Shown here: piece after piece, positions 1 through 64,000 of the stretch
Numbering within the stretch: the stretch's first letter is position 1
How the letters are laid out: every line of letters starts with the position of its first letter
Source: Amoebophrya sp. A120
Lineage: Eukaryota > Protista > Dinoflagellata
Direction: 5' to 3'
DNA length: 64,000 bases
Assembly: GCA_905178155.1 (NCBI GenBank)
Contig: CAJINV010000005.1
Coordinates: 7,308,989-7,372,988 of the forward strand
Made by a program: the position numbers and the translations under genes
Notes under the pieces: model-generated
Database searches by the model: none
What the model saw: the letters and a program-made list of their open reading frames with translations, nothing else
What the model was told of the DNA's origin: nothing

Positions 1-62
1 GGTCAACTTCTACGTCTACTACGACGCAGAAGAAGGAAGGCGAGCGACTAATCTCCGATGAG

Positions 63-2841
63 ATGCACGATCGAACTGTTCAGAACGCGTGCAAAATTGA
101 TGAACTCCATGTGCGATTTTTCAATAATGGCGTTGAACGTGAAGAAGAACTACCTGTACGATGCCGCGATAGCAACGATGCAGTTGAGAAAGAACTTCCT
201 GTACGATTTTCCAATAGCACGACTAACGAATTAGTAGAAGAGCTTCCTGTACGATTTTCGAACTCCCAGAAAGGCCTTGCAGTCGAGGACTGCAACACAG
301 TAACCCCCTGCCCACCATGTACAATTTCGCACTCACCTCGTTGTACGATGCCGCCCGCGGCTCCCTGGAAAAATCAAGAACATCCCGTAAAAGGTGCCAG
401 CGCGCTGGAAGAAGTCCCTCAGCAGGATACAAAGACTGCGCTTGACTCGCGGACTCCGCTCGTCACGTCAGAAGCAGTCGGTAGCAGCAGCACTGGCTGC
501 GCATCTTCCAGTCAACGTCAGGACCAGTTGCAGCACAGCCTCCCCACAAGATACCCACTTCGAGTTGCTTCATCACTGGCGAGCCCAGCCAGGCGGGAGC
601 TAGCAACCAAATTTCAGAACAAGCACTATGTAGACCGTTGGGAGGAGTTAATGAAGTCCGGGGTGGACGCTTCCTGCTTCTGCGCTCCGGAGAGAGACAA
701 CAAGCGAAGGGTTTATTTGAGGGATGAATTCGAAGAAGAGTCGGACTCGTGGTCAGACGATGACCAGCATGCCACAAGCCAACCGCAGCAAGTCGCAGAT
801 ACGCCTAAAGGCGATGAAGGTGCCGGGCCTAGTGCCGGGTGTAGGTACAAGCACCTGTCCCGGTCCCAGGTGCTCTCACTGAGGCAGAGAGGCGTTTATA
901 TGTCGATAGACGCTGCCTCAGTGCGAGAGCATGTATCTTTGGCGCTGCAGTTCAAATTTCCAGAGATCGCTCCCGACCCATTGCCACTAGACCTTCTGGA
1001 GGCGGTGGAGTTCTCCGCCGAGGACGTGAGCAAAAGGCAGAAGGCCCGGCGGGCCGCACTGGATTATTGGGCCGGTAGAAAAGAGGTCCTGAAGGTCGGA
1101 GACTGGCCAGACAGCAGACCGGAACTCAATCGCATCGAGTACAGGCTGATGCAGGAGATGATGGAGATGGTCGGGATCTTCGGCGGGCGCCTCGTGGAGC
1201 GCCTGGAGATCGGTTTTCCGGTTGTTGGGGTTTTCGACGAGCCTGCAGTGTTCGAACGAAAAAACAGGTCTCGTCCCATAACCACTGTTGGTGAGCTCTG
1301 CAATAGCCGCGAGCAGATCCTTCGCGACATCGCTCGAATAGCCGGGCGCGAAGAGCCCGAGGGAGGAGTCAGAGCGAATTTGGGCGAGCTTCATCGAGGA
1401 ATGTGAAGCTGGGGCATTGGATGGCCCCTACGACCTTGATTGCCCGCACGAGAGGAGCAACCTGCCGGAGGACTTTCTCCCGCTGCGCCGCTTTATCGTC
1501 ACGCAGAATTCGCATTCGGGGTCAACTCAGACTTACCGCACGAAGCACCGCCCGTGCGACAATGCAAAGAGGAGCCGCCTGAACGATGGCTGTGCCGTCC
1601 GCACACCCATCCAGTTGATGGGGGGCGAGCACTTGAACGCGACGGCCATCGGGCTATTGCGGGCGCTGCGTAGGTCGACACCACAAGGGGAACCGGTCCC
1701 GGGGGTGAGTTTTATCAAAAAGGACATGAAGAAAGCCTATCGGCAGCTTCTTGCCTACCACCGGTTTGTGGTAGTTGTTGCGAAACACCCGACGACAGGC
1801 AGGCTGCATGGGGCCACGGCCCGGGCTCTCCTATTCGGAGAGGAAGCGGCCGTCATCAACTTCAACATCTACAGCCTAGTTGCGGTTGCGCTCGGCAGGA
1901 GGATCCTGCGACTCCCCCTGACAAGTTACTTCGACGACTTCGCCAACCCCATAGTCTCGGCCGACGTTCTGCAGGCGTCGGCGGATCTTGATCAACTGTT
2001 CTCGTCCTTGCTCCGGATCACATTCGAACCGGACAAGGACGAGATCGGTGAGACCATCAGGTTCCTGGGGGTTTTTCACAGTTTTACCCGCGCCGGAATC
2101 GCCTGCGCGGTTTGTCCCGTGCGGGCTGCTGAGTTGCGGAAGCAACTCAAGCACGCCCTGCACACGGACGCGCTCCGCCGCGACGCGGCGGAGTCGCTGG
2201 CCGGCGCCTTAAGCTTCGCGTGCGGCGCAAACTTTGGTAGAATTGGCAGGGCGTGGCTGGTGCCGATTTATGGACGGGCCCACGCCGCATACAGCGGCGG
2301 AAGGCTCGGGAAAAGACTCCGCCGGGCGCTTGAGTGGTTCGACCAGAACCTGACGCAGTTCAGGTTTACGTGCCCAGTGGAAGCGCACAAAGATACCGCA
2401 GTCGTGTACACCGACGCCTCCGGGCCCGGCCTCATGGGGGTCGTGGTTTTCGTAAATGGCCAGCGGCTGGCCTTGTCGCAGTGGTCGGAACGGTTCGGGA
2501 TGACAATCGAATACTACGAGGCCGAGGCGGTCCTCGTGGCCCTCGTTCGCTTCGCTGATCTCCTCCGGGGTAAAAATATCCTTATGTTGATCGATAACGA
2601 ATCGGCGCAATGTGCTTGTCAAAATGGCACAAGTGACGCCGAACCCGTGTGCGACCTCGTCGGCCGTATTTGGTCGGCCCTTCTCGGTCTCAGTGCCGAA
2701 ATTTGGTTCGAGCGGGTGGAATCCGCCCGCAACATTGCGGACGGCCCTTCGAGGGATTTCTGGGCCGAAATAGAGGCGCTAGGGATTCGAATTGTTGAAA
2801 AAGCTGCCATCCCGCCGGGGATGAAGCTGAAGGATTTATGA
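63..2841 (+). CDS. pol-like ORF (reverse transcriptase + RNase H) of the YR retrotransposon, one frameshift near 1362
   Basis: RT motifs KKDMKKAYRQ, LLFGEEAAV and YFDDF; DIRS-type RNase H motifs VYTDASG, YYEAEAV, IDNESA and RVESARNIADGPSR. ORFs 63-1406 and 1417-2841 join if one G is removed from CCCGAGGGAGGAG (reads ...EEPE/EESERIWASFIEECEAGALDGPY). Confidence 0.85.
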
Positions 2842-3777
2842 TGAAAAGCGTGAAAGAAAGAACGAAGCCTATTGCTGTTGTACAATTTGAAGCCGTAGCT
2901 TTCTGTAAGATGATTCACACCGTGTGCAATGATCTCGATTGTTTCCAGAAGATGACCCGTGTGTGATGATCTCGATTGCGATGCCCTACCTTCCTTGCAC
3001 GATAAGCCGTGGAATGCGGCCGATAGATGCTTCAGATAGAACTTCAACAATCAGACTGAATGATAAATAGGGTGCCGCACGGCACCGAGGACACTCGCAG
3101 CAGCGTGTCGTGCTGAAATTTGAAAAACTTCCTCTACTTCTTGTTTGATGATGATAGCAACCCCACAGTCAAACTCGTCACTCTGCTCTACCGACTAGAA
3201 TTTAACGGACCCGCTCTCGCAACGTTCTCGGTTGTTTCTCCTTTGCTTTCGCATGGCCCGTTTGCCTACCTCATTTCCGAGCGACTTAAACATAAAGAAG
3301 TTCTATTTTTCTACTTAGCCCTAGGTTTCTGAAAGATGTCGTCCTCCTCAGTTGCGCCGACAGCTGAGCAGATCCAAAAGGAGCGCCAGCGGCGGGACTT
3401 GATCGCCGTCTTCAGGAACTGCTCGTGGTTTGATGAGCGCTTCATTTTATCGTTTCGGGCGACGGCGCTCCCCCTTACCAAGAGGCAAAAAACTTCCCTT
3501 CAGCAGCTGCAGCAGCTTGAGCTGGATAGAACAAGGGAGCAGCGTCTCGGTATAGTTTGAGCGTTCATTGCAAATCTGTTATGCGCAGTTCCACCCTGCG
3601 TGGGCGTTCCGCTCGGAAATGCCGTCCCATAATTTTCGCTCCTACACAAGATGCAAGCCAGAACTTAGATCATGAACGCATGCGCGAACTCTAGTGGCTC
3701 TTTCTAGTTGAAAGCCGCAGCTCTTTGTAGTTGAAACAAGCTACGCCCGCTGTTGGGGTGGTCGGGGGGCCGACGGA

Positions 3778-5724
3778 GTGGTGAGCCCTCCCCGACCGGA
3801 TACAGTTCGCGCGAGGATTCGCCCCGCACGGCATGCGCCCGTGGCAGGGGTCACGCTCCACTTTGTGTCGTCGCGTGACCCTCAACTCTTCGTCCTGCCC
3901 GGCCACCTAGAATATGGTGGCTGGGCCGGGCAGCACCTTAGACGGTCGACGCACTCGGCGATTGGGTATTGTGATATGCGGCGACCGGGAATGATACAAA
4001 ATCACCTCGTGCGCACGCACGTCCTACCCAAAACAGCTCCCTACGAGCAATTTTGTGCGCGTCGTGAAAGCGCAGAGCAGCTCGCAGCTGCCTTCTTCTC
4101 GCAGCTCGTAGGTGCTCCTCTAGTGCGCGACCCGCATTTAGAGCGGAATTTGTGTTCGCGCTACGAACGCGCCAGTGCTAGACCTCAGCGCGAGGCCATC
4201 GACCAGGTGCACACCGAGTCGTGTGTCAGCTCGGGCGAACTTAGCTCTTTATCGATTGAGAATAAAAAACTAATGTTCGTTTCACTTGTTAAATTATGGT
4301 TAATTTTGGTCGCGAAATCGATCGCCTTTAGAGCGTGCGCAGGCGCGAAGAGTCGCGCGCGCACGCACATGCGCAAGGCAGCAAGCGCTGCACTTGTCGC
4401 ACTTACACTACGCATGTCATGCGTATTCGCGCCACGCCCGCCCGCCCGTACTTTTGATACAGATGCTTGCAACCCCTTCGCAATCAATTGTTTTACAGAT
4501 TCCGCTCGGACTGAGTTGAGCTGGAGCGTGGACGAAGCAATCCGGCTCTTCGACGCTGGGGGCGATTGCGATGAAGAAGTGAACCCACTTCATGAACGCA
4601 CTACATTGGCCAAGAAGTTACGGACCCTCAACGGCGAGAGCAAAGCGGCGCAAGCCGCGCTGTTGGACGACAGGGCCGACAAATTAGTGGTGAACTCTTT
4701 GGCGGCCTCATCGCGCGTCGGCTACTCGTCCGCGCTTCGGAATTGGGAAAAATTTTGCAAGGCGCGAAACATCGCGGCCTTCCCTATCCAGTTCGCGGAG
4801 GTCCGGCGGTTCCTTTCGCTGGCTAATACCAGTGAGTCCGCCACTCAGTGGCTGGCTGCCTTGAAAAAGGCCTGCGTGGTCATCCGGGCACCCTTCTCCT
4901 TCGCCCCCTTCGAGGAGTTGGAAATTAGCACGCTGATCCAGGGGATCAAGAAGCAGCAGCCGCTGCAGAAGAAGGCGGTCGCGATACTCGGCCCGCACCT
5001 GTCGCTCATCTTGAGCGCCGCAGAGAAGGAGGAAAAAACGGAGCAGGCGATGCTGCTCGCCACGGGGTACTGCTTCCTCATGCGGGTGCAGAATGAGTGC
5101 GTCCCCCTGGAGCGGGCGACGGAAGAGATTCAAGCGATGTCTAGGCCGAGGCCCCAGGATGTTCGCACCGCCGGAAAGCATTCCGCCGTCATTGTCCGCG
5201 ATGACGCCCTGGAGATTATCCTGGCCTCCAGGAAGCAGGAGCAGAGGGGCGTGAAGCTTTCCCGGGGTTGCTTCTGTGGAGGCTTCGATGTTTTTTCGGA
5301 CTATTGCCCCGTCCACGTGCTCGGCAAATTTGTACAAAGCGTCGCACCAGGTGCGCGCCTCTTCCCGAACTGCAGCTATGTCGGCACGCTGCAGCATCTC
5401 CGGGAGGCCTTTGTGAGTCTCGGCCTTCAGGCCCATGGCAAGCCCGGTACTCAATCCCTCCGCCGGGGGGCGCTGCAAACTATGGAGTCGATTAACCCAA
5501 ACGCGACCCAGCTGCTGTCGCTGGGGGACTGGTCTTCGTCCGCAATTCAGGAATACAGGGACCAGCGGCGCACCGAAGCGATCGCGGTCCAGAACACCTT
5601 CCTCCCGCTCGCCCGCGATGGCGAAAGTGACTCCGATTCCGAAGACCCCCCGCCGGCCACCAGCGGCGGGGGCAGCGATGTTGAGGGCGGGCCGCCGGTG
5701 AACGCCGGGCCCCCTCTCACTTAG
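3778..5724 (+). CDS. Tyrosine recombinase of the YR retrotransposon (true start probably downstream of ~4500)
   Basis: SAM-like N-domain (SSRVGYSSALRNWEKFC) and catalytic-like motifs FLMRVQNE (R), SRKQEQ (K), CPVH, GTQSLRRG (HxxR with H>Q), LGDW and IQEY (Y). Confidence 0.85.
   Translation: MVSPPRPDTVRARIRPARHAPVAGVTLHFVSSRDPQLFVLPGHLEYGGWAGQHLRRSTHSAIGYCDMRRPGMIQNHLVRTHVLPKTAPYEQFCARRESAEQLAAAFFSQLVGAPLVRDPHLERNLCSRYERASARPQREAIDQVHTESCVSSGELSSLSIENKKLMFVSLVKLWLILVAKSIAFRACAGAKSRARTHMRKAASAALVALTLRMSCVFAPRPPARTFDTDACNPFAINCFTDSARTELSWSVDEAIRLFDAGGDCDEEVNPLHERTTLAKKLRTLNGESKAAQAALLDDRADKLVVNSLAASSRVGYSSALRNWEKFCKARNIAAFPIQFAEVRRFLSLANTSESATQWLAALKKACVVIRAPFSFAPFEELEISTLIQGIKKQQPLQKKAVAILGPHLSLILSAAEKEEKTEQAMLLATGYCFLMRVQNECVPLERATEEIQAMSRPRPQDVRTAGKHSAVIVRDDALEIILASRKQEQRGVKLSRGCFCGGFDVFSDYCPVHVLGKFVQSVAPGARLFPNCSYVGTLQHLREAFVSLGLQAHGKPGTQSLRRGALQTMESINPNATQLLSLGDWSSSAIQEYRDQRRTEAIAVQNTFLPLARDGESDSDSEDPPPATSGGGSDVEGGPPVNAGPPLT
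3992..4264 (+). repeat. Split direct repeat B, internal copy
   Basis: TGATACAAAATCACC...TCGATTGAGAATA, nearly identical to 5801-6073 (a few substitutions). Confidence 0.9.
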
Positions 5725-5800
5725 TTTTGATGAAGATGTTTGCTTGAGCTCTCTCGCGACTCTCCCGACCTCGACATGGTCTAACACTTGTGCGCGTTAC

Positions 5801-6073
5801 TGATACAAAATCACCTCGTGCGCACGCACGTCCTACCCAAAACAGCTCCCTACGAGCAATTTTGTGCGCGTCGCGAAAGCGCAGAGCAGCTCGCAGCTGC
5901 CCTCTTCTCGCAGCTCGTAGGTGCGCCTCTAGTGCGCGACCCGCATTTAGAGCGGAATTTGTGTTCGCGCTACGAACGCGCCAGTGCTAGACCCCAGCGC
6001 GAGGTCATCGACCAGGTGCACACCGAGTCGTGTGTCAGCTCGGGCGAACTTAGCTCTTTATCGATTGAGAATA
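5801..6073 (+). repeat. Split direct repeat B, terminal copy
   Basis: Near-identical to 3992-4264; identity stops at ...GAGAATA, where host introner sequence resumes. Confidence 0.9.
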
Positions 6074-6835
6074 TATAAAAAATTAATGAAAATCAAAATC
6101 TGTGACGCTAGGGCATGCATCACAGACATCAGGAGTCATGCAAAATGTGCATGACAAACCTGGCAATCTTCCACCAGACCCAGACATTTTTACATTTGAT
6201 ACGCCTACAGCTCGGGCGAAAACTTTGTCAGGGGCGTGTGCGCTCTGGGAAGGTTGCTCGGCCGCGGTACTAGAAGGACAAGTAGAGCTACAAGCTCTGG
6301 CAGCTTTATCGCGGATTGGAAGCTGCTGGAGGAAGAGTTTGTTCTTCCAGTCGAGGGACAGGAAGCTCCAAGTGGAAGCTCTTTGCGAGTTGAAGGTTTT
6401 GACGTCGATAAGGCTGGTGCAAAAGTTCAGGTGGGTTACGACGCAGCAACGCCTTCTTTTTCCTCGTCCTCCGGAAAGCCAAATAAATGCGGACAACATG
6501 ATTCCCCTGACATTGGCGCTGCCCCTGCCTTGTTCCACCGGTCTCCTGGTGGTGCCGCCGAGATGCGCACCACGAGTCCAGACGAAGAGCTGCGGCGCAT
6601 TTCACAGCGAGGAGCACTAGCTGCTTCCGGAGAGGAACTAGCTGCCTTTGCTGCAACGAAGTCTGGTGCGATGGAAGTGGTNNNNNNNNNNNNNNNNNNN
6701 NNNNNNNNNNNNNNNNNNNNNNNNNNNNNNNNNNNNNNNNNNNNNNNNNNNNNNNNNNNNNNNNNNNNNNNNNNNNNNNNNNNNNNNNNNNNNNNNNNNN
6801 NNNNNNNNNNNNNNNNNNNNNNNNNNNNNNNNNNN

Positions 6836-9237
6836 TTTCACTTGTTAAATTATGGTTAATTTTGGTCGCGAAATCGATCGCCTTTAGAGCGTGCGCAGGC
6901 GCGAAGAGTCGCGCGCGCACGCACATGCGCAAGGCAGCAAGCGCTGCACTTGTCGCACTTACACTACGCATGTCATGCGTATTCGCGCCACGCCCGCCCG
7001 CCCGTACTTTTGATACAGATGCTTGCAACCCCTTCGCAATCAATTGTTTTACAGATTCCGCTCGGACTGAGTTGAGCTGGAGCGTGGACGAAGCAATCCG
7101 GCTCTTCGACGCTGGGGGCGATTGCGATGAAGAAGTGAACCCACTTCATGAACGCACTACATTGGCCAAGAAGTTACGGACCCTCAACGGCGAGAGCAAA
7201 GCGGCGCAAGCCGCGCTGTTGGACGACAGGGCCGACAAATTAGTGGTGAACTCTTTGGCGGCCTCATCGCGCGTCGGCTACTCGTCCGCGCTTCGGAATT
7301 GGGAAAAATTTTGCAAGGCGCGAAACATCGCGGCCTTCCCTATCCAGTTCGCGGAGGTCCGGCGGTTCCTTTCGCTGGCTAATACCAGTGAGTCCGCCAC
7401 TCAGTGGCTGGCTGCCTTGAAAAAGGCCTGCGTGGTCATCCGGGCACCCTTCTCCTTCGCCCCCTTCGAGGAGTTGGAAATTAGCACGCTGATCCAGGGG
7501 ATCAAGAAGCAGCAGCCGCTGCAGAAGAAGGCGGTCGCGATACTCGGCCCGCACCTGTCGCTCATCTTGAGCGCCGCAGAGAAGGAGGAAAAAACGGAGC
7601 AGGCGATGCTGCTCGCCACGGGGTACTGCTTCCTCATGCGGGTGCAGAATGAGTGCGTCCCCCTGGAGCGGGCGACGGAAGAGATTCAAGCGATGTCTAG
7701 GCCGAGGCCCCAGGATGTTCGCACCGCCGGAAAGCATTCCGCCGTCATTGTCCGCGATGACGCCCTGGAGATTATCCTGGCCTCCAGGAAGCAGGAGCAG
7801 AGGGGCGTGAAGCTTTCCCGGGGTTGCTTCTGTGGAGGCTTCGATGTTTTTTCGGACTATTGCCCCGTCCACGTGCTCGGCAAATTTGTACAAAGCGTCG
7901 CACCAGGTGCGCGCCTCTTCCCGAACTGCAGCTATGTCGGCACGCTGCAGCATCTCCGGGAGGCCTTTGTGAGTCTCGGCCTTCAGGCCCATGGCAAGCC
8001 CGGTACTCAATCCCTCCGCCGGGGGGCGCTGCAAACTATGGAGTCGATTAACCCAAACGCGACCCAGCTGCTGTCGCTGGGGGACTGGTCTTCGTCCGCA
8101 ATTCAGGAATACAGGGACCAGCGGCGCACCGAAGCGATCGCGGTCCAGAACACCTTCCTCCCGCTCGCCCGCGATGGCGAAAGTGACTCCGATTCCGAAG
8201 ACCCCCCGCCGGCCACCAGCGGCGGGGGCAGCGATGTTGAGGGCGGGCCGCCGGTGAACGCCGGGCCCCCTCTCACTTAGTTTTGATGAAGATGTTTGCT
8301 TGAGCTCTCTCGCGACTCTCCCGACCTCGACATGGTCTAACACTTGTGCGCGTTACTGATACAAAATCACCTCGTGCGCACGCACGTCCTACCCAAAACA
8401 GCTCCCTACGAGCAATTTTGTGCGCGTCGCGAAAGCGCAGAGCAGCTCGCAGCTGCCCTCTTCTCGCAGCTCGTAGGTGCGCCTCTAGTGCGCGACCCGC
8501 ATTTAGAGCGGAATTTGTGTTCGCGCTACGAACGCGCCAGTGCTAGACCCCAGCGCGAGGTCATCGACCAGGTGCACACCGAGTCGTGTGTCAGCTCGGG
8601 CGAACTTAGCTCTTTATCGATTGAGAATATATAAAAAATTAATGAAAATCAAAATCTGTGACGCTAGGGCATGCATCACAGACATCAGGAGTCATGCAAA
8701 ATGTGCATGACAAACCTGGCAATCTTCCACCAGACCCAGACATTTTTACATTTGATACGCCTACAGCTCGGGCGAAAACTTTGTCAGGGGCGTGTGCGCT
8801 CTGGGAAGGTTGCTCGGCCGCGGTACTAGAAGGACAAGTAGAGCTACAAGCTCTGGCAGCTTTATCGCGGATTGGAAGCTGCTGGAGGAAGAGTTTGTTC
8901 TTCCAGTCGAGGGACAGGAAGCTCCAAGTGGAAGCTCTTTGCGAGTTGAAGGTTTTGACGTCGATAAGGCTGGTGCAAAAGTTCAGGTGGGTTACGACGC
9001 AGCAACGCCTTCTTTTTCCTCGTCCTCCGGAAAGCCAAATAAATGCGGACAACATGATTCCCCTGACATTGGCGCTGCCCCTGCCTTGTTCCACCGGTCT
9101 CCTGGTGGTGCCGCCGAGATGCGCACCACGAGTCCAGACGAAGAGCTGCGGCGCATTTCACAGCGAGGAGCACTAGCTGCTTCCGGAGAGGAACTAGCTG
9201 CCTTTGCTGCAACGAAGTCTGGTGCGATGGAAGTGGT
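6836..9237 (+). repeat. Duplicate of 4280-6681 on the other side of an N gap (probable scaffolding overlap), includes second YR ORF 6862-8280
   Basis: Constant 2556-bp offset, identical translations, both copies end exactly at the gap edges. Confidence 0.85.
8630..8757. mobile_element. Right half of an introner (CCAGACCCAGAC family) interrupted by the YR element
   Basis: Ends ...CCAGACCCAGACATTTTTACATTTGATA and aligns with the right half of the complete element at 61838-62106. Confidence 0.8.
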
Positions 9238-12115
9238 TTCACGGGGGAAAGAACTGTCGAACAACGCTGCAGACCAAACGCCGCTGCTGCGCCAGGCGAC
9301 GTCACATGGGAAATCCGAGACGGACGAGGTAGCGACGAGTGCTGTGGTTGCGGAGGATGAAGAAGGAGCGTCTTGTATGCAAGATACAGTTCTCACGCCA
9401 GCAGGCAGCTCGATTACTTCCCCGCCTCATCTCCCGCAATTTTTATCTCCGGAAGATCCGGCAGGTCAAGAAGGCTCCCCCACCTCTGGAGGTGGAGGTC
9501 CAGCGGAGATGGAAAATAATCAATTCGCGGAAATAAATCTCCTCCGCCTCACCTCCGCCATTCGGGAAAACGCGCGGCAGCGGGTGGAGAGGGAATTCCT
9601 GGTGGAAGATTTGCTGCACCATGCGGCGACGAGAAGGAATGGATATGAAACAAAAAGAAGGCAGGGTGTAAAAATATCGGCACAAAGCGAGGACAAAAAG
9701 GTCCAATTACAACACGAAGGAACGAAGCCGCCGACTTTGCTGCACGACAGCGAGAATGCGCGGACTCTCCTTCCTATCGTCGCGCTTCTCGAGGCGTTGC
9801 ACTCCTTGCAGGCGCTGGACTGCGGGCTGTTTTTGGCGATTCTAAAACGCGTGAGGCCGCTGCTGGTTGTTGAGCCGTCGAGGGCGGTGGGAGACGAGGT
9901 AGAATCTTCAGCAGCATGTTTCTCTACTTCGTCTTCACGAGCGGCTGAACGATCAGAAGAAGAACAACTGGCATCCAGTGGAAGTAGTGTGCCATCAAAG
10001 ACTAGCGCAGGAGCAAGCGATAAAAACGAAGTTGATGTAGCGGACAACTATGAAGATTGTAGCAGCAGCGGGGAGGCGGGGGCCGATGGCGAAGATGATC
10101 ATAGGTCCAAGAACCTCCATGCGAGAGCCGCGAGATTGACATCTTCAGCCTCTGCAAGCAAGCGTTCTAGGAACGATAAGAAGAGGAAGATGAAGAGCAT
10201 CAAAGCGCGTTACGTGTACACGCGGAATCGAAAGTTGGAGCGGAAGGAGTATTTGAAACGAGAGTACGAGAAGCATGTTCTGGCGAAACAGAAGGACGCA
10301 CTGACCAGCTTTCAAAGATTTTTCCTTATCGGAATGCAGTATGTGTACTACTATCCTAGGCACGACGACCTCCACGTGGCGGACGCGGACGTCGGTAAAA
10401 ATATTGGAACGAATGAAAATAAGAATCATTATCTTCACGCACGACACGGCAACCTAAACTTTTATGCTCGACATCTGGGGTTGAAATTGAAAACATCGCA
10501 AGATCAGTGTCACGAGGCAAAAATGACAGCGCAAATTGAAGACGCCAGACACGTTCTACACAACCTGTTTTACGAACGGTGCATAGGGGACGAGGGAGTT
10601 TCGACGTATAGGGAAGGGAGGAAGGGGCGGGGGGCGACATTTGTTTCGCAGAACAAGGAACTACGTGTTGAAGCCGGCGAATCATGCGAACAAGTAGCGA
10701 TGAATGAAAACGATAACGAAGTTGCTCTTCTTGAAGATGAAGTGGCAAGAACACCGAACAGGAGCCCCGATCTTTCGGCACTCGCCGGCGCTCCAGTAGC
10801 CACCTCCGGTCAGCAGCACAGTGTCAGAAACCTGATTGCCTTTGCGAGTCGCTTGATATCATCTCAAGTAGGTGCCTCTTCGCGCAGGCCTTTGGAAGTA
10901 GCAGTGCCGTCTTCGACTTGGTCCGCAAACACAAGACTATCAGCTGCTGCGTCGCTAAGCGCAACAGCGCCTCTGCCCATCTGGATAACAAATCTCTTGC
11001 TCCAGGTGAGTCGCCAGATCCCGCAGGAAAAAAGATTTTCGAAGAAGAACACAGCAAGTGAAGACGCAAAGATGAGAACTACTGCGGCAAGAACCGAGTC
11101 CAGGGATGAATGCGAGAAGCTTTGCCTTTCTCTCGAACAAGACCCGGACACAGACGCGCAAGCGCGATTCATAAAACAACTAACCCAATGCCTGTTTTAC
11201 TTTGAAGTTTACGGCGAAAGAAGTAGAAGCGATAGCAGTTCTGGTTCTCATGAGGCTTGTTCAGTTTCTGTTTCTCATGCGCCGTCTCCAGCACGACGAG
11301 ATGAAAATCTCGACCACAAGGACCACGATGATTCTGCAGCACAAGTAGCACAAATGATCCGGAAGACCTGTCTGCCGTTTCTGATCGAGTTGCAATCTGA
11401 ATTGTTGACGGCGGCAACAGTCGGGAAACGCGAGTTTCTGCACAAGCCCGCCTACTCCTACCCCATGAAAGACACCGTCGTGATGATTCTGAAGCTGATC
11501 CGGCTGTACAACTCGTCCGGTTCGTTTTCTTGCAACTCTACTACTTGTGCTGATGAAGCTGAAGGTGAAAAAGTAGGGCCAAGCGACACTTTTTTCTCCA
11601 CGATCGCTGATGAGTATTTACGTTCAACCTCCGTCTTCTGCGGGGAGCAGGAAAAGAAGAAGTTTTTTCAGCCACCCACGAGGGGAAATGACATTGAAAT
11701 AGCGGGTAGTGGTACTAGTAGTGCAACATCACCTACAGAACTCAAAAATCTACTGCCTCAGCAGAACCACAAAACCGGCGGCGAGGAAAGCGAGAACGGC
11801 AACACCGGCGCGTCTTTATTGCGACGTGAAGATCATCATGCAGCCAGGTTCTTGTACAACTACGATGCTTTGTCACAAGAAGAATTCAATGCGCTGATGC
11901 TGGGCGAGAATGGAATCGAGGAGGAAAAGAAGAACCAGACCGCGTGGGAGAGTCATGAGCATGTTGCTTTTTCTTCCCCTAGTACGTCGACCCGTGCAGA
12001 ACGTTACTCCTTCAATACACCTAATGAGAGTTGTAATTTTATCATGAGCGAGGGAGTACCAATACTACATCAAATTCAAAGCCAAGAAACTCAAACAGCC
12101 AGGGCGCACTTGTGA
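8759..12115 (+). CDS. Large exon (~1,120 codons) of an uncharacterised, low-complexity host protein; earlier exons lie left of the window
   Basis: The frame of ORF 8792-12115 stays open back to the introner end at 8757. No recognisable domain; Ser/Glu-rich with a basic stretch. Confidence 0.65.
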   Translation, partial: AYSSGENFVRGVCALGRLLGRGTRRTSRATSSGSFIADWKLLEEEFVLPVEGQEAPSGSSLRVEGFDVDKAGAKVQVGYDAATPSFSSSSGKPNKCGQHDSPDIGAAPALFHRSPGGAAEMRTTSPDEELRRISQRGALAASGEELAAFAATKSGAMEVVSRGKELSNNAADQTPLLRQATSHGKSETDEVATSAVVAEDEEGASCMQDTVLTPAGSSITSPPHLPQFLSPEDPAGQEGSPTSGGGGPAEMENNQFAEINLLRLTSAIRENARQRVEREFLVEDLLHHAATRRNGYETKRRQGVKISAQSEDKKVQLQHEGTKPPTLLHDSENARTLLPIVALLEALHSLQALDCGLFLAILKRVRPLLVVEPSRAVGDEVESSAACFSTSSSRAAERSEEEQLASSGSSVPSKTSAGASDKNEVDVADNYEDCSSSGEAGADGEDDHRSKNLHARAARLTSSASASKRSRNDKKRKMKSIKARYVYTRNRKLERKEYLKREYEKHVLAKQKDALTSFQRFFLIGMQYVYYYPRHDDLHVADADVGKNIGTNENKNHYLHARHGNLNFYARHLGLKLKTSQDQCHEAKMTAQIEDARHVLHNLFYERCIGDEGVSTYREGRKGRGATFVSQNKELRVEAGESCEQVAMNENDNEVALLEDEVARTPNRSPDLSALAGAPVATSGQQHSVRNLIAFASRLISSQVGASSRRPLEVAVPSSTWSANTRLSAAASLSATAPLPIWITNLLLQVSRQIPQEKRFSKKNTASEDAKMRTTAARTESRDECEKLCLSLEQDPDTDAQARFIKQLTQCLFYFEVYGERSRSDSSSGSHEACSVSVSHAPSPARRDENLDHKDHDDSAAQVAQMIRKTCLPFLIELQSELLTAATVGKREFLHKPAYSYPMKDTVVMILKLIRLYNSSGSFSCNSTTCADEAEGEKVGPSDTFFSTIADEYLRSTSVFCGEQEKKKFFQPPTRGNDIEIAGSGTSSATSPTELKNLLPQQNHKTGGEESENGNTGASLLRREDHHAARFLYNYDALSQEEFNALMLGENGIEEEKKNQTAWESHEHVAFSSPSTSTRAERYSFNTPNESCNFIMSEGVPILHQIQSQETQTARAHL

Positions 12116-12675
12116 AATAAAACAGTCCTGTGATTCTTCTACTTATCGACGAAAATAGTGAAAGCTCTGCACGTCGTGCACAACAAGACGGTGGCCGATC
12201 TGAAATGTTGACGGACACGGAGCTTTCAGCTTTATTGTATGCTTATGCTGATTATTATTCTTGGCGCGCCAATACTGTTCTTGGCGCGCCAATACTGTTC
12301 TTGGCGCCCCTAATAAAAATGTTTGAGGAGAGAACAACCTCGTGATGTTGCGAGCAGGTGCGACCTGTTCTGTGAAAAAATAAAAGTGAGTCGATGCAGG
12401 AGCGCAAAACATGAGGGAGCTCCTTGGATGGACCGTGCACAGAGGAAAACTAACAACTACGGGTGCTAGTAGCTGGATTTCAGCTCTGAGAAGCGCCGCT
12501 GGTGGGGACGAATTTTAGAAGTTTTATACACATTCATTTGTAATTTTTCCACCGTTTTTGCAACCGCAATTAGCTACGGAGGAACAAGGTGAACGAAACG
12601 TAAGAGAAGAAAAAAAATTGATTTTTTGACGTGGAGATCCAAATCGAGAAGATCTTCGTGCATCCAATTCAAAAC

Positions 12676-12820
12676 TATCCACAGTAAATTTCCCGTACAT
12701 GTGAAACTAAAAATGCGGTCTCGGCATGATCCTAATTTTTTTAGCATGACAATTGTTACACTGCAAATTGGTGAAATTTGTGATGCATCTTGTACATGTA
12801 CGGGAAATTTGTATTGCATA
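12676..12820. mobile_element. Introner in the putative 5' UTR of the GTPase gene
   Basis: AAAAC|TAT...ATA|AAAAC; inverted repeat AAATTTCCCGTACATGT / ACATGTACGGGAAATTT. Confidence 0.8.
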
Positions 12821-12829
12821 AAAACCAAG

Positions 12830-15800
12830 ATGGCCTACTCGCAGACCCTTTCCGGGTCCGACCGGGGGCTGCACATCGTTTTTCTCGGAGACCTATGCAT
12901 TGCAAAAGTATCGTACTCGTATAAATGCATTACAAATTTCCCTGGCATGAGAAATAAAATTTGTAATGCTGATTTGTAATGCATAATTGCAGTACGAGTA
13001 CGATGCTTTTGCACAGGATAAGACCCAGAGATAGGCCAGTCGACACTGCTGAAGTATTTCAGAAAGGAAACTCCCGTATCAAGTGTAAAAATGTCTGGGT
13101 CTGGAAGAATCATGCTGCTTCTGCATGACACAGGAGGTCTGGCATGGAAGCTCTAGCGTCACAGGTTTCGAGAAGCTTCCGCAATGCCGAATCCGCATGA
13201 CAAATCCCCCACTTTGGTGACAGAAAGTGAGCAGCTTTTGCTGCCTATGCATCAGAGATTTTTGTGTGTTCTGAAATGCGCATCACAAGTTACATCCTTC
13301 CAGACCCTGACATTTTTGCGCTTGATATCCCGGCACGGTAAACAACGTCGGAGTGGCGACCCCGTTATGGATTGCAAAAGTTAAAGTATCGTACTGGTAC
13401 TAGTAGTGCTTCGCATTACAAATTCACTCAGCATGACAAATGGAATTGGTCATGCTGTTTTACCTTGGAATGGGGATTTGTAATGCATGACTGCGATTAC
13501 TACGAGAAGTGCGATACTTTTGCACAGGATACCCGTCCAACCGCAACGAGATCTTGGATTTCAGCAAGCACCGCGGCCAGCAGCACGAAGCAGGTATCCT
13601 GTGAAAAAACGTCCTCAGCCTAGGTTTGTCATGCGAATCTGCATGCCTGAAATATTTCTCATGCGCAGTAAAGCCATGCGAAGCATTTTCTAATGCAGGA
13701 GCTGTCTGGGAGCTACTACTTGTAATGCTCGAATCAGGATAAGTGTTAGTGGACTTGAGAACACTCGCACACACTTACACACGTTTGCTCCACTGAGCTC
13801 GTTATCAACAGCAGTTCAATGAATTCTCTCAATTGCAAGCAAGCAAGCAAGTGACGCAAGTCTCTTGCTGCGTTACATCCTGTAGGTTCAATTCATCCAA
13901 ATTCAGCGCATTCATATGGACCGAACCTGGTCAGAGTCAAGTGGCAAAACAGCATGGGAGTCCACTCCTCAACCTGCTCAGATTGGTGCTCGACCCTGGC
14001 GGGAGTCAAGTCCCCCAGGGCGACCATTCTGAACGTCTGGACCGAGCTGAGTCCATTCATTTCACTACGATCCTGATGGCTTTGCCTTCGTAGTATTTGG
14101 GGGATTCGCGGAACATGGTGAAGAGTTTCCTTTAGGATCTAGATAGATTCTGACCATTTCCCTAAGGATCTAGCTAGTTCAGGTCATTCAGAGCTGTCAT
14201 TTCATTGGGAACAGGCGTCATTTGGGGCGATCGTGTTACGTGTGTGCGGGATCGATTTCCATGACCAACACCCCTCCTCAATCGCTGCGGCGGTGGTGCT
14301 AATCTGGATAGCGTCCTACCACACTCCCCTCCTGAGCGCGCTGTGGTGAACTAGCTATCCCCTCTAGAAACCAAAATAAATCGAATAAGTATAGCCTACT
14401 TTAGCCTTGCCCTTGTGATTCCCCTCTATAAACGTGTCTAAATCATCCTCATCGTCAGAGGAGTCACAAATAAAAGACTTAGGGTCGGGGTTATCAATAT
14501 GGTGCAAGAGTAAGCGTCTCTGCGGCACACTACACTCGAGCTTCGTGAGACCGTCTGCCTTCATTAGGTAGGTCGGGCAGAACATGATCTGGCTCGCTGC
14601 GTCTCTCACGCGGAGATATCGCAGTGCGTAGTGCCTCGATTTCGGTTTGTTGTCTGTGCTCTTAGCTGTAGTTATCGCGGACTGGTTGTCGATCCACAAT
14701 ATGGCATCATCCAGGGAGGGAGATAAGCCATTCTGCTTTTCCACCATGACAGTGGGTAGAGGTTTGAAGAACTCTGTAAAGTCATTCTGCTCGCTCAGCA
14801 CAATAGTGTCGGAAGCAGCTATATACTCCGCCTCCGCCGTGGAGTACGCCCTCACGGTCTGCCGGTTGCTACGCCAACAGATCGGGAAGCCGCGGAAGTA
14901 CATAATGCTACCACTAGTGCTTCGCATGGTCTTGCAACAGTTCGCAAAACTAGCATCCGAAAACAGATTCACATCAGGCAAGTCTCTCCCGTCGGGCAGT
15001 AGCTTGCTGTAGATTCTGTTGAATTCTTCCTCAATTTCCGGACTATACGACAGACCCTGCTCCTTCGTTGTCAATAGATACTTCAGAATCTTCTTACAGG
15101 CGTTTACGACAGGCCGAGTCGCCGGCTTGCCCACGTATCTGGCGACAGTGGCAACCGGGACAACAATGTCTACCCTGCAAGTGGTTGCAGCCCACTGCAG
15201 AGAGCCAACGACCTCTCGAAGGGGAAAACCTTCAATAACTTTAGCTCCTTCAACTTCTTTAGCGAGTTCAGACTCATCGAAGTTTGGCGAGTGGACCGGC
15301 TTGCCCGCTTCTGAGACGTGGAATTTCTTACAAATCTTGGATATGTACTCTGTCATCACGATCCTAACGGTTCGTAGATTCCAGTTGTAGTACACTATTG
15401 ACCCTAGGAAGTCAAACTTCTTGGACACAGAGTTAAACTCCGGAACAAGCTCGACGTCGATCATGCGCCCCTTGACGTGGTGCAAGATCTCCGCAAGTTC
15501 TCCAGCCAACTCGGACCCAGTCGGAGGACCTGTGATAAGATTATCGTCGACATACACTGCCAACTTCAGAAACTTCCCAGGGTGTTCCAAGCTCGGTTTC
15601 TTCCACAGACCTGGCGCAGAGGGACAGGGTTCCCAACCTAGCTTGGTCAGTACTTCCTCATACTTCTTATACCAGAGCCTGGGGGCGTCTTTCAAGCCGT
15701 AAAGCGCTTTCTTGAGCTTGACGATCTCCACGCCGTGCTTCTTCGCCCAGATGGGTGGCAAGCGGCAGAAGACGTCGCGATCAAGTAAGGCATTGAGAAA

Positions 15801-18800
15801 CGCACTATCAAGGTCGAACGGGATCACATCATCACCGTCTGCGGCTGCAGCGGCTAGAAGTAACCTGTTAGCGGCATGGGACACAACAGGAGCGAAAGTG
15901 TCCAGCTCGCCCGAACGATCTAGATTACCGAGTACTACTGCTCGCGCTTTCTTCGTACCGTCACGCTTCTCGGTAAGAAGGATAGCAATAGGCAAAACCT
16001 GCTTTGCGGTCGCTAGCTCCTCGTCAGTAGCTGGCTCCCACACTTTATAGGCTTCAAGTCTACAATCTTCCTTGTTGGTTGCTGCGTTCCATTCGACTGA
16101 GTCTTTGCAACGAGCAGGATCCAACTTGGCCGATGTAGTCAAGTAACACTGGACGTCGAGGAATTCCTCACCTTCCTCGCGATCATCCTGTGCTGCTATT
16201 GCTGCGGCAAAGGCACTAGCGTCCTTTCTCAATTCTGCGAGCTCTTTCTTAGTACGTCTCACGCGCTTTGTCTTGTCCTTTCTCCCTTTGGGACGACCAC
16301 GACCTCGCGGCTTGGAGTTGCGGTTGCCAGCCACAATCCTTGCCGGAGACGGGCTCGCCTTTCTTGGACTAGATAAGCTGCTGTGAGTGGGGTGATCGTC
16401 CAGATTCCCCTCCTCAGGTTTAACACCTTCAGGCTCGGGATCTATCTGGCCCGGATCATCTTCCCTATCCAGACTTTCAACTACCAACGTCTCTTCAGGA
16501 CCGTCAGGCTGCCTACCAGTGTGCTCCGAGACATCCACCCCCAGCCGGTGCTCAGCCCTTTTGATCAGACCGACACACGGGAGAGATGGCGCACACGACG
16601 CTCCACTAGGTAGGGCCTCGATTGCGTCACACTCGACATAGATACCTTTGGAGTTAGGAACTAGGTCTTCAATATTCTTCACGAGGTACTCCTCACGGAA
16701 CTTGACGTCGATGGTAGAATACTCCATCCAACGATGTCCCGCGGCGGACCGGCCGTCCGTGACATACGTCCCAACCCGCCAGCCCGAAGACTTAGGACAA
16801 AGGCCGAGAAATACACCACGACGAAATGGCGCGGACAGCTTTGGAGCAACCACTTCTACTCCCCCCTCAGGAGCTTCATGAGCTTCGCCTTTCTTGACTT
16901 GTTCACGAAAATAAACGAGACAACCAAAACGCCTTAGCATCCTTGTGCCAACTTTCGAGCTATTTCTTCCAGTTCTCTCATCCAGAATTTCTGCAGGAGT
17001 CTTTCCGTCGTACTCAGGCATTTTGCTATACTTATGCGGAAGGCGGTCCCAGCATGCTGCAGCGTACTCGACCGAGTAGCACCACAGACGCTTGTCCACG
17101 TTCACCAACATCGCACGCACAGCGCCGAATATGGTCCGCATAAAGCGTTCGCAGGTTCCGTTCTGCTCTGGGTTGTAGGGAACCGTAGGAGCATCACCGA
17201 CCCGCAGCGATTGCATGACCTTGGTCATGGAGTCACTGCCCAGAGCTGGCTCATTGTCCCTACGGACGAACCATGCCACTTTGTCCTCGAGGGTCAAAGC
17301 GTAGTTCTGGCGAATGCCTTTTATTACTTCTTCCAAAACCTCAACGCAGTCACTTTTCAGCTTAAGAGGGACACAGAAACACTTCTTGATGGCATCACAG
17401 ATGACCACAAGCACGCAGGTGCGTGACCGAATCGATACAGGTTTAATACCTACCGCGAAGTCCATCGCGAGTAGTTTCAATGGCTCAGGTTTGTAATTAC
17501 TAGTGTCTCGCTCCTTTGCGTGAGAGCTTCTCGCGCCTTTCGCTTTGTCGCATTCTCAGTCAGAGGGCCCCGGGGCCATTTTGTGGGTTAAAAAATGGCT
17601 ATTTTTTTTCTGATTTCGAAAAAGCGCGGTCGCTATGGGCCGCCTTAGCGAAGGGGCCGGCGCCGTATTCTTCGCCGGCCAGTTGGTGGCCCTTTGGCCC
17701 GCCCGTCGGTCTGGCCTTTTTCTTCGAAGGACCCCCGCCCGCTCTGATTTTTGTTGGTCCGCGCGCGTTGACGGCGCCGCCCTGTTGGTTTGTCTCCCCC
17801 AAGAATAGATTGCAGCTCGTTTGACAGGTCCAGGCGGTATCTTGGGCGCTTTTTTTCTATTGCAGCCGCAATAAGTTCTCAGCCCGGGGCCACAGGCCGG
17901 TTAGCGAAGATTTTTCGAAGGATCAGTGTGTTCAGAAGCTACCTGCAGCGCGCTTCGTAGTGTTTACTCTCATTGTTCCATCGTGTTGCAAATATATTTT
18001 TCCGGGTCCTTTTCCCCTTTTGTTCGTCGTGTGGTCGAAGCCAGTTTTGGTATCAATGTATGCTTTTCGCACACCGCCCCCCATAGAGTCGTTCTTTATC
18101 AGATTATATAATTTGTTTGTGAGTTTTCCATACGACGATGGTGGACGTCGACGGGAACATGCTCACACTTCCGTTCTGCGGTTTTGATCTACCTCTGGAA
18201 AATTACCGGGACATGGTCACACTTCCGCGAATTTCTCGCTGTGCGCGGGGGCGGTATCTCAAGTGGTTTGCGGCTGGTTTGGCAAAGATGGTGGGCAACA
18301 GCAGTGCGGCAGCACTTATCAAAACGAAATCGGAGGCGCAGGTAGGTCTGGAGTTCGAAGCCTGCTGGCGGCGGTTAAAGCTCGCATATCAACAGTGCGA
18401 GCTCGACATGATAAAGTTGCGGCTATCGCGTGCAGCACCGGCGAAGGGAATAGTAGAGCACATTGAGTTCGATGGCACACCGCTCCGCTGCTCGGTGAAA
18501 GGGGTGCACCACACTGGCGATTGTTTCTGCGTTCTCCAGGGCTTCGCGTTTTGGGATGATCGCGACAGCGTTGCTGCGGACAAAGTGCGCGCACAATTCC
18601 GCTTCTCGGAGAGACCGATGGTGCGGCTCTGGCGGTCGCTAGATTTGACGCACATGACCAATGGGCACACCGACGTGCGGACTTATCACGAACTCGATCA
18701 GCTGGAGACGGCCCGAGTATCTTGTGCGAGAGCCCCCGTGTCGGATTTGTCATGCGCAAAAGATGTCACGCAGGTGTCCTCCGAGAGGATATCTGATCAT

Positions 18801-21800
18801 GGTTTTTATTTCGTCCTTCATCATGCGGAGTTCTGTCATGCGTAATTTCCGAGCGTTGTTGTGGATAGTGTGTGTTTTTTCTATATCCAGTTGCCCCCTG
18901 GTCAACAGATGCACAGCATGACAAATCCGACACGGGGTGTTTTTTCGGTGTGATGGGCCGAGTTGATCGAACAAGCGTGTCCTCCTGGCTACGATGTCAA
19001 CTCCAGATTTTTCACTTTGACAAAATACACCGGCGATGGCGCTACTGCCGGCGTCTTGCGGCACTACGTCGGGCAGAGGCATGAACCCGAATTCATCCGG
19101 GCGGGAGGTTCTCTTGCTGGGGAGATGAGCCTGTGGATTTCGGACGAGTGTGCGGGGCACGGATTTCACGGCGGGGTTGGGGACGGTGTGGAAGTCTTTC
19201 TTTCCGATCACGACGCACTCGAGGACTTCAAAAAAGTCTGTCGCAGTTTTCGCAGATCAACCGACCAGCTTCAGAGTGGGGTAGTTCAGTGGTTGGAGGC
19301 GACGTACATGCAGATGCCGCTGTATCGCCTGCAAAACAAGCTGTGCCTAATCTGTCATGCTGTTTTTGGTATTTAGAATTAAAATTGCATGCCTGTCGTA
19401 TGTCCGCCCTAAGTTCCCGGGTATTTTCACCTTTCCTGCACATCCCGTACCACGCTGACTTCGATAGAAGCATTACAGATTAGGCTGCAGTGTTGATTTT
19501 GCATCTCATAACCCTGCACCCGAGGAAAAGGAGAGATACGAGCTTGCAGTGCGAACACTGCTACCGGAGCAGGACGGTCCAGATTCCCTAGCGCTTGCGG
19601 AGGAATTAATCAAGCTGGAACTTCGGTGGGAGTATCGTGTGCAAAAGTATCTTGCTCGTGCAAAGTGCATTCATGCATGACGTAGAGCTGCCATCTTTCT
19701 CTTCATGTGCATGACAGATCTCGCACTACGTATTCTTCAAAAATTTTATCAAGACTTACTCTGCACTTGTGGGGAGCTTTTGCAATGCATATTTCGGGCG
19801 ACTTTTTATTCGGGGCAGCCGCAATGGACCAGACCGATGCCGTGGCGGACCTTGTAGTGCGCCTGAACTTCCCGGAGGTACAGTTCGGGAGATTCGGGAA
19901 CAGCGTAAGCGCAATGCGGCGGTGCGCGGTTTCGTGCCTTGTCGGCCTTCTTCATCTCGGGCGGTTTATCGTTGCCCACTGCCCGCGGGTCGGATTCCTG
20001 AAGCAGGCCCAGGGCCTCAACCTCCCCGGCGACGAATTCATTTCTGCGGCCTGGGGTATTGGCCTCGGGCTTGGCGTCTTTGAAAAGTGCGAGAAGAAGT
20101 TGCTGAAGAGTGACAACATCGCTCGACTACATGAAATCGAGACGGAGTTTCTCGCCGATTTGGAGACCTTCCGTTGCGCAAACTGGTGGTGTATTTTACA
20201 GGTCTCCGGCCTCAAGGAAGACAAGGTTGCCGCGCTCGTCCAAAATATTGGGTACGCGATAGAAGCAGCAGCGGTGAGCTTTTCCGAGTTCCCCTTCCGC
20301 CGGCTGCGGGTGGCGCCGTACAGCGTGCTGCGGCCGCAAGAGAGGTTTAACCTGCGCGCGTTCCTCGAGCGTGTGGCAGCACTTCCGGAGGACGAGTGTG
20401 ATTCGGGGTTTACGTGGAAGCTCAAATCCCTACAGAACACGGCCCCCACCATCCTGGACCAGTGTTCCGGGTCATTAAAGGACGTCTGCGAACTTGTTCT
20501 GACCATGCCGCAGGCGATATATTACTGCGAGAGGACCCACAAGTTCTCGAGTAGGATGAACAAAGGTCGATGCAGTTTCCCCGTTGTCAATGAGTCCGCC
20601 TGGAATGAACGCTTCGCCCAGTGTAGTCATCTCCTCGCCCCAACCGTGCAACAGCTTCCAGCGGGCCCGGCTTCCATCGAGGAGGCCTGGAAAGAGAGCG
20701 GGGCGCACCAGGTCCGTACGTCTTCAATGTTCTGGTCGGAGTTCGCTCTACCGGCCGGCACAACTCTTGAAAACCAGGAAAAACATATGGTGGAAACAAT
20801 GCCGACCTTCCTCTACGCCAAACATGACCCGGACCGGAGGGCGCGACTGGTGCGGAAAGTTGTGGCGCACCGGGAGACCCTGCGCACCGCAGCGGTGGAG
20901 AAAATGGGAAAACTCCTGTCGCGGAAGGAGAAGATACAGAGCGATGAGGTGGACAAGATCACGCAATTTAAGATCACCAACAGCTGCAATCTCACTTCAC
21001 AAATCACGGACAAGCACCTTCTGGACGCGATCAACGGGCTCCGGGGGCAGGGCGTCGACAATCTCGCCAAGAGTGCGTGTCTGCAGCTGCCACTCACCGA
21101 CGAGTTCGAAGCGCGGGTAGTATCTGCTGCGGAAGAACTCCAGTTCTCCCTATCACTAGAGTGAGAATGTCTGATCCTTGGGCCAGAACAGAACTACGCC
21201 GATGCTTAGGTAGAATTTCGCTAGTAGCTTTTCTGCATGACAAACACAAAGACCAACCGCCCCGCTTTCGTAGTTCTGTCTGGGCACCGGGGGCAGGTTT
21301 TTTTGCAAGCCCATATCAGTTGCCCTACTTCCGCCTCCCGGACCTGGATTACCGTGTCACCGAGCTGCTGCGGCGTTTTGCCGGTGGGGAGCAGATACGG
21401 GGGGGACTTCTTGTCGTCCGCCCTGTCAGTCTGGACGAGTGGAATTTGGAAGCGGAGGTGGAAATATATCAGATTGCGCTTGCAGTGAAGCGGCCTTATT
21501 TTCTCGGTGGTGTGATGCTTGAGGCGCAGCAGGGACACCAGGACGACTCCGGCCTGTACTGGAAAACAAACGACTTTGCCGAGTTTACCACCTTTGAAGA
21601 CAGCAGCGAGATCTATTTCGTTCCGCCCGCGCACGTCCAGGCAGTTTCTGTTGCCTGTGTCGGGCTCCCCTTCCCGCTGACTGCACACAGCGTCCCGTTC
21701 TTTCCCGGGGCAGAGCGTCTCGCTGGGGGCCGTGTCAAGAAGAGGGAGCAGGTGGAAAACCGTTCGGGGCACCAGGCAGAGAGGCGGGTGCGGGAGTTGA

Positions 21801-24800
21801 AAGCGAATATACGGAGGATGCGCAATTTAGAGGTAGACCGACCAACAGTCCACGTTTGGGATGATGAAAACTATGTCGAGCAGCGAGATGGAGCACGAGC
21901 GGAACTGCAGCGAATTCGCGACGAGGCGGAGCAGCAGTTCGGCGTAGATGATTCTATTGCGTTCCAGACCGACCCCGTAATGAGGGCATATCCGCGTGGG
22001 GGAGCATGGTGTTTGCAAAATTTGGGTCTTGCTGTGGCGAACTGGAAATTTGAGATAACGTGCAGAGCCACCAGGAAGAAGGTGGAAGAAATAGGCCTTC
22101 CGCACTCCAAAGACGCGAGCGTTGCAGTTTGGGGCGGCGAGGAACGTGCGAGGGCACACGCGGTCTTAATCTGGAAGATCTTGAAGTGGGCCACTGCTGC
22201 GGGGGTGGTTGGTCTGCATGGGCCCACTGACGCCTACTCCGAAATGTGCCGCGAAGAGTATCAGCAGCAGTTTGCTGATGCGCTGCAGCTCGATCGTCAG
22301 TTTTTAAGCACAAAGAACCTCCTCAATAAGTGCAAGAGAAAGGAGTACTTTGATAACCTTGACAAACTAGGATCAGAGGCGGTCTATGTTTTTCCGATTC
22401 AGAATGAATAAAAATCGAGAACGTTTCCTCCACTGAAGATCTCACTTGTCGCATTTTGATCGCTCTGTTTCATTTTTTGTCCCGGTTCGACACAAGTTGT
22501 TTCATATCTATTTGTGGTCCATTTTTTATCTTCCTTCACTTTGAAACCTTTTTTGTCCGTCAATTTTTGGTGGCGTAGCTGCCGATCTCCGCATAGATAA
22601 GTCCAGATCTTCGGCACATAAAGATCTCAAAACTTGATTTGTCATTCAACATCAAAGCCGTTCACACTTTAAATGATGGGGGACCTGTCATCGGCAGCTG
22701 CGGGCGCATCCAACAAGCGCCCAGCAAACAAAAAGCAGGACGTATTATCTGCGTTTGTCAACAACAAGAAAAACAACAACGCGATGAAGAAGGACGAGTC
22801 GAAGCTCCTGCTGCCCGACGAGAACCTCTTCGACATGGACCAGGAGCAATCGGTGAGGAAATAGTCTTGTCCTTCGGTTTTTGCATGACATTTCCACAAA
22901 GCCTTGCGAGCCAACTGACATGAACTAGAAAGCGGGGAAATGTGCGACCAACCCTCGGGGACAACCCTTGGCGCACTGGTCGAAAATCTTCTAAATTTGG
23001 GAAACGTGCAATTTCCTTAGGGATTTCCCTGTACTCAGGATTTTTGTCTTCTTCTGCCGCAAGGCAAAAGACAAAAACCAGAAAAAAGTTAGACCACTAG
23101 TTAGAAGCGCCATTTAGAAACGAATTTAGCACAGGGAAATAGCAAAGGAATTTAGAGTAAGAAAATAGAAGGTGAAAATAGAAGGCAGATTTAGAAAGAA
23201 AAATAGAAGGAAATTTAGAAAGAAAAATAGAAGGGGCAAAAATAGACAAAAAAATAGAAGAAATTTAGAAAGGGGGAGCAGTTGTGATCTGACAGCCAGG
23301 ATTCCGCTGGAAAATTGCTGACTGCGCCCGTGCAAAATCAAGCGCCCACTCAGGCGCGCTTTAAGAGCGCACTTTTGTCCTGCGCTGCCCCGACCGCCCC
23401 CGCCCGGTGCAGGCGGTCCGCAACTGCGCAAACATTTTGTTGCGCCCCCCAGGTTGGGCTCGTGCGCTGCTTGGGGCCGTTGGTTTTGGGAGTTTTTAGT
23501 ATTGGGCGGAGCTGTGGTGGACGTCAGGGCGATGTTCACCATAGCCTCGTGCCTGCATTTCTAGTTCATGTCCAAACGCTCGCAAGGCTCAGCACACACA
23601 GCAGTGAAGCCAGCAGTAAACAACCACGACTCAGGTTTATGAAATATAGCAACGCCCTCTCTTCGTGATCGGATCCAGGGTTTTGAGGAGTCTCCGGGGG
23701 CACTCAACACAACCCACAGCTCTAACATACAGAACAATACAAGGAAAGCAGGCGTAGCGCATCCAATCCCGAAGAGGTTTTTTCCCCTTTGATAGTGGTG
23801 CCATCGATATGGACGACAGTAAGACTGCGAACGACGGCAAGCAGGCCTCCAAAAAGCGGCGGCGGGAGGTGCGTTCCGCCGCGGACGACAAAGTCCTCGA
23901 AGATGCGATTGACACCTGGTTTCTCAGCAAGCGGAAGAACAACGACACTTGGAAATTTGACAGCGCCGTCATGAGGTCGGAGTTTGTTTCTATGGGGTGC
24001 AAAAATGGTCGTGTGCATTGTGGCTCTGCATGTGTGCGAATTTGTCATGCGGGGGATGGGAGGTGGAAGGGACTTATAGGCCCTTTCTGGCTTTGTGATG
24101 CGTATTTTCCCCAAGTTGTCATGCAAGGCCTGAAAATGTCTCTGTCATGCAGGAGTCGCGAAACGAAATTTATATCACACCAGCAGCACCCACAATGTCC
24201 ACGCACTGTTTTTGGGATGATAAGGGCGGACGCGAACAAGATTGCCCCCAAGAAGAAAACAATCAAACAGTACATCATGGACACCTACGTTTCGAAAACG
24301 CGCAAAACCTTCTCCAACTTCACGCTGGTGAAACACCAGGAGGCAACAGTTCTGAAATTGTTGCAGGAAGAGCAGGCGCGATTGGCAAAGCAGCAGGTAG
24401 TAGGTGTGCGCGACCTTATCGCCACTTGTTTCGGGACGGAGGGCCCGCAGCAGGGGAAGGACGCCCTGGCGATTGGTTGGGCGCACGCGGAGCAACTGCG
24501 GTTAATGGCCAGCGTCGCCAACAGCAGCTCCTCGCTTGGAAACAGTTCAAAGGCACCGGCCGTTGCTGCGGTGAAGCAGGAGGAACAGCAGGATGTCGAG
24601 ATGGAAGACGCGGACTTGGACGGGAAGGGTGGCGATGGGAATAGAACTCCTTCCGGGGGAGAAGCAAATAAATCGGGATTGCTCGGCGGAGGGCCCGACG
24701 AAAAGAAATTGCTGGGGGGCGAAGACGCAGATCCGAAGACACCAGCCAGGAACGACAAGAGCGCCGGAAATAACGCCAACCTCATCAACAAAGCAGCATC

Positions 24801-27800
24801 TTCCTTGAAGCAGAAAAATTTGCTGATCGCGTCCCAGGCATCGCAGGACGATGAACCGTTTTCCCCGGGAACTCTGGCCCTGATGCAAGACACGAAGGAC
24901 CTGATCGCCCGTGGGCCGGGCATGGAGACGATCGGGAATGACACTGGTGTTCCGTACGACAAAGTGCGGGATCTCTTCAACGACGCCGAGATGGGCGACT
25001 GGGACGCGGAGACAGGGTGGATTGGCATTATGCGGCGCTGGGATAATCCAGCGATCAACCACGAGCACCTGGAGTGCATGGTGACGATGCATCGGCAGGC
25101 AAAAGGTATTTTTTGGCGATTTTTCCCATGTAGAGCAGCATGACAAATTTAGGATTGTAATCGTCTTTGAGATTTTCTTTCTTTTGCATGCATCTATGGC
25201 AACTGCGTGCAGAACGGCCACACGCATCACAAACCTGATGGTCGTAGTCGGTCTCTTGTTTTCGGAGTTCCCTGTTCTTCGATCTCGATTTCGGTCTACG
25301 GCATTTCCGTTCCGCGCGCTTATATGCATGACAAGGTCGCTTATCGAATTCTGCGTCTCAGAGCCTCAGCGCCTGTCTTAGTTATCAGCATGACAAACTG
25401 GCTTTTTTATGATTTTTCTGAAACTTCAATCAACAGCGGCCGGCGTCAAGACCGAGCCGTACACGACGGCGTTGCCGGCGGCTATTGTGGGGCTCCTGAC
25501 CGACCGGTGGGATCTCGGGACGCACTCGAGGGCCGACTATTTTGAACTGTAAGTAGTTCGTTTTTCCGTCTGCTACCGCACTTCGCAACTTTTTATAATA
25601 TCCGTCTTCAGAATGAACGAAGAAGCATTTCGCGCATGACAAATCCACAATGCGCAAAAATCCACACCTTCAGGTTTGGAAAATATATGAAGCCTGCGTC
25701 GGAGAATACGATCGATTTCTGGCAGACCATGAAAGCCAACTGCGAGGATGGAAAGTTGCGCGTCCCGGAGAGCAAGGTTGTACAGGTGTACAACAAGTGC
25801 AAAATGGTGGAGATTCCGGGGCTGTTTGCCGTCGAGGCGGCGGACCTCAAGGTCAAGGCCGAACACATGCAGCGAAAAACGCAGATCAAGCTGGTACTTA
25901 TTTCCCATGGCCCCACTGTGGTCTATTTCCGTATGTTGTGAGATCTTGCAGTATGGGTAGCAGTAAGTTTGGAGGGCGTGTGCGAAGTCTCTTATGCAAA
26001 TGCACTGAAAAAAAAAAATGCAGGAAGCAAAGCCCATCCTGGACGCCTGGGATTCGAAGACCCCCCTGTCCGCCGTGGAGTTGGATAAACTCAACGCCTC
26101 CCTCGAGGGCATTCTCATCAAGGTCAAGGCCTCAGGGAAAGCAGGGGAGTGGTACAAGGCCTTCCTGTCCATGTTGCACGACAATGGGGTTAAGTCTGCT
26201 GGCCCGTGGCTGCGGGATGTTTGTCTGCATGGGGCGGACTTGCCTGCGATGCACCAGATCTTCGACGGCATCAACGTGTTGGACAGCGTGCGGGCAGCCC
26301 GGGTGGGACTGAAAAAGCAGATTGACAGAGTCTTCAAGCCGACCGACGGACTGTATATACAAATAATTGCGGCGCTTCTTTGTATTCTCTGCCCTGATGT
26401 GCTCCCTCCATTTCTACCAGGCGCATGACAGATCGGCTATTACAGCTGCCGCTGGTGTTTTCGTATTAGTGTCTCGAGCATTTCCGTGCCCGATCAAGCT
26501 CTCTGTGGTGTCAGTCGGTGCGCGGTCATATTTCCCCCAGAGGTGATAGTAGCTGTCTTGTATCTATTACCAAAACCCACTTCCCAGGTTCAAGCTGTAC
26601 CAGGTCGCCCTCGCGTTGAACAAGGAGACTCCGTATTTGACCTACGAATTGGATTTGCTGCGCATGGAGTGCGACAAGCTGAACGACTCGCAGTATGTCA
26701 TGTTGGCTGCAGCGGAAGAAGAGTGGGTGCAGCCCCCGGGTTGGATTTTGGGTGGCCAATGGGACGAAGCGTCGAAACAGATGGAGGAGTACATCACGTA
26801 TCATTTGCAAAATTACCGCGCAGTCGCACAACGGTGTTTCGTGAGAAGTCTATAATGCGAGGAAAAGCAATGTTCCAGATCTCCCCCTCCCCTTCAAAAA
26901 ATTCGCAATTAGATCTAGATTAGCTGCGCGGTGATTTTGCAATTCATATCGCGTGGGCGTTTGCCAAACGGGCCGAGGCGACCGAATTGGGCAAGGGAAA
27001 GGACGAAACCTCTGCGCTCATCCGCTGCTATGGGGAAAACCTGGCAAAGAAGGTCTCCGTCACGCGTAAAAATGTCGACGCGATCGTGGCGAATTTCGTC
27101 ACCACGGTGACTGCGCTGAAGAAGAACAAAACGGCGCCGCGTATTTCGTTTTGATTTGTGCACTTAAAACCATTCCTCCGTAGCAATATGCACATGCAGA
27201 CTCTCATCGTCATCTCTCGATCCATTAACCCCTTCGCGATTTTTCTTTTTGTCCATGCAGGGGCCAGAGCTTGTTTTTTTCTTTATTGTAGAATAAAAAT
27301 ACTCACAGTTCTGGAAAAGGCGGGAAAATGGTACCAGAAGATCAAGTGGGGAGTGGCCTTCTTCACAGAGGATCACGAGAGAAAGCTGCAGCCCGCGATC
27401 ACCGCTCTGCAGCTCGTCGAGGCGGAGGACGCAAAGGCAACGGCGAAAAAAACGGCGTACGACCGCGGCATCATCAAGGCCACGAAGGGGAAGGTCGCGG
27501 CGATGAAAAGGAAAGCGTGAGTCCCAACACGTGATCAACTGGAACTGGTGGCGTTGACACAAATGGAGCTTTAGCATAACAGACTTACCATTCAAATTCT
27601 GAACTTCTCTGGACATTCAGTCACACGATGACGCCCGTGCTGCGATTGACTCGGAACAAATGAAAGCGTTTGCTTCTGCAAAAACTCTGCGTGGTAGCAG
27701 GGGTGAGAATACAGACTATTTAGCGGCGAGCTTTGGATGTGTTGAATCGAATGAACAAGACACACGGAAGAATCGAAAACCGACAGGCCACCTGCGGCAC

Positions 27801-30800
27801 AGTATCACAACGGACACCTTTGACGAATTCAACGAACATCCCGGATTGCACGAATCACGACTCATTTTCCAAAACTCACAAACAAGACTGAACTGATAAA
27901 GAACGACTTGCATTCCAACCGAATTGGTGAAGGACTCACTCTATGCGGATTTGTCTTCCTGTATTCTTTCGTCTTCGTCTTTTTCCGAATTCATTGTGAA
28001 GGAGCCCTTCCGGGGTCATTTTTAGTCCAACCTCTGTGCATCCTCATCATGCAAACCAACGCGGTGTTGGAATAGGAGGGGCGCTCCACAATCACGATCC
28101 GCTGCGGGTGTTGCAGCGAAAAAAACAACACATGACCACCCCCCGTCCGCGGGCGGCGGGCCCTTGCAGTGGTGCCCCCCGCCTGTGGCGCCAAAAGCGG
28201 GGCGCGTGGCCGAGGCTCTAGTGGCCGCGCCAGAGTCGCGCGCCGGGTTCACGCTATCTTGCGCGCAGCCTGGGTAGATTTATACCTGCGACGCTTCTCT
28301 GCCTTCCGGCCGCACATGGCCCGCGGGATACCACGGGGGCAGTGGCGCCCCTACTTCTGTGCCGGCTCCTGCGCCACCAGCCGGCGCCACGGACTCGCTG
28401 GCGGCCGTGCTTTTGAAAAAATCAGAAAAAAATTAGAAAAAAATTAGAAGCACCCACCGCCCCGGGCCCTCTGACTGAGCATTCAGGACGCTGGACACTA
28501 AGACCATCTACATGAAAGTGTCCGAATCTTCTATGTTGTTCTAGACGCGTAAGGTGACAACTAGCAATACTTTCTTCGATTGTAATGCATGCAATGTCTT
28601 CCGCGGTGTCTCTAGTCGTCTGACCCCGGAGGCCCATCACGAAAAGATCACACCCAAGGACTGGGAGGTTCATCCTCTCGTGGTTCTTGATTGGTAGCAT
28701 CTGACCGGATTCCCTGTTGACGAGAGAACCGCCAGAGCTGTTGTAGTTCAGATCCCGCCCACGATCACTGAGATTGTCCTCACCGAGCCACGGAAGAATA
28801 CGATCAATATCTCTTGGTAGATGTTTAAAATAGACGCCATAGGGCAAACCTAGAGCGTTTTCCTTCAATTTTCCGCCAAAACCATCACGAGCCCCGGCCG
28901 TGCCGTTGATGCGACAGACGTTGCTCGAGATGTCAATAAAATCCGATTTGTGTCTAGATAAATACTTGCTTGCACATGAATCGACCAAGCTCGCTTCGTC
29001 CTTGATCTGTGCAGTAAAACAGCTAAAAGAATCTACATCAAATTCCTCTAAATTCTCGAAGTTCAGCATACAACTACCATACTCCGAGATATAAACACCT
29101 CCTTCATCGAGTCAGGCTGGTCCTTGCCAGACCCAACCACCCTGCTTTCCACCGGCTCCCTGCCCTTGATTCTGGTTGTTCATTTGGTTCTGGTTCACCG
29201 GCGGACACCACTGCGGCTGCTGGTTTCCCCAGACACCACCCCACTGACCTTTCCCTTGATTGTTAGGATTCCAGCGGCAACGGTCCGCCTTATGGTTTTC
29301 CTTGCCACAGATCCAGCATTTGGGTTTGGTCACAGTGTTGTAGGGAGTGCTCTGGTTCCGACCAGTCTTACCACCTTTCTGGCCACTTCCACCCTTAGCG
29401 TTAGGCTTCGGGGGCAGGCCATGGGCAGCCAAGACACTCGCTTCGGTCTGCTTGCGTAATTTGGCTTTCATGCGTTTCAAGGCTTTCGCCGAGAACACCT
29501 TGCCAGAAGAAGCATTTTGACCATCATCAGCGGAGTCCGGCTCCTCATCATCATCGTCATTTTTCTGACGCTTATTCCCCTTCTTGTTCTTCTTCGACTT
29601 CTCCTCGACGACCGGGAAGGCCTTGCCGAAGGACGGGTTCTCAATCTTGTAGGACCCCTCCTTGACCAGCTGCGCGAGCTTCTTCTCGAGACGGTTCCCG
29701 ATCTCCTGCAAGGTGATGTGATCGGACTCGTCTACGCAGCGGTCGATGGTCTGGCGGAAGGCCGACGCAAACATCTTGGGCAACTTGTCCAGAATGTTCT
29801 TCACATGCTGATCTTCAATCGGACGCCCGGGCTCCGGGACGTAGACACTCGGCGCCATCTCCATCAAGTCGTGGATCTGGGCCAGGAACGTCGGAGCATC
29901 CTTCGGCGCGTCTCGGTTGTCGAAATGCATGGCGTCGATCGAGGACGTCTTGATGTGCTGCTGGTCACGGGAGGCAACATTGAAGCGACCAACATCACGA
30001 ATACGCATGAACAGTTGCGCAGCGTCGTCGTTGATGTAGTGCTGACTGTTGACCCACGTGGACACGGACCCGGTGCGTGACTTGTAGATGGCATCCTTCA
30101 GGTCGCGCCACTTCTCCCGGATCGCATTATTGGCAGTATTGTTCGCCTGCGGAATCCCCGGAGGGTTACCGGCAAGACGATTATCCCAATACTCCTGGAG
30201 TCCGAGGCGAGAAACCTCGTTCGTGACTCCGCGACGCCAGACGCGCCAGTCCTGCGCGCTGGACAACTTCTCCGTCAATTTCGCCTCTTGGCCCATCTTC
30301 AAACACTTATCTGACTAGAAGAGCCAGCTTGAGTCTCAAGGCGTAACGTAGTGTTAGTGGACTTGAGAACACTCGCACACACTTACACACGTTTGCTCCA
30401 CTGAGCTCGTTATCAGCAGCAGTTCAATGAATTCTCTCAATTGCAAGTAAGCAAGCAAGTGACGCAAGTCTCTTGCTGCGTTACATCCTGTAGGTTCAAT
30501 TCATCCAAATTCATCACATTCATATGGACCAATCGGGTTCAGAGTCAAGTGGCAAAACAGCATGGGAGTCCACTCCTCAACCTGCTCAGATTGGTGCTCG
30601 ACCCTGGCGGGAGTCAAGTCCCCCAGGGTGACCACTCTGAACGTCTGGACCGAGCTGAGTCCACTCATTTCACTACGATCCTGATGGCTTTGCCTTCGTA
30701 GTATTTGGGGGATTCGCGGAACATGGTGAAGAGTTTCCTTTAGGATCTAGATAGATTCTGACCATTTCCCTAAGGATCTAGCTAGTTCAGGTCATTCAGA

Positions 30801-31909
30801 GCTGTCATTTCATTGGGAACAGGCGTCATTTGGGGCGATCGTGTTACGTGTGTGCGGGATCGATTTCCATGGCCAACAATAAGATAGGCAATTTGTGATG
30901 CAAATTCTGCTTCTTCATCACTAGCTAGAGTAAACAGGACTGATACACTACGAGCTGCCCACGGAACTTGTCATGCTTGGGAACCAATAAAAGCTGTTCG
31001 TTTTTACGCAGGATAGCAGGGGGCTCCTCCCCGTCTAGCTCCAAGCCGGCGGATATCATCATACCGGAGCATATGGAAGCGTCAGGATTGAAATCGACAA
31101 AGTTGAAATTATTTGCGATGCACAAAATCAATGCCAGTTGGGCCTCTTCAGTTTCTCAGTGGCGCATGACAAATTTAGAAAACACCAAAATACAGTCTGT
31201 CATGCTGTTTAGGAAAAGTAGACTGCTCCTGTCATGCTACTCTGTACTCTGGCAGCACATCGCCTTCCCCTGAACAGGCTCGCAATCGCTCGCATTTGCT
31301 TGCTCCCCAACACAGGCCATCCGTGCTGTGCATTTTATGCATTACAAATTTTTCGATTTTGTCGATTTCGATCCTGACATTCCCATAGAGCACCAGTCGT
31401 GCGTCCTCGACCAGGTCATCGAAAACGAGCCATTTTATCGAAGAAAAAAGCTACATTGTTAGCTGTAACTTTGTGATGCGCAACATGCAAAGTGATTGCG
31501 GCTGTCATGCTCAGCATGCATGGTAAAGTCGTCCATCCAGGCGCGTTTTCTCGGCATACCATCTGCGCATGACAGGTTTTTGCTCTCATACATGCCAGAC
31601 GGATTTGTCATGCTGCTCCTCCAAGAACGTTACACCTACAATCTTTTTTTCTTGGATATGTTTAGGATACGCTTCACGGACAGTGGGGGACTGTCGGTGT
31701 ACGACAAAGTGCGAAAACCAATCCTACGAACAGCGCATCTCGTCGTGCTGTGCTTCAGCTGCGCGAAGAAACAGTCCCTAGCATCGGTGAAGGAAAAATG
31801 GTTACCACTGGTCAGGTCATTAGCCTTTTTGAAGAAGGACAGGGAAGAGGATTTCGTCTTTCTGAAGCCAGTGATACTACTGGGGCTGCAAACGGATTTA
31901 CGTACTTGA
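12830..31909 (+). CDS. Rho/Miro-like small GTPase-fold protein, 7 or more exons (12830-12893, 13026-13076, 13333-13365, 13537-13594, 31021-31071, 31393-31435, 31664-~31901)
   Basis: Deleting each introner plus one direct repeat gives one open frame: MAYSQ...LHIVFLGDPEIGQSTLLKYF...FRIRFTDSGGLSVYDKVRKPILRTAHLVVLCFSCAKKQSLASVKEKWLPLV...PVILLGLQTDLR. This matches the G1, G3 and G4 layout of Rho-family proteins. Confidence 0.8.
12894..13020. mobile_element. Introner (GCAAAAGTATCG family), non-canonical intron
   Basis: AGACC|TATGCATTGCAAAAGTATCGTACTCGTA...TACGAGTACGATGCTTTTGCACAGGATA|AGACC. Confidence 0.9.
13077..13327. mobile_element. Introner (CCAGACCCAGAC family)
   Basis: TCCCG|TATCAAGTGTAAAAATGTCTGGGTCTGGAAG...CTTCCAGACCCTGACATTTTTGCGCTTGATA|TCCCG. 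Confidence 0.9.
13366..13531. mobile_element. Introner (GCAAAAGTATCG family)
   Basis: CCCGT|TATGGATTGCAAAAG...CTTTTGCACAGGATA|CCCGT. Confidence 0.88.
13744..14270 (-). repeat. 3' LTR of copia copy 1
   Basis: TGTTAGTGG...ATGACCAACA, one of four similar 527-bp copies in the window. Confidence 0.95.
14364..17555 (-). pseudogene. Copia pol 3' part (integrase core, RT, RNase H), cut off from its 5' part
   Basis: Integrase PYNPEQNGTCER; RT FDLDSAFLNA, LKKALYGLKDAPRLW and VYVDD; RNase H FSDASFA and STAEAEY. Almost identical to 38444-41560. Confidence 0.93.
18138..21164 (+). CDS. Putative divergent DDE transposase (CxxH type, hAT/P/MULE-like spacing), split by about 3 degenerate introners (~18718-18957, ~19323-19510, ~19633-19791)
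   Basis: Ordered motifs: HIEFDGTP (D, ~18471), YTGDGA (D, ~19035), DECAGHGFH (CxxH, ~19149), long helical insert, MPQAIYYCERTH (E, ~20529). Motif reading by eye only. Confidence 0.55.
21168..22411 (+). CDS. Orphan ORF 2 of the 10.9-kb element
   Basis: About 414-codon open frame (MSDPWARTELRR...) starting 3 nt after the stop of the transposase candidate; no recognised domain. Confidence 0.6.
22676..27520 (+). CDS. Orphan multi-exon gene(s) 3 of the 10.9-kb element
   Basis: Series of GC-rich, coding-like + strand blocks (22676-22852, 23809-23980, 24223-25105, 25675-25893, 26020-26352, 26588-26798, 27028-27140, 27309-27520; edges approximate) separated by AT-richer GCATGACAAA-containing spacers. 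Basic NLS-like KKRRR. Confidence 0.55.
23100..23275 (+). repeat. Purine-rich degenerate tandem repeat (AAAATAGAAG / ATTTAGAAAG units)
   Basis: Visible repeated units; similar AAAAATTAGAAAA units occur at 28420-28450. Confidence 0.7.
28485..30296 (-). CDS. Copia copy 1 gag (to TGA at 29112) and in-frame 5' pol (protease, integrase Zn-finger start)
   Basis: Gag zinc knuckle CWICGKENHKADRC; protease-like LVDSCASKY; HRRFGH just before the insertion point. Confidence 0.9.
30352..30878 (-). repeat. 5' LTR of copia copy 1
   Basis: 527 bp, TG...CA, followed by TSD ATAAG. Confidence 0.95.
31072..31387. mobile_element. Introner (TATGGAAGCGTCAGG family)
   Basis: GAGCA|TATGGAAGCGTCAGGATTGAAATCGACAAA...TTTGTCGATTTCGATCCTGACATTCCCATA|GAGCA. 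Confidence 0.9.
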
Positions 31910-33329
31910 TATTGATGGTTGATTTTTTTCTCGTAGTTGCTGCAAATACAAGCGCACGTCAATGAGATGCAAATAACAACTTCAACCGTGCATAGAATTG
32001 GAAATGGATATCTTCATGTCTGAGCGTGACAGATGAATGAATTTCTGTTCCCGCAGCTTCGAGGGAACCAATGGCAGGATCATGTTGTCATGACGGGCCA
32101 GGTATCTTGTAGAGTTGTACTCCGAGAAGTAGTAGAACTTGCACAACATCACACCAAACATACAATTTCAGGCGCATCTTCCTCCGTCGCGGTAACAGAA
32201 GGGGAGGCTTCCAAATTCGCAAACTATCCTGTTGCACACTTTGGATCAACGTCCCTGAGGTCTGGTGGAATTGCATCAGTGCTAGATGTATGATTCGGAA
32301 GCATGTCATGATAGCTCGTGATATGATGTTGGCAAAAACCACGTGCGTTAAACATTGCGGTCGTCTAGCATGTCAAAAGAAAAAAGGAAAACCGTTTGCA
32401 GTAGAGGATATTAGAAATTCGATCCGACACCGACTGTAAAAGAACAAGTTGACCGGAAGATCTAAGTCAAGACCGCTGGTCCCGCCATTTGTTTGCAATC
32501 GATAAACCCGAGGCGGAAGCCATCAGTTACCTGGAGTGCTCCCTCGCAGCGGATCTTATCCCATCAAAATGAATTTCTTCAACAGCCACCTCCATCAAGT
32601 TCAAAGCAGAAGAGTTGTAGAACCAGAACCCCTCCGTTTTGCGTACTGTGGTCATGATGGCCATACCTAGAGATAAAAAAAAAGCTGCAAAAGGTGGATT
32701 TATCCCGCCGTCCAGGAGTGCATGCTGCACACAAAGTTGAGTGGCGCTATCAGAATCTTGTGGACACGTGAATCCATTTCTAGTATTTGTGCCTTGATGG
32801 ACGGTGGAATGTTTTTTTCCAACCGCGATAAGCTCGGACGAAGCGCTAGACGCCCTGAGGACGAAAATCTTGAGCACGGCGAAAGAGTATATTAGTGCCT
32901 TCGCTTTATTTTGTTTCAACTTCTTGTTTTGTTAGTTCTAGTTGTGCCGGCCGCGGAGGCTGCGTCTGCTTGTTCCTGTTGGTCTTTTCATGCACGAGAA
33001 AATGAAAAACAAGATTGAAAATGAATATTGAAAATCAGGTCCTACCTATTCCGATGGCAGCAGAAGAGAATAAAGCGGTCCCTGCGGGGGGAATCCGACC
33101 AAGCGGTGGACTATCCAGGGAAAAAACAGTGCTAGAAGTTGAAGTTGTGTGAATGGTTCTCTATTACAGTGCATGTAAGACTACAGTGACACTCACTCTT
33201 ATCAGATGGCCGCACACTAGCGCTCATGGGAAATAAAATTTCAGTTTCACGCAGTATCACGGAAAGCGAAAAACAAGTTTTTTTTTGTCATGCTGCAGAC
33301 CGAATTTGTAAATGCAAGTCAAAGTAAAC

Positions 33330-36300
33330 AGCTTTTTTTTTCTGGATATGAACATGGGGGCTGCCGACGTGGACAAGTATGTGGCTGAAGCCTTTATGAA
33401 GTGCAAAAGCATGATCGTACTACGTATAAATTGCATTAGCATGACAGACGAGATTTGTAATGCTGTTTTAGCTAATGCTAGGGAAGGCGGAGGCGATTTG
33501 TCATGCATGTCTGCAATTGGTACGACTGCGATCCTTTTACAGTGCATAGCCTTAACGGTCGAGCAAGACACCGACCCCCTCGCGAAAGAGCAGATCACGC
33601 AAAACCTATCCTGCCTCGGAGTCACCCCCTACATGAGCCATGCGTACTTTAATTCTTTAATATCCACCTACCGAGTACTAGAACACGATGAATGAGTGTG
33701 CTGCATGCTTTTGCAGCACTGCTGCGTGTGATGGTGCTGTTCATTTTCATGAATCCGGGCTGTAGATAAAGGAGTTGTAGCAGGCACGTTAATGTTTTGA
33801 ATATGAACAGGAAAACAAAAAATAAAAAGCTGTGATGCAAAAACACTGCCACGAATCTCAGATACCTGCAGTGTGACCTTCCGGACCTCGGGCTAACGAG
33901 CTGCGATGCCTTACGAGGATTTCCGAACCTGCGTATCCTGTGTGAAAGCGCTTTCAAATCCATTTTTACCTGGAAGATAGTAGTCCTGCTCCTGCTACTC
34001 GACGCATTCCAGCAGATCCGCCGAAAATTGTCATGCGTGGCACGACCGCAGGCTCCTCTCAACATGATGACGATCTTCTGGTGTGTATTAAAAGCGTTTT
34101 TGCACAGGATACGGTAGTATCTGGACATATCAAACAACCAGCTGCGATCGCTGGAGCCGTTAGGTATCGATTCGTAATATTCAAGTGGAAGTAGTTTCAT
34201 GATCGTCCTCGATCAGTACGTAAAATGAGAAATAGCAGTGACGGATGACTACGGGTACCGCGTCAGTGCATGACCGATCGAAGCCACATTATATCAGTTT
34301 CTTCGTTCGGACAGATCGTGTGCATAAAATTGGAACTACAAAGACCCTCTGACGAATGATGAAAACGAAAAACCAGCAGCAAAGATGACAAGTAACAAGC
34401 TGCTGGTCTAGAAGGCTGGTTAAAATTCACAGTCGTCAACAAACAAGTATACATCGATTCAAATTCAGGTGAGCTCCCATTCCTGCTCCGGCTCAACGCA
34501 TCCAGAAACCAGATGGTCCGCACCCAATCTACCAAAGTGTGCACAACATGCACTCATACTCAGCCTCACCCTCGTCTTGAGACGAGTGTGTCGCGTCTAC
34601 AGCAAGTATAAGCACAAGGCGCCGGTAGTACCAGTAGCACAGCCTTTATTGCATCGACTACAATGATCTGCACTCTACACATGAGTTGATGTTGATGTTG
34701 TCGTGAAACAAGTGCAAACAGACCAGGAGGGGGTTTATTGGCACATTAGTGCATGCCAGGCGAAGGGCACCAGCAGGATGAGTTGTTGTGCAGTCTCATA
34801 CAAGCCTTCGGACCGCCACGACATCTGGAGTCCGTATGCAGTGTGATGCAGCAACAGAGTTACCTGATTACGGTGTCTTCTTGGTAAGTACAGTTTCTGG
34901 TGCAACAATAGTAGCGGCATCTCCTTCGTACCAAGATAACGACAAGTAGACTTTCATGATGCGCACTACTCAACAGAGAAGATGGTGTTGTCGCGCATAA
35001 AGGTGTAAATTTTTTTCTTCTACTCCGTCCGGCCTACCATTGGTACTGCAACTGCTACTGCTGTAAAAGCACGTAAGTAATATGGAAGACTTCGGCACGT
35101 AATCATTGGAAAATTTTGTTTCTCCGCATACTCCATTGACCTCTCGTACAACCTAATCTCCGAGCTGGGCGACTGGCGCACGCACAAGATGTACCCTATG
35201 TGAAAACGTCCGTCCCCACTCCAGACGAGTTGTAGTGCAAATCTGCATGCCTATCTAAAAATATTAATATTTCTCATGCGCACCCGCTTGAGAGGCCCGT
35301 TTGCTAGTGCTATCTTGGAGTAGTTTGTCATGCTAGACGAGTCAGGAAGATATGTTGATCGATTTGTGATGCGTAATTCACTGCTAGTCGAAAAAAAAAA
35401 AATAAAAACGACTACACCACAATCCCGAACCTGTCATGCGCATGAGGATGAGCCAAAACTTGCTGCCGAATCTGTAGAGAAACCCCTCAGAAATTTGACT
35501 CTGGGCGGTTGGAGGGGACGTACTAGTTTTTCCACCCGATAAGAAGCTCCGGGAGTTGAACCTGCGCGGGAATTTCATTTCCGAAATCGACGGTATCGCG
35601 CTGCTATGCATTGCAAAAGTATCGTGCTCGTATAAATGCATTACAAATTGACTTAACATTACAAATTAAATTTGTAATGCGGATTTTCCTTAAGCAGAAG
35701 ATTTGTAATGCATAAACGCAATTACAATTTAGTGCAAGTGCGATACTTTTGCAATGCATAGCTGCGAAAAAACTCCAGGCTCAAAATGCTGGATTTGAGC
35801 GAGAACCACATTTTCAAGATCCAGAACCTATCACGCAGAAAAAAGCAGGCAGATCGCATTTGTAATGCAAAAATAAATACACAAAAAAATCTGTGCTGCA
35901 TAGCTCAAGCAGCATGCTGCGGGACCGCCCATGACAGATTTTTTTGTGTGTTTGTTCTTGCACTACAAGTGTTGGTCATGGAAATCGATCCCGCACACAC
36001 GTAACACGATCGCCCCAAATGACGCCTGTTCCCAATGAAATGACAGTTCTGAATGACCTGAACTAGCTAGATCCTTAGGGAAATGGTCAGAATCTATCTA
36101 GATCCTAAAGGAAACTCTTCACCATGTTCCGCGAATCCCCCAAATACTACGAAGGCAAAGCCATCAGGATCGTAGTGAAATGAATGGACTCAGCTCGGTC
36201 CAGACGTTCAGAATGGTCGCCCTGGGGGACTTGACTCCCGCCAGGGTCGAGCACCAATCTGAGCAGGTTGAGGAGTGGACTCCCATGCTGTTTTGCCACT

Positions 36301-39300
36301 TGACTCTGACCAGGTTCGGTCCATATGAATGCGCTGAATTTGGATGAATTGAACCTACAGGATGTAACGCAGCAAGAGACTTGCGTCACTTGCTTGCTTA
36401 CTTGCAATTGAGAGAATTCATTGAACTGCTGTTGATAACGAGCTCAGTGGAGCAAACGTGTGTAAGTGTGTGCGAGTGTTCTCAAGTCCACTAACACTAC
36501 GCTACGCCTTGAGACTCAAGCCGGCTCTTCTAGTCAGATAAGTTAGATTGAAGATGGGCCAAGAGGCGAAATTGACGGCGAAGCTGTCCAGCGCGCAGGA
36601 CTGGCGCGCCTGGCATCGCGGGGTCACGAACGAGGTTTCTCGCCTCGGGCTCCAGGAGTATTGGGATAATCGTCTTGCTGGTAACCCTCCGGGGATTCCG
36701 CAGGCGAACAATACTGCCAATAATGCGATCCGGGAGAAGTGGCGCGACCTGAGGGATGCCATCTACAAGTCGCGCACCGGGTCCGTGTCCACGTGGGTCA
36801 ACAGTCAGCACTACATCAACGACGACGCTGCGCAGTTGTTCATGCGTGTTCGTGATGTGGGTCGCTTCAATGTTGCATCCCGTGACCAGCAGCAGATCAA
36901 GACCTCCTCGATCGACGCCATGCATTTCGACAACCGCGACGCGCCGAAGGATGCTCCGACGTTCCTGGCCCAGATCCACGACTTGATGGAGATGGCGCCG
37001 AGTGTCTACGTCCCGGAGCCCGGGCGTCCGGCTGAAGATCAGCATGTCAAGAACATTCTGGACAAGTTGCCCAAGATGTTTGCGTCGGCCTTCCGCCAGA
37101 CCATCGACCGCTGCGTGGACGAGTCCGATCGCATCACCTTGCAGGAGATCGGGAACCGTCTCGAGAAGAAGCTCGCGCAGTTGGTCAAGGAGGGGTCGCA
37201 CAAGATTGCGAACCCGTCCTTCGGCAAGGCCTTCCCGGTCGTTGAGGAGAAGTCGAAGAAGAACAAGAAGGGAAATAAGCGTCAGAAAAATGACGACGAT
37301 GACGAGGAGCCGGACTCCGCTGATGATGGTCAGAATGCTGCTTCTGGCAAGGTGTTCTCGGCGAAAGCCTTGAAACGCATGAAAGCCAAACTACGCAAGC
37401 AGACCGAAGCGAGTGTCCTGGCTGCCCATGGCCTGCCCCCGAAGTCTAACACTAAGGGTGGAAGTGGCCAGAAAGGTGGTGGCAAGACTGGTCGGAACCA
37501 GAGCACTCCCTACAACACTGTGACCAAACCCAAATGCTGGATCTGTGGCAAGGAAAACCATAAGGCGGACCGCTGCCGCTGGAATCCTAACAATCAAGGG
37601 AAAGGTCAGTGGGGTGGTGCCTGGGGAAACCAGCAGCCGCAGTGGTGTCCGCCGGTGAACCAGAACCAGATGAACAACCAGAATCAAGGGCAAGGAGCCG
37701 GTGGAAAGCAGGGCGGTTGGGTCTGGCAAGGACCAGCCTGACCAGATCACGGAGGAGTTTATATCTCGGAGCATGGTAGTTGTGTGCTAAATTTCGAGAA
37801 TTTAGGGGATTCTGATGTAGATTCTTCTAGCTGTTTTACTGCACAGACCAAGGACGAAGTGAGCTTGGTCGATTCATGTGCAAACAAGTATTTATCTAGA
37901 CACAAATCGGATTTTATTGACATCTCGAGCAACGTCTGTCGCATCAACGGCACGGCCGGGGCTCGTGATGGTTTTGTAGGAAAACTGAAGGAAAACGCTC
38001 TAGGTTTGCCCTATGGCGTCTATTTTAAACACTTGCCAAGAGATATTGATCGTATTCTTCCGTGGCTCGGTGAGGACAATCTCAGTGATCGTGGGTGGGA
38101 TCTGAACTACAACAGCTCTGGCGGTTCCTTAGTCAACAGGGAATCCGGTCAGATGCTACCAATCAAGAACCACGAGAGGTTGACCCTCCCAGTCCTTGGG
38201 TGTGATCTTTTCGTGATGGGCCTCCGGGGTCAGGCGACTAGAGACACCGCGGAAGATATTGCATGCATTACAATCGAAGAAAGTATTGCTAGTTGTCACC
38301 TTACGCGTCTAGAACAACATAGAAGATTCGGACACTTTCATGTAGATGGTCTTAATGTCCAGTGTCCTGAATGCGACAAAGCGAAAGGCGCAAGAAGCTC
38401 TCACGCCAAGGAGCGAGACACTAGTAATTACAAACCTGAACCATTGAAACTACTAGCGATGGACTTCGCGGTAGGTATTAAACCTGTATCGATTCGGTCA
38501 CGCACCTGCGTGCTTGTGGTCATCTGTGATGCCATCAAGAAGTGTTTCTGTGTCCCTCTTAAGCTGAAAAGTGACTGCGTTGAGGTTTTGGAAGAATTGA
38601 TCAAAGGCATTCGCCAGACCTACGCTTTGACCCTCGAGGACAAGGTGGTATGGTTCGTCCGTAGGGACAGTGAGCCAGTTCTGGGCAGTGACTCCATGAC
38701 CAAGGTCATGCAATCGCTGCGGGTCGGTGATGCTCCTGCGGTTCCCTACAACCCAGAGCAGAACGGAACCTGCGAACGCTTTATGCGGACCATATTCGGC
38801 GCTGTGCGTGCGATGTTGGTGAACGTGGACAAGCGTCTGTGGTGCTACTCGGTCGAGTACGCTGCAGCATGCTGGGACCGCCTTCCGCATAAGTATAGCA
38901 AAATGCCTGAGTACGACGGAAAGACTCCTGCAGAAATTCTGGATGAGAGAACTGGAAGAAATAGCTCGAAAGTTGGCACAAGGATGCTAAGGCGTTTTGG
39001 TTGTCTCGTTTATTTTCGTGAACAAGTCAAGAAAGGCGAAGCTCATGAAGCTCCTGAGGGGGGAGTAGAAGTGGTTGCTCCAAAGCTGTCCGCGCCATTT
39101 CGTCGTGGTGTATTTCTCGGCCTTTGTCCTAAGTCTTCGGGCTGGCGGGTTGGGACGTATGTCACGGACGGCCGGTCCGCCGCGGGACATCGTTGGATGG
39201 AGTATTCTACCATCGACGTCAAGTTCCGTGAGGAGTACCTCGTGAAGAATATTGAAGACCTAGTTCCTAACTCCAAAGGTATCTATGTCGAGTGTGACGC

Positions 39301-42300
39301 AATCGAGGCCCTACCTAGTGGAGCGTCGTGTGCGCCATCTCTCCCGTGTGTCGGTCTGATCAAAAGGGCTGAGCACCGGCTGGGGGTGGATGTCTCGGAG
39401 CACACTGGTAGGCAGCCTGACGGTCCTGAAGAGACGTTGGTAGTTGAAAGTCTGGATAGGGAAGATGATCCGGGCCAGATAGATCCCGAGCCTGAAGGTG
39501 TTAAACCTGAGGAGGGGAATCTGGACGATCACCCCACTCACAGCAGCTTATCTAGTCCAAGAAAGGCGAGCCCGTCTCCGGCAAGGATTGTGGCTGGCAA
39601 CCGCAACTCCAAGCCGCGAGGTCGTGGTCGTCCCAAAGGGAGAAAGGACAAGACAAAGCGCGTGAGACGTACTAAGAAAGAGCTCGCAGAATTGAGAAAG
39701 GACGCTAGTGCCTTTGCCGCAGCAATAGCAGCACAGGATGATCGCGAGGAAGGTGAGGAATTCCTCGACGTCCAGTGTTACTTGACTACATCGGCCAAGT
39801 TGGATCCTGCTCGTTGCAAAGACTCAGTCGAATGGAACGCAGCAACCAACAAGGAAGATTGTAGACTTGAAGCCTATAAAGTGTGGGAGCCAGCTACTGA
39901 CGAGGAGCTAGCGACCGCAAAGCAGGTTTTGCCTATTGCTATCCTTCTTACCGAGAAGCGTGACGGTACGAAGAAAGCGCGAGCAGTAGTACTCGGTAAT
40001 CTAGATCGTTCGGGCGAGCTGGACACTTTCGCTCCTGTTGTGTCCCATGCCGCTAACAGGTTACTTCTAGCCGCTGCAGCCGCAGACGGTGATGATGTGA
40101 TCCCGTTCGACCTTGATAGTGCGTTTCTCAATGCCTTACTTGATCGCGACGTCTTCTGCCGCTTGCCACCCATCTGGGCGAAGAAGCACGGCGTGGAGAT
40201 CGTCAAGCTCAAGAAAGCGCTTTACGGCTTGAAAGACGCCCCCAGGCTCTGGTATAAGAAGTATGAGGAAGTACTGACCAAGCTAGGTTGGGAACCCTGT
40301 CCCTCTGCGCCAGGTCTGTGGAAGAAACCGAGCTTGGAACACCCTGGGAAGTTTCTGAAGTTGGCAGTGTATGTCGACGATAATCTTATCACAGGTCCTC
40401 CGACTGGGTCCGAGTTGGCTGGAGAACTTGCGGAGATCTTGCACCACGTCAAGGGGCGCATGATCGACGTCGAGCTTGTTCCGGAGTTTAACTCTGTGTC
40501 CAAGAAGTTTGACTTCCTAGGGTCAATAGTGTACTACAACTGGAATCTACGAACCGTTAGGATCGTGATGACAGAGTACATATCCAAGATTTGTAAGAAA
40601 TTCCACGTCTCAGAAGCGGGCAAGCCGGTCCACTCGCCAAACTTCGATGAGTCTGAACTCGCTAAAGAAGTTGAAGGAGCTAAAGTTATTGAAGGTTTTC
40701 CCCTTCGAGAGGTCGTTGGCTCTCTGCAGTGGGCTGCAACCACTTGCAGGGTAGACATTGTTGTCCCGGTTGCCACTGTCGCCAGATACGTGGGCAAGCC
40801 GGCGACTCGGCCTGTCGTAAACGCCTGTAAGAAGATTCTGAAGTATCTATTGACAACGAAGGAGCAGGGTCTGTCGTATAGTCCGGAAATTGAGGAAGAA
40901 TTCAACAGAATCTACAGCAAGCTACTGCCCGACGGGAGAGACTTGCCTGATGTGAATCTGTTTTCGGATGCTAGTTTTGCGAACTGTTGCAAGACCATGC
41001 GAAGCACTAGTGGTAGCATTATGTACTTCCGCGGCTTCCCGATCTGTTGGCGTAGCAACCGGCAGACCGTGAGGGCGTACTCCACGGCGGAGGCGGAGTA
41101 TATAGCTGCTTCCGACACTATTGTGCTGAGCGAGCAGAATGACTTTACAGAGTTCTTCAAACCTCTACCCACTGTCATGGTGGAAAAGCAGAATGGCTTA
41201 TCTCCCTCCCTGGATGATGCCATATTGTGGATCGACAACCAGTCCGCGATAACTACAGCTAAGAGCACAGACAACAAACCGAAATCGAGGCACTACGCAC
41301 TGCGATATCTCCGCGTGAGAGACGCAGCGAGCCAGATCATGTTCTGCCCGACCTACCTAATGAAGGCAGACGGTCTCACGAAGCTCGAGTGTAGTGTGCC
41401 GCAGAGACGCTTACTCTTGCACCATATTGATAACCCCGACCCTAAGTCTTTTATTTGTGACTCCTCTGACGATGAGGATGATTTAGACACGTTTATAGAG
41501 GGGAATCACAAGGGCAAGGCTAAAGTAGGCTATACTTATTCGATTTATTTTGGTTTCTAGAGGGGATAGCTAGTTCACCACAGCGCGCTCAGGAGGGGAG
41601 TGTGGTAGGACGCTATCCAGATTAGCACCACCGCCGCAGCGATTGAGGAGGGGTGTTGGTCATGGAAATCGATCCCGCACACACGTAACACGATCGCCCC
41701 AAATGACGCCTGTTCCCAATGAAATGACAGTTCTGAATGACCTGAACTAGCTAGATCCTTAGGGAAATGGTCAGAATCTATCTAGATCCTAAAGGAAACT
41801 CTTCACCATGTTCCGCGAATCCCCCAAATACTACGAAGGCAAAGCCATCAGGATCGTAGTGAAATGAATGGACTCAGCTCGGTCCAGACGTTCAGAGTGG
41901 TCACCCTGGGGGACTTGACTCCCGCCAGGGTCGAGCACCAATCTGAGCAGGTTGAGGAGTGGACTCCCATGCTGTTTTGCCACTTGACTCTGAACCCGAT
42001 TGGTCCATATGAATGTGATGAATTTGGATGAATTGAACCTACAGGATGTAACGCAGCAAGAGACTTGCGTCACTTGCTTGCTTACTTGCAATTGAGAGAA
42101 TTCATTGAACTGCTGTTGATAACGAGCTCAGTGGAGCAAACGCGTGTAAGTGTGTGCGAGTGTTCTCAAGTCCACTAACAACAAGTATGCTATGCCTGTT
42201 TTTTTCTCTGGGATAAAACCTTGAGTATGGTAGTGCGCAACTTGGTCGTCGTCCTTCCCCTCACTTGAAAGTGCGCTGGCTGGGCTTTAACACAAACGTG

Positions 42301-45300
42301 AAGCTATCATCTGAAGATCAATCCAGCTTTATTTGCGATGAGAAATCCACTCTGCTGCACTGTAGTTCAGGAGAAGTTCTTGGGGTTTCCACAAACTTTT
42401 CATGCAGTCAAGGGCAAAAGACGAAGACCAGCACCCAGAGAGGCCTCGTTTTTGGTCATGCAGATTGCTAATAGCTATCTGCATGACCAGAAACGAGGGC
42501 GAGCGGGACGAGTTCGAGTTGTCCACTTGCATATCAAGCGAAATCCGCTGGAGGCCTTATATTTGGCGCAGAACCAGCTGAAAACGCTGGAGGGAGTGGA
42601 AGTGCTGTCCAAGACCTTGAGCGTACGAAACAACAACTTTTTTAACAACACAAACTACTGGAGGTCTTCACAGTTCTGCTTCTGCTCCCATTTCACATTA
42701 TTTGATCTCCAACATAGCAGGTGTACTACGTCTAGTCTTTCCTTTCGAATAGTGATGATCGGCGCTCAGTTCTTCGAATAGTGATGATCGGCGCTCAGTT
42801 CTTCGTCTACCTATCATATGAAGTAGACATTGCTCCTGTCGAATTGTGTCTTCTCACCATGCGTGCAAAATAAATTTTTCTCCCTTTATTCCACGAACTT
42901 TTCTCAGGTCTTAAACGTCCGCGGGAATTTTTATGGCGTTCTCAAACGTTACATTCTCAACTGGCACATGAATTTGTTATGCAAGACTACCTTAAGCCGC
43001 CAGATGATCAACATGAACATCAAGCTGCTTCGCAAGACAAATCTCCGAGAGGCTAAACAGCATCTAAATCTGTACCAAATCTGTGATGCGAATGCAGCAA
43101 GCTTGCCCCTTTAACTGTTGCCATTCTTGCATCGCAAATTCATGTAACAGTTGAGAGTGTAGCAGTTGAGAACGCCATAACTTTCTTTCCAAATTGGAGC
43201 CCCTGGTCGAGCTACAGCAGCTGCGGAAACTGTGCGTAACAGAAAACAAGATCAAATCGAGTATCCGCGGGAAATATAAATCGAAATTTACCGACGTACA
43301 CGAAGCGACACACACTGCAACAAGAAACATAAACATTCATCAAATGGCGACACTGCATGAAGAAGATCATACTAGATGTAGATAGAATTTTTGTCCCGTA
43401 TCCATGATCAGCATGACAAGATTAAAATATCTTCCTTCGTCGAGGCCGTTGCCGAAGTGCGAGATTTGTCATGCGTGCTAGGTGTGATGGTAAATTTGTA
43501 TTGCATACCGATTGACCAGATCGAGTTGCTGCCGACGACCGTTTATCAACTGGAAATATGTCTGGGATGTTGAACCTGAACATGCAATTGCAAACTTGTG
43601 ATGCGCGGCCTAGATCACAGAAGAAATCTGTCATGCATGGACGGCAAGAAAAGTTGTCAATGAATTTCTTGTCGCCAAGAAAAGATAAACTTTGTCATGG
43701 GATGAAAGAATAGGATGCACCATCGACAAACAAACCGCCTCAAATCAACCTGTGATGCTCAGGCTTGCACGCCAGACTTTCTTTCTGACGCAAAAACAAC
43801 ATCACAAAAAGATGCAATCTTCCCGATCCTACAGACATATTTTTTGCAATGCATACCGTTGCGGATCTCTACGTCACGCCAAATCCCGTGTCCGAGCTGC
43901 CCTTCTTTCGATTGCAAGTCTTGCGAAGATTATCGCAGAGTAGAAAGGACTGTCACTGGCTTACTGTGCTGTTGAACTTTTTGTGCTTGTGACCACCCGG
44001 ATCGATCTTGAACTACATCCAATTGGTGCCTTGCCACAAATGCAAGAGAGGTCATGTTTGACTGTGGAAGGACGCATGACAACTTTTCCTTGATGTCGGG
44101 GAACTTGTCATGCAGATTGTTCAAAACTACTAGCAGTACAGTGAAGAAGTCTTTTTGGTGGGATAGAAATTACCACAACTCCGGACACTCGATGACCAAG
44201 TGTGCACGCCGCAGGATATCCAGTGCAAAAGTATCGCGCTCGTACTAGTACTCGTAGTCATGCAAGACAAATCTCTTTTCCAAACTAAATCAGTATGACA
44301 AATTCTAATTCCATCTGTCAAGAACATGCTGAGGTAATATGTATTCTTGCAGTTTTTACTAGTAGTAGTGCGATACTTTATTTGCAATTGATACAGGAGA
44401 AGGTACATGCCAATACGGTAGCTATAGTTTGGGAGCGTAGCTCCGAAATAACTTTGTTGTGGCGCAGATGAAAGCATGGTGAGGGATGCGTGTCATGCAA
44501 AAATATTCCCTGCAGGGGAGGGGCGAAACTGTATATTATTCTTGATATGTCGGTTTGCGTTTGATATGATTATCAGGTAAAAGCCAACGTCGCGTACGGT
44601 GAGGACGCCAGTCGGCAGGAGGAAACTTTTATGAAAGTGCACAGCTCGATTTCCCTCCACGATCGCATAAACTACAACTGTGTCCAGCACAACAAGAGCA
44701 ATTGCAGCAAACGAAGTGTGAAGTGAAGCTTTTCGTTCATCACTAGTAGTGCAAGTGTCTTCATCATGCTAGTAGAAAAAGGCAACCGCTTGAAGACTAT
44801 ACCACTACCAGTGCAATTTTGCACGGCAAAGATTGGGGAGATGTCGTGCACAGTCTCATAAAGGTCGCCTCGATCCTACCAAGAGAACAGTTCGTGGACC
44901 GCAGGCTGATCACGCAAGAACTGATATCCTGCCTCAAATCGCCCCGAACTTCTAGAACTTGTCGTGCAACTTTGCAAAAACGTGCTGCATATGCATGCGC
45001 AGTCTAGCAGCTGCTCCGAACTTGTAGTGCAAATTTGCAGATCTTGACTCTCGTCCGAGATCGGTGCAAACCCAGAACCAGCTTCTTCACTTCTGGCGTG
45101 TCAACCAGGACTTTTTTTTTTTACGTTTGCACTAGCCCTGACGTACTCGTAGTACCACAGGATAGCAACGCTATCGGCACTACTGGGGACGGATTCTTGA
45201 CACAGGATAACTGCTATCCTATGTAAAAACGTACCCACCCCATAGTCAAGATGGGGAATCGGCTAGACAAATCCACAAGCTTTGGCTGTTTCGCATGACA

Positions 45301-46677
45301 AATTTGGACGCGTAGTGTAGTGCTGTTTGAGCTAGTTCAGCAGCATTACAGATCTAGTCTCTCATGCTGATTGGAGCATGACAAATTTCAAAACACCATC
45401 AGAAAATGCTCCTCATGGGGCTCCGCATGAGAAACATTTTAAGCATGCAGATTTGCATGACAACTCTGGTGTGGGTACGTTTTTCCTCAGGATAACTGCT
45501 CGAAGCCCGGGAACTCGAGGTTTTTGGTTTGGTCGGCAGAATATCCTGTGCAAAAGTATCGTACTCGTATTGCAATCATGCATTACAAATCTTTTTGTTA
45601 AGGCAAATCAGCATTACAAAAAAATTTATTTCTCATGCTAAGGAAATTCGTCATGCATTTATACGAGTACGATACTTTTGCACAGGATATAGAACTAGGA
45701 AAGTGCACAAGAACTTAAACTCGAACTCCCCCGCCTTCCTCTCAAGATCTTTCTGTGGTCATGCAAAGACGTCGCCATGCACGTGAATAGACGCGATTTA
45801 TTTTCCCAACACAAGTATAAAGCTGTGCTCGATGTTTTTCTGTCCGACGAGCTTGCCATGATGCAGATGCCACGTTTTTATCGCCTCTCGTCCTGTTCTT
45901 GGTCTTCCGACAATCCAAACGAAGGGGAAGGGGAACAAGGGAACTTGTGCGATCTCATAACAACCGCGCCCGAGGACGATGAAGTGGATCTTTATGTCAG
46001 TTCGCTCAGGTGTTGCGAAAATCTTCTCAACGGCAGCTTCATCATCGCTACTTGATCATGTGAAGAGAGCGGAAGTTTGTCATGCAACCTGGTGTTTTTG
46101 AAGACCTGCTTGTAAATCAGGACAGGACGTACTTCTAGTTGCCAGCTCGTCCGTTTTTTTGTGCTGGGACAAGATGACGCGAAAGTAGCTTTCTTTGGAA
46201 AAAATCCGCAAATTGTCATGCGCATCACAATCTATCAGTTGTACGTGGATACGAGTTCTTGCGAATGCAAAACCTTGTTTCCAGCGCAACATCATAATTG
46301 TATACACGGTGCTATTGAGAAGATTCTGCAAACGCCTGAGCTGGTCATTACTTTGATGGAACAAGCCTGGCGAACTCCCCGGAAGGCTATGCTGGTAATG
46401 AGCGAGAGTGTCGTTGTATTCGTACAGATGATCTTGATTGCGATACATATTGCATCAGCACAGTCCTTCTTTCTACACCTGAGCCACCAGCATCACAAAC
46501 CTCCCACTAATTACCCGCACTACTCCTGCTTTATACAGAACGTGTGCAAGTAGATTTGCGATGCAGAAACAGCTTGATAACAGAGGACGTGAAGAGAGTG
46601 CATCTGACACAACTTCTCTTGTAGTGTTGCATAAGGTCGTAACGGAAGCGAAAGCGTCTGCGGCGGTGGGAGCCTAA
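33330..46677 (+). CDS. Multi-exon SDS22-type LRR protein, LRRC23/LRGUK-like (boundaries approximate)
   Basis: Joined exons read ...QITQNLSCLGVTPYMSHAY/LQCDLPDLGLTSCDALRGFPNLR/YLDISNNQLRSLEPL, KLRELNLRGNFISEIDGIALRKNSRLKMLDLSENHIFKIQNL, LEALYLAQNQLKTLEGVE and LEPLVELQQLRKLCVTENKI. Confidence 0.7.
35605..35760. mobile_element. Introner with perfect 20-bp TIR
   Basis: GCTGC|TATGCATTGCAAAAGTATCG...CGATACTTTTGCAATGCATA|GCTGC; removal keeps the LRR frame. Confidence 0.92.
36554..37741 (+). CDS. gag: Copia Gag
   Basis: KLSSAQDWRAW N-terminal motif, CCHC zinc knuckle, Q/G/N-rich tail. Confidence 0.92.
   Translation: MGQEAKLTAKLSSAQDWRAWHRGVTNEVSRLGLQEYWDNRLAGNPPGIPQANNTANNAIREKWRDLRDAIYKSRTGSVSTWVNSQHYINDDAAQLFMRVRDVGRFNVASRDQQQIKTSSIDAMHFDNRDAPKDAPTFLAQIHDLMEMAPSVYVPEPGRPAEDQHVKNILDKLPKMFASAFRQTIDRCVDESDRITLQEIGNRLEKKLAQLVKEGSHKIANPSFGKAFPVVEEKSKKNKKGNKRQKNDDDDEEPDSADDGQNAASGKVFSAKALKRMKAKLRKQTEASVLAAHGLPPKSNTKGGSGQKGGGKTGRNQSTPYNTVTKPKCWICGKENHKADRCRWNPNNQGKGQWGGAWGNQQPQWCPPVNQNQMNNQNQGQGAGGKQGGWVWQGPA
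37742..41560 (+). CDS. pol: Copia Pol (protease, integrase, RT, RNase H), in frame with gag after one TGA
   Basis: LVDSCANKY, HRRFGH..CPEC, PYNPEQNGTCER, YVDD, SDASFA, STAEAEY, ADGLTK. Confidence 0.95.
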   Translation, partial: PDHGGVYISEHGSCVLNFENLGDSDVDSSSCFTAQTKDEVSLVDSCANKYLSRHKSDFIDISSNVCRINGTAGARDGFVGKLKENALGLPYGVYFKHLPRDIDRILPWLGEDNLSDRGWDLNYNSSGGSLVNRESGQMLPIKNHERLTLPVLGCDLFVMGLRGQATRDTAEDIACITIEESIASCHLTRLEQHRRFGHFHVDGLNVQCPECDKAKGARSSHAKERDTSNYKPEPLKLLAMDFAVGIKPVSIRSRTCVLVVICDAIKKCFCVPLKLKSDCVEVLEELIKGIRQTYALTLEDKVVWFVRRDSEPVLGSDSMTKVMQSLRVGDAPAVPYNPEQNGTCERFMRTIFGAVRAMLVNVDKRLWCYSVEYAAACWDRLPHKYSKMPEYDGKTPAEILDERTGRNSSKVGTRMLRRFGCLVYFREQVKKGEAHEAPEGGVEVVAPKLSAPFRRGVFLGLCPKSSGWRVGTYVTDGRSAAGHRWMEYSTIDVKFREEYLVKNIEDLVPNSKGIYVECDAIEALPSGASCAPSLPCVGLIKRAEHRLGVDVSEHTGRQPDGPEETLVVESLDREDDPGQIDPEPEGVKPEEGNLDDHPTHSSLSSPRKASPSPARIVAGNRNSKPRGRGRPKGRKDKTKRVRRTKKELAELRKDASAFAAAIAAQDDREEGEEFLDVQCYLTTSAKLDPARCKDSVEWNAATNKEDCRLEAYKVWEPATDEELATAKQVLPIAILLTEKRDGTKKARAVVLGNLDRSGELDTFAPVVSHAANRLLLAAAAADGDDVIPFDLDSAFLNALLDRDVFCRLPPIWAKKHGVEIVKLKKALYGLKDAPRLWYKKYEEVLTKLGWEPCPSAPGLWKKPSLEHPGKFLKLAVYVDDNLITGPPTGSELAGELAEILHHVKGRMIDVELVPEFNSVSKKFDFLGSIVYYNWNLRTVRIVMTEYISKICKKFHVSEAGKPVHSPNFDESELAKEVEGAKVIEGFPLREVVGSLQWAATTCRVDIVVPVATVARYVGKPATRPVVNACKKILKYLLTTKEQGLSYSPEIEEEFNRIYSKLLPDGRDLPDVNLFSDASFANCCKTMRSTSGSIMYFRGFPICWRSNRQTVRAYSTAEAEYIAASDTIVLSEQNDFTEFFKPLPTVMVEKQNGLSPSLDDAILWIDNQSAITTAKSTDNKPKSRHYALRYLRVRDAASQIMFCPTYLMKADGLTKLECSVPQRRLLLHHIDNPDPKSFICDSSDDEDDLDTFIEGNHKGKAKVGYTYSIYFGF
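44217..44393. mobile_element. Introner (GCAAAAGTATCG family)
   Basis: CAGGA|TATCCAGTGCAAAAGTATCGC...TTTGCAATTGATA|CAGGA. Confidence 0.85.
45215..45494. mobile_element. Introner
   Basis: ACTGC|TATCCTATGTAAAAACGTACCCAC...GTGGGTACGTTTTTCCTCAGGATA|ACTGC. Confidence 0.85.
45542..45689. mobile_element. Introner with perfect 29-bp TIR
   Basis: CAGAA|TATCCTGTGCAAAAGTATCGTACTCGTAT...ATACGAGTACGATACTTTTGCACAGGATA|TAGAA. Confidence 0.9.
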
Positions 46678-48887
46678 AATATCGTACGCTTTCTGCATGA
46701 TGCAGTGTGCTGGCGGGGAAGGACGAGTGGACGTACTAGGTGGGGAAACTGGTCAAGTTCCTTTGTATTCTTTGCCAATTCCATGTCGAAGAGCCGAATG
46801 TAGTTGTAAATACTTCTACGCACTTCAATTTTTACTCAAAAGTACAAGACGAAGAATTTCTTCTCGAAAATTCTTTTCGACTACCCTTGTATTTTTAACC
46901 CAAAAGTACTATACAGTTAGCGTGCACAGAGCTGCAGGCCGCTCGTAAAATATGTCCGACAAGTAGACCACTAATAATCAAAAATACAGAATCGAACAAC
47001 AATAATAATAAATCCCCATGAAATAGAAATATTAATTGCAAAAGAGAACGACGCATTTTAACTTTGACACAAACAAAAGAAGATCAAGATTATGCTTTTT
47101 CACTTTAACATAAGGAACGAGACATTTTTTTTTTCAGAAGTTATGGGGCCGAGCAGGCCGAGCAGAGATTTTATTTTTTTCCGACCATAACGCGACCTTA
47201 GGCACCGCCGTTTCTCACGACAAGCAGGTCGTGGAATAAAAGGCGCGCTCTAGTAGTAGCGCTGCGTAATTATTGGAGCTTCGTGGAGAAATAAATGAAC
47301 ATTGAATGTATTGTACGTCCTTGCAGAACAAGTACACCTCGACCTCCAGTGTGGTGCTTCAATATGACGACTTCTAAGTAGTCAATTCATGTACAAAAAA
47401 AAGTTTGTAGCGAGCCTTCTCTCAACCTCTCTAAATCTAAGGACGACCCTCGCCTAGCAGGCACACGACCCCGAGTTTCTTCCGAGCGCGAGCTCTACTA
47501 CTCTTGTTGGCAAGTGAAAAAGACAAATGAATGAAAGAAGACGATGAGTATGGAAAGCAAATGTAATTGTAAAAAAACTAAAAAGACGGTGAGTGCTCGT
47601 GCTGTAGAGCAAGTACCAGATCGACTACTGACTGTTGCAATACTCCAGAAGGGGTCGGTGGAAGAGCTCGCGCGACTGCAGGCGGGGGGAGAGCATCCCC
47701 CAGGTTGCCTGCTCTGTTCTGTGCCGAAGGGGTTCTTCCTAAAATTGGTTGTTGATCATTGTTTTTTGCTTCAGAACAAATGCGGTCTTTTTGTGTCATC
47801 GATTCGTTTGTCGGTGTCCTTCATAAATTTTGAGGTGCTGGTGGTGCCGCGAGTCTCATGGATCATCGTAGTTCAACGAGTAGATGACCATCCGCGGGTG
47901 CCGAGTGGCCAGCTGATCACACGGCGACGATCTTCATCCGTGTTGTTGATCAATAAATGACCACGCCCGAGGCGAACCGGGGATGAAGTTGTGAGCACTT
48001 ATCGATTTGAATGATAATACTTATCTGGCAGGCGGAACGATCGAGTCGTAGGCTCGGATGTTAACTCCACCGTAGGCTCTGTAACATTCTTGACGAACCT
48101 CGTACTATGTGATTATAGATAGCCCCGTGATAGTTTTTACCACCTCTCGATCATGATCCTGCCGACGTTCTTCTTTCATGATCAAGCATGCACCGCACAT
48201 GCAGAAACGAAAAAGGAGGACGCAGGAGGATCTGAACTTTGAAAGAGCAAAAAATATCGAACTCGAATGTGATACCCACACAAATAGCATTTTTTCGACA
48301 GGAGAGAAGATAAGCATAAGCTCTGTTCAACATGATTCGTGGGCACCACCAGAGGGAACCGCTGTCTGAAGATCACTCATATTTTTGTTTCCAGCCACTT
48401 GATGGGAAGATGGCTCGCAGTTACTTACTTACGACACTCGTTTCGTTTCATCTACAACTCGTGTTCACCTTCACAAAAATTTCCAGGTATTTACTGTTTT
48501 TCGGTCTCAAGAAGCAACAGAAAATAAAATGTTGCTCTCCACCATCTGTAGTCCTCGATACGGGTTTTCACACAGTATCGGTGGTGAAAAAAGAGGACAA
48601 GACAGTGCCATCTGAACAGGAAGATCTATCGCCCCGGACGAAGTAGAATATGTAGTTGCCTTCGTGAAACACGACCAGGTCTGTTCCTGTACTTACCTGC
48701 ATCGATCCCCAAAATCGTCTTCGTAAAGCCTGAAGTATGTACAGTCCTTCACAACTGATTTCGAAATGAATATAAGTACGTGTATGTCGTGTCTGGCGAG
48801 GCGGGCTCCCGACGCTCTCCGGGTGCCGCTCTTAGAACTAGAACTAGAGGCACAACCCGGCGTAGCACTTCGTTGACTATTTGATTC

Positions 48888-48950
48888 GAATAAATTATGA
48901 ACCACGCTTCGATCTTCGACGAAGATCGAAGCGTGGTTCATAATTTATTC
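48888..48950. repeat. Perfect 63-bp palindrome (31-bp arms, 1-nt centre)
   Basis: GAATAAATTATGAACCACGCTTCGATCTTCG-A-CGAAGATCGAAGCGTGGTTCATAATTTATTC. Confidence 0.95.
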
Positions 48951-49554
48951 TATCGTGCTGAATCAAATCAGTAGTTGCTGCACTTCTCCATCGCCGTTGA
49001 CATAAACCCAGAATATAAATTAGTTCTTGTTGTCCTCGTAGCACACCCGCCCAACGACCTGAATAATTTGATACGTCGATCAGTTGCAACATGTTCATGT
49101 TGACACGTAGATTAGAACCCGCCACTAGAATGTTGACGAAGCTACAACATGACCACGACGACCTCGTTTTCCTCGTCGTCCATACAATATCGTCGTGGTC
49201 AGTCGTACGTAAATCGTCTGTCTACAACTGATAAATTCAAGTCGTACGTAAACTCGTCCGTCGATATTGTTATCAAGGTCGTCCATGACAATAAATATCA
49301 ATCAAGGTAGGTCGTAAAAACTCGTTTGTCTACAACTGACCACGAAATTCTAACATGGACTACAAATTGTGATCATGTTTTTCTGATTCTTGAACCATCT
49401 TCACAGGCGGAATGCTTTTTTTTCTTGATTGCGATGAAAAGCAAATAAATTTGAAAAACTTGTGGCTTTCATCCATCGAAGATCACCATCTGCAGCGTTT
49501 AAGTCAAAAGAAGTGCAGTTGTGCCTCTACCTGAAAAACCCCTTCAAAAAAATC

Positions 49555-52500
49555 ATGAAGCGAGTCTTTCAGTCCAGTCTCTTCCTTGTGGTGGCCGTTC
49601 GACAGCTGCTCGCCGCAGAAGTATGCATTGCAAAAGTATCGCGCTAGTATCATTGCATTACAAATCACTGGCTCAGCTGCATTTTTACAAATTATTGAAT
49701 TTGTAAGCGCGGACGATCTAAATTAGCAACTAGACCGCTACGAGTGCAATGCTTTTGCAATTCATAAGAACAGGATGGCAGCAGTGTGCTCTGCAAAGAT
49801 GCGGCAAAATTCGGGCTCGTGCTTGACAACAATTGTAACACCGCCGACACAAATTATAATCTTGGCAACTACGGAGTCATTGTATCTCAAGACAATTCAT
49901 GCAACCCCCTCCTAGCACCCGATAAGCCAGGTGCTTGCAATGCTGAGACTTGTTGCGCATGCAGAAGTTTAAACGGAGAGGATTTATTTTCAAGTGTGGA
50001 ATCCAACTGGCTTGGAAGCCCCCTCTACGCCTTTCAAATCTGATGCCTGGGTCTGGAAAACTGCTGGAAAATTGTCCTGCTGTGCGTCTGGATCACACCG
50101 AAAAGCTGTCCTGCATGAGCAGGAAAATTAGGTGGCTAATTTTGATTTCGTGTACCAGGAAAGGCATTTTTTTCTTACCGGGATTACAGGCCGACAAAGA
50201 CGGCAATGCGAAATCCGTGATGCTAGGTAATGCCACCCAGAACCCGGTGGCCATCCAAAAGGTGCATGACAAACTGAAGCATGATATGTCTCCACCCCTG
50301 CGACTGTTTGCACAGACCCAGGCCGCATAGTATTTGCACTTTATACCATCTCCGGCTTCTGTCACCAGCCTACTTGCGGGAACGTCGATGGGAGAAAAAC
50401 AGCCTTCCAGTGTGGTCCGACAACCGAGGAAGGCCGGGTGGAGCACAAGTTTAAGGGTTCCGAAGTAGAGGATACCGTTTGTCTGCTAGAAACAGCCACT
50501 GAAAATGATGACCGCGGTTGTATGAGAGCATGTTGTGAAGTCCACGCCAGCACCTGCGCGGACATCGACGGAAAGGGTACTCCGTTCAAGTGCCGCGACC
50601 CGCTCCGTCCCATGCACGAGAACCAAAAAGCCGCAACATGTCCTGCCGGCGGTTGCACTGATGCTTCGTGTTGCACGCAATTTAAGTGCGAGGGAAAAGC
50701 GGCCAACGACATCTGTGGTGATGCTGCCAGGGATACACTGAAGCTCTTAACAGGATTACTCTGGGTGAAAGATCCCCACCCGATCTTCGACATCAATTGA
50801 CTTCTCAAGCATAGATGACAAAGTTATGGGAAACGTCCATGCATGTGCAGCTGCAGTGTGGTTTTTAGCGTAAGTGTGGTCAATAATCCTCTGATGTAGC
50901 AGTATCACAATTAGATACTGCGATGTGATCTTTTCTGTGATTGTTCTTGATGCCCCGTAGAGACTTTTTTGAGAAGCGCAAAGCTTATAATATTAGATGA
51001 AGTCCCACGTTGACATGTGGGCGCCAATCTCCCACTTCCAGCCCAAATGCCAGACGTGCATGTCAATTTTTGTGGGTGGGGATGTAATTTTCGCACAGGA
51101 TATCGTCAACAAGGCGAAGCAGTACAACCCGACATATCTTGGGCAAGAACATCGCGCGCGTGTGACACGGTACACAGTAGAAAGATAGACTATTGCACTT
51201 TTACGTCAGTTCGTTCCAGAGCTCCCCTTTTCGTAGTCCGCGTCCGCCACAATAGCATTACGCTACGCGGTTCAAAACTTTGAAAGAGAAAAGGCGGTGC
51301 TGCTACGACGTACGTACGCGTGCGATATTTTTGTGACGCATGCGCCGACTTCATAGACTGTTCTGCGACGCCACCGCCAGGCCAATGTGACGTGCCAAAT
51401 TGCTGTGAGTGTGATCGTATGCATTGCAAAGACGTCAGGGTCTGGAAGGATGCCACCATGTGACGCGGATTCTGGAATAGGCAAGAATCTAGGCAGTTGC
51501 GTACAAGGCAGCAGAAGATATCAGATCTTTGTCTCCGGAAGAGGGCATGCGTCATGCAGAATGGACAGGATGGAGCCCGCCTCACAGAATTTGTCATGCC
51601 CTGCGTGCATTCGTTCCACTACGCCTTGTTCTCGCATATGCAAGGAGAACTTGATGAAAACAAGTCTCCGCTTCTTTCCAGACACAGACAGATTTGCATT
51701 TGATAGATCAGGTGAACGGGTACAGTGAGTTTGACCTAGATACAGCTTGCGGGAACCAAAGAACATGCAGTAAGTCTGCCGGGGACGGTATGGCGTTGTC
51801 AAGCGTTACATCGATTGCCGTTGCATGTTTGTCATGCAGAATCTGTATCAACAACGACTTCGACACGATCAAGTGCCAAACTTGTGACGCGCTAGAAAGG
51901 ATGGAGTTCCGTGCCACATCTGTAATGCAAGAAGCGCGATATTCGCACGGCCTTTTACTTATGCGATTCAGGTGAGGAGCTTCTTGCATGATTCAATCAT
52001 GATGCGACAGCGATCCATGTAACATTTGAGAACGCCATAGGCAGCAAGGACGTCCCGTTCCCGAACTGCAACACCGCCAGCGGCCGCGTGTACAATCCAG
52101 GCGCCGACGACTTGCCCTGCCCTTATTCCAGAAAAAGATACTGTGCTTGTAACCGTGGTACCTAGCAGGTGCAACTCTGTATATACAAAGCATGATCACT
52201 ACTCCTAGTGGTCCTACATTTTACATATGCAAAGCGTGCTCCTTACTTACATGCATATGCAAAACATGATTTATTTTTTATTGATTTGACACTGCAGCAC
52301 AGTCACAGACACACCTACTGCTACACTCCTCACGTTGGCCAGCGATGTTGAAGTCCTCTTTGCATAGATTTGCTTGCTCGCACTTTCTCCGTCACGCGGA
52401 ACAAGATTGTTATGCTAAGACACCTACACTCCCGACAAGCACAGTCTTTTCTTGGATGACCCATTTGACACCTGCACTGATGCTCTGTGTTGCACGACCG

Positions 52501-55500
52501 CAACTTCTTTTTGTCGAAACCATGAAACCGATGGTGGTCGCTTCATCTGCCCCGCGGACACTCATCGCCCCTACGACCCAGTTATCCTGGTACGTGACAC
52601 CAGCTCCCGCTCGCCCTCATCGGTCATGACGCAGGAGGAAGAAAAAATTTGAAGAAAAAGATAAGAGCCGCGAACGTTGCCTAGTAAAAGAGGAGGGTAT
52701 AGAAGATGATTTGTAGTCTTGAAACCTCTGGTGCATGGTTTTGACATTTGCATGATTTTGCATTTATGCTCGAATTTAATACTTTTTTCCTTTGAAGAAG
52801 AGGTAGAAGTATATCCCCCCCGGTTTTAGTCCCACCCCTTCCGAGGAATTGCTTGGCGCGCGGCTTCGAGCCAGTCCTCACTTGAGAGCTTTGGCGTGGC
52901 TCGCTTCGAAACAGTCTGACGCATCGGTTAGAGTAGAGTAAAAGATCGCCCCGAAGAGGGTCTTCGGGGTGATCTCACTCTTCACCCGCCCGGCCGAGTG
53001 GGTGAGAGATGAGACGGGTCCGCCTTTTTCATGTCGCCGCGCGAGCGATCTCGATTTATTTCTCGAGCCTGTTCTTGTCGCGGAAGGTTTTCGCCTGAAG
53101 AGGCAGCCGGCGGAGTAAGTAATATTTCTTCCTTTGAACGACGAATGAGGGAGAGGGGAATGGCGGGAATCTTTCCAAGATGATATCTACGCAAGACGAC
53201 CACCCGTGCCCGTTGCCGGGGGGCTGCACTTCCGACGAATGCTGCACCGCATTAGTGCCAGAATACTTCTGCAAAAACATTGATGACAGTGTCATGGGGA
53301 TGCTGGAGTGTGACGCTACTGGTACCGATCCTACATCGCGCGACCACATGCTGTGGCTTTGGATTGGGATAGAACCCCGCGACGGCCGCCCCGACTGTAA
53401 AAGTAGCGATGACACAGAGAGGGCGAGGTGCAACCAGCAGAACTGCTGTGTCGAAAAGAAAACGTGCTGGAAGTCGACCGGCTGGCGTGCTAATCCTGCA
53501 GTGCAGTTCGACATCGCATCATGTTCATCTATTTCGCTTCAAGCAGGTCTGAGACACTCCGAGGACACCAATGGCGCACAAGATGCCGTGTGCTTAACGC
53601 AGTACGACGGACCTGGTGCAATTTTTGGGTGGTGCGAGCCAGATCTCTGTTGCACACGGGACCTGTGCAGCAACAAACCCGACGACGACACGGCTGATGC
53701 CGATATGGTGATGACCGAGCCGGATCACCCCGATTCTCCCATCGATTGCACTTTGATATGGTGGCGACACCCTGGGGCCTCTTCACTGACTTCAATTTCG
53801 TAGGGTTTCATTTGCTTGCATCAAAAATAAACAAAAATCGATTGCAAATAGAAGTATGTAACTATTACTATTTATTATTATACTATAATTATGAATATGA
53901 ACTGAGTCTACTTCTACTGGAGGCTTATCTACTAGTACTTCTCTCCAGGTGGTCATGACTCAGTGCTGGAGCGGTTCCGCGTGGCCGAGAAGGCTCGCCA
54001 TGGCTCTTACGCGTTCAAAAATAATCCACCTCTGTTGCAATTTATTTGTTTGAAAGCTTCCCACGTGGGGTTGTCATAGCTATTTAAGTGCAACCAGGAT
54101 CTTTGTGCGTACGGCGCAGCAGGCACAGGCACAACGAAGGCCACCTCGGCTACCAAATGCGACGCCTTCTGTAGCAGCGTCAAAGACGCGAGGAGCGGCA
54201 GACGAATTTTTGCGGACTTGGAGGGGTCTTCAATCGAGTGCAAGGACTACGCGGATAAACCTAAACGGGGTTGGTGCAGTGTGGAGGACTGCGGGTGCAA
54301 ATGCAGCACGGAGAACGGATACTCTCTCGGGTCCACCCACGACAACTTTCCCGCTGGCCCTGCGTTCCTTCTCTCGGACTGCAGACGAGGAACACCAATA
54401 CGGGATGATGAACCCTCGACGTTTTGCAGCCTCCCGGCACCTATCGAAGGTAGATATGTCCGGGTCTGGGAGATCACGAAAAATTGTCACGCTGATATGG
54501 CATGATCCTTAACTCTGTATTGCGTGGCCACGGACAGCCTCTCTCGCCTGTCATGCAAAAACGCAGTTTCTGTTTCTGATGCGGGATGCTCAACTCAGAA
54601 ACACCAGCGCCGAAAAAATTGTCATGCTTGGCAGGCGCAGGAGCACATCGTAGTGTGCTCACTATTCCCTTCTTTGCATCACAAGTTTCCTTTTCCAGAC
54701 GGAGACATATTTGCACTGGATAGCACCTCTCATGGTTGATGTGGCGAAGGAAGTCCAGTTGAAGCTGTGGCGCGGTTCAGTGCAGACACCAGGGACGTCG
54801 TGGGATGAAGTCGAGTTGGCGGCACAATCTCCTACAGAAAACGGGAACTGGGTTGCACAAGGTCTTAACGACGAGTGGGCTGCTGAGGAAAGGCGACGCA
54901 CAGCAATGGCGCCCCTGACCGACGAGACGAGCGCTGGTTTTGAAGTTAAGCGTGGCTACACGCTTGCTTCTGATGCGGTGTATGACCTGCAAAGAGCGAC
55001 AGTCGTGGAGACCAAAGAAGCATACCGGTGCTATTGCGAGGAAAAACCCCCCCTCCCCATATTGAACACGAAATTTGTGATGCTGTATTTGTGTTGTACA
55101 CAGGTGATGACTTGCTGGAGAGCACTGCAGGCCCATACCAAGTGTGAGTAGAGAGATTTTGGCCTAGGCGCTTAGGATGAAAAGCATCCACACTGCTGCA
55201 GCAGGCCCAAAAGCATGACAAATCGCCTGCACAATGCGGCGGCTGTCTGCGGAGTTGCCTTCTTGCAAGACAGACGCGATCTGTGACCGCAATGCAGCAT
55301 CACAAATTTCCAAAAATATACCTTTGCAGTATGGGGAGGCGGGGGGATCTTTCGTATTGATAGGCGCCCCTGGTTCCAGATCGACCTGGGGTCTACCAAA
55401 CTCGTCACCAGTGTGCACCTCTTATGGCGCTCTCACTCAAATCGGTTACATTCTCTATCTCTGCTGTTACGATGAATTTGTCGTGATGCAACACTAAGTA

Positions 55501-58500
55501 CCTTAAGCCGCCAGATGATCGAGCTGCTTCGCATGACAAATTTCCGAACAAGAGGTAAACATCGTCTAAATCTGTGCCAAAGCTGTGATGCGAAAGCAGC
55601 AAGCTTGGCCCTTTCACTTTTGCTGTTCTTGCATCGCAAATCCATGTAACAGCTGAGAGTGTATTAACGTTTGTGAACGCCATACCTCTTCACCTCGGAT
55701 TGGGTGGGGCGCTTGGGGCCGTTGTTTTTCAACACGGGAACTGGAGACCCTTGGGACGCACAAGCGTACCCAAAGCTGGAGGATGCTTCAGCGGATGCTT
55801 CGAATGGTCCAGTTGACGCGGGATTTCGAGTTCTGCTAGTCGCAGCAAAAGCGTCGTCCAGGCACCACTCAGAGTGGAATTTGGACGACGCGTGTCCAGA
55901 CCCAGAACTCTCCGCCGACGTGACGGTCTGCGAGGACCAGATCATCAAATATGCCGGGGGTGCCGGACGGTATCAGGATAGAAAAAAACCCTTGTTCCCA
56001 TTTTTTTATTCAAATTGAAATCTGTCATGCGGGATTTGTGATGTATGAATATAGAAGTACTTAAACCATGACAAGCCAGCTCTGGCTTGCAATTATAGGG
56101 GCTGCAGAAAGAGCCTGAGCCTCGTTAGTAGGGATGTTGCAAGACAGGGACGCTGACCTTCTTTGAAGACAGAGACGATTATTTGCGACCACGGATCAGC
56201 GTTGCTGCAAATCTTCAGCTGCAATGAGCCTCTTCAGAATGGGACGCGGAGGGATTTTCCATGACGATACACCCAATCGCTTCACGCCAGTACGCGACGA
56301 CAAAATTCCGGGGATCAAAGTGCCCGAGTCTCTCGATGGTATGGATTACAACCTGGTCGGCGCCAGGATCAACTGCAACGGCCAGCTCGGGCGCTATGTA
56401 GTAATCGAGCTTCCGGGGGCGCAGACGAGCCAGCGACGAAAGTTCGGGCTGCACGAAGTGCAGGTGTACGCAAAATTCGTGGGCGAGGCACAAACGTTCG
56501 CGAAACTAACGCCGGGCGCGGCGTCCGCTTCGAGCTACCACACGAACACGGAGTCTGCGAATGCGGGTGAGATTGCTACACACCATATCATTTGTAAAAG
56601 CGTTCCCACCCCAGACTTGTCATGCAGAATGGCATGCCTAAAAAAAATGTCTCTCATGCGCCGCAGGGCCCATCCGTTCGGTCCTTAGTAGATAGTCCCG
56701 CAACGGGGTTCGGCTAAAGTCGGCCACTTGTATGCTAGGCGTTGGGTTACCCGGTCGGCAGAGCCGATCCACTGATGTCCATGATGCCGCAGCCCCATGA
56801 GAGATGACATTTTCTAATCGCTATCTAGAAGTCCTCTGTGATGCTAGAATCTGGATGAGGTACGTACTAGTCGATTTGTGATGCGTCTGCACTAGACTAC
56901 GAGCCCAGATTTCTCATGCGAAACAGCCGAAGCTTGTGGAGTTGTGTTGCGAGATCCCCATCTTGACTCTGGGGCGGGGACGTTTTTACACCGGATACGC
57001 CGTCAAGTGGCACAGAGACTGGTCGATCGATATTACACCTCACTTGCGCAGACCCAGAGAGAATTCGACGTTGACTCCAACGGTGCTCCTGTTCCTGCAC
57101 TACTATACGGTAATAATAAGCACAGCGTGGCGCAACGGTGCCCCTGGATGCAGATCGACCTGGGGTCGTCGCTATGCAATGCAAAAGTATCGTGCTAGTA
57201 TGAATTGCGTTACAAATTAGCCCAGCATGATTACAGATTTACTTTATCTTGAGAAATAAGACATTTGTAATGCATAAATGCAACGACTACGAGTGCGATA
57301 CATTTGCCCAGGATAGTTGCAGACCGTTCGCAACGTGCAGCTGTTTTCCTCCTCGTGGCAGCAACGGCTGGTGTTCCTGTTTTTCAAAACCGCAAAAGAC
57401 GGCGACGGGACGTTTAGCGGGGCCATCGCGAATGGTCGGGTCGACTCCGGCTTTCGGGTGATGGTGACGTCGAACTCACGGCATACGCGCACGTCCGCGG
57501 CACCGAGCGCCCTGGCCGGCGACGCGTGCCCCCCGATCCCGAACGACGAATATCCTGATGACCACCTGTGCGAGACCGTGACGTACAATGGGGGGGAAGG
57601 GTTCCGGAGGTTTACGGAGGTCCAGAACGAGGACGGCTCGCCGATGATCGTCAAGGACGGGCCAGTGGGAGCCCCGTCCACCGATTACAGGGTGCTCAAG
57701 GCCGTCATAAACTGCAACAACGCCGTCGGCCAGTACGTCGTCATCGACTTGCCATATGGGAGTGCACAACTACTCCCCCTCCCCCTCATGTGTGATGTAA
57801 ATCACCCAATCCACGCCAGCAGGGCCAGGTCTTGAAGCACTGTTTGTGTTTGCATGGCAAGTTTATAAAGAAATGGGACGCCCTGCCCTTAGTCTTCCAA
57901 CATGACAAGTTCTGGCCGCTCAAATACCATTTTGATTTTTACGCTCCTGTGCAGATTTGTCCTGCGAAGCCTGCGCTATTGCTGACGGCTGTATCTTCGC
58001 TGTTCATGGCATACAAATGACGAAGAGGGGGCGTTGTGCACTCTCATACGCCAGGCGTGAATGACGATGACGTCGACGGCACTCCGGATCTGGAGACCCG
58101 GCGGAGACTTGGTCTCCTGGAAGTCAAGGTCGGGGTGCAGGCGGAGCTCGTACGCATTGCAATCGTGTCTGGGTCAGGAAGGAGTGGAACTTGTGGCGCT
58201 GTCACTCGGTTCCAGATGAAAAATCTGTACTATTGCATTATGACCAGCAAAAGGAATCCAGTCTGTGCTACGCGGAGAGAGCATGCCTCATGCGGAAGAG
58301 GAGACTACAGCAGGCCCGCTAAAAATCTGTGATGCTAGGTCATGCAATACAGGCGTCATGGGTCGTCATGTAAAATTTGCATGCCAAGCCTTGCACAAAA
58401 CCAGACCCAGGCATATTTGCAGTGGATAGCTCGCGAGCACCTGCAGAAGTTTCGTGGAGGACGTCTGGGGCGGGTCGATGGCCAACTTCTGCTACGATCC

Positions 58501-61500
58501 GCTCCGGACGTATGCGGTGCCGGAGACGTATGGAAGCGTCAGGTTTGAAATCGTCAAAGTTGAAACAATTTGCAATGCATAAAATGCATGACCCGAGGCA
58601 CGTGCGTTGCAGAGCAGGCAAGTGAGGCCGATTGTGAGCCTGTTTGGGGTTACAGCTCGAGCTGCTAAAGTAGCATGGGAAAATCACTCTTCTACTTCTT
58701 TGCCTAAACAGCATGACAAACTGGAATTAGGGACCACCGAAATTTGTCATGCGCTACTTGGAAACTGGGCTCCAACTGGCATCCATTTTATGCATGACAA
58801 ATTATTTCAACTTTGTCGATTTCAACTCTGACACATCCATAAGACGCGGAAAAACGCCCTGCCGGAGATCGACACGACGGCCGAGGTATGCACAGCAAAA
58901 GCGTCGCGCCCGTAGTAATCGTAGGCGCGCAGAAGTGCGGGGCTAGTTCTCAAAGCGGGCCCGCGCTACGGGTCGCGACACGACCTGTAGCGCTGGGCTG
59001 ATTTTTTTGCAGCGAGGCTCTCAGGAAATTAGTGCGAGCGTGGTGGTGGTGCTTTTGCATTGCATACGCGGATACCGTGGAGGGGCACTATCGCCGATGG
59101 TGTTGTGTCGAGACCTGCAAGAAGGCCGTGACCGTCCTCAACGAATGCATGCGAAAGCCTCAGAATGGAAATTCTCAAAGAGGAAATAATTTGCGATGCA
59201 TGGAATGCGACGCAAAAAAGACTGTATTGCAGAGGACCCAATGGAGGCCGACTATTGTCCTGCTAGGGGTGAATAATTGGAGTGCTGCTTAGCATGAGAG
59301 AAGGGCACCCCTGCTTTGCCTTAACCTGCAACATGACAGACATGCTTTAAGTGCCAGGGAAATTTGTCATGCGCCGACTACAGATGCCGCGTCAACTAGA
59401 GTCGTTTTTTTGCATCACAAATTGTTTCCACTTTGAGGATTTCCAACCTGAGGCTTTCATAATGCACCGAACGAAGGGACATCGTGGAGGCCTTCGGGGG
59501 CACCTATCCCCAGGACGAGAGCAAGATCGACACCTACGGGGGGACGAGAGTTGAGCCGAAAGGCGAGGACGCCATCTGCTTCGGGGGATGTAGCCCCACG
59601 ACTTGCTGCAGAGTCCAGCACTATGTGGGCGGCACCGGGAACTTCTTCGTCGTGCGTATGGAAGCGTCAGGTTTGAAATCGTCAAAGTTGAAATAATTTG
59701 CAATGCATAAAACGCATGACCCGAGGACCGTGCGTTGCAAAGCAGGCAAATGAGGCCGATTGTAAGCCTGTTTGGGGTTACAGGTCGAGCTGCTAAAGTA
59801 GCATGAGAAAATCGCTCTTCTTTGCCTAAGCATCATGACAGAGGGGATTTAGGGACCGCCGCAATTTGTCTTGCACCACTTAGGAACTGGGTTCCAACTG
59901 GCATCCATTTTATGCTTGATGCGACGCCCGACAACAAACCGGTAGCCATTGTGGGCGACCTCTTCCAGAACGATCCAACCGAACTGCCTCAGGCCTCTTG
60001 CTGGTTTAGTGGACTAGTAGTCCGCGTCACAGACTAGGCGCGGCGCAGCAACAAGGAGCTGCGCAGCGGCTCCATCCGTCACGCCCGCGCCTCGTTTTGG
60101 TCATGAGGTCGTGATGTACTGCTCCGGCGATTCATTCTCAGTTGCAACCTTCACACTCGCCGCTGGTTCTCAGGTTCTTGGCTTTCAAGAGAAAAATTCT
60201 CTCTCATATGTTTGCCGGAATCCCTAAACCGCATCGCAGGCTGGTTTCGTGCCTGCGGTGTCCGTAAGATTCCGAATAAAATCTACTTTGTACGCATGGG
60301 GCCAGCTGCAGGCTGCTGCTTCCTCATACATAGCAGTGAGCCTGGTCGGTCCCTGCACAGTTTGTGAGCGCTATAAGTTGGATCGTTGGCGAACGTTAAA
60401 CGTGCTCTGTTGGCGACAAGTATGGACCGCTGGCGAACGTTAAGCGCATGTTGGCGATAAGTTGGACTGTTTGCGAAAGTAAGGATAAGGAGGTGGCGTA
60501 AGTAGGATTATATATGTGCCCGAGGATGATGGTGATGGCTTCGGTCCGCCTGACTCCACGACCTGGTGGCCGAACCATCTGCGGCGAGGTGCCCTTACAG
60601 GTTGTGTAGTGGTTTCGCTTTCGGTCGGTTTAGCATGACAAATTATTTCAACTTTGTCGATTTCAACTCTGACACATCCATAGTGCGGGGTCTGATCCTA
60701 AAATCGACACTGTCGCACTGGCAGTATGATGCGTCCGAAACCACAGTGCTGGTCAAGATGCGGGAGCTGATGGAGGCGGTTTACCTTCCCGGCGGAGCGG
60801 AGCAACCGCCCGACGGGCAAGGCACGATGACCGTGCTGGAAGAAAGAGCGAAGCTCATCGCAGGAGGTGCCACACTGCGGAAAAAAGCCCGCGCGCTCGA
60901 CGACGCAGACGAGGAAGCCCCCACCGCCACGTGGAACGTGACCGCCTACACGTTCTATTTCAACACCGTGCTAATATCCTGTGCGAAAGTATCGCACTCG
61001 TAGTAAGTGCAACCATGTCCATGCATTACAGGTCTTTTTTTAAAGGCAAACCCGCATTACAAATTTTATCTCTCATGCTGAGAAAATTTGCCATGCATTT
61101 ATACGAGTGCGGTACTTTTGCAGTTCATAGCTAAACCCTGCGAACCAAATCAAGGCGCTCACGCCGGGCGAGCTGGTGGAAAGGATCAACAAGAAAATTG
61201 GATCCACCGCGGAGCTATCAAGTGCAAATATGTCTGCTTCGTCTGGAGGAAGCCTGTCGTGGCGCTCGAGTGTGCATGATTGAAATAACACTCGAATGCA
61301 GCCAAGCATAACGACTTCATCCCAGAACGCCTTCTCATACGCAGCCCGTGCGGAAAGCTGCGAATTTGTATGGACAAAAAGAGGCGTCGGCGACTTTTGT
61401 TGGTCATGCAATACTACAGAAGATTTGGATTTCACAGGAATGTGAGGCCAGCGTGACAAGTTCGAACGTTCCAGACCCAGACATATTTGCATTTGATAGG

Positions 61501-64000
61501 AGCTGCGGGCTACGAAGCGCGCGTTTTTTTCGCAGCCCGGGGAAGTCGGATATGGAGTTCTCAAATCGTTTACTTTCTCAACTGTTACAGGGATTTGCCA
61601 TGCAGAACTAGCACCTTACGCCATCAGACGATCAAGCTACTTCGCAGGACAAATCTCCGAAGGGGTAAACAGCATCTAAATCTGTGATGCGAAAGCAGCA
61701 AACTTGCCCCTTTGCCTGTTTCTGTTCTTGCATTACAAATTCGTGCAAAAACAGTTGAGAACGTAACGTTTGAGAACGTCATATCGGAACGGAATGGGTT
61801 GACAAACCCCCGGCGGAGACGCACATCCAAAACACCGTATCAAGTGCAAAAATGTCTGGGTCTGGAAGATTCTAGACTTGTGATGCTGTCTCTGGATTCG
61901 AAAAAAATTTGTATTGCCTGACCAGGAAGAGGAGCAGACTTTGTGTTCCGCGGAGATGGCGTTTGTCATGCGGAATAGGCATGAGGAAGCGCTCTATTAA
62001 AAATCTGTGATGCTAGGCCATGCTGCATTACAGGCATTATGTTTCATGTAAAATATGCATGACAAATCTTGCAATCTCCCAGACCCAGACATTTTTGCAT
62101 TTGATACACCGTGACACTGTCGAAGTGGGACAAGAATGAGAAATTGTGGTGGAAAATCGTCTGTGGTTGCATCGTCTTTCTGGTGATTCTTATGTACGTG
62201 TACGTCTGTTACCTGTATGAAATGCAAAAATGTCTGGGTCTGCAAACTTGTGATGCTAAAATGTGCATGATGAAAACACTTTCGAATGCAGTCTGGCATG
62301 AGAACTTCCCAAAACGCTTTCTCATAGGCAATCCGCATGAGAAGCTGCGTTTTTGCATGACAAAAGAGGCTGCGACTTTTGTTCGTTATGCAATACAGAT
62401 TTTCTAGGTATGGAAAGCTAGCATTACAAGTCCCAACCTTCCAGACCCAGACATTTTTACAATCCATAACCTGCACCCCTTGACGATGGCGCGGCTGGAG
62501 CGGGAAGAGAAAGAGCAGGAGATGGCGCAGGCGGCCTCCGATTGGGCGAGCCACTACAACGTGCAACAGGCGGACTATACGTCGGCGCAAGGGGGGCTCT
62601 TTGGCGTGACGCCGTCCGGCGGTTTGCCGAACAACCGGGGCACGCACGGGGGAGTGTGGGCCGGTCCTTCCTCTTTTCGCGGCACGGCGGCCGATATTCA
62701 AGTAGAGAAAAAAACTGTCTTGGTACAAGTGTAGCTGGCCTGGGAATGATCGTGGCTACAGCATATATAAATTTGCTCTGCATGACAGAGAAATTATGTT
62801 ATCCTGTCATGCGCCGCGCCTAGTATCAGTGAACGCACGTTCGTATGAAAGAAAGGAAGACTAGGACACTATGCCTGGCTTCTAGCATGACGAGTGATAT
62901 ATTGTGTGAGTACAACGTGCGTATCATTCATTACAGACTTACACCCGACGCACAGTTTATTTTTTTTTTTTGCATAGCGATAGCTGGCAGCGGGCAGCCG
63001 TCCTGGGGCGGACCAAGCTCCTTCGCCGGAATATGACACCCTCAGAATGGAAATCCTCAAAGTGGAAATAATTTGTGATGCATGAAATGCGACACCAAAA
63101 AGACTGTATTGCAGAGAACGCAATGGAGGCCGACTACGGTGCTTTACGGGTTCAGAATTGGGCCGGTGATTAGCATGAGAGAATGGCACCCCTTTGCCTG
63201 ACTAGCATGAGAGACACATTTTGAGTGCCCGGGAAATTTGTCATGCGCCGACTACAAATGGTGCTCCAACTGGACTCGTTTTTTTGCATTACAAATTATT
63301 TTCACTTTGAGGATTTCCAACCTGAGGCTTTCATACGGAACGGCTCGGGGCGGTGGAGGGGACTGGTCCTCGTGGAACGGGGCCGGACAGTACGGCAGCG
63401 GCGCCGGGTATGCGAGTGTCAGGACTGAAATTGACAAAGTTGAAATAACTTGTAATGCATAAAATCGATACCAGTTGGAAGCCAAATTTCCAAGCGGTGC
63501 GTGACAAAGTTCACAACCGTCTAGTACATCCAGTTTGTCATGCTGTTCGGGCACAGGAGAGTGCTTTTGTCATGCTCCTTTAGCAGCTCTATCCCAAACC
63601 CTAAATAGGCTCACAATCTCCTGCCTTGCTTGCCATCCCGGCAAGACAGGCACTTCATGCCTTGCATTTTATGCATGGCAAATCATTTCAACTTTGACGA
63701 TTTCAGTCCTGACACTCCCATACCGGGCAACAAGGAAGTTGGAACGGGCAGTGGGGCGGCGCCGGACAGTCTTGGGACGGTGGAGGCCACGGAATGGCGG
63801 GCGGCGCGAGGCAATGGGAGTGGGGCGGCAGTGGCGCCTCATATGGTGCAGGGTACACCAGTAACGGGCAACAAGCGCGTTGTATGGAAGGGGGTCAAAA
63901 ACGAAATCGGCAAGGTTGAAATATTCTGTCATGTTGCGACGTGTTGAAATGGTAGGACTCCTACCATTTAAGAAGAAGACCGGCACTCCGTGGTCCTCCT
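49555..64000 (+). CDS. Large multi-exon Cys-rich type I membrane protein with F5/8C / F-type-lectin-like domains (continues past window end; may be more than one gene)
   Basis: Signal-peptide-like MKRVFQSSLFLVVAV; repeated C-x-C...CC modules; PWMQIDLG, PWFQIDLG, INCNGQLGRYVVIELPG..LHEVQVY and INCNNAVGQYVVIDLP; TM-like LWWKIVCGCIVFLVILMYVYVCYL (~62144-62215); Gly/Trp-rich tail. Confidence 0.6.
58529..58841. mobile_element. Introner (TATGGAAGCGTCAGG family)
   Basis: AGACG|TATGGAAGCGTCAGG...CTGACACATCCATA|AGACG. Confidence 0.9.
59150..59461. mobile_element. Introner (CCTCAGAATGGAAAT family), left TAT altered to TGC
   Basis: ATGCA|TGCGAAAGCCTCAG...CTGAGGCTTTCATA|ATGCA; homologous to 63032-63335. 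Confidence 0.85.
59657..60682. mobile_element. Introner (TATGGAAGCGTCAGG family) carrying a ~710-bp internal insertion
   Basis: GTGCG|TAT...ATA|GTGCG; aligns with 58529-58841 apart from 59920-60632. Confidence 0.88.
60975..61129. mobile_element. Introner (GCAAAAGTATCG family)
   Basis: GCTAA|TATCCTGTGCGAAAGTATCGC...CTTTTGCAGTTCATA|GCTAA. Confidence 0.88.
61216..61498. mobile_element. Introner (CCAGACCCAGAC family)
   Basis: GGAGC|TATCAAGTGCAAATATGTCTG...CAGACATATTTGCATTTGATA|GGAGC. Confidence 0.9.
61551..61783. mobile_element. Introner
   Basis: TCGGA|TATGGAGTTCTCAAA...TTTGAGAACGTCATA|TCGGA; body similar to ~42930-43178 and ~55420-55684. Confidence 0.85.
61838..62106. mobile_element. Introner (CCAGACCCAGAC family)
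   Basis: CACCG|TATCAAGTGCAAAAATGTCTGGGTCTGG...CCAGACCCAGACATTTTTGCATTTGATA|CACCG. Confidence 0.92.
62216..62468. mobile_element. Introner (CCAGACCCAGAC family)
   Basis: ACCTG|TATGAAATGCAAAAATGTCTGGGTCTG...CAGACCCAGACATTTTTACAATCCATA|ACCTG. Confidence 0.9.
63032..63335. mobile_element. Introner (CCTCAGAATGGAAAT family)
   Basis: CGGAA|TATGACACCCTCAG...CTGAGGCTTTCATA|CGGAA. Confidence 0.9.
63409..63722. mobile_element. Introner (TATGGAAGCGTCAGG-related family)
   Basis: CCGGG|TATGCGAGTGTCAGGACTGAAAT...ATTTCAGTCCTGACACTCCCATA|CCGGG. Confidence 0.9.

Follow-up and report, generated by a model that had tools for sequence, protein, structure and literature searches.

A cut of fixed register at the TAT/TAC...ATA introners of Amoebophrya sp. 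A120

Host genes and elements in the window

The window, namely, the whole stretch of 64,000 nucleotides that was analysed, belongs to Amoebophrya sp. A120, as three named A120 proteins (P0001, P0002 and P0004) map to it exon by exon at 100% identity. P0002 corresponds to a gene coding for a Ras-like GTPase with LRR motifs, and P0001 to a gene for a cysteine-rich membrane protein. In an earlier sequence-only reading of this DNA, GTPase and LRR junctions had been listed apart; P0002 unites these exons in one gene. Apart from Copia, no domain was detected at meaningful scores when 16 ORFs of the window were searched against Pfam.

Both genes are crowded with elements starting with TAT or TAC and ending with ATA. 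In the feature lists, coordinates are those of the element, and the intron is taken for every element from start-1 to end+4, i.e., with a cut 1 base before the TAT/TAC start and 4 bases after the ATA end (register 4). The registers given are those compatible with the evidence named. The Ras-LRR gene comprises the following features.

12676-12820, +, 5'-UTR element (Ras-LRR gene), repeat AAAAC; structure only; start codon at 12830
12830-43930, +, host gene for the Ras-like GTPase with LRR; P0002 (489 aa in the annotation); the rule leaves 523 codons open
12894-13020, +, introner, repeat AGACC; P0002 junction, registers 0-5
13077-13327, +, introner, repeat TCCCG; P0002 junction
13366-13531, +, introner, repeat CCCGT; P0002 junction
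13595-31015, +, introner of 17.4 kb, repeat GCAGG, with a Copia element and a TIR element of 10.9 kb inside; sole validated junction that is also GT...AG
26799-26948, +, element within the nested 10.9-kb element, TCACG/TCGCG; structure only
31072-31387, +, introner, repeat GAGCA; P0002 junction
31436-31658, +, introner, CATTT/TGTTT; P0002, registers 1-5
31902-32171, +, canonical intron, GTAC...CAG; P0002 mapping
32225-32504, +, old introner, CAAAC/AACCC; P0002, registers 4-5
32557-32830, +, old introner, repeat lost (0/5), weakest end duplex (-7.2 kcal/mol); P0002 allows 32556-32834 only
32887-33038, +, canonical intron, GTAT...CAG; P0002 mapping
33112-33348, +, introner, TGGAC/TGAAC; P0002, registers 3-5
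33395-33548, +, introner, repeat GCCTT; P0002 junction
33644-33861, +, canonical intron, GTAC...CAG; P0002 mapping
33934-34111, +, introner, repeat decayed (2/5); P0002 allows 33933-34115 only
34164-34468, +, canonical intron, GTAT...CAG, introner-like 5' end; P0002 mapping
34530-34800, +, introner, TAC start; P0002, registers 4-5
34835-35130, +, introner, GTCCG/CTCCA; P0002, registers 1-4
35192-35541, +, introner, TAC start; P0002, registers 4-5
35605-35760, +, introner, repeat GCTGC, 20-bp perfect TIR; P0002 junction
35829-42215, +, 6.4-kb introner, GAACC/AAACC, holding a Copia element; structure and LRR frame
42220-42224, +, predicted 5-nt micro-exon between two introners, absent from the annotation; predicted from the rule and LRR motifs
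42226-42533, +, introner, TTGAG/TCAAG; LRR frame
42623-42907, +, canonical intron, GTAC...CAG; P0002 mapping
42932-43179, +, introner, ATTTT/ACTTT; P0002, registers 2-5, in the annotation's shifted frame
43262-43507, +, introner, TCGAG/CCGAT; LRR frame
43544-43855, +, introner, repeat CCGTT; LRR frame

The middle region and the membrane-protein gene follow; X1 designates RNA-like contigs and X5 DNA-like contigs.

44217-44393, +, element, repeat CAGGA; structure only
45215-45494, +, element, repeat ACTGC; structure only
45542-45689, +, element, CAGAA/TAGAA, 29-bp perfect TIR; structure only
49622-49766, +, introner, AGAAG/AGAAC; skipped in X1 record 2, registers 0-4; spanned in X5
50026-50345, +, introner, TAC start, CCCTC/CCATC; skipped in X1 record 2, registers 3-5
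50757-51102, +, introner, TAC start, repeat lost (1/5); P0004, registers 2-4; X1 piece end at 50755, register 4 only
51418-51705, +, element, GATCG/GATCA; structure only
51789-52039, +, element, GACGG/GGCAG; structure only; spanned in X5
52583-53185, +, probable old introner; X1 3' edge at ATA+4; 5' end from our own pairing
53294-62637, +, host gene for the cysteine-rich membrane protein; 53294-58149 covered by P0001; the rule leaves 1,202 codons open
53757-54078, +, old introner, repeat lost (1/5); X1 record 3 sets 53756-54082; P0001 consistent
54442-54722, +, introner, repeat GCACC; P0001 and X1 length
55032-55362, +, introner, GGTGC/GGCGC; P0001, registers 3-5
55423-55684, +, introner, repeat CCTCT; P0001 junction
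55971-56269, +, old introner, GACGG/CACCC; X1 records 4 and 5 each set 55970-56273
56586-56997, +, introner, CACCA/CGCCG; P0001, registers 2-4
57173-57315, +, introner, GTCGC/GTTGC; P0001 and X1 record 5, registers 3-5
57755-58048, +, introner, TGCCA/CGCCA; P0001 and X1 record 6, registers 1-5
58151-58428, +, element, TAC start, repeat GCTCG; open frame
58529-58841, +, element, repeat AGACG; open frame
58887-59066, +, element, CGAGG/CGCGG; open frame
59150-59461, +, element, TGC start, repeat ATGCA, exception to N-T-A; open frame only
59657-60682, +, element, repeat GTGCG, with a 719-bp insertion; open frame
60975-61129, +, element, repeat GCTAA; open frame
61216-61498, +, element, repeat GGAGC; open frame
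61551-61783, +, element, repeat TCGGA; open frame
61838-62106, +, element, repeat CACCG; open frame
62216-62468, +, element, repeat ACCTG; open frame
63032-63335, +, element, repeat CGGAA; open frame
63409-63722, +, element, repeat CCGGG; open frame

A strict scan for TAT...ATA ends, with thresholds on TIR and 5-bp repeat, returned 32 matches from 12676 to 63722, while 30 simulations with a third-order Markov model gave 0.87 on average by chance. One match (44217-45689) joins ends that belong to different elements, and another (35351-38321) was left out of further analysis. Strict and looser scans together with protein mapping gave 51 elements, and the sequence-only reading, which had counted more than 20 in five or more families, was right in substance. 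Five families, as defined by Blast, hold 22 of 52 candidates, the remainder being singletons at that threshold; window families occur in both orientations and were found again in 150 other loci. The right end is ATA in all 51 elements, and the left end is TAT in 45, TAC in five and TGC in one, so that the recurrent TAT...ATA ends stand with the proviso that TAC is tolerated on the left. The TIR profile is TAT-S-N6-AAA, with A at positions 11, 12 and 13 in 65, 67 and 94% of 60 ends, and the termini read TAT[G/C] in the window as in other loci. A perfect TIR of 29 bp, as had been reported, is the longest and is confined to 45542-45689, while in 43 of the 51 elements the perfect TIR does not exceed 6 bp. 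With regard to the flanking repeats, the 16 named earlier are all present, as are the unequal pairs CATTT/TGTTT, GAACC/AAACC, CAGAA/TAGAA and GTCGC/GTTGC. However, a 5-bp repeat for each element is not universal, five bases matching in 24 elements, four in 14, three in six and two or fewer in seven.

The elements are the A120 introners of Farhat 2021 (PMC7789003), since the A120 proteins map at full identity and the TIR profile matches section 11 of that study. In its accessible part, A120 introners are described as having inverted repeats (TAT, 7 nt, AAA), direct repeats, non-canonical ends, many families and 29,850 copies, and a direct repeat of 3-5 nt at the borders is part of their definition. 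The window elements share with them the host, TIR form, border repeat, non-GT-AG removal and repeated families. The earlier lead to Amoebophrya introners was thus correct, and the elements themselves are a rediscovery. Its novelty had been overstated, as TAT ends and 5-bp repeats appear in Farhat 2021 and in Gozashti 2025 (PMC12130899). A fixed cut position was not found in the accessible text of these papers, although figures of PMC7789003 (Fig. 3, S19-S25) may show part of it.

Position of the cut

The form N-TAY...ATA-NNNN fits each of the 27 junctions for which an annotated protein or an RNA-like contig provides a test. Registers 0 to 5 are compatible with 10, 13, 15, 19, 27 and 19 of these junctions, respectively, 18 of the 27 being informative, and register 4 alone is allowed at five (32557, 33934, 50757, 53757 and 55971). 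Sites with mismatched repeats had been proposed for placing the cut base, and they serve this purpose, all junctions fitting register 4. At the five uniquely placed cuts, only 0-2 of 5 repeat bases match; the 5-bp repeat is therefore an insertion scar and not a splice signal, and it has to be removed from the splicing rule in which it had been included. Of the validated junctions, a single one (13594-31019) has a GT...AG register that the evidence allows, and the other 26 have none. The earlier statement that most elements offer no such register thus holds, and the recourse to canonical GT/GC-AG sites that had been named as counter-evidence is not what these junctions reveal.

The removed length had been given as the element plus one repeat, and the P0001, P0002 and P0004 junctions agree with this (element plus 5 nt), as do X1 records 2, 3 and 5, shorter by that length at every element crossed. 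The RNA nature of X1 is a guess, and X1 may not be independent of the annotation; its cuts were derived from the coordinates of the pieces, on the assumption of 31-mer contigs, the joint read tables being filled by paralogous elements. No read-level junction was seen for 51789, 58887 and 59150. Unspliced forms are found in X1 records 4 and 6, with a depth of 8.6 and 4.5 versus 26-40. X5 contigs run unbroken and unbranched through eight elements, five of which are skipped by X1. In the raw RNA runs X7 and X8, depth on exons is zero, and partial matches concern element-like sequence only.

Frames under the rule are open over 523 codons in the Ras-LRR gene and 1,202 codons in the membrane-protein gene, but an open frame alone does not set the removed length, removal of element+2 or element+8 leaving it open as well. 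The junctions from 58151 to 62468 rest on frame only, because a search of representatives with a downstream exon gave 0 matches. Around the predicted micro-exon, the rule yields three LRR motifs in 96 residues and the annotation none in 62.

End motifs and polarity

T+2 and A+3 are present at all 27 validated junctions, with T (23) or C (4) at +4, and ATA occupies -7 to -5 in all of them, whereas the terminal bases are free. The five canonical introns of the window all start with GTAY, which N-TAY matches apart from its first base. Regarding U2-type features, GT...AG ends are found at 1 of 27 junctions only, while U+2 and a canonical-like donor core are present. Exceptions to N-T-A are the element at 59150 (A-TGC) and L010:3401 (G-TGT).

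In other loci, 276 further elements were collected blind to TIR positions 1-4. They included 22 candidates with ends other than TAT/ATA, of which three spurious pairings (L006:3245, L036:2957 and L040:3531) were dropped and 19 counted. Variants at the third base of the terminal triplet lie at the 5' end in eight of nine cases and at the 3' end in one, while those at the first or second base lie at the 3' end in nine of ten and at the 5' end in one (Fisher p=0.001; p=0.005 on the 13 for which codon score and ORF length agree, the two being in conflict at 6 of 19). The terminal variants are polar relative to transcription and spare U+2 and A-7 of the presumed introns, with strand calls that combine a codon model and the reading of translations. 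Locus L001, within which the strand switches, was oriented by hand, and a Pfam strand check gave a match in 1 of 52 stretches (51 of 71 listed plus one window exon). The sole third-base variant at a 3' end, L001:2873, sits in a repeat offering canonical GT...AG, as do 24 of 552 element-strand pairs. At 3' ends lacking this canonical escape, A-7 is the only ATA base without variation.

Proposed mechanism and alternatives

The A120 introners are non-autonomous TIR transposons with a 5-bp duplication and a fixed-register cut. From these sequence patterns, we consider it probable that they are removed from RNA by a U2-type spliceosome in which the checks on G+1 and AG are relaxed and which would branch at the first A of ATA (A-7). 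Insertion, as the repeats show, duplicates exactly five bases of any target. The element then stays in the DNA, while RNA-like contigs and annotated proteins lack it together with 5 nt; of the repeat, the left copy contributes four bases and the right copy one, and therefore a fresh insertion restores the coding sequence exactly. In the pattern of junctions, the element ends set the position of the cut and the repeat does not, with constraints that differ between the two ends. The left end would mimic a donor, N-T-A-Y standing in for G-T-A-Y, and the right end would provide the branch adenosine at -7, the 3' cut falling six bases beyond. According to the accessible part of PMC13309789, introns of Yarrowia with the branch point at so short a distance from the 3' site are spliced well. 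The TIR hairpin probably helps to join the ends where U1 is missing; as far as PMC7789003 is accessible, nearly all spliceosomal proteins and U2, U4, U5 and U6 were found in A120, with U1 undetected.

A more general reading, to which we give slightly less than even confidence, is that the A120 spliceosome may ignore both terminal dinucleotides and read only U+2/A+3 at the donor and a branch A at -7, from which it would count six bases to the cut. The palindromic TAT...ATA would then be a donor on one strand and a branch site on the other, either orientation working because of this symmetry, and insertion at any 5-mer would create a perfect intron. In PMC7789003, as far as accessible, T is the second base in all nine predominant A120 non-canonical classes (Table S4), and strain A25 has TT-NN introns with repeats beginning with TTA; A25 might thus use the same N-T-A code via different elements. 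GC and GA donors are listed for A120 families in the accessible part of PMC12130899 (191 and 212 of 3,852 in fam3). The rule does not predict them, and aligner placement within the repeat is a suggested explanation.

A spliceosome-independent route is unlikely, though it accounts for several observations. As proposed for euglenid and diplonemid non-conventional introns, a structure-reading endonuclease would measure from the base of the TIR hairpin (1-nt 5' and 4-nt 3' overhang) and a ligase would join the exons, the intron leaving in linear or circular form. Each of the 27 validated elements has an end-to-end duplex, with energies of -7 to -45 kcal/mol, the fixed offsets resemble a ruler, even ends separated by 17.4 kb are joined, U1 was undetected in A120, and intron circles are reported for Euglena in the accessible parts of PMC11282704 and PMC12621601. 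However, the terminal variants disrupt the pairing of TAT with ATA, uncompensated on the other side and with a polarity that follows transcription, even if an endonuclease reading sequence could still give polarity. TIR position 4 keeps G/C without covariation in 272 elements (G-C 74, C-C 72, C-G 66, G-G 60), although it mostly pairs in the 27 window junctions (20 of 24 G/C cases). Furthermore, the cut at the weakest duplex (32557) is no less precise than at the strongest, and the donor is the canonical GTAY minus its G. The earlier proposal of excision guided by the TIR stem and ends is therefore retained as to the ends, which set the cut, but not as to terminal base pairing as the signal; the longer stem may contribute.

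A spliceosomal route with a branch upstream of A-7, in which a dedicated protein would read ATA or the internal TTGTNATGC repeats and set the 3' cut, seems somewhat less likely still. The U2-pairing context of A-7 is poor in most elements, YTNAY surrounding it in 75 of 184 oriented elements only, and the orientation bias towards this motif is weak (48 versus 30, p=0.054; in the window, 8 versus 4, p=0.39). In addition, an internal motif has 65 copies in 14,069 bp of elements against one in 6.2 kb of Copia and none in the five canonical introns, and in Fritillaria, non-canonical 3' ends are recognised by divergent paralogs of U2AF (PMC13326754, accessible part). On the other hand, A-7 alone among the ATA bases stays constant at 3' ends without a canonical escape, and the internal motif is absent from 18 of 52 elements and found in both orientations, as for a transposase site.

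Somatic DNA excision by a transposase, like that of ciliate internal eliminated sequences, with transcripts made from a cleaned template, is highly improbable. TIRs and target duplication do form a transposase substrate, and precise excision would remove the element and one repeat, but the X5 contigs retain the elements (contigs drop rare variants, so that excision at a low level may escape notice), removal is exact even where the repeat is gone, and the end constraints track the direction of transcription; the earlier suggestion is thus disfavoured. An artefact, i.e., the use of nearby canonical sites or dead genes with plain insertions, is the least credible explanation despite the single GT...AG junction and the unspliced X1 forms, being refuted for the validated junctions by the missing GT...AG registers and contradicted by the long open frames.

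The removal of about two thirds of its introns by A120 has been called unresolved since 2021, partly since the repeat hides the cut. A fixed register gives single-base predictions (either a lariat that links base +1 with A-7 or no lariat at all), and accounts for tens of thousands of insertions tolerated without target choice. It also corrects gene models, with a predicted 5-nt exon that the annotation misses and a gene annotated as partial.

Mobilisation

That one mobilising enzyme is common to all families, as had been suggested, is plausible because of the shared ends and the 5-bp repeats in 210 of 284 elements of other loci (4 bp in one, 6-9 bp in none), duplicated without target preference. 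No such enzyme was found. One integrase-like transposase could mobilise all families. Among 25 long TIR pairings or candidates in other loci, no transposase was detected; repeats with 4-5 matches flank only two of the 25 pairings, neither with a transposase. Between the 815-bp L039 element and the Copia pol of the window, no match was found. The nested 10.9-kb element was rejected as mobiliser, having different ends (CTCAG) and a 4-bp duplication.

Comparison with known systems

Compared with the A120 introners as described in the accessible part of PMC7789003, the intact repeat is always 5 bp here, and removal follows one fixed cut for which the repeat is not needed. As far as PMC12130899 is accessible, automated TSD calls range from 2 to 6 bp outside A120 family 38, and splice sites are tallied as mixed, with no common register in the A120 rows covered, 41 of 58.

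The systems below are compared from the accessible parts of the works cited. Ginger DNA transposons have TGTNR termini, a 4-bp TSD (5 bp in TDD-4/5) and a Gypsy-integrase-like transposase (PMC2836005). Their termini differ from the TAT[G/C] found here, and the 5-bp duplication matches TDD-4/5 in length only. The introns of Fritillaria borealis are alike in being MITE-derived, with TIR and TSD, and are handled there by a modified U2 spliceosome (PMC13326754, PMC11282704), but their ends are mostly AG-AC/AG-AT and U1 is kept, whereas in A120 both terminal bases are free and U1 was undetected. Euglenid and hemistasiid non-conventional introns share paired ends, a stem inside the cut sites, a longer 3' overhang and TSD-like repeats (PMC11282704, PMC12621601). 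However, the euglenid stem has CAG/CTG at +4 to +6 and -8 to -6 (PMC11282704), where A120 has TAY at +2 to +4 and ATA at -7 to -5; euglenid products are circles (PMC11282704, PMC12621601), and TAY at +2 to +4 is the canonical donor core in A120. Finally, the introners of Micromonas and Aureococcus are likewise non-autonomous DNA transposons in which the TSD completes the intron and the coding sequence is restored, but they need GY and a co-opted AG, which limits their target sites (PMC11282704), whereas in A120 any 5-mer works.

Elements of the window and their insertion

Three proteins named Amoebophrya sp. A120 matched exon queries at 100% identity and align exon by exon to the window. The sequence-only reading had described TAT...ATA elements with inverted ends and flanking repeats; this was accurate, a strict scan returning 32 such pairs in the window against 0.87 on average by chance (30 Markov simulations). 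With looser scans and protein mapping, the list comprises 51 elements, from 127 bp to 17.4 kb long, related copies occurring in both orientations. The 5-bp repeat is perfect in 24, matches at 4/5 positions in 14 and at 3/5 or fewer in 13. Left ends read TAT in 45 elements, TAC in five and TGC in one, and the right end is ATA in 51/51, which is partly a search criterion for the 24 elements without protein or contig validation. An internal motif, TTGTNATGC, occurs 65 times, in either orientation, over 14,069 bp of elements, against one copy in Copia and none in five canonical introns; it is a candidate site for a transposase or a splicing factor.

Contigs of a public metagenome collection are densely populated by these families; for one pattern, the estimate is about 500 stretches. 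Pattern scanning yielded 150 loci, 503 kb in total, that carry the families of the window, and the elements are thus present in an assembly besides that of the window. Among 284 locus elements of at most 500 bp, the perfect repeat measures 5 bp in 210 and 4 bp in one, never 6-9 bp, and the 5-bp repeats show no base preference. This exact 5-bp repeat reads as a transposase footprint shared by all families; searches of long elements and of the loci did not find the mobilising enzyme.

Nested insertions and other sequences

13744-30878: Copia LTR retrotransposon inside an introner, 5-bp duplication ATAAG
35971-42180: Copia LTR retrotransposon inside an introner, 5-bp duplication ACAAG
17555-28479: 10.9-kb element within the first Copia copy, inverted ends starting CTCAGTCAGAGGGCCC, 4-bp duplication CATT
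59914-60632: 719-bp insertion inside the element starting at 59657
4280-6681 and 6836-9237: exact 2,402-bp duplicate flanking a run of N

The Copia copies are near-identical (96-99%), and their host introns (17.4 and 6.4 kb) keep TAT...ATA bounds. The 10.9-kb element contains its own introner; several of its long ORFs gave no Pfam matches, and for the ORF at 19686-21161 the only lead is a weak, feature-based one towards hAT-like transposases, at a score of 0.85, under the recognition level of the tool. No match to the 719-bp insertion was found in the rest of the window or the 150 loci. The 2,402-bp duplicate is likely an assembly overlap. The ORFs at 1342-5724, which we take to resemble a tyrosine-recombinase retroelement, yielded nothing by Pfam.

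Removal from RNA and position of the cut

DNA-like contigs from sequencing run X5 have even depth over the region and cross eight elements without a break, while those of run X1, whose RNA type is a guess, skip elements. X1 record 2 is short by 475 nt, which equals the combined length of two elements with 5 nt added to each; the lengths of records 3 and 5 are precisely those expected on removal of each crossed element plus 5, taking the contig end as the point where spliced and unspliced paths diverge. Unspliced X1 paths are rarer (depth 8.6 and 4.5 versus 26-40). The five records are consistent on the basis of 31-mer contigs and maximal piece extension, which these readings presuppose. Neither of the raw RNA runs, X7 and X8, had coverage over the exons. 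Given the presumed RNA nature of X1, the elements are removed from RNA and retained in DNA.

The register r is the count of left-copy repeat bases retained. Annotated proteins or contig edges constrain 27 junctions, of which those compatible with r = 0, 1, 2, 3, 4 and 5 number 10, 13, 15, 19, 27 and 19. Thus r = 4 fits 27/27, and is the sole option for the elements starting at 32557 and 33934 (protein) and at 50757, 53757 and 55971 (contig edges). Because the repeat copies of these five match at 0, 2, 1, 1 and 2 of 5 positions, respectively, the cut is measured from the element ends, and the intron is N-TAY...ATA-NNNN. GT...AG is found at just one of the 27 junctions. Applied to the host genes, this rule gives open frames of 523 codons (Ras-LRR) and 1,202 codons (membrane protein); annotation and X1 possibly come from a shared source, and their agreement may not be independent.

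With regard to gene models, the annotated Ras-like GTPase and LRR protein (P0002) leaves the LRR frame at residue 427, past which the public model appears frameshifted; a predicted 5-nt micro-exon at 42220-42224 gives three LRR motifs, versus none under the annotation. The cysteine-rich membrane protein (P0001), annotated as partial and ending at 58149, would under the rule run on as a single protein of 1,202 codons that has a hydrophobic stretch late in its sequence (gene 53294-62637). The start of the canonical GT...AG intron 34164-34468 scores as an introner end, and this intron is possibly an introner with an acquired canonical 3' end.

Polarity of terminal variants and mechanism

Transposon ends are symmetric at the DNA level, and neutral decay is therefore expected to be equal at both. 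A search that disregarded TIR positions 1-4 gave 276 elements, of which 19 have a single terminal change (three more candidates were discarded as spurious). In gene orientation, the 5' end holds 8/9 third-base changes (TAC, TAG) and the 3' end 9/10 first- or second-base changes (Fisher p = 0.001; p = 0.005 when restricted to the 13 elements whose strand calls agree), a test that assumes spliced locus elements and whose weak point is the strand calls, with Pfam support for 1/52 stretches. The window adds five TAC ends, 5/5 at the 5' end. The sole 3' third-base change is in a repeat providing canonical GT...AG, an option available in 24/552 element-strand pairs. Since terminal changes are unequal between the two ends, U+2 and A-7 of the intron are conserved as bases in themselves, and the positions they would pair with in the hairpin, -5 and +4, drift. 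At one locus (L001:1571-1797), the coding strand flips across an element with mismatched flanks, reflecting either a misjoin or an inversion at the introner.

The catalytic core of the spliceosome holds U+2 and the branch adenosine, and G+1 pairs with the last intron G, so that these two G can relax jointly. Canonical introns of the Ras-LRR gene start GTAY (5/5), and the elements N-TAY. We consider it probable that a relaxed spliceosome cuts N-TAY...ATA-NNNN: tolerant at G+1 and at the last G, it would read the N-TAY donor, branch at A-7 and cut six bases on. Against this reading, the U2-pairing context around A-7 is weak, and the elements at 59150 and L010:3401 break N-T-A. Excision by a nuclease-ligase reading RNA structure, of the kind described in PMC11282704 and PMC12621601, seems unlikely: TIR position 4, which is G or C, mostly pairs in the window (20/24), but only at chance level in the loci, and U+2 and A-7 are kept while their partners drift. 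The weak context of A-7 would suit a protein setting the 3' cut with the branch elsewhere, which we hold to be less likely still.

Comparison with known systems

The element structure is already in print, and the elements are known A120 introners. In the available text of Farhat et al. 2021 (PMC7789003), A120 introners have inverted repeats of TAT, seven bases and three A, exactly the end profile of the window, and direct repeats of 3-5 nt, including a 5-bp example. Of the 58 A120 rows in supplement file 8 of Gozashti et al. 2025 (PMC12130899), 41 were compared; among these, family 38 (808-810 bp) has a '5-bp TSD, TA/TA termini' and a Ginger-like label; Ginger DNA transposons, as characterised in part of PMC2836005, end TGTNR, whereas the A120 elements do not. 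At L039:5650-6464 lies a TAT...ATA element of 815 bp, flanked by a perfect 5-bp repeat and similar in size to family 38; it gave no transposase match.

Some of the Gozashti rows include GC and GA donors for A120, which count against the rule unless the aligner set them within the repeat. In the Fig. 3 legend of Farhat et al., the position of splicing is given as variable and unknown; in their Table S4, T is second in 9/9 predominant A120 classes, matching the rule. The fixed register, dispensable repeat and polarity are unreported in the literature searched, and the figures of Farhat et al., 17 further Gozashti rows or Roy et al. 2023 could contain part of them. This is a rediscovery of known elements, yet the open removal mechanism becomes testable to the single base.

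According to the same Farhat text, A120 keeps U2, U4, U5, U6 and nearly all spliceosomal proteins, with U1 undetected; U1 is present in an Amoebophrya whose introns are canonical (PMC12005148). Fritillaria is described, in the portion available of PMC13326754, as a case of a retunable spliceosome. The putative A120 branch A plus six bases resembles the spacing in Yarrowia, where one base separates branch and 3' motifs in most introns (excerpt of PMC13309789).

Follow-up and report, generated by a model that had tools for sequence, protein, structure and literature searches.

Two transposon-swollen introners of one Amoebophrya sp. A120 gene are joined out of RNA-like contigs, probably at cut sites set by their paired inverted ends

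We analyzed a window of 64,000 nucleotides of Amoebophrya sp. A120 (contig CAJINV010000005.1, forward strand), in which a plus-strand gene at 12830..42623, delineated from RNA-like contigs and an open frame, encodes a Rho-like GTPase domain, a linker and leucine-rich repeats. The reading frame spans at least 455 amino acids and was mapped as far as ~42620 on its 3' side. The GTPase domain matches RhoU/RhoA in the PDB; the Pfam match of the protein to Ras (E 2.3e-4) falls just under the curated cut-off and that to LRR_8 is weak (E 0.032). The RNA-like contigs, which are contigs and not reads, come from three runs (X5, X6 and X7) of a single sample that differs from the DNA sample (run X1); their RNA status is guessed, and a run search listed no matching sequence run on record as RNA. 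Two raw RNA runs with the same species label (X20 and X21) contributed 93 and 2 partial reads, respectively, all on introner sequence. Three 5' introns of the gene were provisionally placed by anatomy rather than by listed joints. A gene stop at 31909 was rejected because the contigs splice 31901>32172 and go on, past 35829 in X6 (1845 nt) and X7 (1801 nt). Thus, the GTPase gene and the gene bearing the second expanded intron, which the first-pass annotation had kept apart, form one transcript.

The first expanded introner (13595..31015, plus strand) measures 17,421 bp, as delimited by target site duplications (TSDs) and RNA-like joins, and 281 bp (149+132) when emptied of its insertions, as expected of the introner of about 280 bp grown to 17.4 kb that had been proposed from sequence alone. 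It begins with TAT at 13595, ends with ATA at 31015 and lies between two copies of the target duplication GCAGG (13590..13594 on the left, 31016..31020 on the right, plus strand). Inside it sits a minus-strand copia element (copy 1, 13744..30878) with 527-bp LTRs (13744-14270 and 30352-30878) and the TSD ATAAG at 13739 and 30879. The copia element in turn holds a plus-strand DNA transposon of 10,923 bp with terminal inverted repeats (TIRs; 17556..28478) and the TSD GCATTC at 17550 and 28479, whose genes carry six introners of their own. Every coordinate previously given for this nest of GTPase gene, introner, copia, 10.9-kb element and inner introners was correct, the three target duplications are intact and the exons that flank the 17.4-kb intron are in frame. 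A second expanded introner (35829..42215, plus strand, supported by RNA-like joins; 6,387 bp, or 171 bp when empty) houses copia copy 2 (35970..42180, plus strand, TSD ACAAG), which is inverted relative to copy 1. All four TSD pairs of the nest and of copy 2 match, and a chance match at a given boundary has a probability of ~1e-3 for a 5-mer and ~2e-4 for a 6-mer.

Both expanded introns have the attributes of the introner elements (IEs) of A120 (Farhat et al., 2021; PMC7789003): an inverted repeat of 8-20 nt that starts with TAT and includes an A run, a direct repeat of 3-5 nt over the exon border (GCAGG/GCAGG and GAACC/AAACC, respectively) and removal from RNA, seen here as contig joins in X5, X6 and X7 (RNA guessed, one sample). 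Related introners recur in the window, and the summed depth of the X1 contigs on them is very high. An Rfam scan of 12-46 kb of the window gave 0 matches.

The two copia copies are ordinary Ty1/copia elements, with TG..CA paired 527-bp LTRs, 5-bp TSDs and a copia-type reverse transcriptase (RVT_2, 99 bits against a cut-off of 31.6, E 2.6e-28), save that in each of them an in-frame stop separates gag from pol. With the inner element set aside, the gag and pol frames of copy 1 are intact; there was no rve match, and a weak retroviral SH3 match lies ahead of the reverse transcriptase. The LTR pair within each copy differs at 13 and 10 sites, whereas the 3' LTR of copy 1 and the 5' LTR of copy 2 differ at 2, and ~3 kb of pol are identical between the copies. 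Nine variant sites are shared crosswise, and independent ageing of the LTRs was rejected on these grounds; TSDs and exon order exclude a simple inversion between the copies. Given the crosswise LTR matches, the repeat assembly may be chimeric. The 10.9-kb element lies in copy 1 as assembled, with the crosswise variants leaving that assignment uncertain. The window also contains an N gap with a perfect 2.4-kb duplication on its flanks.

The 10.9-kb element, to which the first-pass annotation gave no identity, has no relative elsewhere in the window. Its termini begin with TCAG and form a perfect 15-bp TIR that stretches to ~21 bp with one gap. Gene A (18138..22411, plus strand) encodes a predicted hAT-like DDE transposase of 1167 aa in five exons (18138-18716, 18960-19321, 19515-19631, 19796-21149 and 21320-22411). 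Its four plus-strand introners lie at 18718..18955, with a degenerate TIR, and at 19323..19510, 19633..19791 and 21151..21315. Cutting each of them one nucleotide upstream of its left TIR and four nucleotides downstream of its right TIR, a register (-1/+4) in which one of the two 5-bp duplicates is lost with the intron, leaves one intact, open 1167-aa frame collinear with the homologs, a test that sets the removed length only (+4 and +7 both remain open). Gene B (22673..27520, plus strand), defined by X5 contigs, encodes, once spliced, a protein of 840 aa that belongs to no known family and is on record as P0001 of Amoebophrya sp. A120, 839 of whose 840 residues are reproduced; applied to gene B, the -1/+4 rule yields this annotated protein. 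X5 records 10 and 11 cover gene B, and X5 left gene A without RNA cover. Compared with the single-copy element, record 11 of the RNA sample shows 0 differences over its 5 listed pieces and record 10 shows 1. Both plus-strand introners of gene B, at 23991..24222 (flanking repeats nearly lost) and 26799..26948, are absent from the annotated protein and the second, judging by the record length, also from the RNA contig. The inner introners had been called degenerate; with two of them missing from the RNA or protein of gene B and four keeping the transposase frame open, they appear functional.

The homologs of gene A come only from three Amoebophrya datasets and one MMETSP transcript; two of them, P0003 and P0004, are 38-39% identical to it over ~1130 aa. 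Neither the gene A exons nor the alignment A1 had a Pfam or PDB sequence match, BED finger and dimerisation domain included, and a PDB profile search returned 0 matches. Pfam found nothing in the open reading frames of the element, an Atlas search with exon 2 no match, a search with exon 1 no longer homologs and a search with A1 nothing beyond the members of that alignment; among 131 pattern matches to gene A loci in metagenomes, 0 were confirmed. Conserved in gene A and its homologs are FDGT, GDGA and CxxH, in agreement with the DDE enzymes of hAT elements, in which C/DxxH follows the second D; a candidate catalytic E lies in CER (QEQ in P0006), and these catalytic roles are predicted from the motifs. 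Kolobok, P, MuDR and Dada transposases are also reported to carry C/DxxH (PMC3706591). Modeling the large exon of gene A from its sequence alone gave an unusable result (pLDDT 37.8), whereas the model of residues 21-620 of P0003 (pLDDT 71.8) has a Hermes-like fold with a helical insertion domain. The top five Foldseek rows for this model are all Hermes (E 7e-3 to 4e-2, none below 1e-3); VIA, run on Foldseek's rows only, aligned 332-352 residues of Hermes (Z 9.9-11.1, rmsd 5.4-6.6), compared with Z 7.2 for the next unrelated row and 6.0 for the P element. An OLD/TOPRIM nuclease identity for P0006, from Atlas rows of 0.85-0.86 that were below threshold, was dropped once the fold search gave Hermes.

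Polinton/Maverick/PLV elements have 6-bp TSDs, lengths of ~10-20 kb, long TIRs, a retroviral-type integrase, a protein-primed polymerase and a capsid, and hAT elements have short TIRs and 8-bp TSDs (5-7 bp in subgroups). The TSD of the element is 6 bp, seen at one insertion only, and the former identity was set aside, with no such Pfam match in the open reading frames and a gene A homolog whose model folds like Hermes. Like hAT elements such as Hermes, the element has short TIRs, an enzyme with a putative D-D-CxxH-(R/F)-E layout and, in the model of a homolog, a large helical insertion and Hermes as best fold match; TSDs of 6 bp have been described for hAT6 (PMC12730594). The absence of a Pfam or PDB sequence match, the 1167-aa enzyme, the 10.9-kb length, the second, 840-aa gene and the TCAG termini are unlike hAT. 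We thus file gene A as hAT-like rather than as a hAT member, a placement suggested by its motifs and the modeled fold of its homolog.

Public data speak to the RNA check proposed for both introns, for joins across them are present in the RNA-like contigs. Loose ends of contigs join 13594>31021 in X5, X6 and X7, and contigs of X6 and X7 also cross the introner at 35829-42215; the letters behind 35829 at their loose ends suggest a plus-strand micro-exon of 5 nt at 42220..42224, ahead of the next introner (42226-42533). It is improbable that the spliced RNA came from insertion-free cells or that the nest is misassembled, for example with the element belonging in copia 2 or another copia copy. The different RNA and DNA samples, the crosswise LTRs and identical pol, the N gap with its flanking duplication and the lack of a listed contig across the entire 17.4-kb intron would all fit such an explanation. 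Weighing against it, each of the four TSD pairs is matched, transcripts of the single-copy element occur in the RNA sample, and X1 contigs run unbroken at single-copy depth through both junctions of copia copy 1, the copy to which this check applies (46.9 and 52.6, against 44 for single-copy host DNA, copy numbers being taken from contig depth); these contigs reach only 28, 27 and 30 letters into the repeat, short of the 31 that the bridging rule demands. The element is likewise single-copy in X1, whose contig over 17526-28469 has a depth of 44.4 and 0 differences. A search for the empty-site allele in metagenome X9 matched only short repeat pieces. Were the element swapped between the copies, the introns would measure 6.5 and 17.3 kb with the non-canonical one the longer, and the result would be stronger.

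The cut sites of the TIR-type joints are compatible with a single register. Nine of the 13 joints listed for X6 and X7 are TIR-type, and all nine permit -1/+4 (the TIR start of joint 34528>34805 was placed by eye at 34530); no other register is common to all of them, and two joints (32555>32835 and 33932>34116) permit -1/+4 alone. In the 17.4-kb intron this register removes 13594-31019 with GT..AG ends and in the 6.4-kb intron it gives CT..AC. The first-pass annotation was right that a canonical GT(13594)..AG(31019) register is available to the former and none to the copia-2 introner, where 0 of 6 allowed registers is GT-AG, GC-AG or AT-AC. Its idea of a natural experiment on splicing at kilobase distances holds in that both introns are joined out of the RNA-like contigs; the contrast between canonical and non-canonical ends is weaker than proposed, since the GT..AG register is also -1/+4, with which all TIR introners examined are compatible. 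Canonical and TIR-guided splicing are therefore inseparable in the 17.4-kb intron, and the 6.4-kb intron is the informative one.

The ends themselves could pair. The TIRs of the 17.4-kb intron allow 16 Watson-Crick pairs of 20 and one G-U, and across all 17.4 kb no site makes a stronger duplex with the left TIR than its cognate right TIR (-20.1 against -16.7 kcal/mol). The cognate right TIR has 2 mismatches, compared with 4-5 at ten other sites that end in ATA, among which are four ends of nested introners. Those of the 6.4-kb intron form 16 of 20 Watson-Crick pairs and two G-U, a duplex of -15.5 kcal/mol that scarcely surpasses the next site (-15.3). We consider it unlikely that the ends are instead read as motifs (N-TAT as a relaxed GTAT donor, a T-tract with ATA and 4 nt as acceptor) through exon definition, with no TIR pairing. 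N-TAT might simply act as a relaxed donor, for 9 of the 10 canonical introns checked in these genes begin with GTAT, GTAC or GTAA; the TIR duplexes of several spliced introners are weak (-1.3, -4.5 and -5.8 kcal/mol), and A120 is reported to keep nearly all spliceosomal proteins (PMC7789003). A motif-read left end would, however, have to bypass, all on its own strand, the 3' ends of six nested introners and a number of AG acceptors, when the cognate right end is its best complement, and a 5-nt exon beside a 6.4-kb intron is hard to reconcile with exon definition. Further, the analogous introns of Euglena are described as requiring fixed spacers to paired motifs (PMC12501133).

Far less plausible is that the two halves are separate RNAs joined in trans via the TIRs, through inner polyadenylation and an inner promoter, or that the intron is removed stepwise via inner sites. 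Gene B is transcribed inside the intron on the same strand, its contig stops at 27893, the intron contains eight AATAAA words, and leader trans-splicing is reported in these organisms (PMC7789003). Yet no listed contig leads from inside the intron into the exon at 31020, contigs are unable to show ends, and cis splicing is simpler. On balance, we judge it probable that the two transposon-swollen introners were exactly joined out, with the insertion-bearing allele as the likely source and the paired inverted ends as the likely determinants of the cut sites. Both TIRs would pair in the pre-mRNA and offer both ends to a relaxed spliceosome without U1; short same-strand nested introns would likely go first, and loop size would scarcely matter once the TIRs pair.

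Amoebophrya has tens of thousands of non-canonical introns and no detectable U1 snRNA, and how these introns are removed was posed as an open question (PMC7789003). That study mapped introns of up to 10 kb and analyzed those of 40-1000 bp, and it left the IE border position unknown (Fig. 3 legend); the introns described here are 6.4 and 17.4 kb long, and the joints gave a fixed -1/+4 register. Dataset S2 of Gozashti et al. (2025; PMC12130899) lists A120 introner families with mostly non-canonical ends and alignment coordinates of 4.5-18.8 kb, which are columns and not lengths; fam3, the largest among 40 of its 58 rows, has RVT_2 and integrase matches. Transposon-swollen introners probably recur in the A120 genome. 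The portions of PMC12130899 drawn on here class families as TIR, LTR or non-LTR introners, without a nesting description, RNA join or cut register. Nonconventional introns of euglenids, an unrelated lineage, similarly have pairable inverted ends, border direct repeats and fixed-distance cuts (PMC12501133, PMC11282704), with spacers of 3 and 5 nt around CAG/CTG instead of 1 and 4 nt around TAT/ATA, and intron length was varied by just 5 bp in those reports.

The locus provides three testable constraints: a fixed register; tolerance of a loop that lacks canonical ends and measures 6.4 kb, possibly 17 kb; and correct selection of the cognate end among nested decoys, beside a 5-nt exon. We regard as evenly balanced the chances of a broader model that jointly combines ruler splicing, introners as neutral havens for retrotransposons, and a hAT-like lineage with two genes, hitherto unrecognised, that nests in them as well. 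The ruler would cut RNA ends that form a TAT/ATA stem at -1/+4, whatever the dinucleotides, across at least 6-17 kb. Large transposons could then insert safely into introners, and the hAT-like element would depend on the same host splicing for its own transposase; the introners that split the transposase gene may explain why annotation missed it. In other organisms, introns with nested transposons are commonplace; the unusual point is that the intron is defined by its own transposon ends. In practice, the -1/+4 register is a rule for re-annotating the A120 genome. Through it, an intact DDE transposase came to light in A120, whereas putative transposases had been reported only in A25 (PMC7789003), and this find reopens the argument against transposase-driven spread of introners. 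The ends of the 10.9-kb element (TCAG, 6-bp TSD) differ from those of the introners (TAT, 5 bp), so this element is probably not their mobiliser.

Elements of 130-350 bp that start with TAT, end with ATA and lie between 5-bp flanking repeats occur densely across the window; the accessible part of PMC7789003 describes these ends and repeats as the hallmark of Amoebophrya sp. A120 introners. One such introner (13595-31015) measures 17,421 bp, or 281 bp without its cargo, and holds a minus-strand copia element (copy 1; 13744-30878; 527-bp LTRs, TSD ATAAG) that itself contains a nested element of 10,923 bp (17556-28478; TSD GCATTC, 15-bp perfect TIR). A second introner (35829-42215; 171 bp when empty) holds a plus-strand copia (copy 2; 35970-42180; TSD ACAAG). 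The first-pass annotation had proposed a four-level nesting at 12830-31909, and its nesting coordinates were all correct on re-check. Each copia carries an RVT_2 domain (E about 3e-28) and has two long frames, one of about 400 codons and one of about 1272. Gag and pol share a reading frame that one stop codon interrupts in both copies (37739-37741 and the matching copy-1 site); it is possibly read through. Two further introners (44925-45494) stand back to back, parted only by one shared 5-bp repeat, and an introner-free stretch contains a near-perfect 63-bp palindrome (48888-48950).

Both large introns are joined out in RNA-like contigs. Among 22 listed runs, X5-X8 derive from one sample guessed to be RNA, and we examined X5, X6 and X7. 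The X5 contig has a loose end behind 13594 that reads the window from 31021, and in X6 and X7 (one contig each) the loose end before 31015 reads 13560-13589. Behind 35829, the X6 and X7 loose ends read four letters from 42222-42225 and then continue at 42539. These loose ends thus indicate both joins, including that of the 6.4-kb intron in X6 and X7, and a 5-nt micro-exon (42220-42224) between the 6.4-kb introner and the adjoining 308-bp introner. The X6 (1845 nt, depth 19.3) and X7 (1801 nt, depth 65.1) contigs contain at least 13 joints between 31066 and 35132. From the raw RNA runs X20 and X21 we obtained just 93 and 2 partially matching reads, every one in introner sequence, and a metagenome (X9) returned repeat fragments only. 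When the exons are joined, the frame stays open for at least 455 aa and encodes a Rho-like GTPase domain together with a linker and a stretch of leucine-rich repeats, the last of which may resemble LRRC23/LRGUK. The gene runs past 31909, the end of the first-pass span, in the RNA-like contigs. An introner also lies in its 5' UTR (12676-12820); a loose end of an X5 contig in front of 12821 shows the sequence of the exon upstream.

Wherever the flanking repeats are unequal, RNA can reveal which letters stay. The 13 joints listed comprise four ordinary GT..AG introns and nine of TIR type. All nine, one of them with its TIR start set by eye, are compatible with cutting 1 nt upstream of the left TIR and 4 nt downstream of the right TIR (-1/+4); in two this is the sole option, and the nine share no second register. 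The implied intron ends are AT..GC, TT..TT, CT..CC, TT..CT, CT..AA, GT..GT, CT..AG and GT..CC. The 17.4-kb intron becomes GT..AG, a canonical look that arises because the general rule meets a lucky repeat. The 6.4-kb intron becomes CT..AC, is canonical in none of its six allowed registers and is therefore the real test of mechanism. The two introns had been offered as a natural experiment on TIR-guided splicing across kilobases; their joins largely answer that question, but the proposed canonical contrast is weakened, since the 17.4-kb intron follows the same rule and is no separate test of canonical versus TIR-guided splicing.

Within the 17.4-kb intron, the best calculated duplex partner of the left TIR is its cognate right TIR (-20.1 vs. 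-16.7 kcal/mol), which outranks the ends of the nested introners. The energy margin of the 6.4-kb intron is nil (-15.5 vs. -15.3), but no ATA-ending site other than its cognate right TIR has at most 5 mismatches. With the allele caveat counted in, TIR pairing probably guides the presentation of both ends to a relaxed spliceosome. Alternatively, the ends could be read as pure sequence motifs with no pairing: three spliced introners form duplexes weaker than -6 kcal/mol, and nine of ten ordinary introns start GTAT, GTAC or GTAA, which together count against a strict need for pairing. We regard this motif reading as rather unlikely and favor pairing-guided presentation. The fixed register parallels euglenid introns, where fixed spacers around paired motifs were shown experimentally according to the accessible part of PMC12501133.

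The insertion is supported by contigs from a DNA run (X1) in which single-copy host DNA has a depth of 44. One (13479-13771; depth 46.9) joins exon, introner and 28 letters of LTR; another (17526-28469; depth 44.4) crosses the nested element with no differences; a third (30852-31099; depth 52.6) includes 27 letters of LTR. These repeat-side overlaps fall below the 31-letter bridging rule, as is expected of a 31-mer graph where it runs into a repeat with many copies; internal copia DNA draws about 500-1200 depth. At the copia-1 junctions the contigs have no break where an empty allele would branch, and no X1 contig among those checked covers the entire 17.4-kb intron.

The LTRs pair crosswise. 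Copy-1 3' and copy-2 5' differ at 2 sites and copy-1 5' and copy-2 3' at 5, versus 13 and 10 within the elements' own pairs; one variant site (78) tracks the elements and nine track the cross. Pol is identical between the copies along about 3 kb, and the 5' 2.7 kb is about 4% apart. The pattern fits a reciprocal exchange of 5' segments between the inverted copies, whether genuine or created by assembly, and the exchanged segment includes the site at which the 10.9-kb element is inserted. If the exchange is an artifact, the first intron would measure 6.5 kb and the second 17.3 kb. Within a single pre-mRNA the two copias lie in opposite orientation, separated by 5,091 bp and 96-99% complementary along about 6 kb; a long duplex enclosing exons 31020-35827 could result, yet these exons are present in RNA-like contigs. 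Elsewhere, a perfect 2,402-bp duplication (4280-6681 and 6836-9237) flanks an N gap (6682-6835) and is likely an assembly artifact. By eye, a putative DIRS/Ngaro-like retroelement lies on the plus strand at 600-5800: its 1342-2841 frame has motifs like those of RT and RNase H, another frame near 4500-5720 is tyrosine-recombinase-like, and its 283-bp repeats are split; a Pfam search of it gave no match.

The literature searched contained no paper on multi-kb nested introners verified by RNA, nor on a fixed register in Amoebophrya, though supplements (e.g., Figs S19-S25 of PMC7789003) and subscription papers may hold the register. The accessible part of PMC7789003 left introns above 1 kb out of its analyses. 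In 40 of the 58 A120 rows of the PMC12130899 supplement, several introner families have alignment coordinates in the multi-kb range and one contains copia domains, so swollen introners probably occur at other loci too.

The 10.9-kb element contains two genes. Removal of four introners by the -1/+4 rule gives gene A, a predicted transposase gene without RNA cover in X5 contigs, a single 1167-aa frame with FDGT, GDGA, CxxH, GRFGN and CER motifs. Among 1.84 billion representatives we found 7 matches, 5 with E < 1e-30. Its homologs (P0002-P0006; 27-39% identity), from Amoebophrya AT5.2 (three), A25 and one MMETSP transcript, are collinear over the whole gene, and P0003 and P0004 are each 38-39% identical to the 1167-aa frame over about 1130 aa. 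Their sequences suggest an old, unnamed transposase lineage. A model of P0003 residues 21-620 (10 rows, pLDDT 71.8, pTM 0.70) retrieved Hermes in the top five Foldseek rows (E 7e-3 to 4e-2) and first in VIA (Z 9.9-11.1). On this modeled fold we call the product hAT-like and not a hAT member, because sequence profiles gave no match. A literature search found no paper on a hAT transposase in Amoebophrya; the accessible part of PMC7789003 gives putative transposases for A25 alone. Contigs of X5 cover gene B (22673-27520) with 0-1 differences, and its product agrees at 839 of 840 residues with P0001, a database protein labelled Amoebophrya sp. A120 that follows the exons of the window one by one. 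The first intron of gene B (22853-23796, about 940 bp) contains tandem repeats rich in A and a GC-rich block, the latter a possible promoter.

Follow-up and report, generated by a model that had tools for sequence, protein, structure and literature searches.

A recently moved 10.9-kb terminal inverted repeat transposon in Amoebophrya sp. A120 with a candidate hAT-like transposase

Analysis of a 64,000-nt stretch of the Amoebophrya sp. A120 genome (contig CAJINV010000005.1, hereafter the window) led to a 10,923-bp element at position 17556–28478, bounded by terminal inverted repeats (TIRs). It is a DNA insertion with a 6-bp target site duplication (TSD) and it has recently moved. It is probably an autonomous cut-and-paste transposon, and motifs together with structure prediction suggest that the product of its first gene (gene A) is a highly divergent hAT-like DDE transposase. 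The element likely represents a new transposon family. No description of this family was found in the literature searched, Repbase and subscription journals excepted.

Element ends and insertion site

The element splits a copia LTR retrotransposon located on the reverse strand at 13744–30878 (RVT_2, E-value = 2.6e-28). An uninterrupted sister copia is established at 35970–42180 and is 98.1% identical to the host copia over 6211 columns. It carries one GCATTC at the position matching the insertion site, and the element is flanked by two forward-strand copies, at 17550–17555 and 28479–28484. The empty-site sequence at 17555 is also present in a DNA contig of depth 360.9. Both the exact ends and the 6-bp TSD proposed by the initial annotation are thereby upheld. 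The left TIR (17556–17640, forward strand) and the right TIR with its subterminal repeats (28394–28478, reverse strand) pair perfectly over 15 bp and over about 21 bp with one indel, as already described, but the repeats had been drawn too short, as an imperfect pairing extends to about 80 bp. The alignment score of 44 for TIR positions 22–85 was reached by 0 of 1000 shuffles. The element starts with TCAGT and its termini read TCAG..CTGA.

Each copia is flanked by a 5-bp TSD of its own, ATAAG on both sides of the interrupted copy and ACAAG around the sister, and the pol frame of the interrupted copy reads through the empty site. It follows that the element inserted recently, as the initial annotation had held, and that the locus did not arise by joining two copia copies. 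Within copia pol, the insertion site lies in what is read as the His/Cys region at the N-terminus of the integrase. Rfam gave no match in 13000–33000, the region of the copia target. The two copias look mosaic, being identical over about 3000–5500 and 4% apart in the first 3000, and for this reason LTR divergence was dropped as an insertion clock.

Other copies of the termini were surveyed in the contigs of a DNA run (X1, possibly the assembly's own sample) at 80% likeness, with the best 8 of 104 records seen. One unbranched contig of 10,944 nt spans 17526–28469 with zero differences and a depth of 44.4, including 30 letters of the left flank (the bridging rule asks for one more). Since this depth lies among those of other unique contigs (38–47), it points to one full copy of the element in X1. 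At the same likeness and with flat depth, no second copy of gene A or of the other internal gene (gene B) was detected in this run. The termini recur elsewhere, ending at the same base. Specifically, the third record matches from exactly 17556 to 17678 with 15 differences and is other in both flank and interior, the fourth matches from 28336 to exactly 28478 with 20 differences, and the fifth matches 28360–28469; among the records listed, three depart exactly behind 28478 into mixed or other flanks. Further ends of the family with other flanks are therefore present in the DNA contigs, and their interiors are unrelated to the gene A/B element. Concerning shorter words, the TIR 15-mer was met at 119 loci in metagenome contigs (30 of 64 parts scanned); genes A and B are absent from all of them and no locus has the 15-mer in both orientations, so these matches are regarded as chance. 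Within the window, the TIR 12-mer with 2 mismatches has 9 matches, a number equalled by 10 of 100 shuffles.

It is very improbable that the locus is an assembly artefact, with a single-copy region joined into a collapsed copia repeat. The odd mosaic of the two copias and the incomplete bridging of the junctions by contigs would fit such an error, whereas the perfect TIR and TSD at exact ends, the matching 5-bp TSD around the whole copia, the unbranched X1 contig and the independent ends stopping at the same base speak against it.

Gene A, a candidate transposase gene

Two genes were found inside the element, not three or more as first proposed: the former genes 1 and 2 constitute gene A, and the pieces of gene 3 constitute gene B. 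The long homologs P0001, P0002, P0003 and P0005 each span the ORFs of the former genes 1 and 2 in order, and consequently these are one gene. Gene A is predicted on the forward strand as an open 1167-aa frame of five exons, with splice sites inferred from homologs. Exon 1 (18138–18716) encodes D112 (18471–18473) and exon 2 (18960–19321) encodes D219 (19035) and C257xxH260 (19149–19160). Exon 3 (19515–19631) was placed by tblastn of P0004 (E-value = 0.004) and its flanking introns carry TAT-N7-AAA...TTT-N7-ATA. Exon 4 (19796–21149) harbors a putative helical insertion region, R385 and E598 (20529). Exon 5 (21320–22411), the former gene 2, lies in the C-terminal extension, which is some 550 aa long in the protein and conserved in the long homologs. 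Alternative exon joins produced two 21-aa insertions relative to the homologs and were replaced by the 1167-aa model. When this model is aligned to the homologs, identity is 39% for P0002 (1130 columns), 38% for P0003 and 27% for P0005; exon 5 presents an identity of 34–37% with P0001, P0002 and P0003 and of 23% with P0005.

A phmmer search of exon 4 against 1,835,955,588 representatives gave six matches. Amoebophrya AT5.2 accounts for three of them and Amoebophrya A25 for two (CAD7970938.1 and CAD7970919.1, both labelled 'unnamed protein product'); the sixth is a 1176-aa protein from an MMETSP/JGI transcript. Homologs of gene A thus exist in syndinians. The candidate transposase is deeply divergent and its homologs are so far Amoebophrya-centred. 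Word-based protein searches with exon 4 returned nothing at 270–861 aa and nothing at 834–2380 aa, and a gene A profile search brought back, among 7995 candidates, only 4 of its 5 seeds. Scans for related loci (alignment A1) gave 0 of 274 pattern matches for metagenome contigs, 0 of 68 for viral contigs and 0 of 150 for prokaryote genomes. The gene A product was not recognized by Pfam, NCBIfam or PDB sequence searches, and all five of the homologs submitted to Pfam were without a match, including the hAT domains, hATC (PF05699) and MULE.

The motifs D, D, CxxH and E, which had been read in gene 1, are all present. D112, D219, C257, H260 and E598 are invariant in every row covering them (4 to 6 of 6), and the invariance of D112, D219, C257xxH260, R385 and E598 holds across homologs at 25–61% identity. 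Gene A shares with hAT, at the motif level, the order D, D, CxxH, R, a long and putatively helical insertion, and E. The residue following the invariant R385 is F in five of six rows and M in one. The only invariant Cys/His residues are H108, C129, H234, C257, H260, H263 and C1114, and no BED zinc finger was detected, as there is no invariant Cys/His before H108 (4 rows) and no Pfam match. Structure prediction led to a weak match with Hermes 253–609 (PDB 4D1Q) over the CxxH-to-E span, Hermes being the sole transposase among the structure matches listed. Of the named Atlas leads, most are hAT families, the PF05699 clusters reaching only 0.79–0.86. The model contains a confident beta-rich domain near residues 775–890 of P0002 and an alpha/beta piece near 1030–1120; a single-sequence fold of exon 4 (pLDDT 37) was set aside. 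Foldseek against PDB, wide VIA and the viral library gave no usable match (viral: one row, E-value = 1.0e-3, rmsd 48), a result that excludes no fold. The initial reading of a DDE enzyme thus finds support in the motif order and in the Hermes match, but not in a confident RNase H fold, given a pLDDT <50 at residues 36–232.

We consider it improbable that gene A is not the mobilising enzyme, with two host genes being carried by a non-autonomous element that depends on a transposase acting in trans, or by a pair of short TIR elements moving the DNA between them. Against such a carrier stand the invariant D-D-CxxH-R-E in the right order, the Hermes match over the CxxH-to-E span, the short distance (580 bp) between the left TIR and the start of gene A, the presence of several divergent gene A paralogs per proteome and the single copy of both genes at 80% likeness in the DNA run, although the missing confident fold, the family ends with unrelated interiors and the RNA-derived contigs on gene B and not on gene A would suit it.

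Comparison with known transposons and proposed mechanism

Short TIRs and subterminal repeats are common to hAT and the element. The differences concern the TSD, which is canonically 8 bp in hAT and 6 bp here at one readable site, fitting only the hAT6 exception, the D1–D2 spacing (107 in gene A, 68 in Hermes), the R318/W319 pair of Hermes facing R385-F/M (R385 presumably being the equivalent of R318) and the BED finger of hAT, absent from gene A. In addition, the 1167-aa gene A protein with its long C-terminal extension has no detectable sequence similarity to hAT. Described hAT elements have the terminal consensus [T/C]A[A/G]NG (PMC6027215), from which TCAGT departs, and a typical size of 2.5–5 kb (PMC3942097), in contrast with 10.9 kb here. 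TSD length nevertheless varies within hAT, with 5, 6 and 7 bp for hAT5, hAT6 and hAT7, respectively; according to the same account, hAT6 sits among animal Blackjack-type hATs and hAT7 elements carry a second gene (TET/JBP) (PMC12730594). The initial annotation had set the element apart from one-gene hATs with 8-bp TSDs. However, a TSD of 6 bp is already known from hAT6, IS3EU and Dada, and hAT7 provides a precedent for more than one gene, so neither trait is novel by itself. The contrast with hATs is thus weaker than first drawn, while the gene A family is more isolated than could be told from the sequence alone.

Polintons/Mavericks resemble the element in their 6-bp TSD and large size. However, no pPolB, rve integrase, ATPase or capsid family was found in 9 of 9 internal ORFs scanned, which agrees with the earlier statement on pPolB and rve, and the interior is instead occupied by genes A and B. 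MULEs make TSDs of 8–11 bp and MuDR is a large two-gene element; the IS3EU transposase is integrase-like, and none such was seen in the element. The MULE/MuDR transposase Muta1 has (C/D)xxH and flank-hairpin chemistry in common with hAT, but the long TSD and conserved W reported there (PMC5499845) contrast with 6 bp and F/M here, and no MULE Pfam match was obtained. IS3EU shares the 6-bp TSD, TIRs >30 bp and several genes, while its termini TAYGG..CCRTA (PMC12730594) were not seen. Dada, present in the alveolate Perkinsus, shares a 6–7-bp TSD, a C/DxxH DDE and a length of up to 10,979 bp; the Dada families examined in that source are without TIRs and target snRNA/tRNA genes, in contrast with the TIRs and copia pol target here, and their N-terminal CCCC and C-terminal CCHC zinc fingers have no counterpart among the invariant Cys/His of gene A (PMC3706591).

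A less likely, though not negligible, reading places the element among DDE transposons of the C/DxxH group but outside hAT, as a superfamily-level lineage of its own next to hAT, MULE, P, Kolobok and Dada; this would alter its classification and leave the chemistry unchanged. The 8-bp TSD, hAT terminus, BED finger and W are missing and no Pfam hAT domain was matched, and this favors it, as do the wider D1–D2 spacing and the mere six matches among 1.84 billion representatives. Moreover, C/DxxH is common to hAT, Kolobok, P, MuDR, IS256 and Dada (PMC3706591), so the motif alone cannot pick hAT. On the other hand, Hermes and mostly hAT names emerged from the structure matches and Atlas leads, TSD length is variable inside hAT, and the fast protein evolution described for Amoebophrya (PMC7789003) can erase similarity.

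For the favored hAT-like transposase, the gene A protein would, by analogy with Hermes, Kat1 and Muta1, bind the imperfect TIRs of about 80 bp and the subterminal repeats, probably via the conserved C-terminal extension. The latter, likely a DNA-binding or oligomerisation module in our model, is proposed as the binder because gene A is without a BED finger. D112, D219 and E598, in a putative catalytic role, would cut both element ends in a double-strand excision, with CxxH assisting in hairpin formation on the flanks. The 3'-OH ends would then attack target strands 6 bp apart, and repair of the 6-bp stagger would yield the TSD.

Gene B and introners

Gene B is located on the forward strand at 22673–27520, and RNA-derived contigs reach about 27956. 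These contigs define nine exons at 22673–22854, 23799–23989, 24227–25105, 25437–25548, 25674–25893, 26024–26352, 26588–26797, 26953–27140 and 27309–27520. The eight joints, from 22854 to 27309, occur in four contig sets (X3–X6) of one sample, taken as RNA by guess, with intron skipping seen. Three introns are non-canonical when the contig joints are taken unaltered, and the reading frame then runs open from the ATG at 22673 to the stop at 27520 (840 aa); X4 also contains an alternative 5' piece joining 23636 to 23799. The coverage of gene B and not gene A by RNA-derived contigs says nothing on gene A silence, and three raw RNA runs (X8–X10), with 0 reads over 16500–29500 including the flanks, are uninformative on expression. 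In the gene B protein, a basic N-terminus with NLS-like stretches is followed by a middle of low complexity, and the C-terminal half is more hydrophobic. Searches with single exons or ORFs only, a weak test, yielded no credible match in Pfam, NCBIfam (5 exons, with a single weak row well under the cut-off), PDB (1 exon, best E-value = 0.65) or viral contigs (1 exon, 0 of 18). Gene B is unlikely to be a recently duplicated host gene, given the flat DNA depth. The likeliest reading, at about even odds, is that gene B encodes a long-resident accessory or passenger nuclear protein travelling with the element, and we give similar weight to an accessory factor and to an old passenger. Intron 1 of gene B contains a stretch bounded by inverted repeats (22900–23589, arms of 32 nt, 84%), inside which a 39-nt likeness to the right subterminal repeat lies at 23073–23112.

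The inverted repeat of A120 introners is described as TAT followed by seven variable positions and three or more A (PMC7789003). The exact TAT-N7-AAA...TTT-N7-ATA is found in 2 of 4 predicted gene A introns and, in the same register, in 2 of 8 RNA-verified gene B introns, which supports the gene A splice model and is in keeping with an Amoebophrya-type host. These patterns show that the element has been resident long enough to collect host introners. Its TIR and 6-bp TSD are unlike the introner repeat (TAT-N7-AAA) and the 3–5-nt direct repeats of introners, and no link to introner mobility was found. Farhat et al. 2021 reported, by means of Repbase domains, two putative transposases in A25 (possibly including CAD7970938.1) and none in A120, and on that count excluded a general transposase-driven spread of introners (PMC7789003). 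A120 introners have been ascribed to diverse TIR transposons, in a source that also describes a different, copia-like TIR family (PMC12130899).

What is described here is an intact TIR transposon that moved recently. Its protein goes unrecognised in Pfam, NCBIfam, PDB and word-based searches, and unannotated relatives of it occur in two Amoebophrya strains. As a candidate transposase can escape these searches, absence by homology screen is weak evidence in Amoebophrya genomes. Tentatively, the element may even belong to a superfamily-level, so far syndinian-restricted C/DxxH DDE lineage, with a 6-bp TSD, TCAG termini, a transposase of 1.1–1.2 kaa in which a new C-terminal DNA-binding module replaces the BED finger, and an 840-aa partner protein dedicated to it and expressed separately. 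If so, Amoebophrya genomes would hold intact mobile transposases missed by homology screens, and the question of the enzymes moving TIR-type introners would reopen. The gene A family offers a starting point in the search for hidden DNA transposons of syndinians, and gene A itself may be a candidate enzyme for gene transfer that is native to this group, where genetic tools are scarce.

Gene B: intron 1 and the 5' end

Intron 1 of gene B, the 9-exon gene (22673-27520) inside the 10.9-kb element, harbors an inverted repeat in which two 32-nt arms of 84% identity (22900-22931 and 23558-23589) enclose approximately 690 bp, a stretch that resembles a nested MITE. It contains A/G-rich repeats, found again elsewhere in the DNA run, and at 23073-23112 a 39-nt likeness to the element's right subterminal repeat, with a score of 44 against a background maximum of 34 in 63 windows. 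Just after it, an alternative 5' piece of gene B (23608-23636) is joined to 23799 in run X4, a contig set taken as RNA, which suggests a second transcription start within intron 1. In the RNA-derived contigs, the intron borders are GA..GG at joint 22854/23799 and CT..GG at joint 23989/24227. For the former a GT..AG pair lies close by, but its use would break the frame.

Gene A: intron 3 and the C-terminal stretch

The predicted intron 3 (19632-19795) of gene A, the candidate hAT-like transposase gene, is one member of a host introner family with a high copy number (repeat family D7), also present in the window at 12892, 35603, 44215, 45540, 49620, 57171, 58885 and 60973. DNA depth in its bin is 604, compared with 44 for unique contigs. 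Towards the C-terminus, residues ~1030-1095 (~21990-22200) carry a conserved G-x-x-W ... V-W-G-G-E-E-x-A stretch reminiscent of AP2-like DNA-binding domains; Pfam gave no match for it.

Flanking repeats and the two copia copies

Left of the element, long ORFs of 670, 589 and 1119 aa (3712-12115) are composed of near-identical 1.8-2.6 kb repeats surrounding an assembly gap (6682-6835), and a Pfam search of them returned no family at E<=0.01. The interrupted copia (13744-30878) and its uninterrupted sister (35970-42180) are arranged head-to-head, being identical over ~3000-5500 of their length while diverging by ~4% over the initial 3000. One copy has a 3' LTR that differs from the other copy's 5' LTR at 2 sites, and from its own partner LTR at 12. 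This identity mosaic and LTR pattern may reflect gene conversion, recombination or assembly collapse.
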